64,000 nucleotides of DNA from a virus. The translations under genes and the position numbers were made by a program. The stretch lies in the IMG/VR virus record IMGVR_UViG_3300027970_000006; one strand, written 5' to 3'. Below the pieces are notes generated by a model. It saw nothing but the letters and a program-made list of their open reading frames with translations. It made no database searches and was not told where the DNA came from. Below are positions 1 to 64,000 of this stretch, one piece after another (positions within the stretch are counted from its first letter, which is position 1; every line of letters begins with the position of its first letter).

Positions 1-115
1 TGCCTTCCAAAACACTAACAAAGCAAATTTCCCAAAATATGCTGCTATGAATACTGCGTATAATAATTTATTTCGTTACATACAAAACTTTAACTCACCA
101 ACACAAAAAGACTAA
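1..115 (+). CDS. 3' end of a CDS running in from the left edge (...AFQNTNKANFPKYAAMNTAYNNLFRYIQNFNSPTQKD*)
   Basis: Open frame from position 2 to TAA at 113-115, followed by a terminator. Confidence 0.6.
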   Translation, partial: AFQNTNKANFPKYAAMNTAYNNLFRYIQNFNSPTQKD

Positions 116-134
116 AACAAAATTATAAATTATT

Positions 135-164
135 AAATCCACCTCATCGGTGGATTTTTTTTTT
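135..164 (+). terminator. Rho-independent terminator
   Basis: AAATCCACC-tcatc-GGTGGATTT followed by a T-run. Confidence 0.75.
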
Positions 165-179
165 CGTATATTTATAGTT

Positions 180-500
180 ATGGAAAGTTGGAAAAAATTC
201 GCGGAAACTTTAGAATTAACAAGAGAGTTAGAAAATACATATTTCAAAATTAGAGAAATCTTTCAAAGAGAAGGTTGGACACAAAAAGATATTGAAAGAC
301 CTCCATATTATCCAAATGACTTAATGTTTTTACATTCTAAATTCCAACCAAAAATGCGTGAGATTTTTCAAATAATTAAAGATTATGGTTTTGATGTTGA
401 CAGAGACGAAGTTCATTATTATATTATGGATAAACTTAGTCATATAGATGACATAACCCCATTAAGAGAACCAGATGGCAATAACGAGCGAGATAATTAG
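180..500 (+). CDS. Hypothetical protein (likely start ATG 180; track start 150)
   Basis: ORF; TATTTATA motif at 169-176 just upstream of ATG 180. Confidence 0.7.
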   Translation: MESWKKFAETLELTRELENTYFKIREIFQREGWTQKDIERPPYYPNDLMFLHSKFQPKMREIFQIIKDYGFDVDRDEVHYYIMDKLSHIDDITPLREPDGNNERDN

Positions 501-717
501 CGGAACTACAATTTTAAATGAAGTTCAATCATCAAATATTGTTAGAACACAATATGATACAATAACCAAAAAAATGATTGCCGAGTTTAAAAACGGAGTC
601 AGATATGAATATAACGATGTCCCTCATCAACTATATACCTCATTTAGATCTGCAGAATCTCAAGGAAATTTTTTTAACAAAAATATATCAAAAGCCCACA
701 CTTATAGAAAACTTTAA
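475..717 (+). CDS. KTSC domain protein
   Basis: VQSSNI..QYD....MIAEFKNG.RYEY.DVP..LY..F..AESQG.FFNKNI pattern. Confidence 0.85.
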   Translation: MAITSEIISGTTILNEVQSSNIVRTQYDTITKKMIAEFKNGVRYEYNDVPHQLYTSFRSAESQGNFFNKNISKAHTYRKL

Positions 718-736
718 TTTCTAAGTATTTATTGTT

Positions 737-1471
737 ATGAATACTTCTGAAATTATTAAAAGTTTTAAACCTCAAAATGAACTAAATCCAAAAATTTGGG
801 ACAAGGAAGGTAACTCATATAAAATGAAACCTGAAGTTAGAGAACGATTGTTAGAGATTGCTAACGAATTTATTGATTTTTTAAAAATTGAAATTGTTGT
901 TACAGATATTGTTTTAACAGGATCATTAGCAAATTACAATTGGTCAAAGTATTCAGATTTTGATATTCACATTATCGCAAACTTTAACCAATTCCCACCA
1001 TCACATGTTGAATTATATAAAGAATTGTTTATGTTAAAGAAGGCAATATTCAACAAAAACCACGATATTAGAATATTTGGTTACGAAGCAGAACTATACG
1101 TTGAGTCTGAAGATGAAGCACATTTTTCAAGTGGTGTATACTCTTTACTATATAATGATTGGCAAAACGAACCCCAAAAAGAAAAAGTTAAAATTGATAA
1201 AAACACCATTGAAAGAAAGGCGAAACAATGGATGGAAATTATTGATGGTGTATTAGAAAATATTGAAGGTGAATCTATTGATGACGCAAAAGAGTTAATT
1301 TCCAAGTATAAAGAAAAAATAAAAAAGTTTAGAACCTGTGGGCTTGAGAAAGATGGTGAATATTCATCAGAAAATTTGGTGTTTAAAATATTAAGAAGGA
1401 ATGGTTATTTAGAAAAATTAATGGACGCTTCACACAAAGTTTTGGAAAAAGGTCTATCAATGAAACAATAA
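737..1471 (+). CDS. Pol-beta-superfamily nucleotidyltransferase
   Basis: LTGSLANYNWSKYSDFDIH (GS..DxD) motif and a downstream ELY acidic strand. Confidence 0.75.
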   Translation: MNTSEIIKSFKPQNELNPKIWDKEGNSYKMKPEVRERLLEIANEFIDFLKIEIVVTDIVLTGSLANYNWSKYSDFDIHIIANFNQFPPSHVELYKELFMLKKAIFNKNHDIRIFGYEAELYVESEDEAHFSSGVYSLLYNDWQNEPQKEKVKIDKNTIERKAKQWMEIIDGVLENIEGESIDDAKELISKYKEKIKKFRTCGLEKDGEYSSENLVFKILRRNGYLEKLMDASHKVLEKGLSMKQ

Positions 1472-1546
1472 AAAAACATAAATTAAAATAATTATATTTA
1501 TTGATATATTTATTAAGAAAAAATAATTCATAATACAAAAATAATT

Positions 1547-2986
1547 ATGTCAGGAATTAAACCTATTGGTAGCGAAAAATTAGAGGGAATGGATAAAATT
1601 AAACGAATAATGGAAATTGCTCGTTATAATGAAAACATACCACAAAATAATAATGATATTCAATCAACAGAATATAAAATTAGTTTGGCTGATGGTAATA
1701 CTTATGAGATTATCAAAGAAAGACAAGGATATATCGTAAAAAAAACTATTAACGAGTCTCAATCAGAATATATTGAACCAATGAAAGGAAGAAAATACTA
1801 TTCTTCTTATTCACAAGCTTTAAGACGTTTGAATCTTATGACTAAAGAGATCAACACGTTATTTGAAAATCACGAAGGGACATCACTTTTAGGGGAGCAA
1901 AAAAAAAAGTTCGTACTAAAAACTAAAAAACCAAAACCCACAGAAGAACCTGCACCCGCACCACCTGTTGAACCAACTCCACCAATGCCTGATATGGGAG
2001 GTGCAGAAGAACCACCAATGCCTGATATGGGAGGTGCAGAAGAACCACCAATGCCTGATATGGGAGGTGCGGAAGAACCACCGATGCCGGATATGGGAGG
2101 TGCAGAAGAACCACCAATGCCTGATATGGGAGGTGCAGAAGAACCACCGATGCCTGATGAAGAAGAGGAAATTGATGTTGAGGTTGAAAAAAAACCTAAA
2201 GAGAAGAAAATTTCAGATCTAAAAAGAATTCAAATTTTAACGGGAAAATTAGCCCAAAAAATTAGATCATACGAAGAAGAAAAAGAGTTAGACCCTAAAG
2301 ATATCAAATATATTATTAATTCTATTTTATCGGCAATTGATGTTGATGTTTTAGATGAAGACGATATTGAACAAATCATTAATAAATTAGAAGGTATTGA
2401 AGAAGAAGGTGAAGATAGTGGTGAAGAAGAAGAAGTTGATGTTGAGGAAACTGAAGTTGCCCCTGAACCACCACAAGAACCTGAAATGTCTGAAGGATAT
2501 GATAATTTTGGTGACGCATTTCAAGCTTATTTAGGTGGAGCATATGCAAACACCGCAATTAGAAATATGCAAGGAGAAAAAACCGAATCATCAATACATC
2601 ATTTTGATGAAGATTTTGATGATCAAGATGAATATCACAGAGAAAGAAGAAAAGGTAGAAAAAATTACCCCGATGTTGAGAGATTTGAACATGGCACTTT
2701 TTCTGAATCTACTGTAGATAAAGTTTTATCAAAATATTTTTTATTAAACGAAAACGATGATAACGAATATCAAAAAAGAAAAGAAAGAAAAACAAATCTA
2801 TTATTTAAACAAAATAAAGAAAATATAATTCGTCTTTCTGAATCTACAAATCAATTAGATGTTGCTTTGGATTATGTTAGAGAAAACCCAAGAGTAAAAC
2901 TTTTTGGTATTTCTAATAAAGGAAATCTAATTTTTAAAGAAGGAATTAACGAAGTTAAAATTACAAAAACTGGAGAAATTATATGA
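1547..2986 (+). CDS. Acidic, Pro-rich hypothetical protein (possible head/core protein)
   Basis: 479-aa ORF with (PPMPDMGGAEE)n repeat, in the head module. Confidence 0.7.
   Translation: MSGIKPIGSEKLEGMDKIKRIMEIARYNENIPQNNNDIQSTEYKISLADGNTYEIIKERQGYIVKKTINESQSEYIEPMKGRKYYSSYSQALRRLNLMTKEINTLFENHEGTSLLGEQKKKFVLKTKKPKPTEEPAPAPPVEPTPPMPDMGGAEEPPMPDMGGAEEPPMPDMGGAEEPPMPDMGGAEEPPMPDMGGAEEPPMPDEEEEIDVEVEKKPKEKKISDLKRIQILTGKLAQKIRSYEEEKELDPKDIKYIINSILSAIDVDVLDEDDIEQIINKLEGIEEEGEDSGEEEEVDVEETEVAPEPPQEPEMSEGYDNFGDAFQAYLGGAYANTAIRNMQGEKTESSIHHFDEDFDDQDEYHRERRKGRKNYPDVERFEHGTFSESTVDKVLSKYFLLNENDDNEYQKRKERKTNLLFKQNKENIIRLSESTNQLDVALDYVRENPRVKLFGISNKGNLIFKEGINEVKITKTGEII
1979..2158 (+). repeat. 33-bp coding tandem repeat, ~5.5 copies (PPMPDMGGAEE)
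   Basis: CCACCAATGCCTGATATGGGAGGTGCAGAAGAA units head-to-tail with synonymous variation. Confidence 0.95.
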
Positions 2987-3390
2987 ATCAATTGATTTAT
3001 ATTAACGGTTTAGGCCCTAACTATAAGGGAGATAATATATATGAGTTTATTTTCTCAGACACTTTGGAAGTGTTTGGTGAAAATTGGGAATCAAAACCTG
3101 CAAACGGTTATCCTTTACCTCCAGATTTAGAATATGTTAAAAAAGTCGGGACAATGATCAACGAAGAAATTGGTTTTGATCTTGTCCAAGATTCGGACGT
3201 ATTTTCGTTAATTGACTCTATGGATGGTGTTATTGCTTTGGGTTGGGAAAAAGAAACTGATAATATTGATTTTTCTTTGGTGAAAAGATTGGTGTTTCAT
3301 TTTGGTGAAAAAGAAGAAGATGTTAAAAACAAACTATATGAAAGAGATATAGTATTACAATTTGAAAAAAAGGTTGTTTATGAAAACTAA
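2983..3390 (+). CDS. Hypothetical protein
   Basis: ORF with ATGA overlap to the upstream gene. Confidence 0.75.
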   Translation: MNQLIYINGLGPNYKGDNIYEFIFSDTLEVFGENWESKPANGYPLPPDLEYVKKVGTMINEEIGFDLVQDSDVFSLIDSMDGVIALGWEKETDNIDFSLVKRLVFHFGEKEEDVKNKLYERDIVLQFEKKVVYEN

Positions 3391-4243
3391 AAAAAATATT
3401 TTATTCTTAATTGAGAATGGATTGTCGTCAAGAATCATTAGTTCAATGTCTAGTAAACAAGTTGGTTTGTTAGTTGAAAAGTTTAAAAAACTTAAGAAAA
3501 AGGAAACTAAAGAAGCTGTTACACAAAAAATAACAACTAGTTATGACATACCAAATGCTGATTTAGAAAAAGGAACTACAATACCTGAAGTTCCTGGTAA
3601 AAAAATGGTAATTCAAAAAACAAACACAGGTATAAAAGCGACACCAACTGAAGGTGAGATTAGAGAAGACGAAGAAGATTCGGTAACATCACAAAATGTA
3701 TTTTCAAAAGACGTTTCACAAGAATATACAGGTCAACAAGCACCACATGATGAAACATCTATGCAAGATGATGGTATGGGTGATGATTCAGGTGAAAATA
3801 GATCAATGATGGGTATGGCAGAATCTGAAATTAACGAAAAATTCGAATCAAAAGCTCAACAAGGATTATTTTGGGCTCGTTGTAATAAATGTTCTGACAA
3901 AAAATGTAAGTGGTGTAAAATGGCAAAAGAATTTTCAGATTCAACAACCAAAAAAGATTACAAAAAAATGCCAGAAAAAATTCACCCCGAAAAAACCGTA
4001 AAATATAAAAAGAAAAAAACAAACGAAAATTTACAAAAATTTTTAGAAGATAGAATTGTTAATATTATTGAAAATAATATTGAACCAAAAATGACCAAAA
4101 AAGATTTGATTAATACGATTAAAAAAAAATCTAAAAAATCAGATTCCATGATTATCCGTAGACCAAAAAAATTAACAATGTTTTCTCAAGAAGCACCTAT
4201 GGAATTACCAATAGGAAAAATGTTTTCTATTGGGAAAAAATAG
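3380..4243 (+). CDS. Hypothetical protein (start ATG 3380; track 3362)
   Basis: ORF with EKFESKAQQ..W.RC..C....C.WC..AKEF segment. Confidence 0.7.
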   Translation: MKTKKNILFLIENGLSSRIISSMSSKQVGLLVEKFKKLKKKETKEAVTQKITTSYDIPNADLEKGTTIPEVPGKKMVIQKTNTGIKATPTEGEIREDEEDSVTSQNVFSKDVSQEYTGQQAPHDETSMQDDGMGDDSGENRSMMGMAESEINEKFESKAQQGLFWARCNKCSDKKCKWCKMAKEFSDSTTKKDYKKMPEKIHPEKTVKYKKKKTNENLQKFLEDRIVNIIENNIEPKMTKKDLINTIKKKSKKSDSMIIRRPKKLTMFSQEAPMELPIGKMFSIGKK

Positions 4244-4269
4244 TATTCACAATAAAAAACCCTAATTGA

Positions 4270-4277
4270 TATTTATA
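4270..4277 (+). promoter_or_regulatory. TATTTATA putative late-promoter element (representative of more than 20 copies)
   Basis: Sense-strand motif 3-35 nt upstream of start codons on both strands; see findings for positions. Confidence 0.6.
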
Positions 4278-4281
4278 TAAT

Positions 4282-6060
4282 ATGGGGTTATCTAAAGAAC
4301 AAGTTTTAATTGAATATGCAAAGTGTATGAGAGATACTCCATACGCACTTAGATCGTATTTACAAACATACGATAATACCGTATCAAAATATGTTCCTTT
4401 GGAACTATTTCCTGATCAAGTTTCATTATTACATGACTACGAGGAGTTTGAGGAAAATATTGCCTTAAAATATCGTCAAGCTGGAGTAACAACCGTAACG
4501 GCCGCTTGGATTTCAAAAAGATTGGTATTTGCCAAAAAAACACAACCTGAAAAAATTCTAATAATTGCCAACAAACTTGATACATCAATGGAGATGGCAA
4601 ATAAAATTAGGGCGTTTGTTGATCAATGGCCTTCTTGGGTTGGTGCGGGATTTGCCGTTGAAAAAAATTCACAACGACACTATAAGTTAAATAATGGATC
4701 TGAAGTTAAGGCGGTTGCAACATCAAAAGATGCCCTTCGTGGATTTACACCAACAATTCTTATTTTTGATGAGGCGGCGTTTATTGAAGCCGATGGTGAT
4801 TTTTGGGCTGCTTGTATGGCGTCCCTATCTACGGGTGGTAAGGTAATTGTAATATCAACACCAAACGGATATGACCCAATATATCACGACATTTACGATC
4901 AAGCGTTAAAAGGAATGAACCAATTTAAAATTTCTGAAATGTTTTGGTATAGAGACCCAAGATATACAAAAGACCTATATTTGGTCCCAACAGAAGATTT
5001 GGTTCACTATCTTTTAAATCGTGAAGAATATGATGAATCAAAAAATATTTCTCTTTCACATACAGATCCATACGAAAGAGATTATGAAGAACTAAAACAT
5101 TTTTTTAAACAGGGATACAAACCATGTTCTTCTTGGTATGAAAAAATGGTTAAAAAACTTAAATACGACAAACGAAAAATTAACCAAGAGTTAAATTGTG
5201 AGTTCTTAGGTTCAGGTGACAACGTATTTGACAACAAACAACTTGAAGAAATAAAAAATGATTGTTTATTAGATCCAGTTTCAAAACTTATGGGTAACTC
5301 ACTTTGGATTTGGAAAGAACCAATTGAGGGTCATAGATATATTATGGGTATTGACGTGTCTCGTGGTGATAGCGAAGATTATTCAACAATTCAAATTATT
5401 GACTTTGATGACAGAGAACAAGTCTTGGAATATGTTGGAAAAATTCCACCTGATACTTTAGCCGAAGTTGCTTATAAGTGGGGTATGATGTATAGCGCGT
5501 TTGTGGTTGTGGATATTACCGGTGGTATGGGTATTACAACGGTTAGAAAACTACAAGAATTAGGATTTAGAAATTTATATATTGATGGTGTTGACGCATT
5601 TAACTTTTGGGCAACAAACAAAGGAAGTGGTGAAAAAATACCAGGAATAAACTTTAATAATAAAAGAGTTCAGATTATTGCGGCCTTTGAGGAATCAATT
5701 AGACATAAATTTAAAATAAGAAGTGTTCGTTTGTTTAGTGAAATGAACACATTTGTTTATATTAATGGAAGACCAGATCACCAAAAAGGTCAACACGATG
5801 ATTTAATTATGGGAATATCAATAGCACTTTATGTTGGGGAATCATCTTTTTCAAAATTAGAAAAGGCAACCGAACAAGCAAAATCTATGATAAATTCTTG
5901 GGCTGTTGTAAATAATGATTCAGTTGGGAAAGAAGCTCAATTTAATCCGACTATTCCCAATGAAAATGTGTTAAGAGAAAGATATGGATTTCAAAATAAT
6001 GGGCCAACCAGAGATGATTATCAAAAATATGGTTGGTTATTTGGGGGGTTAATGAAATAA
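4282..6060 (+). CDS. terL: Terminase large subunit (T4 gp17-like)
   Basis: [10 protein letters not shown] Walker A, LIFDEAAF Walker B, ISTPNG coupling motif, GIDVSRG and HDDLIM nuclease motifs. Confidence 0.95.
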
Positions 6061-6064
6061 AGTT

Positions 6065-6988
6065 ATGGGTTTAAATTTTAGAAAAAAAACAGGAAAAATT
6101 GCAAATGGTTCTAGACTTATTGTTCCGGGACAACAATATATTGGACAAAAGGTTTTCCAACCAAATTTTAAATATAAAAAATCGGCACCAATTGACCGTG
6201 AATTATTTGAACAAATATTACCATTTTTAACTCCAACACCCACCCCATCTATAACACCGACTAACACACCGACTAACACACCTACTAACACACCGACGAA
6301 TACACCAACAAATACACCGACTAACACACCGACAAACACTCCGACAAACACTCCGACTAATACACCAACAAACACTCCGACGAATACACCAACTAATACA
6401 CCAACAAACACACCTACACCGACAAACACTCCGACAAACACTCCGACTAATACACCGACAAACACTCCGACAAACACTCCGACTAATACACCAACAAACA
6501 CACCTACACCGACAAACACACCTACACCTACACCAACACCTACACAGACAAACACACCTACACCAACACCAAGTCCAAACTATAATGCGTATTTACCTAT
6601 TGAAGTTGCTGTACAATCTCCTCAAACATCCATGCAATGTGCTGTTTGGTATGCATATTTAGTGGGTCCTTATAATCCAGCTCAACCTTTCCCATTAGGT
6701 CAGAATTGGATCAAATTAGGTAATACTCAAACCATACAACAATGTAACACTTACACATCATTTGGTCAAATAGGTTTATTTACAGGACAATCTATATATA
6801 TACAAATAAGAAACGCAGGAAATTCTGTGGTATTTCAAAATACATCTTTTGCCAACGGATCTGATCCTTGTGTTGTGTCCACAACATCATACTTTACAAC
6901 AGGATTTTCATATGGAGGACCTGGACCTATAACTTTACCATTTAAAATCAAAATTGATGTTCCTTTTGTTACTGCTCCAAAACCATAA
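6065..6988 (+). CDS. Thr/Pro/Asn mucin-like repeat protein
   Basis: ~115 aa of (TPTN)n/(TP)n between a basic N-terminus and a beta-rich C-terminal domain. Confidence 0.8.
6230..6578 (+). repeat. Degenerate 12-bp coding repeat (TPTN)
   Basis: ACACCGACTAAC-type units. Confidence 0.9.
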
Positions 6989-7036
6989 TCATTAAATTAC
7001 TATTTAGATATTTATATCAATAGTTAAATTATTAAT

Positions 7037-8836
7037 ATGGAAAATAATAATCAAAATCTAACGGTTTGGCAAAGGTTATCAAAGACTTTTGGTCCTGATT
7101 CTACATTAGGTCAAGATCAACCAGACTACAAGTTAGACAAAAAAGAACTTTTAAAAACACAAGATAAGGCCGAGTATGAAAGGGCCAAATTACAAAATCA
7201 ACAATCCCTTTATTTAAGTACAAATTGGGCTAAGGTTGAAAATAATTTATACACCCAAGCGATTTATTATGAACCAACAAGGTTGGCATCATTCTACGAT
7301 TATGAATCTATGGAATATACCCCTGAAATTTCAACAGCGTTAGACATTTACGCCGAAGAATCCACAACTCCCGATCAAAACGGATATATATTACAAGTTT
7401 ATTCAGAATCAAAAAGAATTAAAAGTATATTGGTTGATCTATTTGTTAATGTTTTAGATATCAACACCAATTTACCAATGTGGATTAGAAACATGTGTAA
7501 GTATGGTGACAATTTTGTTTATTTAAAATTGGATCATGAAAAAGGGGTGACAGGATGTCTTCAACTACCCAATATTGAAATTGAAAGACTTGAAAGGGGA
7601 ATTGACTCTAGAACATTTCAAGCGACAATTAACACAAATAGAAAGGCTCTAAAATTTGCGTGGAAAGCAAGAGACGCTGAATTTAATACTTGGGAGGTTG
7701 CTCACTTTAGACTTTTAGGTGATGACAGAAAACTTCCTTACGGAACGTCAATGTTAGAAAAGGCTCGTCGTATTTGGAAACAATTAGTTTTGTCTGAAGA
7801 TGCGATGTTAATCTATCGTACATCAAGAGCACCTGAGAGAAGGGTGTTTAAAGTATTTGTTGGAAATATGGACGATAAAGATGTTGAAGCGTATGTACAA
7901 AGAGTTGCCAATAAATTTAAAAGAGATCAAGTTGTTGATAGAAAAACAGGTAATGTTGACTTGAGGTTTAATCAAATGGCGGTAGATCAAGATTATTTTA
8001 TTCCTGTTCGTGATGCAACGCAAGTAAGCCCAATTGATACTTTGCCAGGAGCAGCAAACTTATCTGAAATTGCTGATATTGAATACATTCAAAAGAAATT
8101 AGTAACGGCACTTCGTGTTCCTAAGGCATATTTAGGGTTTGAGGAACCTGTTGGTGATGGTAAAAACTTGTCGTTGTTAGATATTAGATTTGCAAGAACA
8201 ATCAACAGAATTCAAAAATCGGCAATTGCCGAAATGAATAAAATTGCAATTATCCATTTATATTTAATGGGTTTTGAAGATGAATTATCAAACTTTACAT
8301 TACAACTTACAAATCCATCAAAACAAGCCGATCTATTAATGATTGATGTTTGGAAAGAAAAAGTAACTCTATATAAAGATATGGTTTCAGAGATTCCAAA
8401 ATCAATTCAGCCAACATCAGCAACTTGGGCGAAAAAACATATATTTGGGTTTTCTGATGATGAAATTAAACTTGAATTACAACAAATTAGAATGGAAAGA
8501 GCGGTTTCTGCTGAACTTGACAATACCGCAACAATCATCACTAAAACAGGTATTTTTAACACCGTAGATAAACTTTATCAACCAGTGTCAGGAGGAACAT
8601 CTTCCGCTGGATCTCCACCTGCAGAAGGAGGGGCACCACCTGCAGAAGGAGGGGCACCTCCACCACCGTCAGGCGGAGAACCACCAATTCCTGAATCAAT
8701 TAAAAAAGATAAAAATAAATTAATATTAGAATCAATGGAAGATGATTTTGATGAAGATGAATTTTTAGACTTTCAAAAGATTAATAATTCTTTAGGCGAT
8801 ATGGACGACCAATTGTCAAAACTCTTAGGTGACTAG
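7037..8836 (+). CDS. gp20: Portal protein (T4 gp20-like)
   Basis: EDAMLIYRTSRAPERRVF, DYFIP, IDTLPGA.NL..I.DIEY...KL..AL.VP motifs. Confidence 0.95.
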   Translation: MENNNQNLTVWQRLSKTFGPDSTLGQDQPDYKLDKKELLKTQDKAEYERAKLQNQQSLYLSTNWAKVENNLYTQAIYYEPTRLASFYDYESMEYTPEISTALDIYAEESTTPDQNGYILQVYSESKRIKSILVDLFVNVLDINTNLPMWIRNMCKYGDNFVYLKLDHEKGVTGCLQLPNIEIERLERGIDSRTFQATINTNRKALKFAWKARDAEFNTWEVAHFRLLGDDRKLPYGTSMLEKARRIWKQLVLSEDAMLIYRTSRAPERRVFKVFVGNMDDKDVEAYVQRVANKFKRDQVVDRKTGNVDLRFNQMAVDQDYFIPVRDATQVSPIDTLPGAANLSEIADIEYIQKKLVTALRVPKAYLGFEEPVGDGKNLSLLDIRFARTINRIQKSAIAEMNKIAIIHLYLMGFEDELSNFTLQLTNPSKQADLLMIDVWKEKVTLYKDMVSEIPKSIQPTSATWAKKHIFGFSDDEIKLELQQIRMERAVSAELDNTATIITKTGIFNTVDKLYQPVSGGTSSAGSPPAEGGAPPAEGGAPPPPSGGEPPIPESIKKDKNKLILESMEDDFDEDEFLDFQKINNSLGDMDDQLSKLLGD

Positions 8837-8838
8837 AT

Positions 8839-8968
8839 ATGAGTAAATTAGAAAAATTACCAAAAAAAAAATTTTAAATTTATTCTAAAAAGAATTTATG
8901 ACGATATTGATCAATTTGGTCAAAATGGAGATTTAATGTCGGGAGATAATAAAAAAAATAAAAGATAA
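8839..8968 (+). pseudogene. Frameshifted, truncated gene remnant (MSKLEKLPKK/NFKFILKRIYDDIDQFGQNGDLMSGDNKKNKR*)
   Basis: ATG 2 nt after the portal stop; removing one A from the A10 run (8862-8871) gives a 42-aa protein-like frame. Confidence 0.4.
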
Positions 8969-8980
8969 GATTGAAACTTT

Positions 8981-9217
8981 GTGAGGAAAACCAAAATCCA
9001 TGTGAACCAACATCACATTAGGTCTAATAAAACAAAACATACTGACTTACCGGTAATCACAATCAAACAAGGAAGAAAAAACACTTATTGTAATGAGGTT
9101 GAAATACTTGGACCAAGTAGGATTGTTTACTGTGGAAGCGGAGATGAGAAACCATTGTTAAGTTGTGGTGCAAGAGTGGTAATAGAAACTGAAAGTGAAA
9201 TAAAAATAATAAGTTGA
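8981..9217 (+). CDS. Small phage hypothetical protein
   Basis: GTG-start ORF; IHVNQH.IR.N / PLLSCGARV.IET looks like a conserved phage family. Confidence 0.7.
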   Translation: MRKTKIHVNQHHIRSNKTKHTDLPVITIKQGRKNTYCNEVEILGPSRIVYCGSGDEKPLLSCGARVVIETESEIKIIS

Positions 9218-9239
9218 TATTTATTAGAAAATATAAAAA

Positions 9240-9953
9240 ATGTTTGGAGAATTAAAATCAAAGATAGAGATTCAGTTAGTTGATTCTTATAAAAAAGAAA
9301 ATCTTAAAAATAATCTTTTTGTTTTTGAGCAACTTGTATTAAAAAATAAAAATATTTCAAAAATATTTTTTCTTTATGACGAATTAAACGATAAGAAAGG
9401 ATTGTCTGAGTCGGTTGTGAATGAATTTATTAACGAATCAATCACCGCATACGAAAATTTAATTAATAAAGTTAAACCTACTCATATTAAAGAATTAAAT
9501 GCTTGGGTTGGTCATATTGTTTGTGAAAACAAATACAAAGAAATTGATAATTTATTTTCTACAAATATTTTAACTTTGGAAAGTAAAATTAAAAGTAAAA
9601 AAATTATTTCAGAAAACTTAAAATCAACCAAAGATGTTGAAAAAGAGATTATCAAAGTTCCTTTAAAATCTATGGTTAATGTTGCAAACAAAACCATTAA
9701 AAATTTCATATCTTCTTTGAGTGAATCTGAACAAAAAGAATTAAAAGTTATTTTGAACACATCAAAAGAAACTTTGATTGAAAACTACAATTCAGAAAAA
9801 GAAAGCGTTATTTCAAAATTAAATAAACAAAAAAATAATGAGTCTAATTCCGAGACTATTTCAACAATAGATCAAGTATTAGAAAAATTACAAACAGAAT
9901 CGTTTTCAGAATTAAACTACTATAAGTTAAAACAACTTAACGAAAGTTTTTAA
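9240..9953 (+). CDS. Hypothetical protein (head module)
   Basis: ORF with TATTTAT motif upstream. Confidence 0.75.
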   Translation: MFGELKSKIEIQLVDSYKKENLKNNLFVFEQLVLKNKNISKIFFLYDELNDKKGLSESVVNEFINESITAYENLINKVKPTHIKELNAWVGHIVCENKYKEIDNLFSTNILTLESKIKSKKIISENLKSTKDVEKEIIKVPLKSMVNVANKTIKNFISSLSESEQKELKVILNTSKETLIENYNSEKESVISKLNKQKNNESNSETISTIDQVLEKLQTESFSELNYYKLKQLNESF

Positions 9954-10138
9954 TCTTTTTTAGATTTTAATTTTTGAATGTAGATCGCTTTTTTAGTTTC
10001 GTCTCTTTTAATTACTGATGGTTTTACAAATTCTTTTTTATCAAAAAGAATTGAGCTTTGTTTTGTTTTAATTACTTTACCTTTTAAGTTTTTTAAAGCT
10101 TTTTCAATATTACCATTTTTTACCTCCACAATTAACAT
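9950..10138 (-). CDS. rpsU: Ribosomal protein bS21 (62 aa; true start ATG 10138, track start 10240)
   Basis: MLIVEVKNGNIEKALK.LK.K...EFVKPSV.KR....KAIYIQ matches the Bacteroidota-type bS21 pattern. Confidence 0.9.
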   Translation of the reverse strand: MLIVEVKNGNIEKALKNLKGKVIKTKQSSILFDKKEFVKPSVIKRDETKKAIYIQKLKSKKD

Positions 10139-10217
10139 AATTTCATCTTTGTTGATATAAATATAATAATTGATTACAATTATAACAAAATAAACAATTA
10201 GCGTATGAAAAAAATAT

Positions 10218-10685
10218 ATGAAAAAAGGAAAAACTGCCAAATTAACAGGGTATCGGACATTTAAATCACATTATGGGACAATAGACTCCCAAAACTTAAA
10301 ATCAATTTTTATAAATATACAAACGTGGGTTGAACCAAAAGAAGACTTAGAAAATTGGAACCGAGTTGTATTAAACATGTCAAGATCGGTTAAACACACG
10401 GTTTTGGATAATATCAATAAAACCGTTTTTGACACCAAATTTATTGTTGATCTTGATTTAAGAACAAGCGGGATCCAACTAAATAAAAAATCATTTATGA
10501 ATTTAGAAATAAATTTATTCTTATTAGAACCTATGGATTTTAAATCACCAAAATTAAAAAAACATGTAAAAAATCTAATCAAAAGCGTGTATGGGGATGT
10601 TTTAAACAAGAACAAATATTTCAAATGTTTTTTAACTAAAAATGGAAATATTAAACCCATAAAAAAAGAAACCGAAACTATTTAA
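10218..10685 (+). CDS. Hypothetical protein
   Basis: 155-aa ORF divergent from bS21. Confidence 0.75.
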   Translation: MKKGKTAKLTGYRTFKSHYGTIDSQNLKSIFINIQTWVEPKEDLENWNRVVLNMSRSVKHTVLDNINKTVFDTKFIVDLDLRTSGIQLNKKSFMNLEINLFLLEPMDFKSPKLKKHVKNLIKSVYGDVLNKNKYFKCFLTKNGNIKPIKKETETI

Positions 10686-10707
10686 TATTTATATATAAAA
10701 ATACTTA

Positions 10708-11436
10708 ATGGAAAATTTAAAAATATTAGGACCAAGAGATTCAGGAAAGGGGATCCTTGTTGAGTATGACTCGGGATACATTGATCCAAATGATAGAAGA
10801 AACTTATCAATGATTAGAGAAAATCGTGATATGTTAGATCACTCAAAACCATTTGAGTTCTATGCTGTTCTTCAAAAATACAACACCCCAAATAGAAACG
10901 GAAGGATTTATCCTGAAAAGATATTAAAGCGTGAATCTGAAAATTATAAAAAAATGATTCAAAAAGGAACGGCTCTATCTGAGTTAAATCACCCTGAATC
11001 ATCATTAATTGACTTAGATAGAGTATCACACGCAATTACCGACATTTGGTGGGAAGGTCCAGTACTTTTAGGTAAATTAAAATTACTTACAAGTCCAGGG
11101 TTTCACGAAAGAGGAATTGTTTCAACCAAAGGTGATTTAGCAGCAAACTACTTAAGACAAGGTGTGACATTAGGTATTTCTTCTCGTGGTGTGGGATCAC
11201 TTAAAAAAGTGGGAGAACAAAATGAAGTCCAAGATGATTTTGAATTAATTTGTTTTGACCTAGTGTCATCTCCATCAACGCCAGGAGCTTATTTATTCAC
11301 AGATAAAGATGATAGATCTAAATTTGAAGAGAACTTAGATGAGGAGAAAAAAATGAACGCCGAAAGACATGTTGGTGAAAACGGTAATAAATCACTTGAC
11401 TTAATGAATAGATTATCCGATTATTTGAATAAATAA
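10708..11436 (+). CDS. gp21: Prohead core protease (T4 gp21-like)
   Basis: NRNGRIYP, ELNHP, VSH, GISSRGVGS, FDLVSSPSTPGA. Confidence 0.95.
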   Translation: MENLKILGPRDSGKGILVEYDSGYIDPNDRRNLSMIRENRDMLDHSKPFEFYAVLQKYNTPNRNGRIYPEKILKRESENYKKMIQKGTALSELNHPESSLIDLDRVSHAITDIWWEGPVLLGKLKLLTSPGFHERGIVSTKGDLAANYLRQGVTLGISSRGVGSLKKVGEQNEVQDDFELICFDLVSSPSTPGAYLFTDKDDRSKFEENLDEEKKMNAERHVGENGNKSLDLMNRLSDYLNK

Positions 11437-11442
11437 TTAATT

Positions 11443-11655
11443 ATGGACGAAAAATATTTTATCGCAAAGATCACAACCGATATGGTTGACACTGAAACTG
11501 GAAAAGTTAAAAAAATGAGAGAAGAAAAATTGGTTAAAGGGTTTTCACCCACAGATGTTGAGGCCAAAGTAACCAAAGTTTATGAAAATTACACTATGGA
11601 TTGGAGAATCACTTCAATTAGTGAAAGTAAAATTGATGAGGTTATTGAAGGATAA
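11443..11655 (+). CDS. DUF4494-like protein
   Basis: YF.AKI......GKVKK..E..LV...S.T..EA......RITSI..SKI.EV resembles the Bacteroidota DUF4494 unit. Confidence 0.6.
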   Translation: MDEKYFIAKITTDMVDTETGKVKKMREEKLVKGFSPTDVEAKVTKVYENYTMDWRITSISESKIDEVIEG

Positions 11656-11674
11656 TAATCAATTAATTTAGTTT

Positions 11675-11713
11675 AAAAAGGGGGAGGGACAATAGTCTTT
11701 TCCCCTTTTTTTT
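11675..11713 (+). terminator. Rho-independent terminator
   Basis: AAAAAGGGGGAGGGAC-aata-GTCTTTTCCCCTTTTT followed by T. Confidence 0.75.
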
Positions 11714-11785
11714 GTTTTATTATATCAAAAAAACAATTTTTTTACTTTTTGATGATATTTATTAGAAAAATATTTTATAAAAAGT

Positions 11786-13171
11786 ATGACAAATAACAAA
11801 AATGTAGTAGCAGACGCTCTTTTTCAAATCAAGAATTTGGAGGAGACTCTACAAGAAAATGCAAAAGGAATACTTCAATCTACAATGAGTGAAGAAATCA
11901 GACAACTAGTAAAAGAATCTCTTAGAGAACAAGATGAAGAAGAGATTGAGGATGAAGAACTGTCAATTGATGACGAAACTGAAATTGATGACGAAACTGA
12001 AATTGATGACGAAACTGAAATTGATGACGAAACTGAAATTGATGACGAAACTGAAATGGACGACGAAACTGAAATCGATGATGAAGAAACTATTGACATG
12101 ACGGGAGCGTCAGACGAAGAAGTTTTAAGAGTATTCAAAGCAATGGGTGATGAAGACGGAATCGTTGTGAAAAAAGAAGGTGAAAATATTCATCTTACTG
12201 ACGGTGATAACGAATACATGATCCAATTAGGTGAATCTGAAGAAGACACGGAAACTATGTATGAAATTGAAATGGACGAAGAAGATGACATTGAAGACGA
12301 ATACATGGAAACTATGTATGAAATTGAAATGGACGAAGAAGATGACATGATGGAAATGGATGACATGGAAATGATGGAAATGGATGACATGGAAATGATG
12401 GAAATGGATGACATGGAAATGATGGAAATGGATGACATGGAAATGATGGAAATGGATTACGAAAATTTTGACTCAGTTATGGAATCCGTTAAAAAAGCCA
12501 TTAAAGAAAAAGGTGTTGGAATCGGAAAAGGTCCTAAATTCAATTACGATAAAAAACCTAACATGAACGGAGGTTTCAATACCAAAAGAAAAGAAGCTTT
12601 TGGAAAAGGAACTAAAGCCATGGGAACAGGAAAAGCCAAATTTGAATATAAAGAAGGTATGAATATGGAAAAAGGATCTATGAAAAAAGTTGAGACGAAA
12701 GAAGCTTCAAGAACTTATGGTAATGGATCTAAAAATAATAGTAGAGGTTTAAGAAAAGCAAGAACAAACAACAGAAATTATGAATACAATCCATTTAAAA
12801 TTTCTGAATCTACTGAAGTAAACTCATTGAGAGAGAAAAACGAAGAATACAGAAAAGCTCTTGATGTGTTTAGAACAAAGTTAAATGAAGTTGCTGTTTT
12901 TAATTCTAACTTGGCTTACTCTACAAGATTATTTACTGAACATTCAACCACAAAACAAGAAAAAATAAACATCTTAAGAAGATTTGATAATGTTGAATCT
13001 TTGAAAGAATCGAAAAATCTATACAAAGCCATTAAAAATGAATTAGGAAATGGTGTAAGTAAAGAAAACTCAATAAACGAATCAATTGAAAGAACTGTGA
13101 ATAAATCTGTATCAACAGGTTCATCATCTAATTTAATTGAATCAAAACGTATGAAAATCCACAATTTTTAA
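11786..13171 (+). CDS. Prohead scaffold/core protein (T4 gp22-like); true C-terminus probably extends to 13203 through a frameshift
   Basis: Acidic coiled-coil protein between protease and MCP; LNEVAVFNSNLAY...RFD C-terminal segment. Confidence 0.75.
   Translation: MTNNKNVVADALFQIKNLEETLQENAKGILQSTMSEEIRQLVKESLREQDEEEIEDEELSIDDETEIDDETEIDDETEIDDETEIDDETEMDDETEIDDEETIDMTGASDEEVLRVFKAMGDEDGIVVKKEGENIHLTDGDNEYMIQLGESEEDTETMYEIEMDEEDDIEDEYMETMYEIEMDEEDDMMEMDDMEMMEMDDMEMMEMDDMEMMEMDDMEMMEMDYENFDSVMESVKKAIKEKGVGIGKGPKFNYDKKPNMNGGFNTKRKEAFGKGTKAMGTGKAKFEYKEGMNMEKGSMKKVETKEASRTYGNGSKNNSRGLRKARTNNRNYEYNPFKISESTEVNSLREKNEEYRKALDVFRTKLNEVAVFNSNLAYSTRLFTEHSTTKQEKINILRRFDNVESLKESKNLYKAIKNELGNGVSKENSINESIERTVNKSVSTGSSSNLIESKRMKIHNF
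11966..12091 (+). repeat. 18-bp coding tandem repeat, ~7 copies (IDDETE)
   Basis: ATTGATGACGAAACTGAA units. Confidence 0.95.
12250..12457 (+). repeat. Duplicated ETMYEIEMDEEDD block followed by a 24-bp repeat, ~4.5 copies (MEMDDMEM)
   Basis: ATGGAAATGGATGACATGGAAATG units. Confidence 0.9.
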
Positions 13172-13229
13172 GAATGAAGGATTTGATGACAAAAATAAAA
13201 TAAACAATAAATAATAAAAACCAAAAAAA

Positions 13230-15143
13230 ATGGGAGCATTATTAGAATCAGGTCTTGTAGGTAACATCGGGTTAAAACACCTTAAAGTTATCAAAGAAGA
13301 CACTATTAACAAATGGGACAGATTAGGGTTCCTTGAAGGTCTTAAAGGCCACCTAAAAGAAAACGTAGCTCAATTATATGAGAACCAAGCATCTTTCTTG
13401 ATTAACGAAGCAACTTCAGATGGTTCTTCTAACGGAGCATTTGAAACAGTTGTTTTCCCAATCGTGAGACGTGTATTCTCTAAATTGTTGGCTAACGACA
13501 TCGTATCTGTACAAGCAATGAACTTACCAATTGGTAAATTGTTCTTCTTTGTACCAAGAATCCAAGGATATTCAAACGCATCTTCAGAATATGCAAATCT
13601 TTATCCTAACTCAACACCAAATAACGGATCAGCGGGTGGTGAGCACTACGCACCAATTGGATCTCCTAATGGACCGACAGATGTAGGTGCTGGTTATCCA
13701 CCATCAGGACCATATTCATACAAAAAAGACTTGTATGACTTGTTCTATGAAGGAAATGAGGCATCTTTAGATCCTCCAGGGTTGTTTGACTACTCTAAAG
13801 GTAAATGGACTGCAGTTACAGCAAACACAACTGTACAAGTATGGGCTGGTAGTAGCTTAGTTAATGCACCTTTAACATCGTACTCAGGAAACACAAGAAA
13901 AGTTATCATGAAACTTTGTGGTTTTGCTAACGCAGGTACTGGAAAACTTATCGGTCCTGATGGAAATGAAATGGATACAGAATCTTTCCTTTCTGATTTA
14001 AGAATTTATGGTACATCAGCAATTTCTGCAGAAACTACACCTTGTAATGTATTTACAAGTACTTATAATGGTCAAAGCGTATTTGTTCCTCTATTATTTA
14101 GAGTTGTTACACAAATCTATGGTCAAGGTATTGTAACACCTACAAGTACTAACACGGCAACTGTATTTGGTAACTCAGGTAATGCGACAGGTACAAACAC
14201 TGGTGACGGTGGAAACTACAACAACATTTGTTCTCAAGATGGTTGTATCTATTTAGAAGTAGATTTATCTTGTCCAGTATGTGCTGATTGTGACGCAACA
14301 TCATTAGATGGTTACACAGGAACTACTATCTATTCAGGAACATCAGGTGGTTCATTTTTAGCTTGGTATAGAAGATATGCTGAGATGGAATTTGAAGACC
14401 AAATTGGTGAGGTTTCTTTTGACCTTGAGTCAGTAACTGTATCTGTTACAGAAAGAAAACTAAGAGCACAATGGTCTCCTGAATTAGCACAAGACGTTGC
14501 TGCATTCCATAACATCGACGCTGAAGCTGAATTGACAGCATTGTTGTCAGAACAAGTAGCAGCTGAGATTGACCGTGAGATCCTTCGTGACTTACGTAAA
14601 GGTGCAGCATGGCAATTACGTTGGGACTACAACGGATGGAGAAGAATTAACGCTACTACATCTTACACTCAAAAAGACTGGAACCAAACTTTGATTACAG
14701 CGATTAACCAATTGTCAGCACAAATCCACAAATCTACTTTGAGAGGTGGTGCTAACTGGATCGTTGTTTCTTCTGAGGTTTCTGCAATCTTTGATGACTT
14801 AGAGTACTTCCACGTATCTAACGCAGCTCCAGATCAAGACCAATACAACATGGGTATTGAAAGAGTTGGAACATTATCAGGTCGTTACCAAGTTTACCGT
14901 GACCCTTACTTCCCACCAAACCAAGTTTTGATCGGACACAAAGGAACATCATTGTTAGACACAGGTTACATTTACGCACCGTATGTTCCTCTACAATTAA
15001 CACCTACAATGTATAACCCATTCAACTTTACGCCAATCAAAGGTATTATGACCAGATACGCGAAAAAGATGGTAAATAACCGTTTCTACGGAAGAATTAC
15101 CGTAGATGGTGTTAGAACATTCGACTTAAGAGAATTGAGATAA
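13230..15143 (+). CDS. gp23: Major capsid protein (T4 gp23-like)
   Basis: PIVRRVF..L.A.DIVSVQAM..P.G, RKLRAQWSPELAQD..A.H..DAEAEL, IYAPYVPL, F.P.KGIMTRY. Confidence 0.97.
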   Translation: MGALLESGLVGNIGLKHLKVIKEDTINKWDRLGFLEGLKGHLKENVAQLYENQASFLINEATSDGSSNGAFETVVFPIVRRVFSKLLANDIVSVQAMNLPIGKLFFFVPRIQGYSNASSEYANLYPNSTPNNGSAGGEHYAPIGSPNGPTDVGAGYPPSGPYSYKKDLYDLFYEGNEASLDPPGLFDYSKGKWTAVTANTTVQVWAGSSLVNAPLTSYSGNTRKVIMKLCGFANAGTGKLIGPDGNEMDTESFLSDLRIYGTSAISAETTPCNVFTSTYNGQSVFVPLLFRVVTQIYGQGIVTPTSTNTATVFGNSGNATGTNTGDGGNYNNICSQDGCIYLEVDLSCPVCADCDATSLDGYTGTTIYSGTSGGSFLAWYRRYAEMEFEDQIGEVSFDLESVTVSVTERKLRAQWSPELAQDVAAFHNIDAEAELTALLSEQVAAEIDREILRDLRKGAAWQLRWDYNGWRRINATTSYTQKDWNQTLITAINQLSAQIHKSTLRGGANWIVVSSEVSAIFDDLEYFHVSNAAPDQDQYNMGIERVGTLSGRYQVYRDPYFPPNQVLIGHKGTSLLDTGYIYAPYVPLQLTPTMYNPFNFTPIKGIMTRYAKKMVNNRFYGRITVDGVRTFDLRELR

Positions 15144-15165
15144 TCTTAATATATCTTAAAAATAC

Positions 15166-15194
15166 AAGGGGTAATGAAAATTACCCCTTTTTTT
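15166..15194 (+). terminator. Rho-independent terminator after MCP
   Basis: AAGGGGTAAT-GAAA-ATTACCCCTT followed by a T-run. Confidence 0.9.
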
Positions 15195-15250
15195 ATTTAT
15201 GGTAGAAAATTAAATGGACTATAAATTAATTCATCATATATTTATAGTAT

Positions 15251-16930
15251 ATGAAGAATCAAATTTACATAGATGATGTGATTAAAATGTATCAAGATGG
15301 TGGGGTCGGAACACACCAAATTGCAAAACATTTTAAAGTAGGACATAAAAAGATAAGTTCCATATTAAAGGAAAATAATATAGAAATTAAACCGAAAGGT
15401 GGTCAAATCAAAAATAATGTAAATTTAAAAATTGTAAAAACAAAAAAATACGAATCTGAAAATTGTAGTTATGTTGCCATTTGTAAGAAAACAAACATCA
15501 AGATAAATGATCCTAATAATTTATCGGGTAAATTAACAAAACATATATTAGAAAATTACGGAGATATTAATATTCCTCAAAATAATTACCAAAGAAAAAA
15601 ATATGAAATAGAAAACGGTAAGAAGTGGTATGAAGAATACTTTGATATAATCCCACAAGAAAAAAAAATAACTCGTAAATGTTCTTTATGTGAATGGGAA
15701 ACAACTGATATTAAAAATAAAACTGGATGTTTTGAGCAACACGTAAATAATATTCATAATATAACAATTGACGATTATCTAAGTAATTTTCCGACTGAAA
15801 AAATACATCATAAAAAAATTATAAAAAAAGAGTTATTAGATAATAAAGAAAATTTTGTAACATGTGTGTTGTGTGGTGAAAAAATGAAATCCATTACTAA
15901 TACTCACCTTAAAAATTTACATAATATCAGTATTGAAGAATATAAACTAAATTACCCAAACTCAAAAATCGTATCAAAATCTACGTCAAAAAAATTAAGT
16001 GACTCAACAAAAATATTAAATCAATATTTAGAACCTACTTGGACATCAAAGGGTGAAATAGAAATAAAAGAGTTTTTGGAAAGTTTGGGGTTTGGGGTAG
16101 TCAAAGGAAAGGATAGGAAAATACTGAATGGTAAAGAAATTGATATAGTAATTCCAGAACTAAAAGTTTGTTTTGAATATAATGGTTTGTATTATCACAC
16201 CGAGAAAATGGGTAAAACCTCACAATATCATCTTAATAAAACTATTGATTGTTCTATTATGGGGTATGAATTATATCATATATATGAAGATGAATGGATA
16301 ATTAATAAAGAACTCACAAAAACTAAAATAAAACACATTTTGAATAAAAGTGAAGGTATAAGAATTGGTGGGAGAAATGTGAAAATTCAAAAAATAACAA
16401 AAAATTTTAAAAACTCATTTCTTACCAATTTTCATATACAGGGCAATGATAAATCAGATATTTTCTACGGTGCGTTTTATAACAACATAATGGTTGGTAT
16501 AATGACTTTTAATCGTAAAAGAAATATGACCAAATCACAAACAGATGAATTTGAATTATCAAGATTCGCCACTAATCCTGACTATATAATAAGTGGGTTA
16601 GCATCAAAAATTTTAAAAACATTTATTAAAGAATATAATCCAAAAAGTGTTGTTAGTTTCGCCGATAGAAGGTGGACAATCAATCCCGATAATAATCTTT
16701 ATACAAAATTAGGATTTGAACTAACTTCAGTAGTAAAACCGACATATTACTATTACAACTCAAAGATTAATAAATATAAAAGATTTCATAAATTTTCTAT
16801 GGGAAAAAATAACCTAAAAAAGAAATATCCTAACATGGATTTTTCTAAAACAGAATCTGAACTAACTAAGGAACTAGGTTTTGATAGAATATGGAATTGC
16901 GGATTATACAAATATACATTATTTTGTTGA
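15251..16930 (+). CDS. Hef-like homing endonuclease (HTH, C2H2 fingers, PD-(D/E)XK nuclease, GNAT-like C-terminus)
   Basis: CSLC...H...H and CVLC...H...H fingers, EIDIVIPELKVCFEYNGLYYH, ELSRFA...GLASKIL...SFADRRW...LY..LGF. Confidence 0.75.
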   Translation: MKNQIYIDDVIKMYQDGGVGTHQIAKHFKVGHKKISSILKENNIEIKPKGGQIKNNVNLKIVKTKKYESENCSYVAICKKTNIKINDPNNLSGKLTKHILENYGDINIPQNNYQRKKYEIENGKKWYEEYFDIIPQEKKITRKCSLCEWETTDIKNKTGCFEQHVNNIHNITIDDYLSNFPTEKIHHKKIIKKELLDNKENFVTCVLCGEKMKSITNTHLKNLHNISIEEYKLNYPNSKIVSKSTSKKLSDSTKILNQYLEPTWTSKGEIEIKEFLESLGFGVVKGKDRKILNGKEIDIVIPELKVCFEYNGLYYHTEKMGKTSQYHLNKTIDCSIMGYELYHIYEDEWIINKELTKTKIKHILNKSEGIRIGGRNVKIQKITKNFKNSFLTNFHIQGNDKSDIFYGAFYNNIMVGIMTFNRKRNMTKSQTDEFELSRFATNPDYIISGLASKILKTFIKEYNPKSVVSFADRRWTINPDNNLYTKLGFELTSVVKPTYYYYNSKINKYKRFHKFSMGKNNLKKKYPNMDFSKTESELTKELGFDRIWNCGLYKYTLFC

Positions 16931-16950
16931 TATACGTAGAAATTATATCC

Positions 16951-17058
16951 ATTTCAGAAATAGGTGATGATGAGTTTGTAAAATGTTGGTCATTAGATAA
17001 TTTACAACCTATGTGGGGTAAAGAGAATATTAGTAAATCAAATAAATTATTTTATTAA
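16951..17058 (+). pseudogene. C-terminal remnant of an HNH endonuclease (ISEIGDDEFVKCWSLDNLQPMWGKENISKSNKLFY*)
   Basis: No ATG start; NLQP.W...N.SK matches the C-terminus of the HNH at 59908-60606 (HYTNLQPLWWFDNLSKG). Confidence 0.7.
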
Positions 17059-17256
17059 AACTCTAATTGATTTTGAGATGACTTCAGTTTCACCAATAGA
17101 AAAAGCACCTTTTCTATGTGCCGATTTAACGGCCTCAATTAAATAATATAATGCGTGTTCATCATCCATTGTTGATAATATCAACTCTAAATGATCTTCA
17201 TTCAACAATTCAATTGTGTTAAATAAATTACCAAAATTTTTATTTTCTTCTTCCAT
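17047..17256 (-). CDS. Hypothetical protein
   Basis: 69-aa ORF. Confidence 0.7.
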   Translation of the reverse strand: MEEENKNFGNLFNTIELLNEDHLELILSTMDDEHALYYLIEAVKSAHRKGAFSIGETEVISKSIRVLIK

Positions 17257-17290
17257 AAGTAATTAATTAGATATTTATAATTATAATAAA

Positions 17291-18004
17291 ATGGATCGTT
17301 TAAATCAAATCATTAGAAAAGTAATTAAAGAAGCCACAGGAGATAGTTCAGGTGGTAGAGGAAGTTATATTGCACCCATCCAACCCGGATTGAGGCCATG
17401 GTCTGAAGAATCTTTAAAACCATTTACACAATCAGTTTCAAAATATAAAAGTCCATTAGTTCAATATGATAGTTATGACAAAAGTTGGGATTTAAGAAGT
17501 GGTCAAATACGGGAATTAGAAAGAACCGCAGCTAAAATACAAGACTATATCAAACACAATCCATATTCAACATTTAGTGATAATGATGGGAATATAATTA
17601 ACCAATATTTTGAAAATAGCAGAGAAGCTTCATTTAAAGAAAAAATGGAACCATATATTGAAAAGGTTCCATTTAATGAGTGGGTTGAGGTTGCCGACAA
17701 AGGTGTATTAAATGAAGACTTGGCGGTTTGGTTTGGTAAAAAGAAGAAGCCTAAGGGATCTTCTCAACCAAAAGGTCCTTGGGTTAACATTTGTCGTAAA
17801 GTTGACGGAAAACACCCCCCTTGTGGTAGAACGGATACAAGTAAGGGTGCATATCCTAAATGTCGTGCGGCTGGTGTTGCTAGTAAAATGTCTGATTCGC
17901 AAAAAAGATCTGCTTGTCAACAAAAAAGAAGAGCAGAGAAAAAAGATACTCAATCAGGTAAAGGTCAAAAACCTGTAATGACAAGTTATAAACCAAGAAA
18001 ATAA
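17291..18004 (+). CDS. Hypothetical protein with basic Cys-containing C-terminal domain
   Basis: EDLAVWFGK...WVNIC....PCGR....YPKC motif; TATTTATA upstream. Confidence 0.75.
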   Translation: MDRLNQIIRKVIKEATGDSSGGRGSYIAPIQPGLRPWSEESLKPFTQSVSKYKSPLVQYDSYDKSWDLRSGQIRELERTAAKIQDYIKHNPYSTFSDNDGNIINQYFENSREASFKEKMEPYIEKVPFNEWVEVADKGVLNEDLAVWFGKKKKPKGSSQPKGPWVNICRKVDGKHPPCGRTDTSKGAYPKCRAAGVASKMSDSQKRSACQQKRRAEKKDTQSGKGQKPVMTSYKPRK

Positions 18005-18436
18005 TTATTTTTCTTCTTTTTCTATTTTTTCTGTAAGTTTATTTAAAATATTTTGAAGGGAATTCTTAATATTTGATTTAACTTCTGTTTCGGTATTCAC
18101 CCTTCGTTTTTCTGTTTCGGTGTCGTAAAGATAAGTTATTCTTTCATAATCACGAAGACTTAATTTAACATCATAATGAAAAATATGATTTGTTATTTCA
18201 ACACGACCATAATCAATAATGATAAAGACATTTAACTTTTCATTAACAATAAATCTTTTTTGAGACATTGGTGCAATCATAAAATCACTATCTCTATGTG
18301 ATATTAACTTAACACAAATTTTAAATGCGGTTTTTTCATGTAAATCAACTTCTTCATAAGTTTTCATGTTGTTTCTCATGTGTCGAGCCATTTTGACCTT
18401 AAATCGTTTGTAGAATCTTTTAAAGAATTTTTCCAT
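18005..18436 (-). CDS. Hypothetical protein
   Basis: 143-aa ORF. Confidence 0.7.
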   Translation of the reverse strand: MEKFFKRFYKRFKVKMARHMRNNMKTYEEVDLHEKTAFKICVKLISHRDSDFMIAPMSQKRFIVNEKLNVFIIIDYGRVEITNHIFHYDVKLSLRDYERITYLYDTETEKRRVNTETEVKSNIKNSLQNILNKLTEKIEKEEK

Positions 18437-18522
18437 AGTTAGTGTTTAGTTTATAACTACAAATATATGTGATAAAATCAAATAAAAAAAATTTTTAAAA
18501 AAAAAAATTAACATTGAGTAGG

Positions 18523-18663
18523 TTATTTTAATGTGATAGTTTCATACGAACATGACCAACCTTTGTGTTGTTTTAAATGTCCTTTACCAACTCTTTGCAA
18601 AGCACTATCACTTAGATTATTTAGTAAACAAAAATTTCTTAAAGAAATCACTCTTTTTTCCAT
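18523..18663 (-). pseudogene. NUMOD1/IENR1-like DNA-binding domain remnant, 46 aa (MEKRVISLRNFCLLNNLSDSALQRVGKGHLKQHKGWSCSYETITLK*)
   Basis: SL..FC..N.L....L.RV.KG..KQHKGW is the typical C-terminal module of phage homing endonucleases; not in the ORF track. Confidence 0.6.
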
Positions 18664-19082
18664 TTACCTCCTTTTGAATTGTAACGTTTTACCGCAGCTC
18701 CGTTACAATATGCACTAGGACAAACTTCGTAACGTTGTTTTGCCCAAGCTAGAGATTGTTGCCATAATTTTTTATTTGTTGCAACATTTTTCTTTTTTCT
18801 TCCTTCAGACATCATCATATCATCAGAATGATTTTCTCCTTCCTTTTCATTCATTAGAAAATCAAAAACTTGATCCATGTTGTTTTTGGCCTCAGCAATG
18901 TGATCTTGCGCCCAATCGTGACCATTTTCTAAAATGTCCTCAATCATAGATTGGTCAAAATCTAATAATATATCACATTGTCTTCTCATTTGTTCTAAAT
19001 TTGAAAAGAACATATATCTTGATGAATTTTCTTCTTGAGTTTCTTTAATAACTCTTCTAATTATTGAATCTAAATTTCTCAT
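18648..19082 (-). CDS. DUF5872-like domain protein
   Basis: NKKLW......AKQRY.V.PSAY.NG..VK.Y...GG.W C-terminus. Confidence 0.65.
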   Translation of the reverse strand: MRNLDSIIRRVIKETQEENSSRYMFFSNLEQMRRQCDILLDFDQSMIEDILENGHDWAQDHIAEAKNNMDQVFDFLMNEKEGENHSDDMMMSEGRKKKNVATNKKLWQQSLAWAKQRYEVCPSAYCNGAAVKRYNSKGGKWKKE

Positions 19083-19107
19083 ATTATTATTTATTTAATT
19101 TTAAACT

Positions 19108-19518
19108 TTACGAATATAATCCGTTTTGTCCTCCTAATTGTATTGCGTTTCCTTGAGTTACTGAATTTCCATATAAACCAGTCCATACCGGATGTGGAAC
19201 TGAAACCGTAGTTGCTGTTCCTCCTGAATAACAAGGATCGCAGATAACACAACTATCACCAATTGTATTTGCTGTTGATGGTATACTTTGAAGACATGAA
19301 GAACAACTATCAAATAACATTCCTACGTAATTTGAAGTACTCACAGGTCCTGCTGATCCAATAAGTGTTGCACAATATGTAATTCCCGTAGTGGGGTCTA
19401 TTCCCGAAGTGGGGTCTATGATTGAATATGTGTTTCCTGTTATTAACGTTGATCCACCATCTTCAGCTTTTATAATAACACCTGGTTGAAAACACAATTC
19501 AAAATTTTGTACTGCCAT
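19108..19518 (-). CDS. Small Cys/Gly/Thr-rich putative virion protein
   Basis: ORF with CSSC and CVICDPC; TATTTATA upstream. Confidence 0.65.
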   Translation of the reverse strand: MAVQNFELCFQPGVIIKAEDGGSTLITGNTYSIIDPTSGIDPTTGITYCATLIGSAGPVSTSNYVGMLFDSCSSCLQSIPSTANTIGDSCVICDPCYSGGTATTVSVPHPVWTGLYGNSVTQGNAIQLGGQNGLYS

Positions 19519-19543
19519 AATATTTTATTTTATAAATATCTGT

Positions 19544-21013
19544 TTATTCTGATTTAACATTTACAATGAAGAAATTAATTTGTTGTTTGTAAACATTAAC
19601 CTGACCTGATGTTGTGACTTTTATATCAACAAAATATTCATTTGGTATTTTATCTCTTGTGTCAAAAATAAAATAATATTCATTTGGAGTTCTATTCAAC
19701 ATTGTCCAGTCCTGAACTATGACTTCTGTCGTTCCTTCTTTAACATAAACTCTATATTGACCATCAACATTCGGAAGTTGTTTATTTGTGGTGTAAGCTT
19801 GTTTGATAATCACCCCAACTTTTCTAATGTCTGTATTTAAAATCTTTTCATTTTGTTTTAATCCGTAATAAGAAAATCCATATTGTGCGGGATCATTTGT
19901 ATTTGTTCCAATTTGAATTGATTTTTTAAATGGATATACAATAAATTCATTAACCTGATTTGGTAAATTGAAACCATTTAATTCTATATTTGACCACGTA
20001 TCAGTAAATGTGCATGGTGTTTGATAACCAATTAATGGTGGAATTGTTATTTCATAAACACCTTTTGTTCTTAAACAAGATTGAAGATTTTGAAGTCCTG
20101 AAATTGGAGTTCCTTGTGAATTTGAAATTGAAACCAATGGAGGTTGATCTAAATTTTTAAAATCTCCATCTTCATAGATATATAGATATAATTTATTAGA
20201 CCTACCCATAGAAAAGTTATTTCTATCATCTTCAATTAAATCGTCGTAAGTTGTAAGAAGATATGGTTCATAAAAAGTTTGAGTATGTCTTGTGAAGAAA
20301 CCAACTGAATAAGATCCTGTGGTTCCTGATAAATTTTCAACTTGAGGTAAGTAAGCAATTCCCCATCCTGTTGGGTTTTGAATTACTCCAGTTAAAACAT
20401 CATTAATTTCTTGCGTCATATCAAATTCAATATCCTCATTTCCAAATTCAAAATGTTGTATATCCACAATTGTAATTGCTGAAAACGGAACCAAACCACC
20501 ATTTGTATTGTCGTATATCCCCATTTGTTGCCAATTATTAATTGTTGTTGTTTGAATCCAATTTGAGGGTCTGTCTGAGTATGCTCTATTTGGTCCTAAA
20601 ACATCAGGAACATCATAAAAATCGTAACCAACACCTTCATCCCAATATTGTGGAAACAAAGGATCAAAATTAACTGGAGGTATTCTAAATAAAATTAAAT
20701 CAAATGATGTTGCCCTTAAACTTCCATCGGGCATTGATGTGTTTAATAATTCTTCGTTAAAAGATGAAGAATTTGTCATTTTTAAAACATGAGTTATTAC
20801 ACTATTTTGACAATCTGTTGAAATTGTTCCGTTTGCGATTTTTTCCCTTAATAAATCTAAGTTTAAATCGAAAATAAACCTTGAATAACCAATTGGGTTT
20901 ACAAGTCCGCCATCACCATAATAAAGTTGCATTACAGGGTTTCTACCTGTATTTACATAACTATTATATACGATTGTGTTGTTTCTACTAAAGTAGGAGT
21001 TATTAATTGACAT
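19544..21013 (-). CDS. Putative virion structural (baseplate-region) protein
   Basis: 489-aa beta-rich ORF downstream of the spike-like gene. Confidence 0.55.
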   Translation of the reverse strand: MSINNSYFSRNNTIVYNSYVNTGRNPVMQLYYGDGGLVNPIGYSRFIFDLNLDLLREKIANGTISTDCQNSVITHVLKMTNSSSFNEELLNTSMPDGSLRATSFDLILFRIPPVNFDPLFPQYWDEGVGYDFYDVPDVLGPNRAYSDRPSNWIQTTTINNWQQMGIYDNTNGGLVPFSAITIVDIQHFEFGNEDIEFDMTQEINDVLTGVIQNPTGWGIAYLPQVENLSGTTGSYSVGFFTRHTQTFYEPYLLTTYDDLIEDDRNNFSMGRSNKLYLYIYEDGDFKNLDQPPLVSISNSQGTPISGLQNLQSCLRTKGVYEITIPPLIGYQTPCTFTDTWSNIELNGFNLPNQVNEFIVYPFKKSIQIGTNTNDPAQYGFSYYGLKQNEKILNTDIRKVGVIIKQAYTTNKQLPNVDGQYRVYVKEGTTEVIVQDWTMLNRTPNEYYFIFDTRDKIPNEYFVDIKVTTSGQVNVYKQQINFFIVNVKSE

Positions 21014-21033
21014 TTATTTTTTCTTTATAAATA

Positions 21034-22584
21034 TCAATTAATTCTAATATTTTGATTTAATATTGAATTATCTGCGTCTTGAAGAATTTTGTTGATTTCA
21101 TCTAATTGTGTTCCATCAACTCCGATTGGAATTGGTGCTTCATTTATGTTATGAACATGTGACCCTAAAAATCTAACAATTAATGTTAAAAGTTTCATTA
21201 ATTCGTTACCTCTAACCATTGGGTCTGTATTTGGTAATATATTCTGTGTGAAATACTCTTGCTCAATACCATACAAAGTTTCTTTTGGTTGTAGGTTTAT
21301 TTTTGATTTAGAAGGTATGTCTGTTTTATGAGAAAGAAAATAAATAAAATCGGACGCCATGGTTCCGTATGAAACAGGATTTGGTTTATAAATGCTTTGT
21401 TTTAATGAAATTTTATCAGAACTTAATTGTTGACCAACAATATTTTTTGACCATACCAATACACTTCCAAATTGTTTATCTGAAGGTAATAATTTAATTT
21501 TTTTAAAAAAATTATTGACCATATTAAAATCTGTGGATGCCGAAGATGATAATTTATCAATATTATTTTTTGTTGGTCTAAAGTAAAATGGAAATTGTTT
21601 TTCTAATCTTGAATCATTTTCTAATGGAAATTGGGTATATCCATCAACATTAATTTTTCCATTATTTACACCATTTATAAATTGGTTGATAATTTTAACC
21701 CCCTCATCTTGAGTTTTACCGGTAAATTCTAATTTATATTCAACACCACTTTTATATTGATCAAGTGGTGTATTCATATTAATTTCTGTGCTTTTAGTTT
21801 TATCTTTAGGTAGTAAAGAATAAAGTGATATATTCCCATTATAGAAAGTTGATCCTGTTGTTCCTCCTCCAGATGTGAACCCTGTAATTTGAACTTCACT
21901 TGTTATTTCCCACTCTATTAGTTTTTTAACTAATTGTGATTTATTGGAAAACAATGTCTTTTTAATCGGATCAAGTTGTTTTTTTTCTAAATCAAAGTTT
22001 GATATTTGTAAAAATCCTCTATTTTGTCTTGGTGTTGGTAAATTAAAGCTAGAAGTTTGTGTTGGTATATTTTTTCCTGCCCTTATTAAAACTTCGCTTT
22101 CTTTTACAATAACATCTGAAGTTCCTCTACCCAATAATGCATTATCCCCTGGTTCTGGATATATACCCTTAGATTGACCTTTAATTTCCAAACTTATTGG
22201 ATCTTTAATGTTATTTGCTTGTTTTAAAAAAACTCCACTAGCAAGCATTGATTCTGAATTGTGCCAATTTTCAAAATTATTATTTTGTGGTCTTGTTATT
22301 GGCCCTTGTATGTAAAATTTGGTATTATCGTTTACCTGTGTTTTATTATAATAAAATATGTGAATATATTCATCAACTTCAGGTACTTGACTAATATAAT
22401 AAGGTAAAAGAGGTAAATAAATTATGGGGTCTTTTTCTGTCCAAATATCTTTTTCTGGATCCCAATCTTCAGGTAATAAAGCAGATTCGGTCTCGCTAAT
22501 TGGAATTGCCCTAACTCTTCCAAGCATCAAAGGATCTTGATTATTTATTACAAATCCCTGAAATATAATTTTATCTTCACTCAT
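21034..22584 (-). CDS. Baseplate hub/central spike-like protein (gp5/VgrG-type N-terminal OB fold)
   Basis: G.V.NNQDPL.LGRVRA, PLLP....VP.V.E, GD.AL.GRG.SD and C-terminal P.VRG..L....SHVH tip motif. Confidence 0.65.
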   Translation of the reverse strand: MSEDKIIFQGFVINNQDPLMLGRVRAIPISETESALLPEDWDPEKDIWTEKDPIIYLPLLPYYISQVPEVDEYIHIFYYNKTQVNDNTKFYIQGPITRPQNNNFENWHNSESMLASGVFLKQANNIKDPISLEIKGQSKGIYPEPGDNALLGRGTSDVIVKESEVLIRAGKNIPTQTSSFNLPTPRQNRGFLQISNFDLEKKQLDPIKKTLFSNKSQLVKKLIEWEITSEVQITGFTSGGGTTGSTFYNGNISLYSLLPKDKTKSTEINMNTPLDQYKSGVEYKLEFTGKTQDEGVKIINQFINGVNNGKINVDGYTQFPLENDSRLEKQFPFYFRPTKNNIDKLSSSASTDFNMVNNFFKKIKLLPSDKQFGSVLVWSKNIVGQQLSSDKISLKQSIYKPNPVSYGTMASDFIYFLSHKTDIPSKSKINLQPKETLYGIEQEYFTQNILPNTDPMVRGNELMKLLTLIVRFLGSHVHNINEAPIPIGVDGTQLDEINKILQDADNSILNQNIRIN

Positions 22585-22817
22585 TTTATTTTAATTCTAT
22601 CTGAATATTCTTTATGTAATAAATTATAAGTGTTTTCTAATTTATCTAAATGGTGTGTTAGTTTCAGTAAAGACTCTTTAGTCATTTTAAAATCTTCTTG
22701 TATAAAGTCCATCGCCAATTGAAGATCTTTATTTGACCTTTCTTTATGTTCTTTAATTATCAGAAGTATTTCTCCTGCTTTTATTCTTTTTTCGTTAATG
22801 TTAAATGAATTTTCCAT
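22581..22817 (-). CDS. Hypothetical coiled-coil protein
   Basis: Overlapping ORF in the operon. Confidence 0.7.
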   Translation of the reverse strand: MENSFNINEKRIKAGEILLIIKEHKERSNKDLQLAMDFIQEDFKMTKESLLKLTHHLDKLENTYNLLHKEYSDRIKIK

Positions 22818-24729
22818 ATGAATCTTTTGGTCTTGTAATGCCTGCTGGAGTGATTGTCAATGGACCAATTCCAATGGCAACTTTTCCGTTTTCAGCGATT
22901 TCTTGAGAATTTCCATCAATCATTGCTTTAATTGATGCTAAAAATTTATTTGGGCTCCCGTCAGGCATAGGACCTGTTGGGACCCCCAATTCTTGTAGGT
23001 TTTGTACGGTATTTAAAAACGATCTTGTTGGTGAATATCCGTCTAAAAATTTTGCAGATAATAATAAAGGTAATGGTAAATCAGCACCTGATTCTTTTAA
23101 TGCGTCCAACTTTTTTTTAATCCCAATATTCAATAATTGTAATAACTCATCTAAAACGCTTTTACATTCTCTAAAATCTTTTACAATTTGTATTAGTGCT
23201 GGAAGTATTGCAACAATTGATAATATCATTTGATATTTTTTCTTCTTTTTTTCGTCCGTAATATCTTTTAATAATAATCTAACAAGAGCTTTTATTTCTT
23301 TTTTTAATTCTTCAAAAATTGCTTTGGTAAAAACCGCCGCTACTTTAGTTAAAAACTCATTAAAGAAATTTTTAAAAATTTTTTGAAAATCTTTAATGTT
23401 ATTGATTTGTTTAAATATTGGTTGATTTAACATCCCTGCGGATATCATAATTGGTAAAATTGTTTTAGGTGATAAAACGGTATTAACTAACGCTTTAACA
23501 AATTGTGTGAAGAATCCAGAATCAACCGATAATTTGTAAGTTGGGTTTTCATCAACAACCGGATAAATAATACCTAAGGCTGCGTTAATTTCATTAACAT
23601 CTGATGTGTCTTCATTAAATTGTAAATCATCTAATGCCGTTAATACAGCATCTAAATTCATCGGGATTTTTACATTATCACATTCTTCAAACTCAACGAC
23701 CCCTAATTTTATATCAGAAGTTATTTGATCAATAACTCTTAAATCAATATCATTAAATTCGTAAAATGATTCATCCACATTATCAATTTCAGAAACTTTT
23801 GATGTTCCACCTACATTTATTTCTTTATTTGAGTCGGAACAAAGTCCCAATATTCTTTGCATAATTAACAAAGATTTTTGTATTACATCTAATTTTAATT
23901 TTCCGTCACCTCTACCAAATGAAATTGCTCCGGTAACATAATCAACTAAGTTGGTAAAAAAAGTTTTGTAATCTAAAATATCAATAGTACTATAATAATC
24001 ATTTAAAAACTCATCTACCGTTGGAAAATTAATTCTTGGTTTTAGATCTACCTTAAAAAAACTTCCTTGAATTGTTTGTGTTGTGATTGGGTCAACATAG
24101 TTATCAACATATGTTATGTCAAAAAGATTTTGTTGTGATGTTCCTAAATAATTATTTCCGGCAACAGCGGCAAAAGGTTGATTTAAGTTTTGAGTTCTAT
24201 CATACAATTCTCTATTCATAGAATAAGGAAATGTGTTATATGTTGAAGCACTTACTTCGTAAAATAATTTACCAATTCTGTCATCGGTAGATAATTCAAG
24301 ACTACCAAATAAATCAATAGATTTAACAGGAATATAATAAGTTGTGTTAAATTGATATCCTTGAACATTACTACATGCTAACGCAGATTTAACATTTTCA
24401 ATAATTAAATTCTTAATTTCTGGTTTTATTTTTTTTAATGAATTAACAAATACTCGTTTTATTACGGTATCTGTCTCAAGACCAGCACCTTTAATTTCTT
24501 TTAATTGTTTAATTAATTCGTCAGTAAAAGTTTTGGTAGTTGCGGTATGTTTTTTCCTCCATTTAACAAAATCACCTAATTGATTAGAAACGTATTTATT
24601 TGCCGTTTCTTGAGAACTACCAGCTTTCTTTTTTAAATCTTCGTAATCTTTTTTATATTGTTTATAAGTTTTATAAACATTTGTTTTTTGACTCGCTTTT
24701 TTTAATTCATCATTAATATCAACTGCCAT
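22801..24729 (-). CDS. Large hypothetical protein (probably structural)
   Basis: 642-aa ORF co-oriented with the baseplate genes. Confidence 0.7.
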   Translation of the reverse strand: MAVDINDELKKASQKTNVYKTYKQYKKDYEDLKKKAGSSQETANKYVSNQLGDFVKWRKKHTATTKTFTDELIKQLKEIKGAGLETDTVIKRVFVNSLKKIKPEIKNLIIENVKSALACSNVQGYQFNTTYYIPVKSIDLFGSLELSTDDRIGKLFYEVSASTYNTFPYSMNRELYDRTQNLNQPFAAVAGNNYLGTSQQNLFDITYVDNYVDPITTQTIQGSFFKVDLKPRINFPTVDEFLNDYYSTIDILDYKTFFTNLVDYVTGAISFGRGDGKLKLDVIQKSLLIMQRILGLCSDSNKEINVGGTSKVSEIDNVDESFYEFNDIDLRVIDQITSDIKLGVVEFEECDNVKIPMNLDAVLTALDDLQFNEDTSDVNEINAALGIIYPVVDENPTYKLSVDSGFFTQFVKALVNTVLSPKTILPIMISAGMLNQPIFKQINNIKDFQKIFKNFFNEFLTKVAAVFTKAIFEELKKEIKALVRLLLKDITDEKKKKKYQMILSIVAILPALIQIVKDFRECKSVLDELLQLLNIGIKKKLDALKESGADLPLPLLLSAKFLDGYSPTRSFLNTVQNLQELGVPTGPMPDGSPNKFLASIKAMIDGNSQEIAENGKVAIGIGPLTITPAGITRPKDSYGKFI

Positions 24730-24735
24730 GTCATG

Positions 24736-25107
24736 TTATTTTTTCATTTTATATGTACCATCGTTATTAATGTCTTTTTTTAATAAGTTTTGAAACGTTT
24801 CGTCGTCAAGTTCTAAATCAGACAATTTAAAATCTTCTTCTTTTTCGGTATTTTTTTGCCACATTTGTGATTGTAATTTAGAAAGAGTTAATTTTTTCTC
24901 AACACAATCATTAATAATTTTTTGTTGTTTTTCAATAACAGGACCGATAAGAGTCATATCTTCAGGTTCTTTCATCATTGTTAACATTTTATTTTGTATT
25001 CTGATTGCGGTATTTCTTTGTTCTACAAGTTCATTATAGATTTCTTGCATCAAAGATAACATTGATTCTTTACTTAAATTAATTTCTTTTTTTGGAGGTC
25101 TTGGCAT
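24736..25107 (-). CDS. Hypothetical coiled-coil protein
   Basis: 123-aa ORF. Confidence 0.75.
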   Translation of the reverse strand: MPRPPKKEINLSKESMLSLMQEIYNELVEQRNTAIRIQNKMLTMMKEPEDMTLIGPVIEKQQKIINDCVEKKLTLSKLQSQMWQKNTEKEEDFKLSDLELDDETFQNLLKKDINNDGTYKMKK

Positions 25108-25119
25108 AATTATTAAATA

Positions 25120-25863
25120 TTAAGTTTTAACTAATTCTTGTATCAAATCAAAATATAATTTTTTATATTTTTTTATTGAATTTCTAATCTCTTTTGTTGA
25201 AAGATTTGTCATTTCTCTTAATTCAAACAAAATAATATTTTTATTAAATTTATTATTATTTGTATCAGGAAAAATTGTCCCATAGTTTTCAAAAAGATCA
25301 TAGATTGCCGCTCCTAATTTATGCTCTTGGGCACTGATATCAATACTATCAATATCTTCTTTTAATTTTTCTAAAAATTTTTTTATAACATATTCCGAGC
25401 TTAATGTGTCTTCATCTATGGTATATGACATTTCTTCTCTATTACATAAATCAGAAGAAATATCTTCATACGATATTTTTCTATTCATTTCTTTTTGGTC
25501 TTTCATAATTTGACCCATAAGATAATTTTTACAAATAGTTCCAAAATAAGAATATGCCTTTTTTTCTTTTGATGGTTTGAACTTATCTATTTTTGTCATA
25601 AGAAACGAATGTGTGTCTACATGTATTTCTTCATAGTCCATGTCTTTTCTGTATAATTTATATCTTCTAATTATTGAAGATATCATCTTATCTAAAGGCT
25701 CTTTTAAAAACTCGTTGTAAATCTTATTTTTTTCTTCGTAAGATTCGGCGATTAAAAAATTCCTAACCGCCGTTTCTTCTCTTTCGTCAAAATAATTATT
25801 AGATGTTGGTTTTCTACCTTTCTTTTTCTTTTCAACTAAAATCTCTGTTTCATTATTGGACAT
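25120..25863 (-). CDS. Phage sigma factor, T4 gp55-like (late transcription)
   Basis: NYF..., KIDKFKPSK..KAYSYFGTICKNY corresponds to the gp55 region 2 pattern (F.P....FAYFTQ). Confidence 0.65.
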   Translation of the reverse strand: MSNNETEILVEKKKKGRKPTSNNYFDEREETAVRNFLIAESYEEKNKIYNEFLKEPLDKMISSIIRRYKLYRKDMDYEEIHVDTHSFLMTKIDKFKPSKEKKAYSYFGTICKNYLMGQIMKDQKEMNRKISYEDISSDLCNREEMSYTIDEDTLSSEYVIKKFLEKLKEDIDSIDISAQEHKLGAAIYDLFENYGTIFPDTNNNKFNKNIILFELREMTNLSTKEIRNSIKKYKKLYFDLIQELVKT

Positions 25864-26669
25864 TAAACTTCTTGAGATTCGTAATTTATTTCTCTTTCAG
25901 TTGAAAATAAGTATTCTTTTTTTGCGGTCTCAATCCAAAATCTAGCTTCATCTTGGTTCATTTTGTTTTCACCATTTTTGTAATTCCAAAAAATTGATCC
26001 TTCTCTTAAATTCATATGTTTATAACCAATTCTTGGAATTGTCATAATGTTTGCTGAATTGTGAGTTAAACGTAAAAGTAGTTCATAACCAAAAGTTAAT
26101 TTTAAATTTGATTTCATCCCACCAATTTCTTGATATTTTTCTTTTTTGAAAACCATACCTGACGTTTGGAAGTTTTGAAATGTTTGTAATGTTTCATTTG
26201 TTAAAATACCAATTTCAGAAGATATATTAGCCGCAAATGTCGCCTCATTTGTAAATCCAGCGAAAACTAGTTTTTCATCAACGTCAACAACAATTGGTAA
26301 AAACACATGAACATCTTTATAAATGTCCATATAATTAAGAGCATTTTTAAACCATATATTTGAGTATTCATCGTCAAATTCTAATATAGAACACCAATTA
26401 GAATTTGCAATGCTTACACCATGATTAACTTGTTTAGCAAAATTAGGTTCTTGATTCCAAGACTCTAAATTTACTGTCATACCACTGAAATCATATTCGT
26501 TTAAAAAAGTGGTTAAATATTCTTCAGACCCATGAACGATTATTAGTTCATTTAGATTATCGTTTTGATATCTTACTGATTGTATACATCTATCAAAGAA
26601 GTCGACAAACCCGATAACTTTACCTGTTTTTATAGGTAGGATGACTGATATTGTGTTATTTGTGCTCAT
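25863..26669 (-). CDS. Glycosyltransferase family 2
   Basis: ISVILPI, N.GV..A...W.SILEFDD (DxD-like). Confidence 0.8.
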   Translation of the reverse strand: MSTNNTISVILPIKTGKVIGFVDFFDRCIQSVRYQNDNLNELIIVHGSEEYLTTFLNEYDFSGMTVNLESWNQEPNFAKQVNHGVSIANSNWCSILEFDDEYSNIWFKNALNYMDIYKDVHVFLPIVVDVDEKLVFAGFTNEATFAANISSEIGILTNETLQTFQNFQTSGMVFKKEKYQEIGGMKSNLKLTFGYELLLRLTHNSANIMTIPRIGYKHMNLREGSIFWNYKNGENKMNQDEARFWIETAKKEYLFSTEREINYESQEV

Positions 26670-26671
26670 AA

Positions 26672-27730
26672 TTATATTGTTTCAAATTTAGATAGTTGAT
26701 CTTCGAAAGACTCAATGCGTTTTTCGAATAATTCTGAGAATAAAGAAATTGTATCCTCTTCAAATTTTTCATTTGTTGGAATGGAATCTACCGTGATTTT
26801 CATTCTTTCAAAAAGTTCAGGATTTAAATTATCCTCTAACCAATTTTGGATGAAGTCTGATAACACATCAACCATTATTGTTTTGTTGTTTACCCATAAT
26901 CCATTATCTTCATTCATCCAAGAAGGGACAATATCAGGAACCAAACCTAAAACAGGAATTCCCATTTTCATAGACTCAAGTGGAAATGTTCCGTAAGAAC
27001 TTGTTTGGTCAATCCAAATAGAAATAAAACTATCTTTCATTCCTTGTGCAAATTCATTTTCAGAAAGACTACGAAGGTCTCTAAAACTTATCCATCTATA
27101 TTGAGGGAATTTAACATAAAAAGTTTTAATTAAGTTTGCGGTGTCTCTTTGGTCTCTTGTGTGGATATTAATAATTGTTTTTGGTGGGAATTCATTTTTT
27201 TGGAACCCTTCAGAAATTGCCGGCTCTATTACATCAACAGATACGCTTCTCATTACCGACTCAATTAATTCTTTTTGTTTGTTTGATGTTGTGATACATT
27301 TGTAAAAACCTAATTGAGACCATGATTGTCCAGGTTGTAAAGTCTCAAAGATGTGATCAAACGCTTGTGACAAAACAATTTTTCCACAAGGAAGTTTTGT
27401 TATTTGATCCATAACAAACCCATATATTTCGGGTATAATGATAAGATCATCAGGAGAAATCTCCAAACTTGTTCCCTCAATTGGTCTGTGCTCAAGTTCA
27501 GTCATATATGTTTCATCTAACCAAGATGAAACGCCAAAGTATTCAGGTTTTTCATGTAAGATAATTGCGTTATAACCCGCTCTTTTTAAAGTAATTGCCA
27601 TTTGATAGATATATCTAACAGATGCTTTTGCATTTCCTTTTGTGTCTTGGACCATAAAATAAATTCTTGAAAGTTTTTCTTTCATATTATTTATGGACTT
27701 TTCTAACTTTTCGTAATTTTCAGTGCTCAT
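26672..27730 (-). CDS. GT-B fold (GT4-like) glycosyltransferase
   Basis: IIPEIY and SSYGTFPLESM..G.PV (ExFG.P.LEAM-like). Confidence 0.65.
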   Translation of the reverse strand: MSTENYEKLEKSINNMKEKLSRIYFMVQDTKGNAKASVRYIYQMAITLKRAGYNAIILHEKPEYFGVSSWLDETYMTELEHRPIEGTSLEISPDDLIIIPEIYGFVMDQITKLPCGKIVLSQAFDHIFETLQPGQSWSQLGFYKCITTSNKQKELIESVMRSVSVDVIEPAISEGFQKNEFPPKTIINIHTRDQRDTANLIKTFYVKFPQYRWISFRDLRSLSENEFAQGMKDSFISIWIDQTSSYGTFPLESMKMGIPVLGLVPDIVPSWMNEDNGLWVNNKTIMVDVLSDFIQNWLEDNLNPELFERMKITVDSIPTNEKFEEDTISLFSELFEKRIESFEDQLSKFETI

Positions 27731-27737
27731 AATTTTT

Positions 27738-27992
27738 TTATAGTTTGTTTATTATGTTTTTCATTAATAATGAATTGAAAGATATCTTAAAAGGAATAGT
27801 TAATTCGCTATTAGCGGGTCCTAATTTTTCATCAACGGGTTCAGACTCAGTTAAAATTGTGTCTATCATCATTTTAATTAGTTCGTATTTTACCAAGTGT
27901 ATTTGAGACTCACCACTCAAACTTGGTAGTTCTACTTGTTTTTCGATGTTATCGATGTCTATGTAATAGTTTTCTCCAAATAATTTAAACAT
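27738..27992 (-). CDS. Hypothetical protein
   Basis: 84-aa ORF in the operon. Confidence 0.7.
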   Translation of the reverse strand: MFKLFGENYYIDIDNIEKQVELPSLSGESQIHLVKYELIKMMIDTILTESEPVDEKLGPANSELTIPFKISFNSLLMKNIINKL

Positions 27993-28650
27993 TTTGTTTT
28001 ATTGTTTTTATTGTGTTATTAAATTCTGACAGTGAAAAAATTTCATATTCAGATTTAATATGTTTATTGTAATCAGTGACGTATTTAACAACCACTTTTC
28101 CTTTGTGTTTATCTAACAATAATATAGGATCCGCAGTAAGTAAAATATCTACTTGATCCCACATAGATTCTTTTGTTATTTCGCTAAAGAAAAATATCTT
28201 TTCTAATAAACATCCAAATTTAGATAGAAAGAATAATGATGATGGTTTTGATTTACCGATCTCACTTGAAACGATTAACAATTCATTCTCATCTCTTAAC
28301 TCAAGATACAAATCGTTTAACATGTTAAATGTTGCCATCTCCGTTGATGGGGCGTGACCAAATAATTCCATTGAATATTCCTCATACATAAATGAAAATA
28401 ATTCCTCACTATTACGAAACGCAAAATGTTTGGTCAAGTCTAAAGAGTCAACGTCGGTTAGTTTTTTATATTCAAAAGGAATTATATCGGACACCTCCAA
28501 TTCAGTGTTTCCCGATATGTCCACATAATATGTTTTACCTACATACCCATTTGGATCACTTTCAATTAAGTGTTTTTCATATAATTGTTCAAATTTTCCT
28601 ATAGTATCTCTCAATACTCCGTTAATATCAATTCCTATTCTATTTGTCAT
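27985..28650 (-). CDS. HAD-superfamily 5'(3')-deoxyribonucleotidase-like protein
   Basis: RIGIDINGVLRD (motif I variant), VDILL. Confidence 0.6.
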   Translation of the reverse strand: MTNRIGIDINGVLRDTIGKFEQLYEKHLIESDPNGYVGKTYYVDISGNTELEVSDIIPFEYKKLTDVDSLDLTKHFAFRNSEELFSFMYEEYSMELFGHAPSTEMATFNMLNDLYLELRDENELLIVSSEIGKSKPSSLFFLSKFGCLLEKIFFFSEITKESMWDQVDILLTADPILLLDKHKGKVVVKYVTDYNKHIKSEYEIFSLSEFNNTIKTIKQNV

Positions 28651-28722
28651 ATAATTTATGATAATTTTATTTTATTTTTAGTAAATATTTTAATAAAAAG
28701 AAAGATTGGGATATTTATATAT

Positions 28723-29733
28723 ATGGTAGAAGAAAACAAACCAAAACGTAAACAATGGACAGAATATGAAATTCGGTATTTATCCGAACATTTTTATAAT
28801 ATGTTTAATAAGGATTTATCTTTAAAATTAAATAAGTCAGTAATCTCAATACAAAATAAGGCAAATAAGTTAGGTCTAAGTAAAAGCTCCGAACACATAT
28901 CTAAATGTATTAGGATACGAAATAAAATGGTTGGTAGAGACTTAACCGATGATTTCTTAAGAGACGAAGCTCTTAAATATAAAAGTTTATCTGAATTACA
29001 AAAAAAAGATTCGTCAGTTTATTCATCAATCCGTAAAAAAGGTCTAATTAAAGAATTTTGTTCCCATATGATAAGTAAAAATTTTAGTATACCACAAATT
29101 ATATTAAAAAATATAATTAAAAGTCTAATAACCAATAATATAAACTATAATGATAGAAACATTATAAAACCATATGAGATTGATGTTTATTTACCAGATT
29201 TTAAAATAGGGTTTGAATATAATGGTAAAGGTTGGCATAATAATAATATTAACGATGTTAAAAAACAAAAAATTAGTAAACAGAAAAATATAAATTTAAT
29301 CGTAATTGAGGAAAGAAATAGAAACTATGTTGATGACATCAAAACACAATTAAAAGAAAAGATAATGGAGGTTAATAAACTTTGTAATTTACAAATAACA
29401 GAACGTGAAATCGATTCCGTTATTGTTGGGGATTATTATTCTGAAATATATTCAAAGGAGGATTTAAAAAAAATCTCAGATAAGTATTTTTCGTTTAAAG
29501 ATTTTTATAATAATGAAAAATTAGCATATGTTAAAATATCAAAATTAGGGTTAATTGATGAATATACTTCTCATATGTGTTGTCGTAGAAAAAAAAGAAA
29601 CTTGATTGAGGTGGGTCAAATTATTAATAAACATGTGTATTTACTTGATTTGATTACTTATGATTCATCGACCTATCAATTTATTTTAAAGAATAAATTA
29701 AATCATTTAATTAGTCATTTAAAACGCAAATAG
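28723..29733 (+). CDS. Putative homing endonuclease, PD-(D/E)XK/DUF559-like (start ATG 28723; track 28585)
   Basis: WT..E...L HTH, PYEIDVYLPDFKIGFEYNGKGWH, repeated KY....EL.....Y......GL......HM modules; antisense to the operon. Confidence 0.7.
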   Translation: MVEENKPKRKQWTEYEIRYLSEHFYNMFNKDLSLKLNKSVISIQNKANKLGLSKSSEHISKCIRIRNKMVGRDLTDDFLRDEALKYKSLSELQKKDSSVYSSIRKKGLIKEFCSHMISKNFSIPQIILKNIIKSLITNNINYNDRNIIKPYEIDVYLPDFKIGFEYNGKGWHNNNINDVKKQKISKQKNINLIVIEERNRNYVDDIKTQLKEKIMEVNKLCNLQITEREIDSVIVGDYYSEIYSKEDLKKISDKYFSFKDFYNNEKLAYVKISKLGLIDEYTSHMCCRRKKRNLIEVGQIINKHVYLLDLITYDSSTYQFILKNKLNHLISHLKRK

Positions 29734-30477
29734 TTAATATTCCGTATCATATCTTTTCAGTATCTCAATAATAATTGGGTTCCTAACGACATCATCGATA
29801 TGAAATTCAAACATACCAATTTTATTAACACCATTAAGTCTAACCACCGCATCATATAGACCAGATAATTCTTTTTTCTTAAACTTATCAGATTGATCAA
29901 CATCGCCTGATATAAAAAATTTAGAATTAAATCCAATTCTGGTCAATAACATTTTCATTTCAGCGGTTGTTGAATTCTGACTTTCTTCAAAAATCAAAAT
30001 CATATTATCAGCATTGAATCCTCTAAGGAATGATAGTGACATAATTTCTAAAACGCCACTTTCCTCTAGTTTAGTAGTTGCTTCCTTACCAATTAACTTA
30101 TCTAATAGGGATAATGACGAATAAACATATGGACCCATTTTTTCCCTTAAGTCACCAGGTAAACTACCTAAAGATGATGAACTACTTTCAACCGCGGGTC
30201 TTACAATCATAATCTTCTCATATGAGTTAGTTGGATCTAATAATAAATCAATTGCGGCTTTTAGTGAAATATAGCTTTTTCCTGTACCGGCAGGTCCAGA
30301 ACAAATCGTAATTTCATTCTCCATTAACTTATCGTAATATACTTTTTGACTGTTGGTTAAAAACTTGGTTTTTTGTTTTCGTTTAATTATTGAATTAATT
30401 AAATCTTTTTTTGAAAAAGGTTTAGAATCTTTAGTCTCCAATTTAATTATTGGATCTGGTTTTTTTCTTATTGCCAT
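29734..30477 (-). CDS. phoH: PhoH-family ATPase
   Basis: GPAGTGKSY, RPAVE, LG.LPGD, FLRG, EESQN, LTRIG, GD..QSD, DVVRNP. Confidence 0.95.
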   Translation of the reverse strand: MAIRKKPDPIIKLETKDSKPFSKKDLINSIIKRKQKTKFLTNSQKVYYDKLMENEITICSGPAGTGKSYISLKAAIDLLLDPTNSYEKIMIVRPAVESSSSSLGSLPGDLREKMGPYVYSSLSLLDKLIGKEATTKLEESGVLEIMSLSFLRGFNADNMILIFEESQNSTTAEMKMLLTRIGFNSKFFISGDVDQSDKFKKKELSGLYDAVVRLNGVNKIGMFEFHIDDVVRNPIIIEILKRYDTEY

Positions 30478-30480
30478 ATT

Positions 30481-30924
30481 TTAATTAATAAATCTTTTTT
30501 TACTCTCTCCATCATAGATTTTTTTTCTAAGGTTTGTTGTTGAGTAATTATGATCACGTTTATTGTATATAATTCTAATACCCCTTTTTTGGCAAATACT
30601 TTTTGCTGTATAATTTTTGTCTTTATAATCCTCACCAATTATTCTAACATCTAAATCCAAAGAACTAAAAAGTTCCTCTAGTTCTTCTTCATCGTTGTAG
30701 GGGATTATCTTATCAACATATTTAACCGCATCCAATTGCAAGTATCTTTCTACAAGAGATTGGATTGGTTTATTTTTTTCTTTTCTATCTATTGTTGGAT
30801 CGTTTTGTAATGCACATATTAAATAATCGCAATGTTTCTTACATTCTTCTAACATAATAATGTGACCGGTGTGTAGTAAATCAAACGTGCTACAGGTTAT
30901 TCCTACAATTTTATTATTTTCCAT
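30481..30924 (-). CDS. tagD: Glycerol-3-phosphate cytidylyltransferase-like (TagD family)
   Basis: TFDLLHTGH (HxGH), ER...L.AVKYVD, YSTT.LR. Confidence 0.8.
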   Translation of the reverse strand: MENNKIVGITCSTFDLLHTGHIIMLEECKKHCDYLICALQNDPTIDRKEKNKPIQSLVERYLQLDAVKYVDKIIPYNDEEELEELFSSLDLDVRIIGEDYKDKNYTAKSICQKRGIRIIYNKRDHNYSTTNLRKKIYDGESKKRFIN

Positions 30925-31888
30925 AATATTCTAACCAAAATTCAATCATTTCATTTAACATTGTTTCAAATGTGTACTCAGGTTCCCACCCCAATTGGGA
31001 TCTAATTTTTGTTGAGTCACCTTTCAAATAATCAAGTTCTTCAGGTCTTATAAATTTTTGATCCAAACTTATATATTTTGTATAATCTAAATCTAATTTT
31101 TCAAATACATACTCAACCATATCCCTTACTGAATGTGTAACCATTGTTGAAACAACAAAGTCATCAGGAACATCGTTATTTATAATTAAATGCATTGCTT
31201 TGACATAATCTTTTGAGTGACCCCAATCACGGTAAGAATCCAAATTACCTAAAACTAATTTATCGTTTAACCCAAGTTTAATTTCAACCGCGGTTTTAAC
31301 AACTTTATTTGTAACAAAATTTGATCCTCTTCTTGGTGATTCATGGTTAAATAAAATACCATTTGATGCATGTAATTTATATGCTTTTCTGTAGTTTCTT
31401 ACAATATTATATCCAAACACTTTTGAACAACCATATGGTGATACTGGTGTCATAGTTGTTGTTTCTCTTTGGAACCCATCCCCATCAACTGAGCTGCCAA
31501 ACATTTCTGATGAACTCGCTTGATAAAATCTGGATTGTGGACAAGCCCTTCTATATGCTTCTAAAATGTTAATGACCCCGATTGCGTTTGTTTGAACAGT
31601 AAATTGTGGGATATCATAACTAATTCTAACGTGACTTTGAGCTGCCAAATTATATATTTCATCTGGTTGTATATCACTTAATAATCTTTCTAAACTACCT
31701 TGATCTAAAAGGTCACCATAGTATATGTGTAATTTATTTCTAATTTCATCGGTTAATCTACTTTGTTGGTTTTCAGGAACTGAATTTCTACGAATAATAC
31801 CATGAACTTCATAACCTAAATCTAACAAATATTCAGATAAGTAAGATCCGTCCTGTCCGTTTATCCCTGTAATAAATGCTTTTTTCAT
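30914..31888 (-). CDS. gmd: GDP-mannose 4,6-dehydratase
   Basis: ITGINGQDGSYL, YNLAAQSHV, YQASSSEMFG, SPYG.SK, GILFNHESPRRG, RDWGH. Confidence 0.95.
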   Translation of the reverse strand: MKKAFITGINGQDGSYLSEYLLDLGYEVHGIIRRNSVPENQQSRLTDEIRNKLHIYYGDLLDQGSLERLLSDIQPDEIYNLAAQSHVRISYDIPQFTVQTNAIGVINILEAYRRACPQSRFYQASSSEMFGSSVDGDGFQRETTTMTPVSPYGCSKVFGYNIVRNYRKAYKLHASNGILFNHESPRRGSNFVTNKVVKTAVEIKLGLNDKLVLGNLDSYRDWGHSKDYVKAMHLIINNDVPDDFVVSTMVTHSVRDMVEYVFEKLDLDYTKYISLDQKFIRPEELDYLKGDSTKIRSQLGWEPEYTFETMLNEMIEFWLEYYGK

Positions 31889-31905
31889 TTGTTTTTATTT
31901 GTTGT

Positions 31906-32505
31906 TTATTTATTAAAAATTTTCATTTGTGTTAAATCGGGCCAATCATTAACTGACCATTTTTTAGGTACTGTGTTAATTGCGTTCTCTAATTTTTCTA
32001 ACCCTAACTTTGCAGTTTCAGGTGTCATATAATAATGATACCCTATTGTATCAATATTTTGGTCTCTCCAAGGAATATTAGGTAATCTACCATCATAAGA
32101 CATTTTCTTTAAGATAAGATAATCTTCCTCATTATCAAGTAAAATCACTCCACCCCTACCTAATGAAAGATGTTTTTGATATTGGAAGCTGACACACATA
32201 AATGTGTTAGGGATATAACTATCTTTTCTCCATAATACCGCAGCATCAATAATTATCTTATCCCCATAATTTAACGTATAATAATCTTCCCACTCTTCAT
32301 CTCTCCATTCTCTTTCTAATCCCATTTTTTCGGCTAAAAATGGAACAGATAGGTATGTTCTTTTTGGTACGGATATCTTTTTTTCTTTAGTATATCTCAA
32401 ACATAACTCAATTCCATGAGTACAACTATCAACCGCAATTGCGTATTTAGACCCAAAAAAATTAGAAATACGATTTTCAAATTCGGAAACAACATTAAAA
32501 TTCAT
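31906..32505 (-). CDS. Short DegT/DnrJ/EryC1/StrS-family aminotransferase
   Basis: YAIAVDSCT, IIDAA, SFQYQKHL..GRGG (catalytic Lys kept), GY.YYM. Confidence 0.8.
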   Translation of the reverse strand: MNFNVVSEFENRISNFFGSKYAIAVDSCTHGIELCLRYTKEKKISVPKRTYLSVPFLAEKMGLEREWRDEEWEDYYTLNYGDKIIIDAAVLWRKDSYIPNTFMCVSFQYQKHLSLGRGGVILLDNEEDYLILKKMSYDGRLPNIPWRDQNIDTIGYHYYMTPETAKLGLEKLENAINTVPKKWSVNDWPDLTQMKIFNK

Positions 32506-32611
32506 TTTTTATTTTTTTAAATTTTGTATCACAAAAATAAATTTTGAGAATATACCTCCCGCCGATACGTTTAAAATAAATCTATCCATTTTTAAGTAAT
32601 CTTTTTGATAA

Positions 32612-33478
32612 TTATATTATTTTGTTACCTTCCATTTCTTTTGTTAACACCTCAGGATTACTCTTACAAACTCCCAATTCTTCGGTATCACTAATAAAGG
32701 TTTTAAAAATGTAGTCCTCCGCATGAGGAAAGTCAATGGATCTTTTAAAGTTATCTATTACCGCATCCATTTTACTATAATAAAGTTCAAATGACAGATC
32801 TTCAATTTTAAAATTGTCGTCTAATATTATTATCCCATCCGTATTAAAGTAATCGCCAATATTACTAATCCCATAATAAATTGGAATCGTTCCTGTCATA
32901 AAACAATCTGTAATTTTTTCCGTAAACATATTTGAATATGTTGCGTTCTCCATTGCAAATGAAAAACAATAATCTTTTAGCCCATCTTCTTTATTATTTA
33001 TGGGGTTATAACCTCTACTAAAATGATCACATTTATTGGAAAATTTTTTAATAATTTTTTGCCTATAAATGTGTTCAGAACACATGGTTTTGTTTGATGC
33101 AATCATAGAAACCAATTTAGTTTTTGGATATATTTCACCGTGAGATAAAAAAGATTTGGCACTACATTGTGTAAGTTGGAAAATATCCGATAATTTAGAT
33201 AACTCAACGTCGTGAGTAAAAACTTTTTTAAATTTATTTTTTAAAAGTTCAATATTTTTTTCTACCCAATTATATGTATTCGGGGTAATTGTTTTTGATT
33301 CGCATAACCACCCATAGTTTTTTGTCTTTGGATTAGTTGGGGTGTGTAACCCATTATCAATGTGTATTGATATTGGTGCCGACCCATCTTTTACCCACTC
33401 AACAAATTTTGGAGGTAAATCATTTGTTGATATGGTGTGTTGAAAACATCCACCAACCATATTAATTTTAGTCTTCAT
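32612..33478 (-). CDS. Glycosyltransferase family 10 (alpha-1,3/4-fucosyltransferase-like)
   Basis: Y.FSFAMEN......FTEKI.DCF..GTIPIYYG. Confidence 0.85.
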   Translation of the reverse strand: MKTKINMVGGCFQHTISTNDLPPKFVEWVKDGSAPISIHIDNGLHTPTNPKTKNYGWLCESKTITPNTYNWVEKNIELLKNKFKKVFTHDVELSKLSDIFQLTQCSAKSFLSHGEIYPKTKLVSMIASNKTMCSEHIYRQKIIKKFSNKCDHFSRGYNPINNKEDGLKDYCFSFAMENATYSNMFTEKITDCFMTGTIPIYYGISNIGDYFNTDGIIILDDNFKIEDLSFELYYSKMDAVIDNFKRSIDFPHAEDYIFKTFISDTEELGVCKSNPEVLTKEMEGNKII

Positions 33479-33995
33479 TATATCCTAATAATTTAGCATT
33501 TTCAATAATCCTTGTTGGGTTTATTTTTTTAACCAAAATAGCTGGGTTACCCTTATAAACACCCCATTCTTCAGTGTCTCCAATCAGTAAACTTCTGGCG
33601 GTTAATAACACGCCTTTTCTAAGTGTTGATCCTGGTAAAACAATCGCATTTGTCCCAATATTTGAAAATTCCTCCATTACAACAGGTTCAATAATTTGAG
33701 TGCCTTTTAATTCATTTGGGATCATTGCTCCAAATAATCCACTATCATCAAATCTATCTGACCCACAAATAATTCTAGCTCCGGCCATTATATTATTAAA
33801 TCCTTTTGCGGTAAAAGAACTATTTTTACCTCCAATAATTGTAACATATGGACTAATATGGACATAATCGCCTATTGTTACATTTGTTGAACAATAAACA
33901 CCTTTATCAATTGCAACGTGCGAACCGATTATTAGCAAATCTTGTTTTGACACTACATCATCGTGAACAATAACATCTTTACCTGTTATTTTCAT
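33468..33995 (-). CDS. Hexapeptide-repeat (LbH) sugar acyltransferase
   Basis: IGDYVHI, IGTNAIVLPG, GVYKGNPA. Confidence 0.85.
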   Translation of the reverse strand: MKITGKDVIVHDDVVSKQDLLIIGSHVAIDKGVYCSTNVTIGDYVHISPYVTIIGGKNSSFTAKGFNNIMAGARIICGSDRFDDSGLFGAMIPNELKGTQIIEPVVMEEFSNIGTNAIVLPGSTLRKGVLLTARSLLIGDTEEWGVYKGNPAILVKKINPTRIIENAKLLGYNED

Positions 33996-34606
33996 TATAA
34001 TAAATCTTTAAATTTAGAATTAATCATTTCATCAATGTTAACCTCATTTGATTTTGTTTTAAACATGCCAGAGTTTAAGTGAATATTATCAATTGAATAA
34101 TAATTATCGTAGTTGTTCATATCACTAACAATGAAATGAAAAAGTGTTTTAAATTCAAAATTTTTAATTTTAGACATTTCTTCTAATTTGTCATTAAATA
34201 ATTGTGTAATTATATTTCTTTCATTTTTGGTTTTATAACTCATAGCCCCATTTCCTTGTATGCTATTATTAGAACCTGAAGGTATTGGACCCCAAACACC
34301 TACTTTATACCCTGAATTTATAAAATGGTCTAAAAATAAACAATATCTATCAACACATTCTATAACAACATCTTCATATGTTCTATTATTATTATCGGCA
34401 ACAAACCCTAAATGACACCTAGCATCAATTTCACCAAAAGAAAAGAATATATAATCCGAATTTTTGTTTATAGGGTTAGACAATAAAAAACTATCTATTT
34501 GTGAAATTTTTTTTATGTTTTGATATGCCGTTGGTGCCGTCAGCCACAATTTAACATATGAATCATTAAATGATTGTACGTGACTATCTCCTACTAAATA
34601 AATCAT
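33995..34606 (-). CDS. SGNH/GDSL hydrolase-like protein
   Basis: VGDSH, FGEID.R, D.IHL. Confidence 0.75.
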   Translation of the reverse strand: MIYLVGDSHVQSFNDSYVKLWLTAPTAYQNIKKISQIDSFLLSNPINKNSDYIFFSFGEIDARCHLGFVADNNNRTYEDVVIECVDRYCLFLDHFINSGYKVGVWGPIPSGSNNSIQGNGAMSYKTKNERNIITQLFNDKLEEMSKIKNFEFKTLFHFIVSDMNNYDNYYSIDNIHLNSGMFKTKSNEVNIDEMINSKFKDLL

Positions 34607-34612
34607 AATTTT

Positions 34613-35230
34613 TTATTTTTTACCCCATGATTCCCAAACAAATGGATAATCAAAATTTATTTTAAATTCATTATCCAATAAATTATTACGGATTTTTTCT
34701 CTTCTTTCTATATCACCCTCAATCCCCAAATGAAATTGGATTTGTATGTTTTTAAATTTGTTAATTGATCCGGTTGATATCATATTTTCTAATAATGGAT
34801 ATTCGTCACCCTCAATATTAATCTGAATTAGGTCAACATACTCTAACCCAAAATTATTTAATATAGTGTCAATTGTGTTAAATTTAACATTTACCCCATC
34901 CCCATTAATTAAATTAGATGATGACCCATCTCCACCCATATAAATAACCCCATCTTTATCTTCAATACCTGCACCAACATTTAATAATCTTACTTTAGGG
35001 TTATTTGCGAATTTGGATACCATTCCATCATAAAAACTATGTATTGGTTCTAAGATATAAACATTTGGATTATATTTATCTACCATTTGTTGTGCCCAAA
35101 CCCCAGTATATCCACCCAAATCCATAATGATTGAGTTTTCATTTAAATCGTATGTTATGTTATGGGTATAATCTCCCCTATCATTAAACCATCTACCTAT
35201 CTCATTACTATTTAAAGTTAAATTACTCAT
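34613..35230 (-). CDS. FkbM-family methyltransferase
   Basis: IMDLGGYTG, EP, VDLIQINIEGDEY, QIQFH. Confidence 0.85.
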   Translation of the reverse strand: MSNLTLNSNEIGRWFNDRGDYTHNITYDLNENSIIMDLGGYTGVWAQQMVDKYNPNVYILEPIHSFYDGMVSKFANNPKVRLLNVGAGIEDKDGVIYMGGDGSSSNLINGDGVNVKFNTIDTILNNFGLEYVDLIQINIEGDEYPLLENMISTGSINKFKNIQIQFHLGIEGDIERREKIRNNLLDNEFKINFDYPFVWESWGKK

Positions 35231-35642
35231 TTGTTATAAATTTTTTATCAAGTGATTGTCCTTCATAAGGACCAGTTTTATATTCATATACGATTGTATT
35301 ATCTTCTAAAATTTCATAAGTGTGACCACCGTAAAGTGTGAAACTAGCATCTCCAGCTTGGAGTATTGGAGTCGCAATAATTGTGTCATCAATATCAAAT
35401 AAAATACATCTAACACTACCTTTAATAACAACCCAAGATTCTTGAGCAATTTGTTCCGTATAGTGTCTATCTTTAGTAATATGTTTATGTGGTGGAAATG
35501 TTTTATCTTTTTCCATCTTTAATGTTGCACATTGAATAAAATTATCTTCAGGTATAACTTCTGTTCTACCATTGATTTCATCCAACCTATTAATTACGTG
35601 TAATAGTTTGTCTGTTTCTACTTTTGAGTATATTTTTTCCAT
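35223..35642 (-). CDS. Cupin (WbuC-like) protein
   Basis: PHKH...QE..VVIKG...GGH......YEYKTGPY. Confidence 0.75.
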   Translation of the reverse strand: MEKIYSKVETDKLLHVINRLDEINGRTEVIPEDNFIQCATLKMEKDKTFPPHKHITKDRHYTEQIAQESWVVIKGSVRCILFDIDDTIIATPILQAGDASFTLYGGHTYEILEDNTIVYEYKTGPYEGQSLDKKFITNE

Positions 35643-35645
35643 TTC

Positions 35646-36434
35646 TTATTTGTTAAGGTTTATCCATTCTGATGGGAATAGTGTTGATATATTAAGGTGG
35701 GCATTTGATGACCCAAACCATTTATTTGTTGTAATTACTTTCTTGTCTTTATTTGGATTTAGATATGCTGCCCACCAACTGAATGTGCTATTACAAATTA
35801 TGTTATCTTTACATAAACTCATCGTATATAAATCTAACCAATCTTTACCCGAAGTATAGAATATTTTATTGGGTAAATAATCAAACATATTTTTAACCCC
35901 ATCTAAATCATCACTAAAAATTAAAAAAGTATTATTTATACCAATAATTTTTGCCGCCTCTTTATAATATTCTTCAGATTGTTGTGGGTGATGATTTGGG
36001 TATTTTAAATAATCACCTCTTCTAATATGTATAGAAACATAATTATTAACTTCAGGTAAACTTTTTAATATCTCATTTTTAATTTCTTCCGTAGGTTTAA
36101 AAATATCTATAATAGTTTGTTTATTATTTATAAAATATTTTTCACTCTGAAAGTACCCATCTAATAGTAAATTAATTCCTTTATTGTATTTTATTTCTTG
36201 GTAATTAAATTGGGTTTCAGTATGAACAAAATAATTTTGTGGCAACCTATCAATAAAATTAAAATTTCTTAAAATATTATTATCATAATTTTTATAATCA
36301 GGATCGATAGGTCTTATAAATTCTTTAGAAAAAACATAATCAACCCCATTATCAATTGACATACTGATTGATGCCGCAAGTTTAAACATTACATTACCAA
36401 TACCACCCCGATGATTTGTTGTTATAAAATTCAT
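35646..36434 (-). CDS. Glycosyltransferase family 11 (alpha-1,2-fucosyltransferase-like)
   Basis: GGIGN.MF, GYFQSEKYF, HIRRGDY, FSDD, NSTFSWWAAYL. Confidence 0.92.
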   Translation of the reverse strand: MNFITTNHRGGIGNVMFKLAASISMSIDNGVDYVFSKEFIRPIDPDYKNYDNNILRNFNFIDRLPQNYFVHTETQFNYQEIKYNKGINLLLDGYFQSEKYFINNKQTIIDIFKPTEEIKNEILKSLPEVNNYVSIHIRRGDYLKYPNHHPQQSEEYYKEAAKIIGINNTFLIFSDDLDGVKNMFDYLPNKIFYTSGKDWLDLYTMSLCKDNIICNSTFSWWAAYLNPNKDKKVITTNKWFGSSNAHLNISTLFPSEWINLNK

Positions 36435-36437
36435 AAA

Positions 36438-37067
36438 TCACTTTATCAACCATTTATAATCTGTAACCTTATTTTCTATATCGCTAAAACTAACTCTTTG
36501 GGTTGCAATTACAGGGTAAAAAGAATAAACATTTAATGATTTTTGTAATTCAGCGTATATCACATCTAATGCGTTATCGTATTTTTTTAATCTTTCTAAT
36601 ATGACATTAAATGATTTTTTATTTATTGCAACGCAATGAGTACTAAATGTGTTATGTAATTTGCAAACCTTTTCATTTACTATTACTGGTGGATTTATTC
36701 CCATATGTGTATTATGGTTTCCCCCAAAATATAACATATCCCAATCTTTTGGTAACATATTAAAATACTCGTCCATGTCCTCAACTTGTTTTTCAAACTC
36801 AACGTCGTCCTCTAATATTAATATTGAATTATAATCATTTTGAATTGATTCCTCTAATATTTGTATGTTTGTTAAAACTAATGCCAACCTTGATGGTGTC
36901 ATAAAACCTGATGAGGTTTGGTTTAACTCTTTTCCGTCTACAGCTTTAAATCTATTAACGTTTGTTAGTTTGTTTTTTTCAAATTCAACAACACATTCAC
37001 TCCACCTATCTGGTCTACGATCTAAATTTACGCAATATGTTTTATCAAAAAATTCTGTTATTTTCAT
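36438..37067 (-). CDS. Glycosyltransferase family 25
   Basis: VNLDRRPDR, F.AVDG, LILEDD, WDMLYFG. Confidence 0.88.
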   Translation of the reverse strand: MKITEFFDKTYCVNLDRRPDRWSECVVEFEKNKLTNVNRFKAVDGKELNQTSSGFMTPSRLALVLTNIQILEESIQNDYNSILILEDDVEFEKQVEDMDEYFNMLPKDWDMLYFGGNHNTHMGINPPVIVNEKVCKLHNTFSTHCVAINKKSFNVILERLKKYDNALDVIYAELQKSLNVYSFYPVIATQRVSFSDIENKVTDYKWLIK

Positions 37068-37627
37068 TAGTGATTTATGTTATAATATATTTCAGGTGTT
37101 ACAACCCAATTATTGGTTAAAGATTTTAATTTAACTATAAAATCAAAATCTTCACCATCTCTATTATTGTCAAATAATAAATTTTCAAATTTGTTTTTAA
37201 AACAAAATGATATTCCTACTTGACCAAATTTTATTTGGTCACTTGTTAGTGGTGGTAATACAATTCCATTTTCATAAACCATTCTCCAAAGAACAAAGTC
37301 AAAATTAGAATACTTTGTAAAAAGATCCTCAACGTATTTATGATGAATTGAATCGTCATCGTCTAAAAAGCCAATCCATTCTGTATTAACCAATTTTATT
37401 CCTTCATTCCTTACTAAACCTGATTTTCCATGATGACCACTAAAACCACCAAGTTTATCAATTTTTATTGTTTTAATTCTATCGTCATTAAAAGAAATGC
37501 CATCAACACCATCATAAACAATAATACATCTCCAATTTGTATTTGTTTGGTTCAATAATGAATCAATAGTTCTATCTAATGTGGGTCTGTTTAATGACGG
37601 TATAATAAATGTAATTTTTTCCTCCAT
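37067..37627 (-). CDS. Glycosyltransferase family 2
   Basis: IIPS..R, RN.G, FLDDDD, GED. Confidence 0.85.
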   Translation of the reverse strand: MEEKITFIIPSLNRPTLDRTIDSLLNQTNTNWRCIIVYDGVDGISFNDDRIKTIKIDKLGGFSGHHGKSGLVRNEGIKLVNTEWIGFLDDDDSIHHKYVEDLFTKYSNFDFVLWRMVYENGIVLPPLTSDQIKFGQVGISFCFKNKFENLLFDNNRDGEDFDFIVKLKSLTNNWVVTPEIYYNINH

Positions 37628-37628
37628 A

Positions 37629-39125
37629 CTACTTTTTAAATAGTTTATTATAATTTTTATTTATAAACGGTAATAAAGTGTTGTTATAATCGTAAGACTC
37701 TTTATTTCTTGACTCAACACTTTTACCTCTGGTTTGACTTTCAAAATGATACGACACCAAACTACCATCATAATAATTTTTAAATCCTAAAAGTACACAA
37801 GAAAGGTTCAATTCAACATCTTCAAAACAAACGGTGTATTTTTCATTAAATCCTCCAATTTTATTAAACAAGATTTTTCTTATCATCATTAACGCCGCGG
37901 TATTTCCATAAACATCTTTTGTTCCGGTTGTGTATAAATAATATGACCCAAGATTGGCGTGTGTTAGCGTTAAATTTTGATCACCTCCTAACCCAAATAT
38001 AATTCCATCGTGTTGTATTGTGTTATCTTCAAAATGTAATCTACACCCAACCGTCCCAACTCTAGATTTTTCTTTAAAAAGTTTTAACATGCCATAAATC
38101 ACATTATTCAATATTTTAATGTCATTATTACAGAATAATAAAAATTCGTAATCTTCATTTACATGATTTTTAACAACATCGTTGTTAATTTTAGCAAAAT
38201 TGTAATAATCGTATTCAATTAAATTAACATTGCCTAATGGTAAAATTTGAGATTTAATTTGATTTTTTTCATCATCTGTTGACCCGGTGTCGGCAATGAA
38301 AATTTCAAAATAGTCTTGATTACAGTGGTCATAAAAAGACTTAACACAATCATATAACATATCAACATTACCCTTTGTTGGTATTATTATTGCAACTTTA
38401 CCAATATTTTTTATTGGTTTTTCTTTAATAAGTGGAACGAAGATTTCAGAGGGTTTTAAATCTAAAGGTAATTTATCTTTCCATTTCTCAACAAACTTAT
38501 CTTTGCTCATCCAAAATTCATCATTTGGTTTTCCAACAGATTCATGGGTGATATCAAAAGAAGATGTTACCCCAATTTTAATTCCGTCCAAATAATTTGG
38601 AACACAAAACCCATGATCGTAAAAATGGAACTTCCCAATCGTCTCATCAAAGTTGTGTTTGATTTTTGTTTTATCAAAAGAAATGAACAATCCATCAATG
38701 GTCACCACTGGAATTAAACTATCCATTTTTATTGAATACCTGTTAATCCATTTTTTTTGACCTTCAGGGTGGTGATAAACTTGACCCACCATTGTTTGAT
38801 TCATTCTTTCCCAATAAACACCAGACTCAGGAAAATAACAAGACCCTGCTTTCCCAATTATACTGAATTCGGGGTTATTAGAAAAATCATCTAAGAGTTT
38901 TTTACCCCACCCTTTTTCAAGTTTTATGTCGTTATGACAACAAACTACAATATCATATATTGATTCGGTAATTCCTGAATTATAAAGTTCCGATAATGAA
39001 AATTGGTTATGATTTTCATATTCCAATATTTGAACGTCTTTAACCCCAACGGTATTTAATAAATGTTGTTGGAATTTTTTATTGTAATCTTGATCTTTAT
39101 GTGTTGAGTAAATTATCGTTATCAT
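37629..39125 (-). CDS. Two-domain GT-A (GT2-like) glycosyltransferase
   Basis: CHNDI and FHFYD in the N-domain; IIIPT, FCNND, FEDV, H.ESQTRG in the C-domain. Confidence 0.85.
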   Translation of the reverse strand: MITIIYSTHKDQDYNKKFQQHLLNTVGVKDVQILEYENHNQFSLSELYNSGITESIYDIVVCCHNDIKLEKGWGKKLLDDFSNNPEFSIIGKAGSCYFPESGVYWERMNQTMVGQVYHHPEGQKKWINRYSIKMDSLIPVVTIDGLFISFDKTKIKHNFDETIGKFHFYDHGFCVPNYLDGIKIGVTSSFDITHESVGKPNDEFWMSKDKFVEKWKDKLPLDLKPSEIFVPLIKEKPIKNIGKVAIIIPTKGNVDMLYDCVKSFYDHCNQDYFEIFIADTGSTDDEKNQIKSQILPLGNVNLIEYDYYNFAKINNDVVKNHVNEDYEFLLFCNNDIKILNNVIYGMLKLFKEKSRVGTVGCRLHFEDNTIQHDGIIFGLGGDQNLTLTHANLGSYYLYTTGTKDVYGNTAALMMIRKILFNKIGGFNEKYTVCFEDVELNLSCVLLGFKNYYDGSLVSYHFESQTRGKSVESRNKESYDYNNTLLPFINKNYNKLFKK

Positions 39126-39131
39126 ATTTTT

Positions 39132-39818
39132 TTAACTATTTTTATAATCTATTAATTTCGGTAATACTAAATTAAGATAACGTTTAAATTCATTTTCATC
39201 CATAATACCTTTAAAAGAATTAACATTAAACGAACACATAACTAAATTATCTTTAGTGTATCCTAATTTTGGGTCTAACCTTTCTATTGAGATGCTATTA
39301 AAGTTGAGAGTCCCTTTATTATGTGTAATATCAATACCAGTATAATAACATTTGCCGTTTTGTAAATTATAGATATTAAATAGGTCTCCTTTCAATAAAT
39401 CAAATGGTACATTTTGTAGTTGACATTTTTTTCTTAGGGATGGTAATTTACTATTAAAATAATGTTCTAATGAATTTTTATAACTTTCAGACTTCTTTTT
39501 ATACCCTTTTTTGACACATTCATATTTAGAAAAACATTCCTTACAAACTTTTTGGTATCCGTCATAACTTGACCTATTTTTGGAAAACTCTTCAGTTAAT
39601 TTAAATTCTTTACATTTAAAACATTTCTTTTTTCCATCAATAATTGGTTTACACCTGTGTTTTGATTTAGAATATGTAAATTTTTTATTTGCAACCATAC
39701 CACATGATAAACAAACACATTTCACCGGTTTTTGACTACCATAAGTCAATCCATTTGAGTAGTATCCAAATTCATTAAATGTTAATTGTTCATTAATTTG
39801 CCACTGACCATAACTCAT
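39132..39818 (-). CDS. Putative HNH-type homing endonuclease with zinc ribbons (start ATG 39818; track 39908)
   Basis: CLSC, CFKC...F......CKEC, QNGKCYYTG, SIERLD...GY..DN...C...N. Confidence 0.7.
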   Translation of the reverse strand: MSYGQWQINEQLTFNEFGYYSNGLTYGSQKPVKCVCLSCGMVANKKFTYSKSKHRCKPIIDGKKKCFKCKEFKLTEEFSKNRSSYDGYQKVCKECFSKYECVKKGYKKKSESYKNSLEHYFNSKLPSLRKKCQLQNVPFDLLKGDLFNIYNLQNGKCYYTGIDITHNKGTLNFNSISIERLDPKLGYTKDNLVMCSFNVNSFKGIMDENEFKRYLNLVLPKLIDYKNS

Positions 39819-39879
39819 AATATTTATATTTTGTTTTTTATTTAAATATAAATACTTGATAAATAAAAAAGGATTTAAT

Positions 39880-40491
39880 CTAAAACAAATTTGTTGACCC
39901 AAAACCATTATCGTTTCTATCTTTATTTTCTAATTTATTTTTTTCAACAAAGTTAATCCATTTACCTGAAACTACTGGACATAAAACCGCTTGAGCAATT
40001 TTTTGACCCTTCTCAATTTTAACTTTATTTTTTGTTGTGTTAAATAAAATAACTTTAATTTCCCCCAAATATCCTTGATCAATTGTTCCTGGAGAATTCA
40101 AAACCATAAGTCCTTGTTTTAAAGCCAAACCACTTTTTGATCTAACTTGAATTTCATATCCATCAGGAATATCAAAATGAAGACCAGTTGAAATTAGTTC
40201 CCTATCAAACGAATGAATCCACTTATCTTCGGTTGAATATAAATCAAAACCCGAATCTGATTCATAAACATGCTTTGGATTAACGGAATCTACATTAGAT
40301 TTAACAAATTCTAAATCAATTTTTGGTAAGTATTCTTCCATTTCTTGTTCTAACTCTGGAATATCTAATCCAAAAGTTTTCATTATCAGATCATAATCAA
40401 TATCATCATCTTCTTTATTGGTCATGGAATCTAATATTTCTCTAATATCGTTCATATCTTTTTCAGATATATCATCAAACTCTTCGCTCAT
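39880..40491 (-). CDS. dut: dUTPase with acidic N-terminal extension
   Basis: SGFDL, RSKSGLA, NSPGTIDQGY.GE, IAQ, R...GFGST. Confidence 0.93.
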   Translation of the reverse strand: MSEEFDDISEKDMNDIREILDSMTNKEDDDIDYDLIMKTFGLDIPELEQEMEEYLPKIDLEFVKSNVDSVNPKHVYESDSGFDLYSTEDKWIHSFDRELISTGLHFDIPDGYEIQVRSKSGLALKQGLMVLNSPGTIDQGYLGEIKVILFNTTKNKVKIEKGQKIAQAVLCPVVSGKWINFVEKNKLENKDRNDNGFGSTNLF

Positions 40492-41216
40492 TATTTTAAA
40501 CTTTTTAATTTCATTATTGCGTCTATCAACACATTTACATCTTTTTCGCAGTATTCTGCAATTTCTTTTAACCTATTATGTTCCCAATACGCTTCGTGTA
40601 CCATACCCCCATTAATCTCACCATCTTTTGGTGTTGGTATGTCTAAACAAGCACACATTAAATCTAATGAACCAACTGCGGTGTATGCCCCATATTGCCA
40701 AATTTCTTTTGTATCAATTGCTTTAATTTCCCAAGGCTTTGTATCGTATGAAGGAAGAATCTTAGATGGCATAATCCCATTAATTATCATTCGTTTTGCT
40801 AACATAGGGATATCAAAGTTTTTTAGATTATGACCACAAAGATAAAAATCTAGTTTATGACATCTGTTTAAAAGATCCCTAACTTGTATTAGTAATTCAT
40901 GTTCATCATCTCCTGAAAATGTTTGTTTTTTTGTTTCTCCGTTGTCTAAAACAAAAGACATGGATACACAAACTATCTTTGCGAACTCAGGAACAAGAGC
41001 CGATCTTTTTTTAAACACTATATTCATATGTTCTTCCGTTGATCTGTCTTTCTCCCATTCTTTATCTTCAGGAAATCTTTTTAAAAACCAATCAAAGTAT
41101 TTGTCAAATTGCTCTGCGACTTTAGGGTTAGTTTTAATACATGATTGATAATCAGAACACCCACCAACGGTTTCAATGTCTAAAAATAAAATTTTTGTTA
41201 TTGGTATGTTAATCAT
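40491..41216 (-). CDS. PolB-like 3'-5' exonuclease (DEDD)
   Basis: FLDIET, GHN...FDIP, YC..DV. Confidence 0.85.
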   Translation of the reverse strand: MINIPITKILFLDIETVGGCSDYQSCIKTNPKVAEQFDKYFDWFLKRFPEDKEWEKDRSTEEHMNIVFKKRSALVPEFAKIVCVSMSFVLDNGETKKQTFSGDDEHELLIQVRDLLNRCHKLDFYLCGHNLKNFDIPMLAKRMIINGIMPSKILPSYDTKPWEIKAIDTKEIWQYGAYTAVGSLDLMCACLDIPTPKDGEINGGMVHEAYWEHNRLKEIAEYCEKDVNVLIDAIMKLKSLK

Positions 41217-41224
41217 TTTTTTAT

Positions 41225-41467
41225 TTAATTATTTGACGTTATTTTACCACCAAAAGGAAATCCAGCAAACCCTTCTAAATCCATAATTGACTCTAAAAGT
41301 GAAATACAATTGGTTTCGTCTTTTGAATTAAATTGATGTGATTTAAACTTATATGATGAGTCATCAGCGATAATATAAAACAACATAAAATTTTCGTTTG
41401 TTGACGGATGATTGATATAGTTATCGTATACTTCTTGTGGTGTTAATTGTTGTGTTAATGTGTTCAT
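41225..41467 (-). CDS. Hypothetical protein
   Basis: 80-aa ORF in the operon. Confidence 0.6.
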   Translation of the reverse strand: MNTLTQQLTPQEVYDNYINHPSTNENFMLFYIIADDSSYKFKSHQFNSKDETNCISLLESIMDLEGFAGFPFGGKITSNN

Positions 41468-41470
41468 ATT

Positions 41471-42682
41471 TTATTTAATTAAAGATTTATAAAATTGTGC
41501 CCTTGTTTTCGTAACCAAATTAAGATCATATCTTTCTTTTACGGTTTCATATAATCTTTCACCAAGATCGGTAATCATATTTGGATTATCAACCAATTTT
41601 TTAATGTTTTTTGCCCAATCGCTGTGATTATTACTTTCGTTAACTAATAATGCGTTACCATTTGTGAATTGACCCTTATCTAATGCGTGTTTTAAGTCAA
41701 TTGTATATGGACCAACATTGGACGCGATTATCGCTTTTTTGTAAAATCCTGCTTCAATCACTTTTAATTGAGATTTCATTCTGTTGAATATGTGATTTTT
41801 AATCGGTGCCAAAGAAATATCAAAATTTGAATAATTTCTTGCGTATGAATCTACAGGTCTTGTCCAAACTCTAACATAATTTTCATTCTGAATTGCCGGA
41901 TAATCTCCTTCTTGGAATTTATCTAAGAACGTTTTATACTCAGGAGAAATAATCTTATAGTTGTTTGTAAATATTTCTTCATATCTAACCCACACGGTTT
42001 CTTGTGGTTTGATCGGTCTTTGTGTTTGTTGTCCTGTTTCTTTATTGATTTCAGTTACTGTTCCTCTAATATCAAAACCACAAACATAATATTGTAACTT
42101 ATCTTGCATCGGAGATAATTTATTAACCATTCCGTCTAATAATTTTAAATCGTGTAAGTGTGATGATCCTCCTAACCACCCAACTCTAATTTTGTTTGAT
42201 GTTGGTGTTGGTTCTTTAAATTGTGGTTCATTTGGGTCAATTGCGTTTGGTAAAACAATAACATTTTTATTAAACTTTCTAATTTCATTGGCAAATATCT
42301 CTGTGGTTGTTATCACATAATCTGCAGCTCTTAAATTATCAACAATTTTTGTGTGGAGTTTGTTTTCAACAATTAGTTGATGGATTGGGTGTTCTTTTGT
42401 TGGTAACCAATAATCATCAATATCAGCAATTACAACAATTCCCAAACTTTGTAATGACTTAATTAATTGTGGGCATTGCTCAATTTGACCCATACTTCTA
42501 TGAAAATGAACAATTTGGTATTTTTTCCAAAAATTGATATCATTTAATTTAGGTTGATAGTCAATATCAACGTGAAAATCATCAGGATAAAGGTTTTGGA
42601 GTTTAATATGGGGGTCAACCGATCGAAATTTTCCTACTCCTGACGTATCTGAGGGGGTCACTAAAACGTTAATTTTTGACAT
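41471..42682 (-). CDS. GT4-like glycosyltransferase (start ATG 42682; track 42709)
   Basis: G.G.FR...P, DIDD, VGW.GGSSH..DL, DISLAP....FN..KSQLK.IEAG. Confidence 0.85.
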   Translation of the reverse strand: MSKINVLVTPSDTSGVGKFRSVDPHIKLQNLYPDDFHVDIDYQPKLNDINFWKKYQIVHFHRSMGQIEQCPQLIKSLQSLGIVVIADIDDYWLPTKEHPIHQLIVENKLHTKIVDNLRAADYVITTTEIFANEIRKFNKNVIVLPNAIDPNEPQFKEPTPTSNKIRVGWLGGSSHLHDLKLLDGMVNKLSPMQDKLQYYVCGFDIRGTVTEINKETGQQTQRPIKPQETVWVRYEEIFTNNYKIISPEYKTFLDKFQEGDYPAIQNENYVRVWTRPVDSYARNYSNFDISLAPIKNHIFNRMKSQLKVIEAGFYKKAIIASNVGPYTIDLKHALDKGQFTNGNALLVNESNNHSDWAKNIKKLVDNPNMITDLGERLYETVKERYDLNLVTKTRAQFYKSLIK

Positions 42683-42728
42683 ATTTTCTTTTTGTTTAAT
42701 TGTAGTCAAAAACTAAAGAATAATCAAT

Positions 42729-42758
42729 AAAAAAACCCACTCTTTTGAAATGGGTTTT
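42729..42758 (-). terminator. Rho-independent terminator (- strand)
   Basis: On the - strand: AAAACCCA-11 nt loop-TGGGTTTTTTT, downstream of 42784..43389. Confidence 0.6.
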
Positions 42759-42783
42759 CTGTTTGGGGTTTGCCTGAAAAGTA

Positions 42784-43389
42784 TTATTTAGTCATTTTTT
42801 TAATTTTAAGAACTTTACCTTCAAATAAATGTTGTCCTACACGAAATTTAAACATTTCAGAACTTTTAGTTTCTGATTCAATCAATAGTCCGTTTTCTGA
42901 CAACACATCTTCCATTGTTTCTCTAACAATATTTTTAATATCATTTGCCGATAATCCAATTGATGATTGTTGTGTTTGTGATTGTGGTTCTCTTCTCTGA
43001 GTTTCTTCTTTAATAAAATCACCTTTAGGGTTTGTATTCATTAATCTTGACGCTTTTTCAACCAATTCATTACTTAAAACCGCGCCAGACCCAACTCCCA
43101 TTGTTGGTTGTTGGATTGGGTGTTCTATCATTAATCTTTTAATTTCGTCGGGAAGTTTTGAATTTGCAATCCTATCTTCTGTTGGAAGGGTCGGTTGTTT
43201 TGGGGGTGAATAAGGTTTGGTTTCTTCCATAAACTCTTGTGGTATATTGTATTTTGCTGGTGCAGCATCATACCCTTCTACAACAGGAGTTGTCATTTCT
43301 CTTACTTGACCTCTACCAATTTCATTATGTCTATCCATGATTTTTTTTGAAACCATGAGTTTTTGTAGTAATTCTGATTCTGAATTCAT
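42784..43389 (-). CDS. Hypothetical protein
   Basis: 201-aa ORF. Confidence 0.75.
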   Translation of the reverse strand: MNSESELLQKLMVSKKIMDRHNEIGRGQVREMTTPVVEGYDAAPAKYNIPQEFMEETKPYSPPKQPTLPTEDRIANSKLPDEIKRLMIEHPIQQPTMGVGSGAVLSNELVEKASRLMNTNPKGDFIKEETQRREPQSQTQQSSIGLSANDIKNIVRETMEDVLSENGLLIESETKSSEMFKFRVGQHLFEGKVLKIKKMTK

Positions 43390-43408
43390 ATTAATTTAAT
43401 TTACATTT

Positions 43409-43789
43409 TTAAAAAACTGCGTTTATTATTACATTTTCCATACTTTTATCCCCATTTGGGTTATAGTTAGGTCTTGGTGTGTCAAACGTTTCTTGAGTTG
43501 GTCTTATGAATTCCATTTTATCAACCCTAAAAAACCTCCACCCCGGTAATGGTTTTTTCCCTAAATAACCTGTATGTGAAGCCCCTTCTTTGTCCCACGC
43601 TCTTAAAACAGGATTGCCTCTTTTTGTGTTACCAAAAGCAACAGGTTCAATAACCCTTAACCCTCTTCCTCCTGGTTCATCACCATTGTAATAAATTACG
43701 CACACTCTTCTGTTAGTTATAGCGTCTATGATTTGATCCTTAGATGCTACTTCTAATATAAGATTATTAAGGGTGTTGTAAAGTTTCAT
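43409..43789 (-). CDS. Stand-alone WYL-domain protein
   Basis: AI..RR...I.Y......R.IEP..........LRAW.......WR.FRVDK. Confidence 0.75.
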   Translation of the reverse strand: MKLYNTLNNLILEVASKDQIIDAITNRRVCVIYYNGDEPGGRGLRVIEPVAFGNTKRGNPVLRAWDKEGASHTGYLGKKPLPGWRFFRVDKMEFIRPTQETFDTPRPNYNPNGDKSMENVIINAVF

Positions 43790-44073
43790 TATGCCGATGG
43801 AGTAGTGTAAGGTCTGTTTGGTTGAAATTCGTTTACTTTGATCTCATTTTTTCTTTCAACAATATCAATGGAAGACCCACCATTTATTGTGTCAAGAAAA
43901 ATTCCCGTTCCTTTTCCTGATTCATCTCCATCTGAAATTGCGTCAGGATTTACCGATGAATAAGGATTTACGGTTTTGTAATCATTTTTCACGATAAGGC
44001 TTTTTCTTTGTAAGTCGGCAATTGCGGTTAAATCATTTGCCGGTTGACTGAAATCTAATCTTTCTGATTGCAT
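43789..44073 (-). CDS. Hypothetical protein
   Basis: 94-aa ORF. Confidence 0.7.
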   Translation of the reverse strand: MQSERLDFSQPANDLTAIADLQRKSLIVKNDYKTVNPYSSVNPDAISDGDESGKGTGIFLDTINGGSSIDIVERKNEIKVNEFQPNRPYTTPSA

Positions 44074-44074
44074 T

Positions 44075-44545
44075 TTAAATTATTTTTTTTATTATTTGGT
44101 TTATTCTGTCTAAGTCTTCTTTAATTCTAACATCTTGTGTAAAGGTGCTATGATCTTTTGATGGTCTAACCATATTGGCATATGGACCAAGATCCTTAAC
44201 AAGATTAACGTCTATTTGATCTGGCATAAACTCATCATCAACTCTATTCGCCAATGAATCATTATTTCTTAATTGTTTCATTGTTCCCTCAACCCAGTTT
44301 TTCATATAATCAGCCCCATTCAAAATAAATGGTGCATCGGTCCCATCTCCATCATATGTATCAAACCAATTTTTAATTCTTCCAAGTTGTTGATAAGTCA
44401 CATAACCCGTATCTCTTAACTCCTCATTTCTTTTATGACCTTCAATAGAAGAATCTGAATTTGGAAACTCGTCAAAACAGGTTTGCAAATATTCGGTTAC
44501 CTCTTTTGGTAATGGAATTGTTTTATTATATAAATTACTATTCAC
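44075..44545 (-). CDS. Hypothetical protein
   Basis: 156-aa ORF. Confidence 0.7.
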   Translation of the reverse strand: MNSNLYNKTIPLPKEVTEYLQTCFDEFPNSDSSIEGHKRNEELRDTGYVTYQQLGRIKNWFDTYDGDGTDAPFILNGADYMKNWVEGTMKQLRNNDSLANRVDDEFMPDQIDVNLVKDLGPYANMVRPSKDHSTFTQDVRIKEDLDRINQIIKKII

Positions 44546-45422
44546 CTTGTTTTAAATGTTTGATTAATTTTTCTATGCTAATGTTTTCTTTTTCTGCCAA
44601 TTTTTTAATTGCCTCAATATTTCTCATTAAAATTTTTGAAATGACGTTATTGTCATCTTCATCTTTATATTTTTTAACAACCTCTTTGTCTTTTGATTTT
44701 TTTGAAATAATAATTTCGTCAATCATCTTTTCCATTTTTTGTTTTTCAAGTTCCGCCAATCTTCTTTTTGTAAAACAATTTTTACATTGACCCATTCTTT
44801 TTTCTTGTTTAAGTTCTTTATCTAGTTTCTTATCAAAACCAAATCTTTTCAATCTTTCATCTCTTTCAATTGGATCTTCAACATCCATTTTCTTTAATAT
44901 TTTGTTTGCCACATCATATGTTGGAGCGTCTTCGGTTTCTTCAAACCCAAAAGATTCTGATTGATCAACTTCACTTAAAGGTTTTCCATTATTTTCTTCA
45001 CCTTCACCATAATAAACACGGATAAAAGGAAATTGATTTGACTTTGTCATACGAACCGTTTGGTCAGTAGTTTTCTTAGCCAAGTTTCTTTGGTTTAAAA
45101 TTGGAATACTTGATCCAATTACAGACCCATCAGGATTAACCAACTCTCCCAACTCTCCGTCAGGTTTTTCTTTTCTTTTTGCGTTTGAATCTAAAAGAGT
45201 ATGAACTTGTTTTTTTGTTAATTTTTTCCCTGAATTTAATATTTTTGAAATAACATTTTGAATTTCTCTAAACACCTCTTTATCTACAACAATAACGTCA
45301 TCTTGTTTTCTTGACTCACTAATAGTATTTGATACCGAATAATAAACAGCAATTTTATTTCCCTTATCTTTTAAAAAGAAATAATATGGTTCGTTGTAAT
45401 ACTCATGGTTTAATTTAATCAT
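44538..45422 (-). CDS. Hypothetical protein
   Basis: 294-aa ORF with TATTTAT upstream. Confidence 0.7.
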   Translation of the reverse strand: MIKLNHEYYNEPYYFFLKDKGNKIAVYYSVSNTISESRKQDDVIVVDKEVFREIQNVISKILNSGKKLTKKQVHTLLDSNAKRKEKPDGELGELVNPDGSVIGSSIPILNQRNLAKKTTDQTVRMTKSNQFPFIRVYYGEGEENNGKPLSEVDQSESFGFEETEDAPTYDVANKILKKMDVEDPIERDERLKRFGFDKKLDKELKQEKRMGQCKNCFTKRRLAELEKQKMEKMIDEIIISKKSKDKEVVKKYKDEDDNNVISKILMRNIEAIKKLAEKENISIEKLIKHLKQGE

Positions 45423-45475
45423 GATTTAATTTTCTTAATAAATACTTTGATTTGTTGTATTTATTAATAAAAGAA

Positions 45476-47842
45476 ATGGCATATCAAAATATAAATCAAT
45501 ATAATTATCAGAAATTAAAAATGCAAGTCATTTATGACGGGCAAGATATGTCGTTGGCATCTGATGAGGTTGATTTTAATCAAGAAGTTGTGTTTTCACC
45601 ATACTTAATTGGTGTTGATGATGGTGAAAAATTACCAATATCTCTTAATCTTAATAGTCCTTTAACTACCCAAAATCTTAATTTAATCTATGGAAACTAT
45701 GACATCAATAACGTTATTGTTTCTGAAAATTTTTACCAACCAAAAGATTTAAATTTAAATTGTTTTAGTTCTAACACAACTTGTGATATTGGTTTAACAG
45801 GTATTGACAATGGATTGGTTACCAAAATTAAAGGGGACTCTTTAGTTTTTACTAATGGTTTATTTACAGACGCAGAAAAATTTGACAGATTATATTATGA
45901 CAGAAGAATGAAGTTCATTCAAACAACAACAAATGTTCCGTCTAACAATAAGTTTTCAGGAATACCTGAATACACAACATATCAAATGGTCTCAAAAGTT
46001 AGTCCAATTTTTGGAAGGTATGTTGAACTTTATGGTGGTTTTTATCAAGGGTTTTATAAGTTATTTGGTTATGACTATGATATTCTTCCTGAAAGAATGC
46101 ACAAAGGATGGTCTGTTGAATTATTATTAAAACCAAGATTTGGTGATGAATATTCTCCACCGCCAGGATATACAACCTTAAATCAAATATACCCCAACAA
46201 TAAAAATACTTTCTTTTATATGGGGACAAGGGCCGAAAATAAATTCTATCATTACGCCGATGGTAAAGCAAAATGTGATCCTGATTATGTTAGGGTTACG
46301 TCTGGTTTAACAAAAGAAGAAACTTGTGCTTGTTGTGATTATTCGGTTAATAATAGTAGATGTATATATGTGTATCCACCAAGACCTATTGGTGGTGTTT
46401 ATGATCCACATCTAAACTACGGATGTAATTTATGTAAAGGTGACAATGAACAAAAACTCACTTGTGGTTGTGGTTGTGATCAAGAACCTTGTGAAACTTG
46501 TGGGTGGATGTGTTTTCAACATAATTGCTCAACAATTAATGTCCCAACCCCAACCCCGACTCCAACACCAACAACAACTCCCCCTTGTGATACCTATCCT
46601 TCGGTGATTGCGTGTAGTCCAACGGTTCCATGTTGCACGTCTTGTCCTTCATGTGGATGTGATACTTGTGGATGCCCTCCATCATATCCATCAACAATTT
46701 TTTCATCAGTAGAAGATACTTGTGAAAAAGATCCAAAATTTGATGCGTTATCCAATAATATTTCATTTAGATTATGTGGTGAACCACAAAACCCCGGAAT
46801 TGGTATTAGAGCAATTAAAATTACGGGAGATTGCGTAACAACAGGTTCTTGTGTGACAGGTCAAACATATGTGACAGGATATACGATAGTTGACATTTGC
46901 ACCCCACCAATTTACCCGTATTGTTTAGAAGTGAACCCATCTTGGTTAGGTATTGAGCATTGGTTTTTACTTAATGTTGTTTGGGAACGATATACTTATT
47001 TAGATTATTGTGATTTAAGATGGTTTGGTGGATTAGACGATATAACAAGAGTAGAATTACTTCAAAGTTTGGCAAACAACACGGTATCGTTAATCGCTCC
47101 TCCATACACAAACGGATATGAAGTCCCTGGCCAAGTTGAGATTGTTCAATTAAATCAAAGATGGTTAGACGACACCAAGTTTAGAATGGGTAGATTAAAG
47201 ATCTATATTAATGGTAGAATATTTTATACCATAGAAGATTTTGAAGAAGTAATACCAAGAGGGTTAGACACAGATAAAGAAAAACAAGTTGGGGTTCCTT
47301 TTAATATGTCTTGGGGTGGTGGAACTCAAGGTCTTCACGAAAACTTAACCCTTAATTTTTGTAAAATTTGGAGTTATTCTGTAGGAAATGTAACCACAGA
47401 TATAGTTTATAATGATTGTGATAATAATCCAATAACATTATCAGGTCTTACAAATGTGTCTGGAAGTATTATTGTTGATAAAAACTCAACACCATATTTT
47501 ACAATTTCAGATATAAATAATGTTTTAAGTTTTACGGGAGATTATTCGTTAAAAGCGAATGACTATAATCAAGACCCAGAATGTTTCCCAAATAATATTT
47601 TAAGTGCCACGACATTAAATAAATTAAAGACACACATTTTATTAGAAGAAAACTTTGCAGGAACTTTTGATGGGGCAATTTCTCAATTTAGATTTTACAC
47701 CGAACCATTGTCTTCTCCTGAAGTAAAACATAATTTCAAATTATTAAGAGATACTTTTTATATGTTTGATCCCGATTGTCCAAATTGTGATCTTGCCGCT
47801 TGTCTCCCTAATGATTTTACTTATACAATAATTAACACATAG
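45476..47842 (+). CDS. Cys-rich putative virion protein with LamG/concanavalin-like elements (start ATG 45476; track 45452)
   Basis: GWSVEL.L, G.LKIYING, F.G.ISQFRFY..PL...EV..NF; Cys-rich/TP insert. Confidence 0.6.
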   Translation: MAYQNINQYNYQKLKMQVIYDGQDMSLASDEVDFNQEVVFSPYLIGVDDGEKLPISLNLNSPLTTQNLNLIYGNYDINNVIVSENFYQPKDLNLNCFSSNTTCDIGLTGIDNGLVTKIKGDSLVFTNGLFTDAEKFDRLYYDRRMKFIQTTTNVPSNNKFSGIPEYTTYQMVSKVSPIFGRYVELYGGFYQGFYKLFGYDYDILPERMHKGWSVELLLKPRFGDEYSPPPGYTTLNQIYPNNKNTFFYMGTRAENKFYHYADGKAKCDPDYVRVTSGLTKEETCACCDYSVNNSRCIYVYPPRPIGGVYDPHLNYGCNLCKGDNEQKLTCGCGCDQEPCETCGWMCFQHNCSTINVPTPTPTPTPTTTPPCDTYPSVIACSPTVPCCTSCPSCGCDTCGCPPSYPSTIFSSVEDTCEKDPKFDALSNNISFRLCGEPQNPGIGIRAIKITGDCVTTGSCVTGQTYVTGYTIVDICTPPIYPYCLEVNPSWLGIEHWFLLNVVWERYTYLDYCDLRWFGGLDDITRVELLQSLANNTVSLIAPPYTNGYEVPGQVEIVQLNQRWLDDTKFRMGRLKIYINGRIFYTIEDFEEVIPRGLDTDKEKQVGVPFNMSWGGGTQGLHENLTLNFCKIWSYSVGNVTTDIVYNDCDNNPITLSGLTNVSGSIIVDKNSTPYFTISDINNVLSFTGDYSLKANDYNQDPECFPNNILSATTLNKLKTHILLEENFAGTFDGAISQFRFYTEPLSSPEVKHNFKLLRDTFYMFDPDCPNCDLAACLPNDFTYTIINT

Positions 47843-49351
47843 ATGAGTCAGAATATATTAATTAATAGTGTTTTTTATGATGGCGAATTGGCCGAAGTTT
47901 TATTCAAACCAGACAATGACGATGTTGTTTTAAATTTTGACCAAATAACATTACCATTTTTATTTGAGCCTTATTTATTATTTCCGCCAAGAGAGATTTA
48001 TGGGACATATACGATTAAACCTGTTTCATCAAGTTGTCCTTATTTTTTAAACGTAGTTAGACCAACCCCAACTCCGACGCCAACACCAAGTCCTACAAGA
48101 ACTCCGACACCAACACCTACAACAACAAATACACCAACACCTACATTAGACCCGTGTAAACTACCAAGTCCAACGCCAACATCTACTTTAACACCAACAC
48201 CGACACCAACAATTAGTGTGACTCCGACACCAACACCGACTTGGAATCCATGTATTACTCCATTCCCACAACTTATGGTAAATATTTTGTTGGAGATAAT
48301 TCCAGGATCTGTAAAATTAAAAGCGACGGTATCATATAATCAAGGTTTACCAAATGACACATATATTTGTTTTGATGCAATATTAACAACAAAAACAAAT
48401 GAAATAATTGTTGTTCCAAAACGATTTTTAATTAATTCTGGAACAATGATGGGCGTATTTGAAACAAAATTAGATTTAGATTTTGATTCAATAAAAGATG
48501 TTGTGTTTATTGAAAATACTCAAATTGAGGGTCATGATATTACACCAAATTTTATACAAGAAATAAAAAAACATTTACCACCAACTAATACACCAACACC
48601 GACAAATACCCCAACTAACACACCGACAAATACCCCAACTAATACTCCAACTCCAACACCAACAAATACCCCAACACCAACAAATACCCCAACACCTACA
48701 ATTACACCAAGTGTTGGGTCATCACCAACACCAACTCCAACTAATACTGCAACTCCTACGGTAACTCCTACAAATACATTAACGGCAACTCCTACGGTAA
48801 CTCCTACAATTACACCCACAACCACTGAAACACCAACTCCTACACCAACTAATACATTAACTGCAACACCTACAAACACACCAACACCTACTACCACTGA
48901 AACTCCTACACCGACACCTACAACCACTGAAACTCCTACACCGACACCTACGTCAACTAACACTCCTACTCCTACGTCAACTAACACTCCTACTCCTACT
49001 CCAACATCAACACCAACGACTATTCCAAAAATTTATTTTGGAAAATCAGTAAACGCAAACTTTAATTCAGGAGACGAGTTGTTGTTGTCGACAATTGATA
49101 CTTCGCAAACAACTAATTTATATTTGGAAATTCCATCAGGTCCGGGTTATTTTTATATTTTAATTCCATCCGCAAGTAATCAACCATCAATGTTTAAAAA
49201 TAGTGATTCGGGTTGTAATGGTTTTGTTATTCCGATAACAACAAAACCTGATGTAAATATAATTGACAATTTTGGGAACTATACTATTTATTCAGTATAT
49301 AGATCATATATATCAACCTTTGCTAAAGTTGATGTGTGGGTATGTGAATAA
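47843..49351 (+). CDS. Thr/Pro-rich mucin-like putative virion protein
   Basis: Two long (TP)n/(TPTN)n tracts separating globular segments. Confidence 0.75.
48578..49026 (+). repeat. Low-complexity Thr-Pro coding repeat (a second tract lies at ~48062-48241)
   Basis: ACACCAAC/ACTCCTAC units. Confidence 0.9.
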
Positions 49352-49377
49352 TATTATATATGTATATAGAAATTTAA

Positions 49378-50163
49378 ATGGCCGATTTTAGTAAAATCGG
49401 TGGGGTGGGGATTATGGGCTTCATCTCCCCGATGGACACATTAGACACTTATGCAGTTATTGATCCTTTATATGGTATTGATGGATTACGTAATGTTGAC
49501 GAAGAATCGGATTTAAATTTAATACCATACGACAGGAGAAGACCTGGTATGATTGTCGGAACTGATGGAGGTTCTAAATTTTTCAAACTTAAAAACATAT
49601 TTTGGTCTTTTGAATTAACAGATTGGGAAGAAATTTTTTTTTTAAGTTCCACCCAATTAGATGTTCTTAGAAATTTACCCAATAATTTAGTAGTCCCTGG
49701 TGTTAATTCATCAACATTTATTGATCGTGAATTAATTTCAGGATCTATCAATAGTGTAAATAAAGAATTCCAACTTCGGTTTACACCTGAATTAAATTCA
49801 GAACACATTTATTATAATGGACTCTTACAAGATAAAGGATCGGATCTTGATTATAGTATAAGTGGAAAAACAATCACATTTAATAATCCTCCAAAAATTG
49901 GAAGTAAATTACTTTGTTCGTATAGAACTTATAGTGAAATTAATTTTATTGATCACGAATATCCTATTGGTAAAATAAATGGGGTTAATCGTATTTTTGA
50001 ACTTAGTATTAAACCAAAAACAGGAAGTGAACACATCTATTTGAATGGTCTTTTGCAAGACTTTGGTGAAAATAATGATTACACAATAAATGGAAAAACC
50101 ATAACATTTAGTATTTCACCACCTTCTTGGAGTAAAATAACCTGTTCATATAGATTTAATTAA
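49378..50163 (+). CDS. Putative virion protein with two tandem beta-rich modules
   Basis: Two copies of G.IN.VN..F.L...P...SEHIY.NGLLQD.G...DY.I.GKTITF...P...SK..CSY. Confidence 0.7.
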   Translation: MADFSKIGGVGIMGFISPMDTLDTYAVIDPLYGIDGLRNVDEESDLNLIPYDRRRPGMIVGTDGGSKFFKLKNIFWSFELTDWEEIFFLSSTQLDVLRNLPNNLVVPGVNSSTFIDRELISGSINSVNKEFQLRFTPELNSEHIYYNGLLQDKGSDLDYSISGKTITFNNPPKIGSKLLCSYRTYSEINFIDHEYPIGKINGVNRIFELSIKPKTGSEHIYLNGLLQDFGENNDYTINGKTITFSISPPSWSKITCSYRFN

Positions 50164-50229
50164 AATAAAATTAACATAAAAACATTACAACTTAAAAGAT
50201 AAACATATTTATAATAAGAAAGAAAAAAA

Positions 50230-50466
50230 ATGATGGAACAAGAAGAAAAATACTCAACGTCAGATTTATATTTAGGGGCGTATTTAAAATTAAAAGGATT
50301 TAAGATGTCTGTTGAAAAACAAAGAAATAAAGCTGTTTTTATGTTTGATAAGACGGAAGAAATACAACAAGAAGTTAATAATTACTTAAATGAAAGTGGT
50401 TCATGTGGACCCCTTTTATATACAAATTCAATTAAGAATTTAAAAAATTTATTATATAATTTGTAA
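50230..50466 (+). CDS. DUF5659-like small protein
   Basis: TSDLYL.AYL...G.........F.F..........Y..........Y...IK.LK pattern. Confidence 0.65.
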   Translation: MMEQEEKYSTSDLYLGAYLKLKGFKMSVEKQRNKAVFMFDKTEEIQQEVNNYLNESGSCGPLLYTNSIKNLKNLLYNL

Positions 50467-50494
50467 AAAGTTTGTCTTTTTCAAATTTACCAAA

Positions 50495-50698
50495 TATTTA
50501 TATGTAAATATCGTCGTGTTATGCGGCAATTATTAATATCTCTTATTTATCTCCTTATTTAAATTAATCTATTATTACGTGGGTGTTTTTATCCTTAAAA
50601 CCACCCTGTTACTATTTGTATGCGTAATCCAACTTGCCTCAAGAGTTGAGAACAAGGTGTAAAGATCACTTTTTAATAAATAAAAAAATAATTTTTTT
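50495..50698 (+). promoter_or_regulatory. TATTTATA promoter-like motif plus ~200-nt structured 5' leader of the coiled-coil fibre gene
   Basis: Motif at 50495-50502; several GC-containing hairpins at 50513-50672. Confidence 0.45.
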
Positions 50699-53530
50699 AT
50701 GGCTACTACTAAAATAGTTTTAGACTTACAATCGGACTTGGTATTATCAAGTCCATCAATCACAACCCCAATTGGTATCGTTGCTGGTGACATCGCTTAT
50801 GGTTCATCAAACGTTAATGCTGAGTTAGGAACGTTGTCTTCAAACATCGCTCAAGAAGTTGTTGATCGTGCTACTGCGGTTACTTCTGAAGCAACAGCAA
50901 GAGTTTCAGGTGATAATTCAGTTGCATCTAATTTATCTTCTGAAGTTGTTAACAGAACAAACGCGGTTTCTTCTGAAGCTTCTACAAGATTGGCTGCTGA
51001 CAATTCATTGGCTACTTTAATCTCTGTTGAAATTTCAACTGAGCACGCTCATCACTCAACTGCCGAAGCATCAATCGATTCAAGAATTTCAACTGAAGAA
51101 GACGCTAGATTAAACAAAGATAACTCTTTGGCTACGTCAATTTCAAATGAAGTATCTGACAGAACTGCTGCCGTTTCTTCTGAAGTTGTTGCAAGAACCG
51201 CTGCTGATAATTCATTGGCTTTAGATTTAGCTTCTGAAATCACTAACAGAATTTCTGATGTTAACGCTGAAGAAACAAGAGCTATGGCTGCTGAGTTATC
51301 ATTGAAAACTGATTTGACAGCTGAAGGTTCAAGAGCAATGTCTTCAGAGGTTTCTATCGCTAACGATTTAGCCGCTGAAACTACTGCAAGAATTGCTGAC
51401 GTTGATGCTGAAGAATCAAGAGCTATCGCCGCTGAAGGTTCATTAGCTGCTGATTTAGCTTCTGAAGAATCTGCTCGTATGGCAGCTGACGCTTCATTAA
51501 ACACCAAAATTGAATTCGTTATTTCGAATACTGATGCGGCTGCATTAGATTCATTAACAGAAATCGTTGGTGCGTTCCAATCGGCTGATGGTGACATCAA
51601 CAACGCTATCACTACATTAGCAACAAATTCATCAATTGCAGTATCAACTGAAACTTCAAGAGCAACTGCTGCCGAAGGTTCTATCGCTGCTGATTTATCT
51701 TCTGAAATCGTAAACAGAGGTTTAGATGTTGATGCTGAAGAAGCAAGAGCACAATCTGTTGAGGCAGACTTATCTGAAGAAATTTCTTTAGAAGTTGCTA
51801 ATAGATTAGCCGAGGTTTCAACTGAAAAAGCTAGAGCAATGGCTGCGGAAGGATCTATTGCAACTGACTTGGTAACTGAAACAACTAACAGAACAAATGC
51901 TGATGCTTCATTGGCTACTTTGATCTCAACTGAAATTTCTACAGAACACGCTCACCACGTATCTGCTGAGAATTCATTAACAACAAGAGTTTCATCTGAA
52001 GAGTCAAGAGCTACTGCAGCTGAAGGATCATTAGATACTAAAGTTTCTGTTGAAACTTCAAGAGCTACCGCTGCTGAAGCGTCTATCGCATCTAACTTGT
52101 CTACTGAAATCGTTAACAGAACTGCTGATGTTGATGCTGAAGAATCAAGAGCTATGGCCGCTGAGTTAGTATTAACTAACAATTTATCAACTGAAGTATC
52201 TAACAGAATAGCTGACGTTGATGCTGAAGAATCAAGAGCTATGGCTGCTGAGTTAGTATTAACTAACAATTTATCAACTGAAATCGTTAACAGAATTGCT
52301 GACGTTGATGCTGAAGAATCAAGAGCTAAGTCTGCTGAGTTAGTATTGACTAACGCAATCAATGCTGAAGAAACTGCTCGTGAAAATGCTGATAACGCAC
52401 TATCTCAAGAAATCTCTGAGTGTTGCTCAATCCACACATCTGTTGATGTTGTTTTATCAGGTGAAATCATTAGAGGATTTGGTTCAATCGAAACTACGGT
52501 TTCTACTAAAGAATCTATGGCTATCGTAAGAGAAGATAGTATTGATTCTAAATTGTCTTCTGCAATTTCTTCTGAAGCATCTTCAAGAGTATCTAAAGAT
52601 GGTTCATTAGAGTCTGTAATTTCAGAAGCTAAAACTTCTATCAACAACTCAATTTCTTCTGAAGCTTCTTCAAGAGTATCTGGTGATCTTTCATTAGAAA
52701 ACGCAATTGCAAGAGAAGAAGGAAGAATTGACGCAATCCTTGATGGTTCAACAGTTGATTTAGATCAATTTGCTGAAATCGTTTCTTTTGTTAATGGAAT
52801 TGACTTAGAAAATGATAACGCATTGTTAGCTGCTGTAACTTCAATCGGTACTGCAATTGGTAATGAAGAGTCTTCAAGAGTATCTAAAGATAATTCATTA
52901 GAATCTGTAATCGCAACAAACAGAACTGACGCTAACACAGCAATGTCTACTGAAGTTTCTAACAGAGTTTCTGCGGATAATTCATTGTTTGTTCAATTGA
53001 ATGACAAAATCAACAACGAAATCTCTGATAGAACTGCTGACGTTGATGCTGAACAAGCAAGAGCTGAAGGTGCTGAAGGGATGTTGAATACGAAAATCAA
53101 CACTGAAATCTCTAACCGAGTAGATGCTGACTCTTCATTAGCTACATTGATTAACAATGAAGTAACAAGAGCTCAAGGTGCTGAAGGTTCATTAGAGGCT
53201 GCATTGTCTTCTGAAGTTGCTAACTTGTTATCAAATACAGACTTAACTGCAATTGATTCATTCTCTGAAGTAGTAACTGAATTAGACGCTGTTAAAGGTA
53301 TAATCAACAACACTTACTTCAAGAAAGTAGCAGTTTCTGGTTTAGTTAATGGAACTAACAAAAACTTCACCCTTGCATCTGAAGTAAGATCTAATTCTGA
53401 AACAATCTACTACAACGGATTGTTACAAGAAGAAGGTGTTGACTACACAATCTCAGGTGGTACTAACATCCAGTTTACTTATACTCCTAAAATGGGTGGT
53501 AAAGTAACTGCTTACGGTGTTTACGCTTAA
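50699..53530 (+). CDS. Long alpha-helical coiled-coil fibre protein with C-terminal beta module
   Basis: Repeated (S/A)E..RA..A(D/E).SL motifs, LDS..EI..A motifs, and a C-terminal module shared with 49378..50163. Confidence 0.75.
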   Translation: MATTKIVLDLQSDLVLSSPSITTPIGIVAGDIAYGSSNVNAELGTLSSNIAQEVVDRATAVTSEATARVSGDNSVASNLSSEVVNRTNAVSSEASTRLAADNSLATLISVEISTEHAHHSTAEASIDSRISTEEDARLNKDNSLATSISNEVSDRTAAVSSEVVARTAADNSLALDLASEITNRISDVNAEETRAMAAELSLKTDLTAEGSRAMSSEVSIANDLAAETTARIADVDAEESRAIAAEGSLAADLASEESARMAADASLNTKIEFVISNTDAAALDSLTEIVGAFQSADGDINNAITTLATNSSIAVSTETSRATAAEGSIAADLSSEIVNRGLDVDAEEARAQSVEADLSEEISLEVANRLAEVSTEKARAMAAEGSIATDLVTETTNRTNADASLATLISTEISTEHAHHVSAENSLTTRVSSEESRATAAEGSLDTKVSVETSRATAAEASIASNLSTEIVNRTADVDAEESRAMAAELVLTNNLSTEVSNRIADVDAEESRAMAAELVLTNNLSTEIVNRIADVDAEESRAKSAELVLTNAINAEETARENADNALSQEISECCSIHTSVDVVLSGEIIRGFGSIETTVSTKESMAIVREDSIDSKLSSAISSEASSRVSKDGSLESVISEAKTSINNSISSEASSRVSGDLSLENAIAREEGRIDAILDGSTVDLDQFAEIVSFVNGIDLENDNALLAAVTSIGTAIGNEESSRVSKDNSLESVIATNRTDANTAMSTEVSNRVSADNSLFVQLNDKINNEISDRTADVDAEQARAEGAEGMLNTKINTEISNRVDADSSLATLINNEVTRAQGAEGSLEAALSSEVANLLSNTDLTAIDSFSEVVTELDAVKGIINNTYFKKVAVSGLVNGTNKNFTLASEVRSNSETIYYNGLLQEEGVDYTISGGTNIQFTYTPKMGGKVTAYGVYA
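52094..52354 (+). repeat. 87-bp coding repeat x3 (NLSTEIVNRTADVDAEESRAMAAELVLTN)
   Basis: Near-identical GTTGATGCTGAAGAATCAAGAGCT...GAGTTAGTATT units. Confidence 0.85.
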
Positions 53531-53551
53531 TCTTTGGTTTTAACCAAAAAG

Positions 53552-53580
53552 AAAAGGGGTTCTTCGGAACCCCTTTTTTT
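53552..53580. terminator. Bidirectional Rho-independent terminator
   Basis: AAAAGGGGTTC-TTCG-GAACCCCTTTTTTT (cUUCGg loop) between convergent genes. Confidence 0.92.
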
Positions 53581-53597
53581 ATATATAATAAATTATA

Positions 53598-54800
53598 TTA
53601 AAGATTATCGTATCTATTTGTGTTTGGATTATAAACCAAATCTTTATTTCCACCATTAAAAAGATTATAAATCAATTTGTCATAAGTTTCAATAAGTTCT
53701 TGATTATCTGCGTGATACCTTTGTAAAACCAAATCATTTTTTTTGTGATATTCCGTAATATTTTTATCGTGTTCGGTTAAAATATAATTCAACATTTTGG
53801 CACCTTCTTTTGTGTCACTATTTTCATAATAATAACCAAGATCTTTACAAAGTGGTGCGTTATGTAAAACAGGATACCCCAAATAAGCAGCATCCAAATA
53901 CAAATAATTTAAAGGGTTTAATATTTGGTGACAAATTAAAACGTCAAAATATTGGGTTAAAACAAATGATGTTTGATATCTTGATTCTGCGGTGATTTTT
54001 TTATCTTCATACAGATCAAAAGTTTTGATTATGGATAAAAACTCATAATTTTCTTTAAGTTTTTCGCCATTTGTAATCATAAGTTTATCAATTTTATTTT
54101 TTCCTGTTTCAGTCCTATAAGATTCTTCAGCAATCATTGTTGGGATTATAGAATATTTAACAACATTGATATTTGGTTCCATAATTCCTAGTACCTTTTT
54201 TTCTTTGTCGGGGTTATATTTATAACCTTTTTTATAACGACCATCTTTAAAACCACTTTCAATTCCAATCACCGCTTCAAGTAAGAATTTATTATGCCAA
54301 ATGAAAGGAACAATGAATGAATTTGTTCTATATAGTGTTGAGAAAAATCCGTTATTTGTATCGTGTTGTTGTGGAATATACCATAGTTCATCAAATGTCG
54401 TTTCATATTCAAAATATCTTTTTTTGTTTTCTTTAAACAAAACATTTTCCATGTGAATTACATAATTGTTTCCGCATTTGTAACCGATAAATCTTTTATT
54501 TTTATCTTCTTTAAACTTCTTAATATCTTCTTCGTAAACTTGGGCTCCCATCATTACAATAAGATCCATTTCCATAAACTTATCTTTAAAGTTATAGATA
54601 TTGATATCTTTAAGATATGAAGGTCTTTTTTCAGAAAAATCTACATCAAATGTGTTTAATATAAAAACTTCATAATTGTTTTTGGATTGTTTTAATAAAT
54701 GAACGAACATTAGAACATTTTGTTTCATTCCGTTTGTCCATATTGATTCTGTGTTTGATTGTAAACCTAATGTAATTCCAATTTTTAAATTTTTCATCAC
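53598..54800 (-). CDS. DUF2827-family protein (putative glycosyltransferase fold)
   Basis: SIW.NG..QN..., IMEPN..VVK....P, HQ..N.LNYLY.DA...GYP.LHN. Confidence 0.75.
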   Translation of the reverse strand: MMKNLKIGITLGLQSNTESIWTNGMKQNVLMFVHLLKQSKNNYEVFILNTFDVDFSEKRPSYLKDINIYNFKDKFMEMDLIVMMGAQVYEEDIKKFKEDKNKRFIGYKCGNNYVIHMENVLFKENKKRYFEYETTFDELWYIPQQHDTNNGFFSTLYRTNSFIVPFIWHNKFLLEAVIGIESGFKDGRYKKGYKYNPDKEKKVLGIMEPNINVVKYSIIPTMIAEESYRTETGKNKIDKLMITNGEKLKENYEFLSIIKTFDLYEDKKITAESRYQTSFVLTQYFDVLICHQILNPLNYLYLDAAYLGYPVLHNAPLCKDLGYYYENSDTKEGAKMLNYILTEHDKNITEYHKKNDLVLQRYHADNQELIETYDKLIYNLFNGGNKDLVYNPNTNRYDNL

Positions 54801-55351
54801 TGTTGTTTTGTTTGGTTTATAAATTGTTTTATTATTTCGTCTTTTTGTTCTTGAGTTTCAGAATGAACCCATAACCATAAAAAAGAACCTGACACCAATT
54901 GTAATTCTTTTTTCTTTTCTTCTATTGTCTTTTGTAGTAATATAAAGCCATTTGATTCAAAATCTATTTCAATATTGATTTTTTTTGCAATTTTATAAAG
55001 TGTTAATAAATCATTTTTTTCATATGCAATTTGAGATTCTTCATACCATTTTGATCTTAACGGGTTTTTTGATTTGTCTGGATGACATTCTTTTGCGATA
55101 GCCCTAAAAATTGATTTGATTGTTTTTTGTTCTTTTTCTGAAACCTCAAATGGTTTGTCTTTTTTAATACCACAAGAGTTAGTTTCTCCTGTCACTATTG
55201 GAGATTCATAACCCATTTTTATTGCTTCTTCCATAAATAATGGTTTATGATATGTGGTGAATTCATCAACATATTCTTTTTCTAAATCTAAAAGGTTTAA
55301 CTCTTTTAAATAAAGATTTAATTTCAAGTCGTTTAACTTTTTTTTTGACAT
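54797..55351 (-). CDS. J-domain (DnaJ-like) protein
   Basis: IKSIFRAIAKECHPDK ... AYE. Confidence 0.7.
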   Translation of the reverse strand: MSKKKLNDLKLNLYLKELNLLDLEKEYVDEFTTYHKPLFMEEAIKMGYESPIVTGETNSCGIKKDKPFEVSEKEQKTIKSIFRAIAKECHPDKSKNPLRSKWYEESQIAYEKNDLLTLYKIAKKINIEIDFESNGFILLQKTIEEKKKELQLVSGSFLWLWVHSETQEQKDEIIKQFINQTKQQ

Positions 55352-55441
55352 ATCCTATAAATAGATTAAAATGGATTTGAGTTCATATTTATATGTGTTA
55401 TTTAATTTTATTTTAACTAACAGAAATATTTATAATATAAG

Positions 55442-57034
55442 ATGCCAATTTATAACAGATTAACAGATAGATCAAAAGTTTCTGCGATCACATTGAATGA
55501 TATTATTCACGTAGTAGTTACGGGGGATACATCACAAAGTCCGCAAGGATCGTCATATTACGCACCCTTAACGTATTTACAAGCGATTTTAAGTGGATCA
55601 TCAGGTACTAACGGAACATCAGGAACTAACGGAACCAATGGTACTAGTGGATCATCAGGTACTAACGGAACATCAGGAACTAACGGAACTTCAGGAACGA
55701 ATGGTACAAGCGGAACTAATGGATCTTCGGGTACCAATGGTACAAATGGAACTTCAGGGACTAACGGCACTAGTGGTACTAGTGGTATATCAGGGGTAAA
55801 TGGTACTTCAGGTACTGATGGAACAAGCGGAACATCACCGGCAGTTCCGGGATTAAATAATGAAATATTAACTTCAGATGGTTCAGGTGGAATAGTTGCC
55901 GAAAGTAATATGACTTTTGATACTACATTACTAAACATAACTGGCCGTACTGATATCTATGATACAATAGGAACTATTCCTTCATTAAAAATATTTTCAC
56001 AACATAATTTTCCACAACACTCTTCTTTATTGATCGATTCTGAAGGAACACCAACTGGTAATACAAAATTATACGGAGCAGAAATTACTGTTTATGGTGC
56101 TTCAAGTTCAAACACAGGTATTTTAATTAGTGCAGGAGGAGATAATGACGGAAATAATACAGGTATAGACGTATCGAATAATTCCACAGGATATGGAACC
56201 TTTCCATTACAGTATGGAATAAAAGGTCTTGTTTCGGGATCTATTACCAATGGTTTTAGTAGAAAATATGGTTCTAACTTTGAAGTTATAAATCAATCCC
56301 AACGTAATATAGGTTACTCTGTCACGGTTTCAGATGCAACTATTTTTAACATAGGTTACGAAGCCTTTATTAATGGGACAACAGGAGATAGTATTGGTAT
56401 GCAAGTGCTTAACACTAACGCCGACACGAATGGTGGTGATTCTCAAACAGGCGCTTTGATTAATGTTTTAGGTGGTGGTAGTTTTCTAAGTACAAATAAA
56501 AAAGGTTTAGATGTTAGTGTTAATGGAAGCGCACAATCAAATATAGGTTTACGATCTTTTGCTAGCGGTGCGTCACAAAATTATGCAATATACACTTCAG
56601 GTGGAAGATTTTCTTTTTATCACGACCCAACTTCAGAATTAACGGGAACAACCAGTGTTGAAGGTTATGGTGATATAGTAACTTTTGGTGGTGTTGGTAG
56701 TTCGTTTAATGCTGGTGATGTTGTTTATTTAGATATTAATGGTGATTGGTTAAAAACCGATGCTACAACCGCAACAACATCAACTAGTATGTTAGCAATT
56801 GCGTTAGGTAGTAGTCCATCGGAAGGTATGTTGGTTAGAGGTTATGCGTATAATAGTAGTTGGGGGTTTACTATCGGTGTTCCTCTATATTTAAGAAGTG
56901 TCCCTGGTTCCATCACAGAAATAGCTCCTGGTGGAACAGGTGAAGTGGTTAGAATTGTTGGGTATGCCACAGGAGATGTTGGGAGTGGAAAAAAAATATA
57001 TTTTAATCCCGACAATACTTGGGTAGAATTGTAA
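55442..57034 (+). CDS. Putative tail/capsid fibre protein with Gly-Thr-Ser/Asn collagen-like repeat
   Basis: (GTS/GTN/GSS)n tract, beta-helix-like middle, C-terminal GD.VYL...G.W...VG.A...IYFNP domain. Confidence 0.75.
   Translation: MPIYNRLTDRSKVSAITLNDIIHVVVTGDTSQSPQGSSYYAPLTYLQAILSGSSGTNGTSGTNGTNGTSGSSGTNGTSGTNGTSGTNGTSGTNGSSGTNGTNGTSGTNGTSGTSGISGVNGTSGTDGTSGTSPAVPGLNNEILTSDGSGGIVAESNMTFDTTLLNITGRTDIYDTIGTIPSLKIFSQHNFPQHSSLLIDSEGTPTGNTKLYGAEITVYGASSSNTGILISAGGDNDGNNTGIDVSNNSTGYGTFPLQYGIKGLVSGSITNGFSRKYGSNFEVINQSQRNIGYSVTVSDATIFNIGYEAFINGTTGDSIGMQVLNTNADTNGGDSQTGALINVLGGGSFLSTNKKGLDVSVNGSAQSNIGLRSFASGASQNYAIYTSGGRFSFYHDPTSELTGTTSVEGYGDIVTFGGVGSSFNAGDVVYLDINGDWLKTDATTATTSTSMLAIALGSSPSEGMLVRGYAYNSSWGFTIGVPLYLRSVPGSITEIAPGGTGEVVRIVGYATGDVGSGKKIYFNPDNTWVEL
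55594..55836 (+). repeat. Gly-X-Y coding repeat (GTS/GTN/GSS)
   Basis: About 27 consecutive G-X-Y triplets. Confidence 0.9.
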
Positions 57035-57070
57035 TATTATGGCAACAGTATCAGGCGTTTTGGTTAGTTT

Positions 57071-57169
57071 AATATCTAAAATAGAATATGTAAAAGGACC
57101 AATACTTGACCCAAAATCTAAAACAATATCACCCTCATTAACTTCAAAAAACTTTTCATATATTCTGTC
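57071..57169 (-). pseudogene. In-frame FkbM-type methyltransferase fragment beyond the TAG of 57170..59476
   Basis: EIF*DRIYEKFFEVNEGDIVLDFGSSIGPFTYSILD (SAM-binding motif I), then similarity is lost. Confidence 0.65.
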
Positions 57170-59476
57170 CTAAAATATTTCAGAAGTTATCGTTTCTTTA
57201 TACCACTCACTTTGATTACCCCAATTAAAAGAAGTTATATTATTTCTAATTTTATTTATTTCTTTTATCACCATCTCTGATGTTATTTGTTTTGAACACT
57301 CAAATTGACGATCAGTTCCTTTGTGTAAAGGACACCAATCCCAATCTCCTGCGTCTAATCTATCCCAATTAAAACATCCATGACAAACGTTTTCATTTAT
57401 TACCCTATATGTGTCTAATTTTGTTTCAGCCCATTTTTCACTAAACCCCGATATAAGAACAACGGGTAGTTTACAAGCCCAGGCTAACCAAGACAACCCT
57501 GATCCAAGACCTATAAAAAATTCACAAGTAGATAGATCATTAATTACCTCTTGTAAATTTCCACCTTTAAAAACTGAAACTCCTTTTGGGTAAAAGTTAT
57601 TCATATACCCATCACCTTCTTTTGAGTAGATCATACATTCATACCCAAGATTATTTAAGTAATCAACAACTTCTTGCCAACCATTTTTATTGTTCCAATA
57701 TTTTGCTTGTGATGTAGAATGAAAACCAATCCCAACTTTTTTCTTTTTTTCTACATTTGGTAAATTAAGATTTGGTCTTATTTCTTTATAATCTAAACCA
57801 AGAATATCGGTTGCCGTTTTTTGAAGTGGTTGTGTTTTAATATCTGTTTTATGAATATTGGAGTTTAATTCCCCGTCTTCATTATAAAACCAACCCAATC
57901 TGTATTGTGCGTAGATATTTAAAACAACTTCGCCAGGTTCAACAAAATCTATTTCGGGGTATTGATCTTTAAATAAACTATTAAGGAAAGTAGACACTAT
58001 AAGTTGACAACCGTGTTTTTTTCTAAATACCTCACAATAAGGGATCCATGCTAATGTATCACCAAGAGATTTTGACCCAAAAGAAATATAAACTCTTTTG
58101 TTTTCCAGATCTAAAACATTTTCATAAATAAGATTGTTGTTTTCTCTAACTTCAGTTTTCCATTTTGTATAATATTCTCGGTTGAGTTTAACCCAACTAT
58201 TTATTTTAATTTTGTTTTCATAAACCAAAGATTTCTCATCAAATAATTTAATATTAAACTCTCTATCCCCCTGACCCAATATTTCAAAAAACGGGTTCAC
58301 AACAAAATGTTGTTTAATAACATAATCGTTTTCAATCGGAATATTATTGTATTTTTCAATTTTTAAAACCTCATCATAAAAAGATAAAAGATCTTTTCCA
58401 AAATCTTTTTGATTTTCTATTTCATATGTTTTATCACTACTAATGAGTTTTAATAGTTGATTAGAAATGTTTAAATAATCATTAGTTTCTATTGGTGTGA
58501 TATAGTTATCAAACATTCCCATATAATGTAAAAAGTTTCTTGCAATAATCTTCATACCATAATTGATTGCTTCTCTAATTACCAACGGATTACACTCCCA
58601 AACCGAATTAAACATCATAACATCACAAGCAATCATAAATGAATCAACATCATTTCTTTCACCCCAAATTGTGACATTCTTTGGTGGATCATTCATAATC
58701 GGTTCCCAATAGGTCTTAAAGTTTTCTGCTTGGTTTCCAATAAAATGAAAATGTAAATCGGGATTACTATTTTCAAGTAATCTTGCAACTTCAATACCTT
58801 CTTTTTGATTTTTTCCTTCGGTCCATAACCCAACATTTAAGATGTGGGTTTTAGTTGGGTCTATTTTTAACTTTTCTCTTTCTGTTAATTTTTTAAGTAA
58901 CGGAACTCTGTGTTCGGTTAAAGGTATATCTAATTCTTCTAAAATGGTTTTTACTTTATTTTCATATGGATATGTATGAAGTTTCTTATATGATTTTTCA
59001 GATTTAAATGTTTCAAAATGATATGGGGTCACAAAAGAATATGCATCAGGGTGTAATTTTTTATTTTCAGGGTTATACCAAACATTATGACAGGTTTCAA
59101 TTATTTTCCAAGACCTTTTGTTATCATAAAGTTGGTTTAATAAGTTTAATGGTATTTTATTAAAACTTTCAAACCCTTCTGATATTTCTTCAACATGAAC
59201 GATGTCTATTTCATTTTGTTGTATAATTTTAATTAGATCATATTTTTTATCACTTTGAGTTGTTTCTCCTAAGGTATAAAAATGATCCATACCTAATAGA
59301 GTTATTATTTGATTTCTTTGAACTACGTATGTATCACTGAATTGTGAGTATTCAACCAAAAAGATCTCTACTTGGTCTTTGAATTTTTGAAGTGATTCAA
59401 TTCTTTTTAAGACAAATTGGGGCATTCCTCCTGTGGATAAATGTGGTACAAGGTATAATATTTTAATGATATCCAT
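57170..59476 (-). CDS. Fusion: GT4-like glycosyltransferase + Aah/TibC-type (autotransporter heptosyltransferase-like) domain
   Basis: N: HLSTGGMPQ, S.WECNPL..REA. C: SLGDTLAW.PY...F..KH.C, K.WNN..GW, FIGLGSGLSWLAWA...PVVLISGFS, CHGC...WCP...FECSK.IT. Confidence 0.8.
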   Translation of the reverse strand: MDIIKILYLVPHLSTGGMPQFVLKRIESLQKFKDQVEIFLVEYSQFSDTYVVQRNQIITLLGMDHFYTLGETTQSDKKYDLIKIIQQNEIDIVHVEEISEGFESFNKIPLNLLNQLYDNKRSWKIIETCHNVWYNPENKKLHPDAYSFVTPYHFETFKSEKSYKKLHTYPYENKVKTILEELDIPLTEHRVPLLKKLTEREKLKIDPTKTHILNVGLWTEGKNQKEGIEVARLLENSNPDLHFHFIGNQAENFKTYWEPIMNDPPKNVTIWGERNDVDSFMIACDVMMFNSVWECNPLVIREAINYGMKIIARNFLHYMGMFDNYITPIETNDYLNISNQLLKLISSDKTYEIENQKDFGKDLLSFYDEVLKIEKYNNIPIENDYVIKQHFVVNPFFEILGQGDREFNIKLFDEKSLVYENKIKINSWVKLNREYYTKWKTEVRENNNLIYENVLDLENKRVYISFGSKSLGDTLAWIPYCEVFRKKHGCQLIVSTFLNSLFKDQYPEIDFVEPGEVVLNIYAQYRLGWFYNEDGELNSNIHKTDIKTQPLQKTATDILGLDYKEIRPNLNLPNVEKKKKVGIGFHSTSQAKYWNNKNGWQEVVDYLNNLGYECMIYSKEGDGYMNNFYPKGVSVFKGGNLQEVINDLSTCEFFIGLGSGLSWLAWACKLPVVLISGFSEKWAETKLDTYRVINENVCHGCFNWDRLDAGDWDWCPLHKGTDRQFECSKQITSEMVIKEINKIRNNITSFNWGNQSEWYKETITSEIF

Positions 59477-59591
59477 ACCATAAAAATAATTTATACATTT
59501 TAATTGTGAAGTTCACCTAAAAGTTTTAGAAGTCGTAAATTAAGATATTTATTTAATGGACTTTGTTTATTAAAAATTGTCCTTTTTATTT

Positions 59592-59894
59592 ATGTCTAAT
59601 ATAATTCAAATAACCTCAATATCGGGAACCCCTCCTTATGATATATATGTTTGTGATCAAACAATCACATATTGTTATTTGGTGTCAGGATCTACGTTTA
59701 TTATACCACCTTTAACTTTTAGTGTTCCACCACCATTAGATACGTCAACACCAATTATATTAAAGATTATTGACTCTTTGGGTTGTGAAAAAATATTTCT
59801 TCTTACTTGTGGTGAAATTTATGGAAAATTATTTGAAGGATTTGAGGTGTTCTTGTTTCAAGATGCTGCGATTTATTTGTTTGAAGGTCCTTAA
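59592..59894 (+). CDS. Small putative virion protein (start ATG 59592; track 59577)
   Basis: I.SISG.PPY.IYVCD...KIIDS.GC pattern. Confidence 0.6.
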   Translation: MSNIIQITSISGTPPYDIYVCDQTITYCYLVSGSTFIIPPLTFSVPPPLDTSTPIILKIIDSLGCEKIFLLTCGEIYGKLFEGFEVFLFQDAAIYLFEGP

Positions 59895-59907
59895 CAATTT
59901 AAAAATT

Positions 59908-60606
59908 ATGGAAACTAAGACTTGTAGTTGTTGTCAAGAAACAAAAGATATTATTGAATTTGGTTTAAAGGGAACCAATAAGGATGTCCTGCAAAGCAGG
60001 TGTAAAATGTGTCGTAAAATAGAGTCAAGACAGTATCTTGAGAAAAATCCAAATGTTAATAAACTTTATTGGGAAAAAAATAAAGAGAGAAGAAGTGAAG
60101 AATATAAGAAATGGGTCTCTATGAACGAAAATTACCATAAAGAATGGAGATTAAAAAATTCAGAAAAAGTAAAACAATCTCGTAAATCATATGAGAAAAA
60201 AAATAAAGATAAGGTTAATGAATATAAACGACTAAAACGAAGTGAAAATTTAGAAGATTATCGGGAGAAGGAACGACTTAAATATGAAAATAATAGCCAT
60301 CTAAAATTAATTAGAAACTATAGAACTAGAGTTAAAAACTACATTAAGTTCAATAAGTTTTCGTTAAATACGGGTACTTACGAAATTGTTGGTTTAACAT
60401 CAACTGAGTTAAAAATCTATCTTGAATCTAAATTTGTTGATCTTATGTCATGGGATAATTACGGACTAAGTGGTTGGCATGTTGACCATATAATACCTCT
60501 GTCCTCCGCAAAAAATGATGAAGAATTAAAAACGTTGTGTCATTACACAAACCTACAACCTTTATGGTGGTTTGATAATTTAAGTAAGGGTTGTAAAATA
60601 GTTTAA
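59908..60606 (+). CDS. HNH homing endonuclease (start ATG 59908; track 59770)
   Basis: K.CSCC...F......CK.C, MSWDNYG..GWHVDHIIPL...LCHYTNLQPLW..DN.SK. Confidence 0.85.
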   Translation: METKTCSCCQETKDIIEFGLKGTNKDVLQSRCKMCRKIESRQYLEKNPNVNKLYWEKNKERRSEEYKKWVSMNENYHKEWRLKNSEKVKQSRKSYEKKNKDKVNEYKRLKRSENLEDYREKERLKYENNSHLKLIRNYRTRVKNYIKFNKFSLNTGTYEIVGLTSTELKIYLESKFVDLMSWDNYGLSGWHVDHIIPLSSAKNDEELKTLCHYTNLQPLWWFDNLSKGCKIV

Positions 60607-60662
60607 ATAAAAAATATTCATATTTTTTATTTTACACTTATTTTTTAATAAATTAAAATAAT

Positions 60663-61910
60663 ATGAACACCATTTTTATACAAATTGCGTCCTACAGAGA
60701 TCCTCAATTAATTCCGACAATTAAAAACTGTATTGAGAACGCAACTCATCCTGATAATTTAATTTTTGGGGTATGTCGACAATATCACCCTGAAGATGGT
60801 TTTGATGACTTATCCGAATATGATGGCGATGAAAGATTTAGAATCTTAAACATTAATTACACCGAATCTAAAGGCGTTTGTTGGGCGAGAAATCAAGTAC
60901 AACAATTATATAAAGGTGAAAAGTACACCCTTCAAATTGATTCCCATATGAGGTTCGAAAAGGGTTGGGATGGTACATTAATTAAGATGATAAAACAACT
61001 CCAAAAAAAGGGACATAAGAAACCTTTACTTACGGGTTATGTTTCATCATTTGACCCTGAAAATGATCCTGAAGCAAGGGTGCAAGAACCTTGGCGAATG
61101 TCTTTTGATAGATTTACACCTGAAGGTGTTGTATTCTTTTTACCTGAAACAATTCCAGGGTGGAAAGAAATGAAAGAGCCTATTCCTGCAAGATTTTATT
61201 CGGCTCATTTCGCATTTACGTTAGGTCAATTTAGTACTGAAGTACAACACGACCCTTTATATTATTTTCATGGTGAGGAAATTTCAATTGCGGTAAGAGC
61301 GTTTACCTATGGTTATGACTTGTTCCACCCACATAAAGTAGTTGTTTGGCACGAATATACGAGGAAATCGCGTGTGAAGTGCTGGGATGATGATAAAGAA
61401 TGGCATTTAAAAAATACGGCATGTCATAAAAGAAACAGACAACTACTTGGTGTTGATGGAGAAACATATAATGGTGATTATTCAGAATGGTTTGGGTCTG
61501 AAAGAACCATTAGAGATTATGAAAAATACGCAGGAGTTCTTTTTGAAACAAGAGGCATTCAACAAGAAACAATTGATAAAAAATATCCCCCAAATACATA
61601 TGAGTTTAAGTCAGAAGAAGAATGGAAAAATTCATTTTCAACCATATTCAAACATTGTATTGATTTAGATTTAAATCGTGTTCCTGAAACTGATTATGAT
61701 TTTTGGGTTGTCGCTTTCCATGATAAAGAACATAACACACTATTTAGACAAGACGCCGACGCCAATGAGATTATGAGAATAAAATCTGATCCTGATGGTT
61801 ATGGTAAAGTATGGAGAGAGTTTAATACAACGGAAATTCCTTCATATTGGGTGGTTTGGCCACACTCTATATCTAAAGATTGGTGTGAAAGAATTATAGG
61901 TAATTTGTAA
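60663..61910 (+). CDS. GT60-family polypeptide N-acetylglucosaminyltransferase-like protein
   Basis: TIFIQIASYRDP, S.G.CWAR, LQIDSHMRF..GWD, FHGEE...AVRAFT.GYDL. Confidence 0.85.
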   Translation: MNTIFIQIASYRDPQLIPTIKNCIENATHPDNLIFGVCRQYHPEDGFDDLSEYDGDERFRILNINYTESKGVCWARNQVQQLYKGEKYTLQIDSHMRFEKGWDGTLIKMIKQLQKKGHKKPLLTGYVSSFDPENDPEARVQEPWRMSFDRFTPEGVVFFLPETIPGWKEMKEPIPARFYSAHFAFTLGQFSTEVQHDPLYYFHGEEISIAVRAFTYGYDLFHPHKVVVWHEYTRKSRVKCWDDDKEWHLKNTACHKRNRQLLGVDGETYNGDYSEWFGSERTIRDYEKYAGVLFETRGIQQETIDKKYPPNTYEFKSEEEWKNSFSTIFKHCIDLDLNRVPETDYDFWVVAFHDKEHNTLFRQDADANEIMRIKSDPDGYGKVWREFNTTEIPSYWVVWPHSISKDWCERIIGNL

Positions 61911-61913
61911 AAT

Positions 61914-62513
61914 ATGGTTAAAGGGCATTTTGTATACGAAAACTTAATTATTAGCCAACACCAAAATGTTGGTGAAAAGTTTGATTTATTAATTTCAGAA
62001 TTAAAACCAAAAAGAATATTAGAGATTGGCACCGCAAATGGTGGTTTAACTTTAATGTTAAGAAGATTATTAAATAAAAATAATCTTAATGAGTCAATTA
62101 TTAGAACTTACGACATATTAGAACAAATCAATTTAAAAAATAAAAATGAGGCAGGAATTGAGATCATAACAAAAAACCCGTTTAACTATCCGTATAGTGA
62201 TTTAGAACATAGAAAAGAAATTGAAGACTTCATACAACAGGATGGTATTAGTTTGGTTTTATGTGATGGTGGTAGTAAAATTAATGAATTTAGATTATTA
62301 TCTTCTCTTTTAAAAATCGGAGATGTTATCATGGCTCATGATTATGCTTACGACGAAGAATATTTTAAAAATCATATTGAGAACAAGATATGGAATTGGC
62401 ACGAAATACAATTTTCAGACATAAAAGAATCTTGTGAAAAAAATAATTTAGAGTCCTACATGAACGAAGATTTTCAAGACGTGGTGTGGGTGTGTAAAGT
62501 AAAAGTAAAATGA
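61914..62513 (+). CDS. Class I SAM methyltransferase (CmcI/Methyltransf_24-like)
   Basis: ILEIGTANGG, LCDGG, AHDY. Confidence 0.75.
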   Translation: MVKGHFVYENLIISQHQNVGEKFDLLISELKPKRILEIGTANGGLTLMLRRLLNKNNLNESIIRTYDILEQINLKNKNEAGIEIITKNPFNYPYSDLEHRKEIEDFIQQDGISLVLCDGGSKINEFRLLSSLLKIGDVIMAHDYAYDEEYFKNHIENKIWNWHEIQFSDIKESCEKNNLESYMNEDFQDVVWVCKVKVK

Positions 62514-64000
62514 TCACATTAGTAACTGGTTTATGGGATATTGGTAGAGGAAACTTATCTGAAGGTTGGTCAAGATCTTTTGATCACTACTTAAATAAGT
62601 TTGAACAATTATTACAAGTAGATTGTAATATGATAATTTTTGGTGACAAAGAATTAGAAAGGTTTGTCACAGAAAGAAGAAATGAAGAAAACACACAATT
62701 TGTTTTAAGAGATTTAAGTTGGTTTAGAAATGGTGAGTTTTTTGATCAAATACAATCAATTAGAAATAATCCAAAATGGTATAATTTAGCCGGATGGTTA
62801 AAGGACTCAACTCAGGCAAAATTGGAAATGTATAACCCATTGGTTATGTCCAAAATGTTTATATTACACGATGCCCTTCTTTTGGATAAATTCAATTCAG
62901 AAAAACTTTATTGGATTGATGCTGGTTTGGCAAATACCGTTAATATGGGTTATTTTACTCACGATAATGTTTTACCAAAGATAGATAAATTATCCGATAA
63001 TTTTTTATTTGTTTGTTTTCCATATCAAGCGGATCGTGAAATTCATGGGTTTAACATTGATAAGATGACAGAGATAACGGGAACAAAAGTTGATAAAGTT
63101 TGTCGTGGTGGATTTTTTGGTGGAACAAAAGAGGTTATTCGTCAAATGAATACCCTTTATTATGAACTTATTAAGTCAACATTACAAAGGGGTTTAATGG
63201 GAACCGAAGAAAGTTTATTTTCAATTCTTTTATATAACAATCCAACAATTACCGATTATGTTGAAATTGAGTCAAATGGTCTTGTTTACAAATTTTTTGA
63301 AGACATTAAAAATGATACGGTAGAACTAAAAACATTAAGAAAAACAAAAAAAATAGTTAAAAGTTCATCGGGAGACGTTGGTCTATATGTTATTTCGTTT
63401 AATAGTCCAAAACAATTTGAAACGTTAATCAATTCTATGATGGAATATGATTCTGATTTTATTTCTAAAACAAAAAAGTTTTTATTAGATAATTCAACAG
63501 ACCTATCAACAACACCAAAATATTTAGAACTCTGTGATCAATATGGATTTGAACATATCAAAAAAGATAATATTGGAATAACTGGCGGTCGTGTTTTTGT
63601 GGCGGAACACTTTAACGACTCCGATATGGACTATTATTATTTCTTTGAAGATGATATGTTTTTCTATAATGGTAGTGAAAATGTTTGTAAAAATGGTTTT
63701 AATAGGAAAACTAAAAATCTATACAGAAAAGTTTTACAAATATTTAAAAAAGAAGAATTAGATTTTCTTAAATTAAATTTTACGGAGTTTTTTGGTAGTC
63801 ATGAAAAACAATGGTCGTGGTATAATGTGGATCAAGAGTTTAGAAAAAGTCATTGGCCTATGAACCAAAATTTACCAAGACACGGACAAGACCCAAATTC
63901 ACCATGTTTAGAGTTTAAAAATATAAAATCATATGAAGGTATTCCATATGCCACAGGAGAGGTATATTTGTCTAACTGGCCAATTATTTTATCAAAAGAA
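62510..64000 (+). CDS. HtrL/YibB (WlaTC)-family protein fused to a GT-A-like domain; partial, runs off the window
   Basis: MITLVTGLWDIGRG...RSFDHYL, YNPLVMSK, YWIDAG, GGFFGG, GTEES, then LDNS, FFEDDM; open to the end of the window; absent from the ORF track. Confidence 0.75.
   Translation, partial: MITLVTGLWDIGRGNLSEGWSRSFDHYLNKFEQLLQVDCNMIIFGDKELERFVTERRNEENTQFVLRDLSWFRNGEFFDQIQSIRNNPKWYNLAGWLKDSTQAKLEMYNPLVMSKMFILHDALLLDKFNSEKLYWIDAGLANTVNMGYFTHDNVLPKIDKLSDNFLFVCFPYQADREIHGFNIDKMTEITGTKVDKVCRGGFFGGTKEVIRQMNTLYYELIKSTLQRGLMGTEESLFSILLYNNPTITDYVEIESNGLVYKFFEDIKNDTVELKTLRKTKKIVKSSSGDVGLYVISFNSPKQFETLINSMMEYDSDFISKTKKFLLDNSTDLSTTPKYLELCDQYGFEHIKKDNIGITGGRVFVAEHFNDSDMDYYYFFEDDMFFYNGSENVCKNGFNRKTKNLYRKVLQIFKKEELDFLKLNFTEFFGSHEKQWSWYNVDQEFRKSHWPMNQNLPRHGQDPNSPCLEFKNIKSYEGIPYATGEVYLSNWPIILSKE

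Follow-up and report, generated by a model that had tools for sequence, protein, structure and literature searches.

The locus described here raises the question of why a phage should keep glycosyltransferase (GT) genes among the genes for its fibres. The DNA analysed, a stretch of 64,000 nucleotides from IMG/VR record IMGVR_UViG_3300027970_000006 (hereafter the window), comes from a large, uncultured, lake-type, T4-like phage with a GC content of about 30%. Its tailed-phage genes include those for a large terminase, a portal, a prohead protease and a T4-type major head protein (PHROGs), together with PhoH (Pfam). A fibre region of this phage takes up the right-hand third of the window. There, three kinds of soluble GT stand beside collagen-like, coiled-coil and Thr-Pro-rich fibre genes, each from a family for which action on proteins is established or suspected. 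The initial annotation had proposed that these enzymes glycosylate the phage's own virion. All repeat proteins and GTs that it named are present in the positions assigned to them, and profile and sequence matches uphold the enzyme families. Directly shown are the family memberships, the retained catalytic residues, the fold assignments, GTs free of membrane segments and a conserved linkage of genes. Because the pairings of enzyme and fibre recur in many distant phages, the particle is probably sugar-coated by the phage's own soluble GTs, encoded beside its own fibre genes.

One such pairing involves a collagen-like fibre of 530 residues (55442-57034, plus strand), which matches the Pfam Collagen family with E = 8e-13 and 48 bits (cut-off 27). 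An N-terminal region of 50 residues is followed by 27 unbroken, proline-free triplets of the types G-T-S, G-T-N and G-S-S (G-[TS]-[SND]), a β-helix-like middle part and a C-terminal β-tulip domain resembling capsid decoration proteins. In the AF2 model (pLDDT 78), this domain aligns with capsid decoration proteins at Z = 8.6-5.3 (VIA-align), with matches to those of Pam3, Adjutor, HFTV1, XM1 and TW1 and to the base of φ29 gp8.5 at Z = 8.6-5.7; scores of up to 8.6 are in the range where a common arrangement alone may be shared. The middle part aligns with phage HylP (Z = 5.4-5.6, VIA-align). The decoration-protein fold of the C-terminal domain makes the protein a probable head fibre. Genes encoding this domain sit between the protease and scaffold/MCP genes in three other loci, and some relatives are named 'tail fiber-like' in BFVD.

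A terminator-like hairpin (57096-57112, minus strand) separates the fibre gene from a convergent gene for a 768-residue fusion enzyme (57170-59476, minus strand), which combines a GT4 domain (about residues 1-400) with a bacterial autotransporter heptosyltransferase (BAHT) domain of the TibC/Aah type (about residues 405-750). The fusion scores 292.5 bits against the NCBI curated model TIGR04414 (cut-off 200) and matches TibC (PDB 4rap) with E = 1.6e-64 (phmmer). Its BAHT domain keeps Asp110, Thr226, Lys230, Trp305 and Cys339/342/358/370, as do almost all of the 29 other distinct phage BAHT domains; in two distant ones, Arg replaces Lys230. Work on TibC identified the Asp as catalytic, the Thr and Lys as phosphate-binding and the four Cys as an iron finger (PMC4358343). 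The adenine-contacting position, Arg286 in TibC, where the exchange R286A abolished or largely diminished activity (PMC4358343), is Val in the clade of the window's enzyme. The label heptosyltransferase is therefore unsafe; the donor, and even activity, is uncertain, and the donor may not be ADP-heptose. Most relatives (957-981 residues) end in an FkbM methyltransferase domain that is missing from the window's fusion, a short form also found in two other loci. The BAHT-collagen locus is altogether reduced in the window (27 triplets, no FkbM domain, no stand-alone GT9 and none of four small ORFs) and may be less active than in relatives.

If enzyme and repeat protein belong together, as the initial annotation held, they should co-occur across large phages, and this pair does. 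Among loci L001-L017, the GT4-BAHT gene is convergent with that of a giant collagen-like protein wherever downstream DNA exists, the longest partner having 861 triplets. In the reverse test, 54 non-redundant loci were retrieved via the C-terminal domain of the collagen-like fibre. A BAHT gene lies within 5 kb of 14 of the 17 fibres that share this domain and carry Gly-X-Y repeats, versus none of the 13 complete fibres that share it without such repeats (Fisher p = 5e-6, a value that overstates the support because related phages do not count as independent cases). Of the three exceptions, two are ordinary, proline-containing GPT/GAT collagens. The BAHTs of the reverse-test loci are 42 to 90% identical to the window's copy and vary in domain architecture. 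The closest bacterial BAHTs also adjoin collagen-like fibres, one such pair being on a complete chromosome; our literature search found no paper on BAHTs paired with collagen-like fibres. These linkages make the collagen-like protein a likely acceptor of the BAHT enzyme.

The co-occurrence extends to a second fibre, a Ser/Thr/Ala-rich repeat protein of 943 residues (50699-53530, plus strand; Ser and Thr together 23%; phrog_13589, E = 3e-16) whose repeats suggest a coiled coil. Its gene converges on that of a DUF2827 protein (53598-54800, minus strand; Pfam PF10933, E = 7e-98, 328 bits), and a GC-rich hairpin between them (53552-53577; 11-pair stem with 5 GC pairs, flanked by runs of A and T) is a probable bidirectional terminator. 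For the AF2 model of DUF2827 (pLDDT 80), the top Foldseek matches are all GT-B/GT4 enzymes (BshA 3mbo, E = 1e-10), which points to a soluble glycosyltransferase-like enzyme of GT-B fold; the protein has 762 metagenomic relatives. It forms an operon with a J-domain gene (54797-55351, minus strand) that we add to the system. The product, which has an HPD motif (CHPDKS in the translation) and a Pfam DnaJ match below cut-off (E = 6.6e-5), probably recruits host DnaK. About 27 distinct loci show both genes convergent with the coiled-coil fibre, some of these loci having DUF2827 copies that share only 35-37% identity, and the J-domain gene accompanies DUF2827 in nearly all of them. The fibre cassette also contains an adaptor of 261 residues (49378-50163, plus strand), with PHROG matches to virion structural and tail-fibre families and a repeated module that recurs at the C-terminus of the coiled-coil fibre, and a 78-residue ORF (50230-50466, plus strand) kept in relatives. 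In most loci compared, the adaptor gene is upstream of the fibre, and copies of the small ORF (55-92% identical) lie between the two. Bacterial DUF2827 proteins are cytoplasmic and adjoin trimeric autotransporter adhesins (bioRxiv 10.64898/2026.01.22.700529). The coiled-coil fibre is placed among the candidates, as a putative acceptor of the phage's DUF2827.

For GT60 and Thr-Pro proteins, co-occurrence is enriched but weaker. The GT-A enzyme of this family (60663-61910, plus strand; Pfam PF11397, E = 5e-70, 237 bits) resembles polypeptide GlcNAc-transferases and carries the motifs IASYRD, DSH and FHGEE. A candidate O-glycosylation acceptor is a Thr-Pro protein of 502 residues (47843-49351, plus strand; Ser and Thr together 30%) in which two long TP/TPTN linker tracts separate small globular domains; it has no predicted membrane or signal segment, and its homologues likewise bear TP tracts. 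Its gene always follows a conserved gene for a Cys-rich protein of 796 residues with a short (TP)n tract (45452-47842, plus strand; ATG at 45476), which found no match in Pfam, PHROG or PDB searches and has syntenic homologues (45-86% identity) in ten other loci. A (TPTN)n protein of 307 residues, encoded between the large terminase and portal genes (6065-6988, plus strand), is a further candidate. Upstream of GT60, we also note a conserved module of about 100 residues, P0006 (59577-59894, plus strand), which in other phages either immediately precedes the gene for the collagen-like fibre or occurs as a fusion with Thr-Pro-rich proteins of several domains. The gene inserted between this module and GT60 (59770-60606, plus strand; likely start METKTC) was rejected as a GT: its translation has the motif of an HNH homing endonuclease, copies of which occur at varying positions in four other loci, and it is outside the glycosylation system. 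Downstream of GT60 follows a probable SAM-dependent methyltransferase of 199 residues (61914-62513, plus strand). The initial annotation named a methyltransferase here; the ORF is present, with the motif ILEIGTANGG and a 48% identical homologue in the same position in three other loci, but the call is weak, every Pfam match (CmcI/FtsJ/Methyltransf_24, E = 5e-4 to 5e-3) being below its cut-off. An HtrL/YibB-like, GT-A-like protein (62510-64000, plus strand) runs past the end of the window; it matches Pfam HtrL_YibB with E = 1e-17 and 65 bits and the NCBIfam model with 74.6 bits, under the equivalog cut-off, and its relatives have 555 residues. In the Atlas it falls into an HtrL family found across phages, with leads to GT2 and PLOD-GT.

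The looser linkage in this part of the locus could mean that only BAHT and collagen, and perhaps DUF2827 and its fibre, are true enzyme-substrate pairs, with GT60, HtrL, the methyltransferase and a second sugar cluster co-located for other reasons and the Thr-Pro tracts serving as plain flexible linkers. In the window and its closest relatives, a distance of 11-15 kb indeed separates GT60 from the closest long TP tract, no GT gene adjoins the (TPTN)n protein at 6065, and TP-rich neighbours are missing from the four most distant GT60 loci. Yet a Thr-Pro-rich ORF lies within 3 kb of 15 of 30 distinct GT60 genes versus 6.7% of control ORFs, an enrichment of about sevenfold, and in seven lineages at 50-78% identity the gap is below 100 bp. 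To our knowledge, moreover, all characterised GT60 enzymes act on polypeptides. We consider this restricted version unlikely, if worth keeping in mind.

The second sugar cluster (25863-42709, minus strand; Pfam and NCBIfam profile matches) encodes four GT2 domains, GT25, GT11, GT10 and GT4, an FkbM methyltransferase, a hexapeptide acyltransferase, a short DegT-like ORF, a WbuC cupin, a GDP-mannose 4,6-dehydratase and a small nucleotidyltransferase, interspersed with PhoH, dUTPase (dUTPase/dCTP-deaminase-like) and exonuclease genes. The GTs and sugar-nucleotide enzymes counted towards the system by the initial annotation are thus in place, but nothing ties the cluster to the fibres. It resembles the GT islands of marine cyanomyoviruses. 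Such GT2/10/11/25 islands with sugar-nucleotide enzymes are usually read by authors as host-surface genes (PMC12801897), and GT9, GT25 and HtrL are by name associated with the LPS core. During infection, the GTs could accordingly alter glycans of the host envelope (LPS, capsule, S-layer or host adhesins), blocking superinfection or keeping progeny from sticking to debris, while the fibres stay unmodified. We regard this as improbable. The window encodes no membrane-associated GT or ligase and no Wzx flippase, Wzy polymerase or undecaprenyl-phosphate (phosphoglycosyl) transferase, and no membrane or signal segment was found in any of its GTs or candidate acceptors, the second cluster included; soluble GTs of this kind would fit sugar transfer straight onto virion proteins in the cytoplasm. 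The BAHT and GT60 families act on proteins, and envelope remodelling would leave unexplained why BAHT tracks proline-free collagen-like fibres and not their repeat-free relatives, and why DUF2827 tracks one fibre type across distant phages. That the GTs modify phage DNA or a small molecule, their place beside fibre genes being incidental, is scarcely credible: no hydroxymethylase was seen in the window, we know of no DNA-modifying members of BAHT, GT60 or DUF2827, and the fibre-specific linkage would be left unexplained. What speaks for it is that diverse phage GTs hypermodify DNA (Pyle 2024, as cited in PMC12619734), that the second cluster has the dUTPase/dCTP-deaminase-like and exonuclease genes, and that T4 α-glucosyltransferase ranks 29th among the many GT-B fold matches of DUF2827.

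We therefore return to glycosylation of the phage's own fibres and, on balance, favour a scheme in which at least three fibre types each have a dedicated soluble GT. The collagen-like protein (module B) would be a trimeric fibre docking on the capsid through its β-tulip domain, and the convergently encoded GT4-BAHT enzyme would have the proline-free Gly-Thr-Ser/Asn stalk as its likely acceptor. Ser/Thr hydroxyls would receive a first sugar from the BAHT domain and a second from the fused GT4, and in relatives the FkbM domain may methylate the glycan. In module A, the coiled-coil fibre, the adaptor and the 78-residue protein would be paired with the GT-B enzyme DUF2827, the J-domain protein probably recruiting host DnaK and keeping fibre chains modifiable. 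In module C, GT60, the methyltransferase and the HtrL-like GT-A enzyme would modify Thr-Pro linker tracts. Glycosylation would be completed in the host cytoplasm, ahead of assembly, and yield a particle with glycosylated fibres. The comparison across phages strengthens the virion-glycosylation reading itself; 'mucin-like glycans' and a phage that 'initiates, elongates and decorates' them, as the initial annotation put it, are steps of interpretation. We likewise infer which neighbours are acceptors, the order of sugar addition, the identity of the sugars and the purpose of the coat, which may be fibre stability, resistance to proteases or grazers, or adhesion.

Among viruses, giant eukaryotic viruses such as Mimivirus and the chloroviruses build the glycans of their surface proteins with their own sugar-nucleotide enzymes and GTs and do not need host machinery (PMC9614988); the present virus is a bacterial one with different GT families. 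Among phages, mycobacteriophages glycosylate their virions (Freeman et al. 2023, Cell Host Microbe, PMC10527164, as cited in PMC12619734 and PMC12801897). According to the articles citing that work, phage GT genes lie near structural genes there as well, and their products place O-linked glycans on the phages' own virion proteins. The mycobacteriophage acceptors described extend capsid and tail-tube subunits at the C-terminus, whereas here they would be dedicated fibres with hundreds of potential sites, and the mycobacteriophage GTs belong to families other than BAHT, DUF2827 and GT60. Glycans have been demonstrated in the mycobacteriophages; in this comparison, as in that with giant viruses, the present system is known from its genes.

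For the collagen-like stalk, a parallel is offered by the Bacillus anthracis exosporium protein BclA, in which GXT repeats are glycosylated. In BclA, as in Riftia collagen, Thr-linked sugars serve to decorate the triple helix or to stabilise it, and the phage shares with both collagen-type Gly-X-Y repeats with little Pro/Hyp and much Thr. In Riftia, galactosyl-Thr stabilises the Pro-poor cuticle collagen (Mann 1996 and Bann 2000, as cited in PMC10141479). The phage repeats, in a putative triple helix, differ in having Thr/Ser at X, Ser/Asn/Asp at Y and no Pro at all. The fold of the C-terminal domain is common to β-tulip decoration proteins and head fibres (λ gpD, φ29 gp8.5, TW1, Pam3 and XM1; VIA-align), and in φ29 it anchors the head fibre (review PMC7602432). 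Unlike these proteins, the collagen-like phage protein has its predicted anchor at the C-terminus and bears a collagen-like stalk and a β-helix, and the Z scores are moderate.

The DUF2827 protein belongs to the same Pfam family as the proteins of Burkholderia, Veillonellales and Pasteurellales that are encoded beside trimeric autotransporter adhesins (bioRxiv 10.64898/2026.01.22.700529). In contrast to the bacterial partners, the phage fibre lacks a membrane anchor, and an HPD J-domain protein is co-encoded; in both settings a putative enzyme, cytoplasmic and with a GT-like fold, is constantly next to a long, repeat-rich fibre. The BAHT enzyme differs from the E. coli systems TibC-TibA and Aah-AIDA-I (TIGR04414; PDB 4RAP/4RB4; PMC4358343) in being phage-encoded and fused to GT4 (plus FkbM in relatives), in its Val at the adenine-reading Arg286 position, by which ADP-heptose may not be the donor, and in its neighbour, a proline-free collagen-like fibre, whereas characterised BAHTs act on β-helical autotransporters. 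It is nevertheless genuinely related to them in sequence, exceeds the curated cut-off and retains the catalytic Asp, the Thr/Lys that bind phosphate, Trp305 and the four Cys of the iron finger. As in TibC and Aah, the gene for a soluble, cytoplasmic enzyme lies beside that for a long, repetitive, Ser/Thr-rich surface fibre, a putative acceptor at multiple sites before export or assembly.

The window encodes five proteins with hydroxyl-rich tracts, and their repeats, which the initial annotation had reported, are confirmed by translation and lie far above chance. Three contain Thr-Pro (TP) repeats: a protein with two long TP/TPTN tracts (47843-49351), a (TPTN)n protein flanked by the terminase on one side and the portal on the other (6065-6988), and a Cys-rich protein with a short TP tract (45452-47842). 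The fourth is a coiled-coil fibre of 943 aa with Ser/Thr/Ala-rich repeats (50699-53530, +). The fifth is a 530-aa collagen-like fibre (55442-57034, +) with 27 uninterrupted triplets of G-T-S, G-T-N or G-S-S. It passes the Pfam Collagen cut-off (48 bits against 27) for PF01391, a family characterized by uninterrupted Gly-X-Y, commonly with Pro in X or Y; the Pro content of the repeats is zero here and in all relatives linked to the enzyme described below. A match of the collagen part to PDB 8zxl ('spindle/axial fibril') was set aside, as it stems from a study of animal-collagen assembly and not from a phage structure.

Family matches also confirm the accompanying DUF2827 protein, GT4-TibC/Aah fusion, GT60 and HtrL_YibB, while the methyltransferase between GT60 and HtrL has a weak Pfam match. 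Two further genes extend this list, encoding a J-domain protein with an HPD motif (54797-55351, −) and, as its translation shows, an HNH endonuclease (59770-60606, +), which rules out the latter as a missing glycosyltransferase. This homing endonuclease gene is inserted between a small conserved module and GT60. Its relatives occupy differing positions in four comparison loci (L042, L044, L063 and L070), and the element is therefore mobile within the fibre region. PDB sequence searches with DUF2827, GT60, the 796-aa Cys-rich protein and the coiled-coil fibre returned nothing useful.

The GT4 fusion (57170-59476, −; 768 aa) matches the bacterial autotransporter heptosyltransferase (BAHT) family, which includes TibC and Aah. 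It scores 292.5 bits against TIGR04414, above the curated equivalog cut-off of 200, over model positions 27-374 of 374, and phmmer aligns it to PDB 4rap with E 1.6e-64. By sequence, its C-terminal half is a true TibC/Aah relative. In TibC, Asp110 is the catalytic base, Thr226 and Lys230 are beta-phosphate ligands, Trp305 is a sugar ligand, and Cys339, Cys342, Cys358 and Cys370 form an iron-finger (PMC4358343). The equivalents of Asp110, Thr226, Lys230 and Trp305 are all conserved in the window BAHT. Among 30 distinct phage BAHT domains, the Asp, Thr and Trp are invariant, and Lys230 is replaced by Arg in two distant ones. The four iron-finger cysteines are present in the window and in every phage and bacterial relative examined.

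The nucleotide-binding site differs. Arg286 of TibC hydrogen-bonds adenine N1, a contact given as the basis of ADP-sugar specificity (PMC4358343). Judged by this adenine contact, the window BAHT departs from the family: the position is Val in this enzyme and its whole clade, Thr in one comparison locus (L017) and Arg in distant phage clades, and Arg is kept in 72 of 80 bacterial relatives. The protein is therefore a family member, yet heptosyltransferase activity should not be assumed. Typical BAHTs form dodecameric rings and move heptose from ADP-heptose onto Ser of an autotransporter passenger; the window contains no autotransporter. Its sole nucleotidyltransferase (30481-30924) was considered as a source of ADP-heptose and dropped because it is ambiguous between RfaE domain II (80 bits, cut-off 181) and TagD (72 bits). 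Homologues adjoining Arg-containing phage BAHTs in loci L034 and L036 are equally ambiguous, and with such a nucleotidyltransferase no heptose pathway can be claimed.

Most BAHT relatives, at 957-981 aa, end in an added FkbM methyltransferase domain, and some, up to about 1,500 aa long, contain additional glycosyltransferase domains. The short form lacking FkbM is common to the window and L039/L064, a 272-kb contig, and is therefore a natural variant rather than an assembly fault. The system is pared down in the window: the fibre has 27 triplets, the enzyme lacks FkbM, a stand-alone GT9 is missing, and so are all four small ORFs that separate the enzyme gene from the fibre gene in relatives.

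Wherever a nearer-clade locus includes downstream DNA, the BAHT fusion gene converges on a gene for a giant collagen-like protein, the longest of 3,130 aa with 861 consecutive triplets. This Pro-free protein (12974-22366, −, in comparison locus L012/L013) adjoins a 1,527-aa enzyme with GT25-like, GT4, BAHT and FkbM domains; at 0.286 nm per residue, its triplets would by arithmetic span about 0.7 micrometres. The linkage was also examined in reverse, using 80 loci (54 non-redundant) fetched via the C-terminal domain of the fibre, the neighbourhood tests resting on flanks of up to 10 kb. A BAHT gene lies within 5 kb of 14 of the 17 Gly-X-Y fibres with enough flanking DNA, and of none of 13 complete fibres that share the C-terminal domain but lack Gly-X-Y repeats (Fisher p = 5e-6, a value that overstates independence because the lineages are related). 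The BAHTs of the linked loci are 42-90% identical to that of the window and differ in domain architecture. All BAHT-linked repeats are Pro-free, with Ser or Thr at 65-99% of X and Y positions, whereas two of the three exceptions without BAHT are ordinary GPT/GAT collagen with 15-18% Pro. This contrast, drawn inside a single fibre family, suggests that the enzyme tracks the Ser/Thr repeat itself.

The bacterial BAHTs that most resemble the phage type are paired with collagen-like genes as well, one of them on a complete chromosome of 5.2 Mb. Classical BAHTs with Arg, by contrast, frequently adjoin very large Ser/Thr-rich ORFs, which by size and composition look like autotransporters. In six loci from Arenicellales and Gammaproteobacteria metagenome-assembled genomes (L234, L237, L238, L240, L241 and L275, of which L238 is a complete chromosome), a stand-alone BAHT with Arg286 adjoins two or three small Pro-free Gly-Ser/Thr proteins of 126-216 aa with 23-28 triplets. 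This arrangement looks like a cellular version of the BAHT-collagen pairing with very short 'collagens'.

The fibres belong to a phage with T4-type head genes. The window has about 30% GC and densely packed genes, and PHROGs matches identify the large terminase (4282-6060), portal (7037-8836), prohead protease (10708-11436) and a 637-aa T4-type major head protein (13230-15143, +); Pfam adds PhoH. The closest catalogued head proteins, 41-46% identical, are from an uncultured 484-kb phage, Microcystis phage Mel-JY01 and Flavobacterium 'immuto' phages. Judged by these head and packaging genes and head-protein relatives, the source is a large uncultured tailed phage. PHROG and tblastn matches of the major head protein span only about residues 311-614, and the protein thus has an N-terminal extension of about 300 aa without a recognised relative. 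Just 5' of its gene, a probable scaffold protein (11786-13171, +) contains extreme acidic repeats (DDETEI and MEMDDMEM units). Directly 3' lies a 559-aa ORF (15251-16930, +) with a full-length match to PHROG 'homing endonuclease/HNH' families (E 5e-82); it is 73% conserved at the equivalent position in locus L087, and both its size and its conservation are unusual for a homing endonuclease. A promoter scan of the window gave no more sites than shuffled sequence.

An AlphaFold model of residues 150-530 of the collagen-like fibre (pLDDT 78) shows a middle part without regular secondary structure (DSSP) and a C-terminal beta domain. Beta-tulip capsid decoration proteins occupy the three-fold sites of capsids through a fold of about 110-130 residues, and in VIA-align against 48,161 chains the top 13 rows for the C-terminal domain are all capsid decoration proteins. 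The Z-scores are 8.6 for Pam3, 8.4 for Adjutor, 8.0 for HFTV1 and 7.9 for XM1, and 5.7 for the phi29 gp8.5 head-fibre base and 2.5 for lambda gpD; the matches also include TW1, Sf11, E217 and herpesvirus triplex proteins. Foldseek alone is weak for this domain (best E 7e-3). The middle part matches a beta-helical streptococcal phage hyaluronidase with VIA-align Z 5.4-5.6. In three distant phages (L098, L101 and L135), the gene with this C-terminal domain sits between the protease and the scaffold/major-head genes. BFVD labels some fibre relatives 'tail fiber-like'. From the predicted fold and the position of these related genes in the head module, we read the protein with moderate confidence as a head fibre that attaches through a beta-tulip domain.

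A second enzyme-fibre pairing involves DUF2827 (53598-54800, −), which matches PF10933 with 328 bits (cut-off 25; E 7e-98) over profile positions 1-362 of 362. Its AF2 model (pLDDT 80, pTM 0.80) has almost exclusively GT-B enzymes (GT-B/GT4) among the top 50 Foldseek matches, with BshA (3mbo) the best (E 1e-10, TM 0.57-0.61). The predicted structure is thus that of a GT-B glycosyltransferase, as the literature proposes. Loci fetched via DUF2827 and, separately, via the fibre show a recurring cassette of an adaptor, a 78-aa ORF and the coiled-coil fibre, with the DUF2827 and J-domain genes convergent. About 27 distinct loci have it, including some whose DUF2827 is no more than 35-37% identical, and it is absent mainly where fibre similarity is only 27-32%. 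Bacterial DUF2827 proteins have been described as cytoplasmic, glycosyltransferase-like and constantly adjacent to trimeric autotransporter adhesins (bioRxiv 10.64898/2026.01.22.700529, a 2026 preprint).

GT60 (60663-61910, +) is a clear family member, with 237 bits against a cut-off of 21 for PF11397 (GlcNAc; E 5e-70). Its translation contains 'QIDSHMRF', with D-S-H in the form D-x-H, the GT-A metal-binding motif of the family. The acceptors expected for the family are Thr, Ser or Hyp residues of polypeptides. Of the 30 distinct GT60 genes, 15 have a Thr-Pro-rich ORF within 3 kb, compared with 6.7% of ORFs in the control set, and in seven of these 15 the gap is below 100 bp. In the window and its nearest relatives, the closest long TP tract is 11-15 kb from GT60, and the link between GT60 and TP proteins is suggestive only. 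HtrL (62510 onwards, +) scores 65 bits against PF09612 (cut-off 24; E 1e-17) and 74.6 against TIGR02192, the NCBIfam equivalog for E. coli YibB, below the cut-off of 264.9. Atlas places it in a phage-wide, phage-specific HtrL family, whose weak leads point to GT2 and the PLOD glycosyltransferase domain, which modifies collagen. Relatives carry a further TP-rich gene about 1 kb downstream of HtrL, in a stretch that lies past the end of the window. A literature search covering a minority of subscription journals found no relevant paper on GT60 in phages and no publication describing a phage BAHT or its fibre pairing, or phage DUF2827-fibre pairs.

The initial annotation had argued that the phage glycosylates its own virion proteins, and had proposed co-occurrence of enzymes and repeat proteins as a check. 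The argument gains from the enzyme-fibre gene linkage: BAHT co-occurs with Pro-free collagen-like fibres and DUF2827 with the coiled-coil fibre, and the GT60-TP enrichment remains a suggestion. It does not extend to the second cluster (25863-42709, −). Profile matches in that cluster give GT2, GT25, GT11, GT10, GT4, FkbM, an acyltransferase, GDP-mannose 4,6-dehydratase and the small nucleotidyltransferase, and no tie to the fibres emerged. Within it, a DegT/aminotransferase-like ORF (31906-32505, −) is just 199 aa long, against about 370 aa for the family profile, and aligns to two non-adjacent segments of that profile; it probably represents a truncated or degenerate aminotransferase. Between the two sugar clusters (43409-43789, −, and 39880-41216, −) lie a small protein with a weak WYL-domain match, a dUTPase extended at its N-terminus and a 3'-5' exonuclease resembling the PolB exonuclease, a group syntenic in loci L014, L041 and L046.

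Remodelling of the host envelope would be another role for the enzymes, which we rank low. Neither the glycosyltransferases nor the candidate acceptors have a membrane or signal segment, and the window contains no flippase, polymerase or phosphoglycosyl transferase, a pattern that argues against a lipid-linked envelope pathway and fits stepwise glycosylation of proteins that would take place in the cytoplasm. Modification of DNA likewise ranks low: the window shows no hydroxymethylase, BAHT, GT60 and DUF2827 are not known to include DNA-modifying members, and the linkage to particular fibres would be left without an explanation. From genomics, glycosylation by the phage of its own fibres is the best available reading.

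A more far-reaching version, tentative and rather unlikely in our judgement, is that glycosylation is structurally required. A collagen-type triple helix would arise from the Pro-free Gly-Thr/Ser-Ser/Asn repeats only once a BAHT-type enzyme has loaded their hydroxyls with sugar, the fibres would be anchored to the capsid by the beta-tulip domain to give large aquatic phages a glycan-coated 'hairy' head, and BAHT and DUF2827 would be a toolkit shared and exchanged by cells and viruses. On this version, fibres of relatives with up to 861 triplets could by arithmetic reach several hundred nanometres.

The BAHT-fibre pair bears on whether sugars can replace proline in stabilising the collagen helix, and DUF2827 gains a testable function in phages and in pathogens with trimeric autotransporters. 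A glycan coat would bear on adsorption, stickiness to mucus and particles, resistance to proteases and grazers, and antibody recognition. Hundreds of metagenomic relatives were found, and if the pairings are real enzyme-substrate pairs, virion glycosylation would be widespread in large aquatic phages, and these would share with bacteria the enzyme families that the latter apply to their adhesins.

To our knowledge, the only phages with demonstrated particle glycosylation are some actinobacteriophages, which use other enzymes and modify short acceptor tails. In the mycobacteriophage type, virion proteins carry demonstrated glycans that depend on phage glycosyltransferases; for the present phage the case is one of gene linkage. 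The phage DUF2827 and fibre genes resemble bacterial DUF2827 and trimeric autotransporter adhesin genes in that the enzyme gene adjoins the fibre gene. With BAHT and DUF2827 beside fibres in phages and adhesins in bacteria, each of the two phage enzymes thus has a bacterial parallel in a family that modifies adhesins. Were glycosylation structurally required, sugar-stabilised phage fibres would parallel, in bacterial viruses, the galactosyl-Thr collagen found in vent worms.
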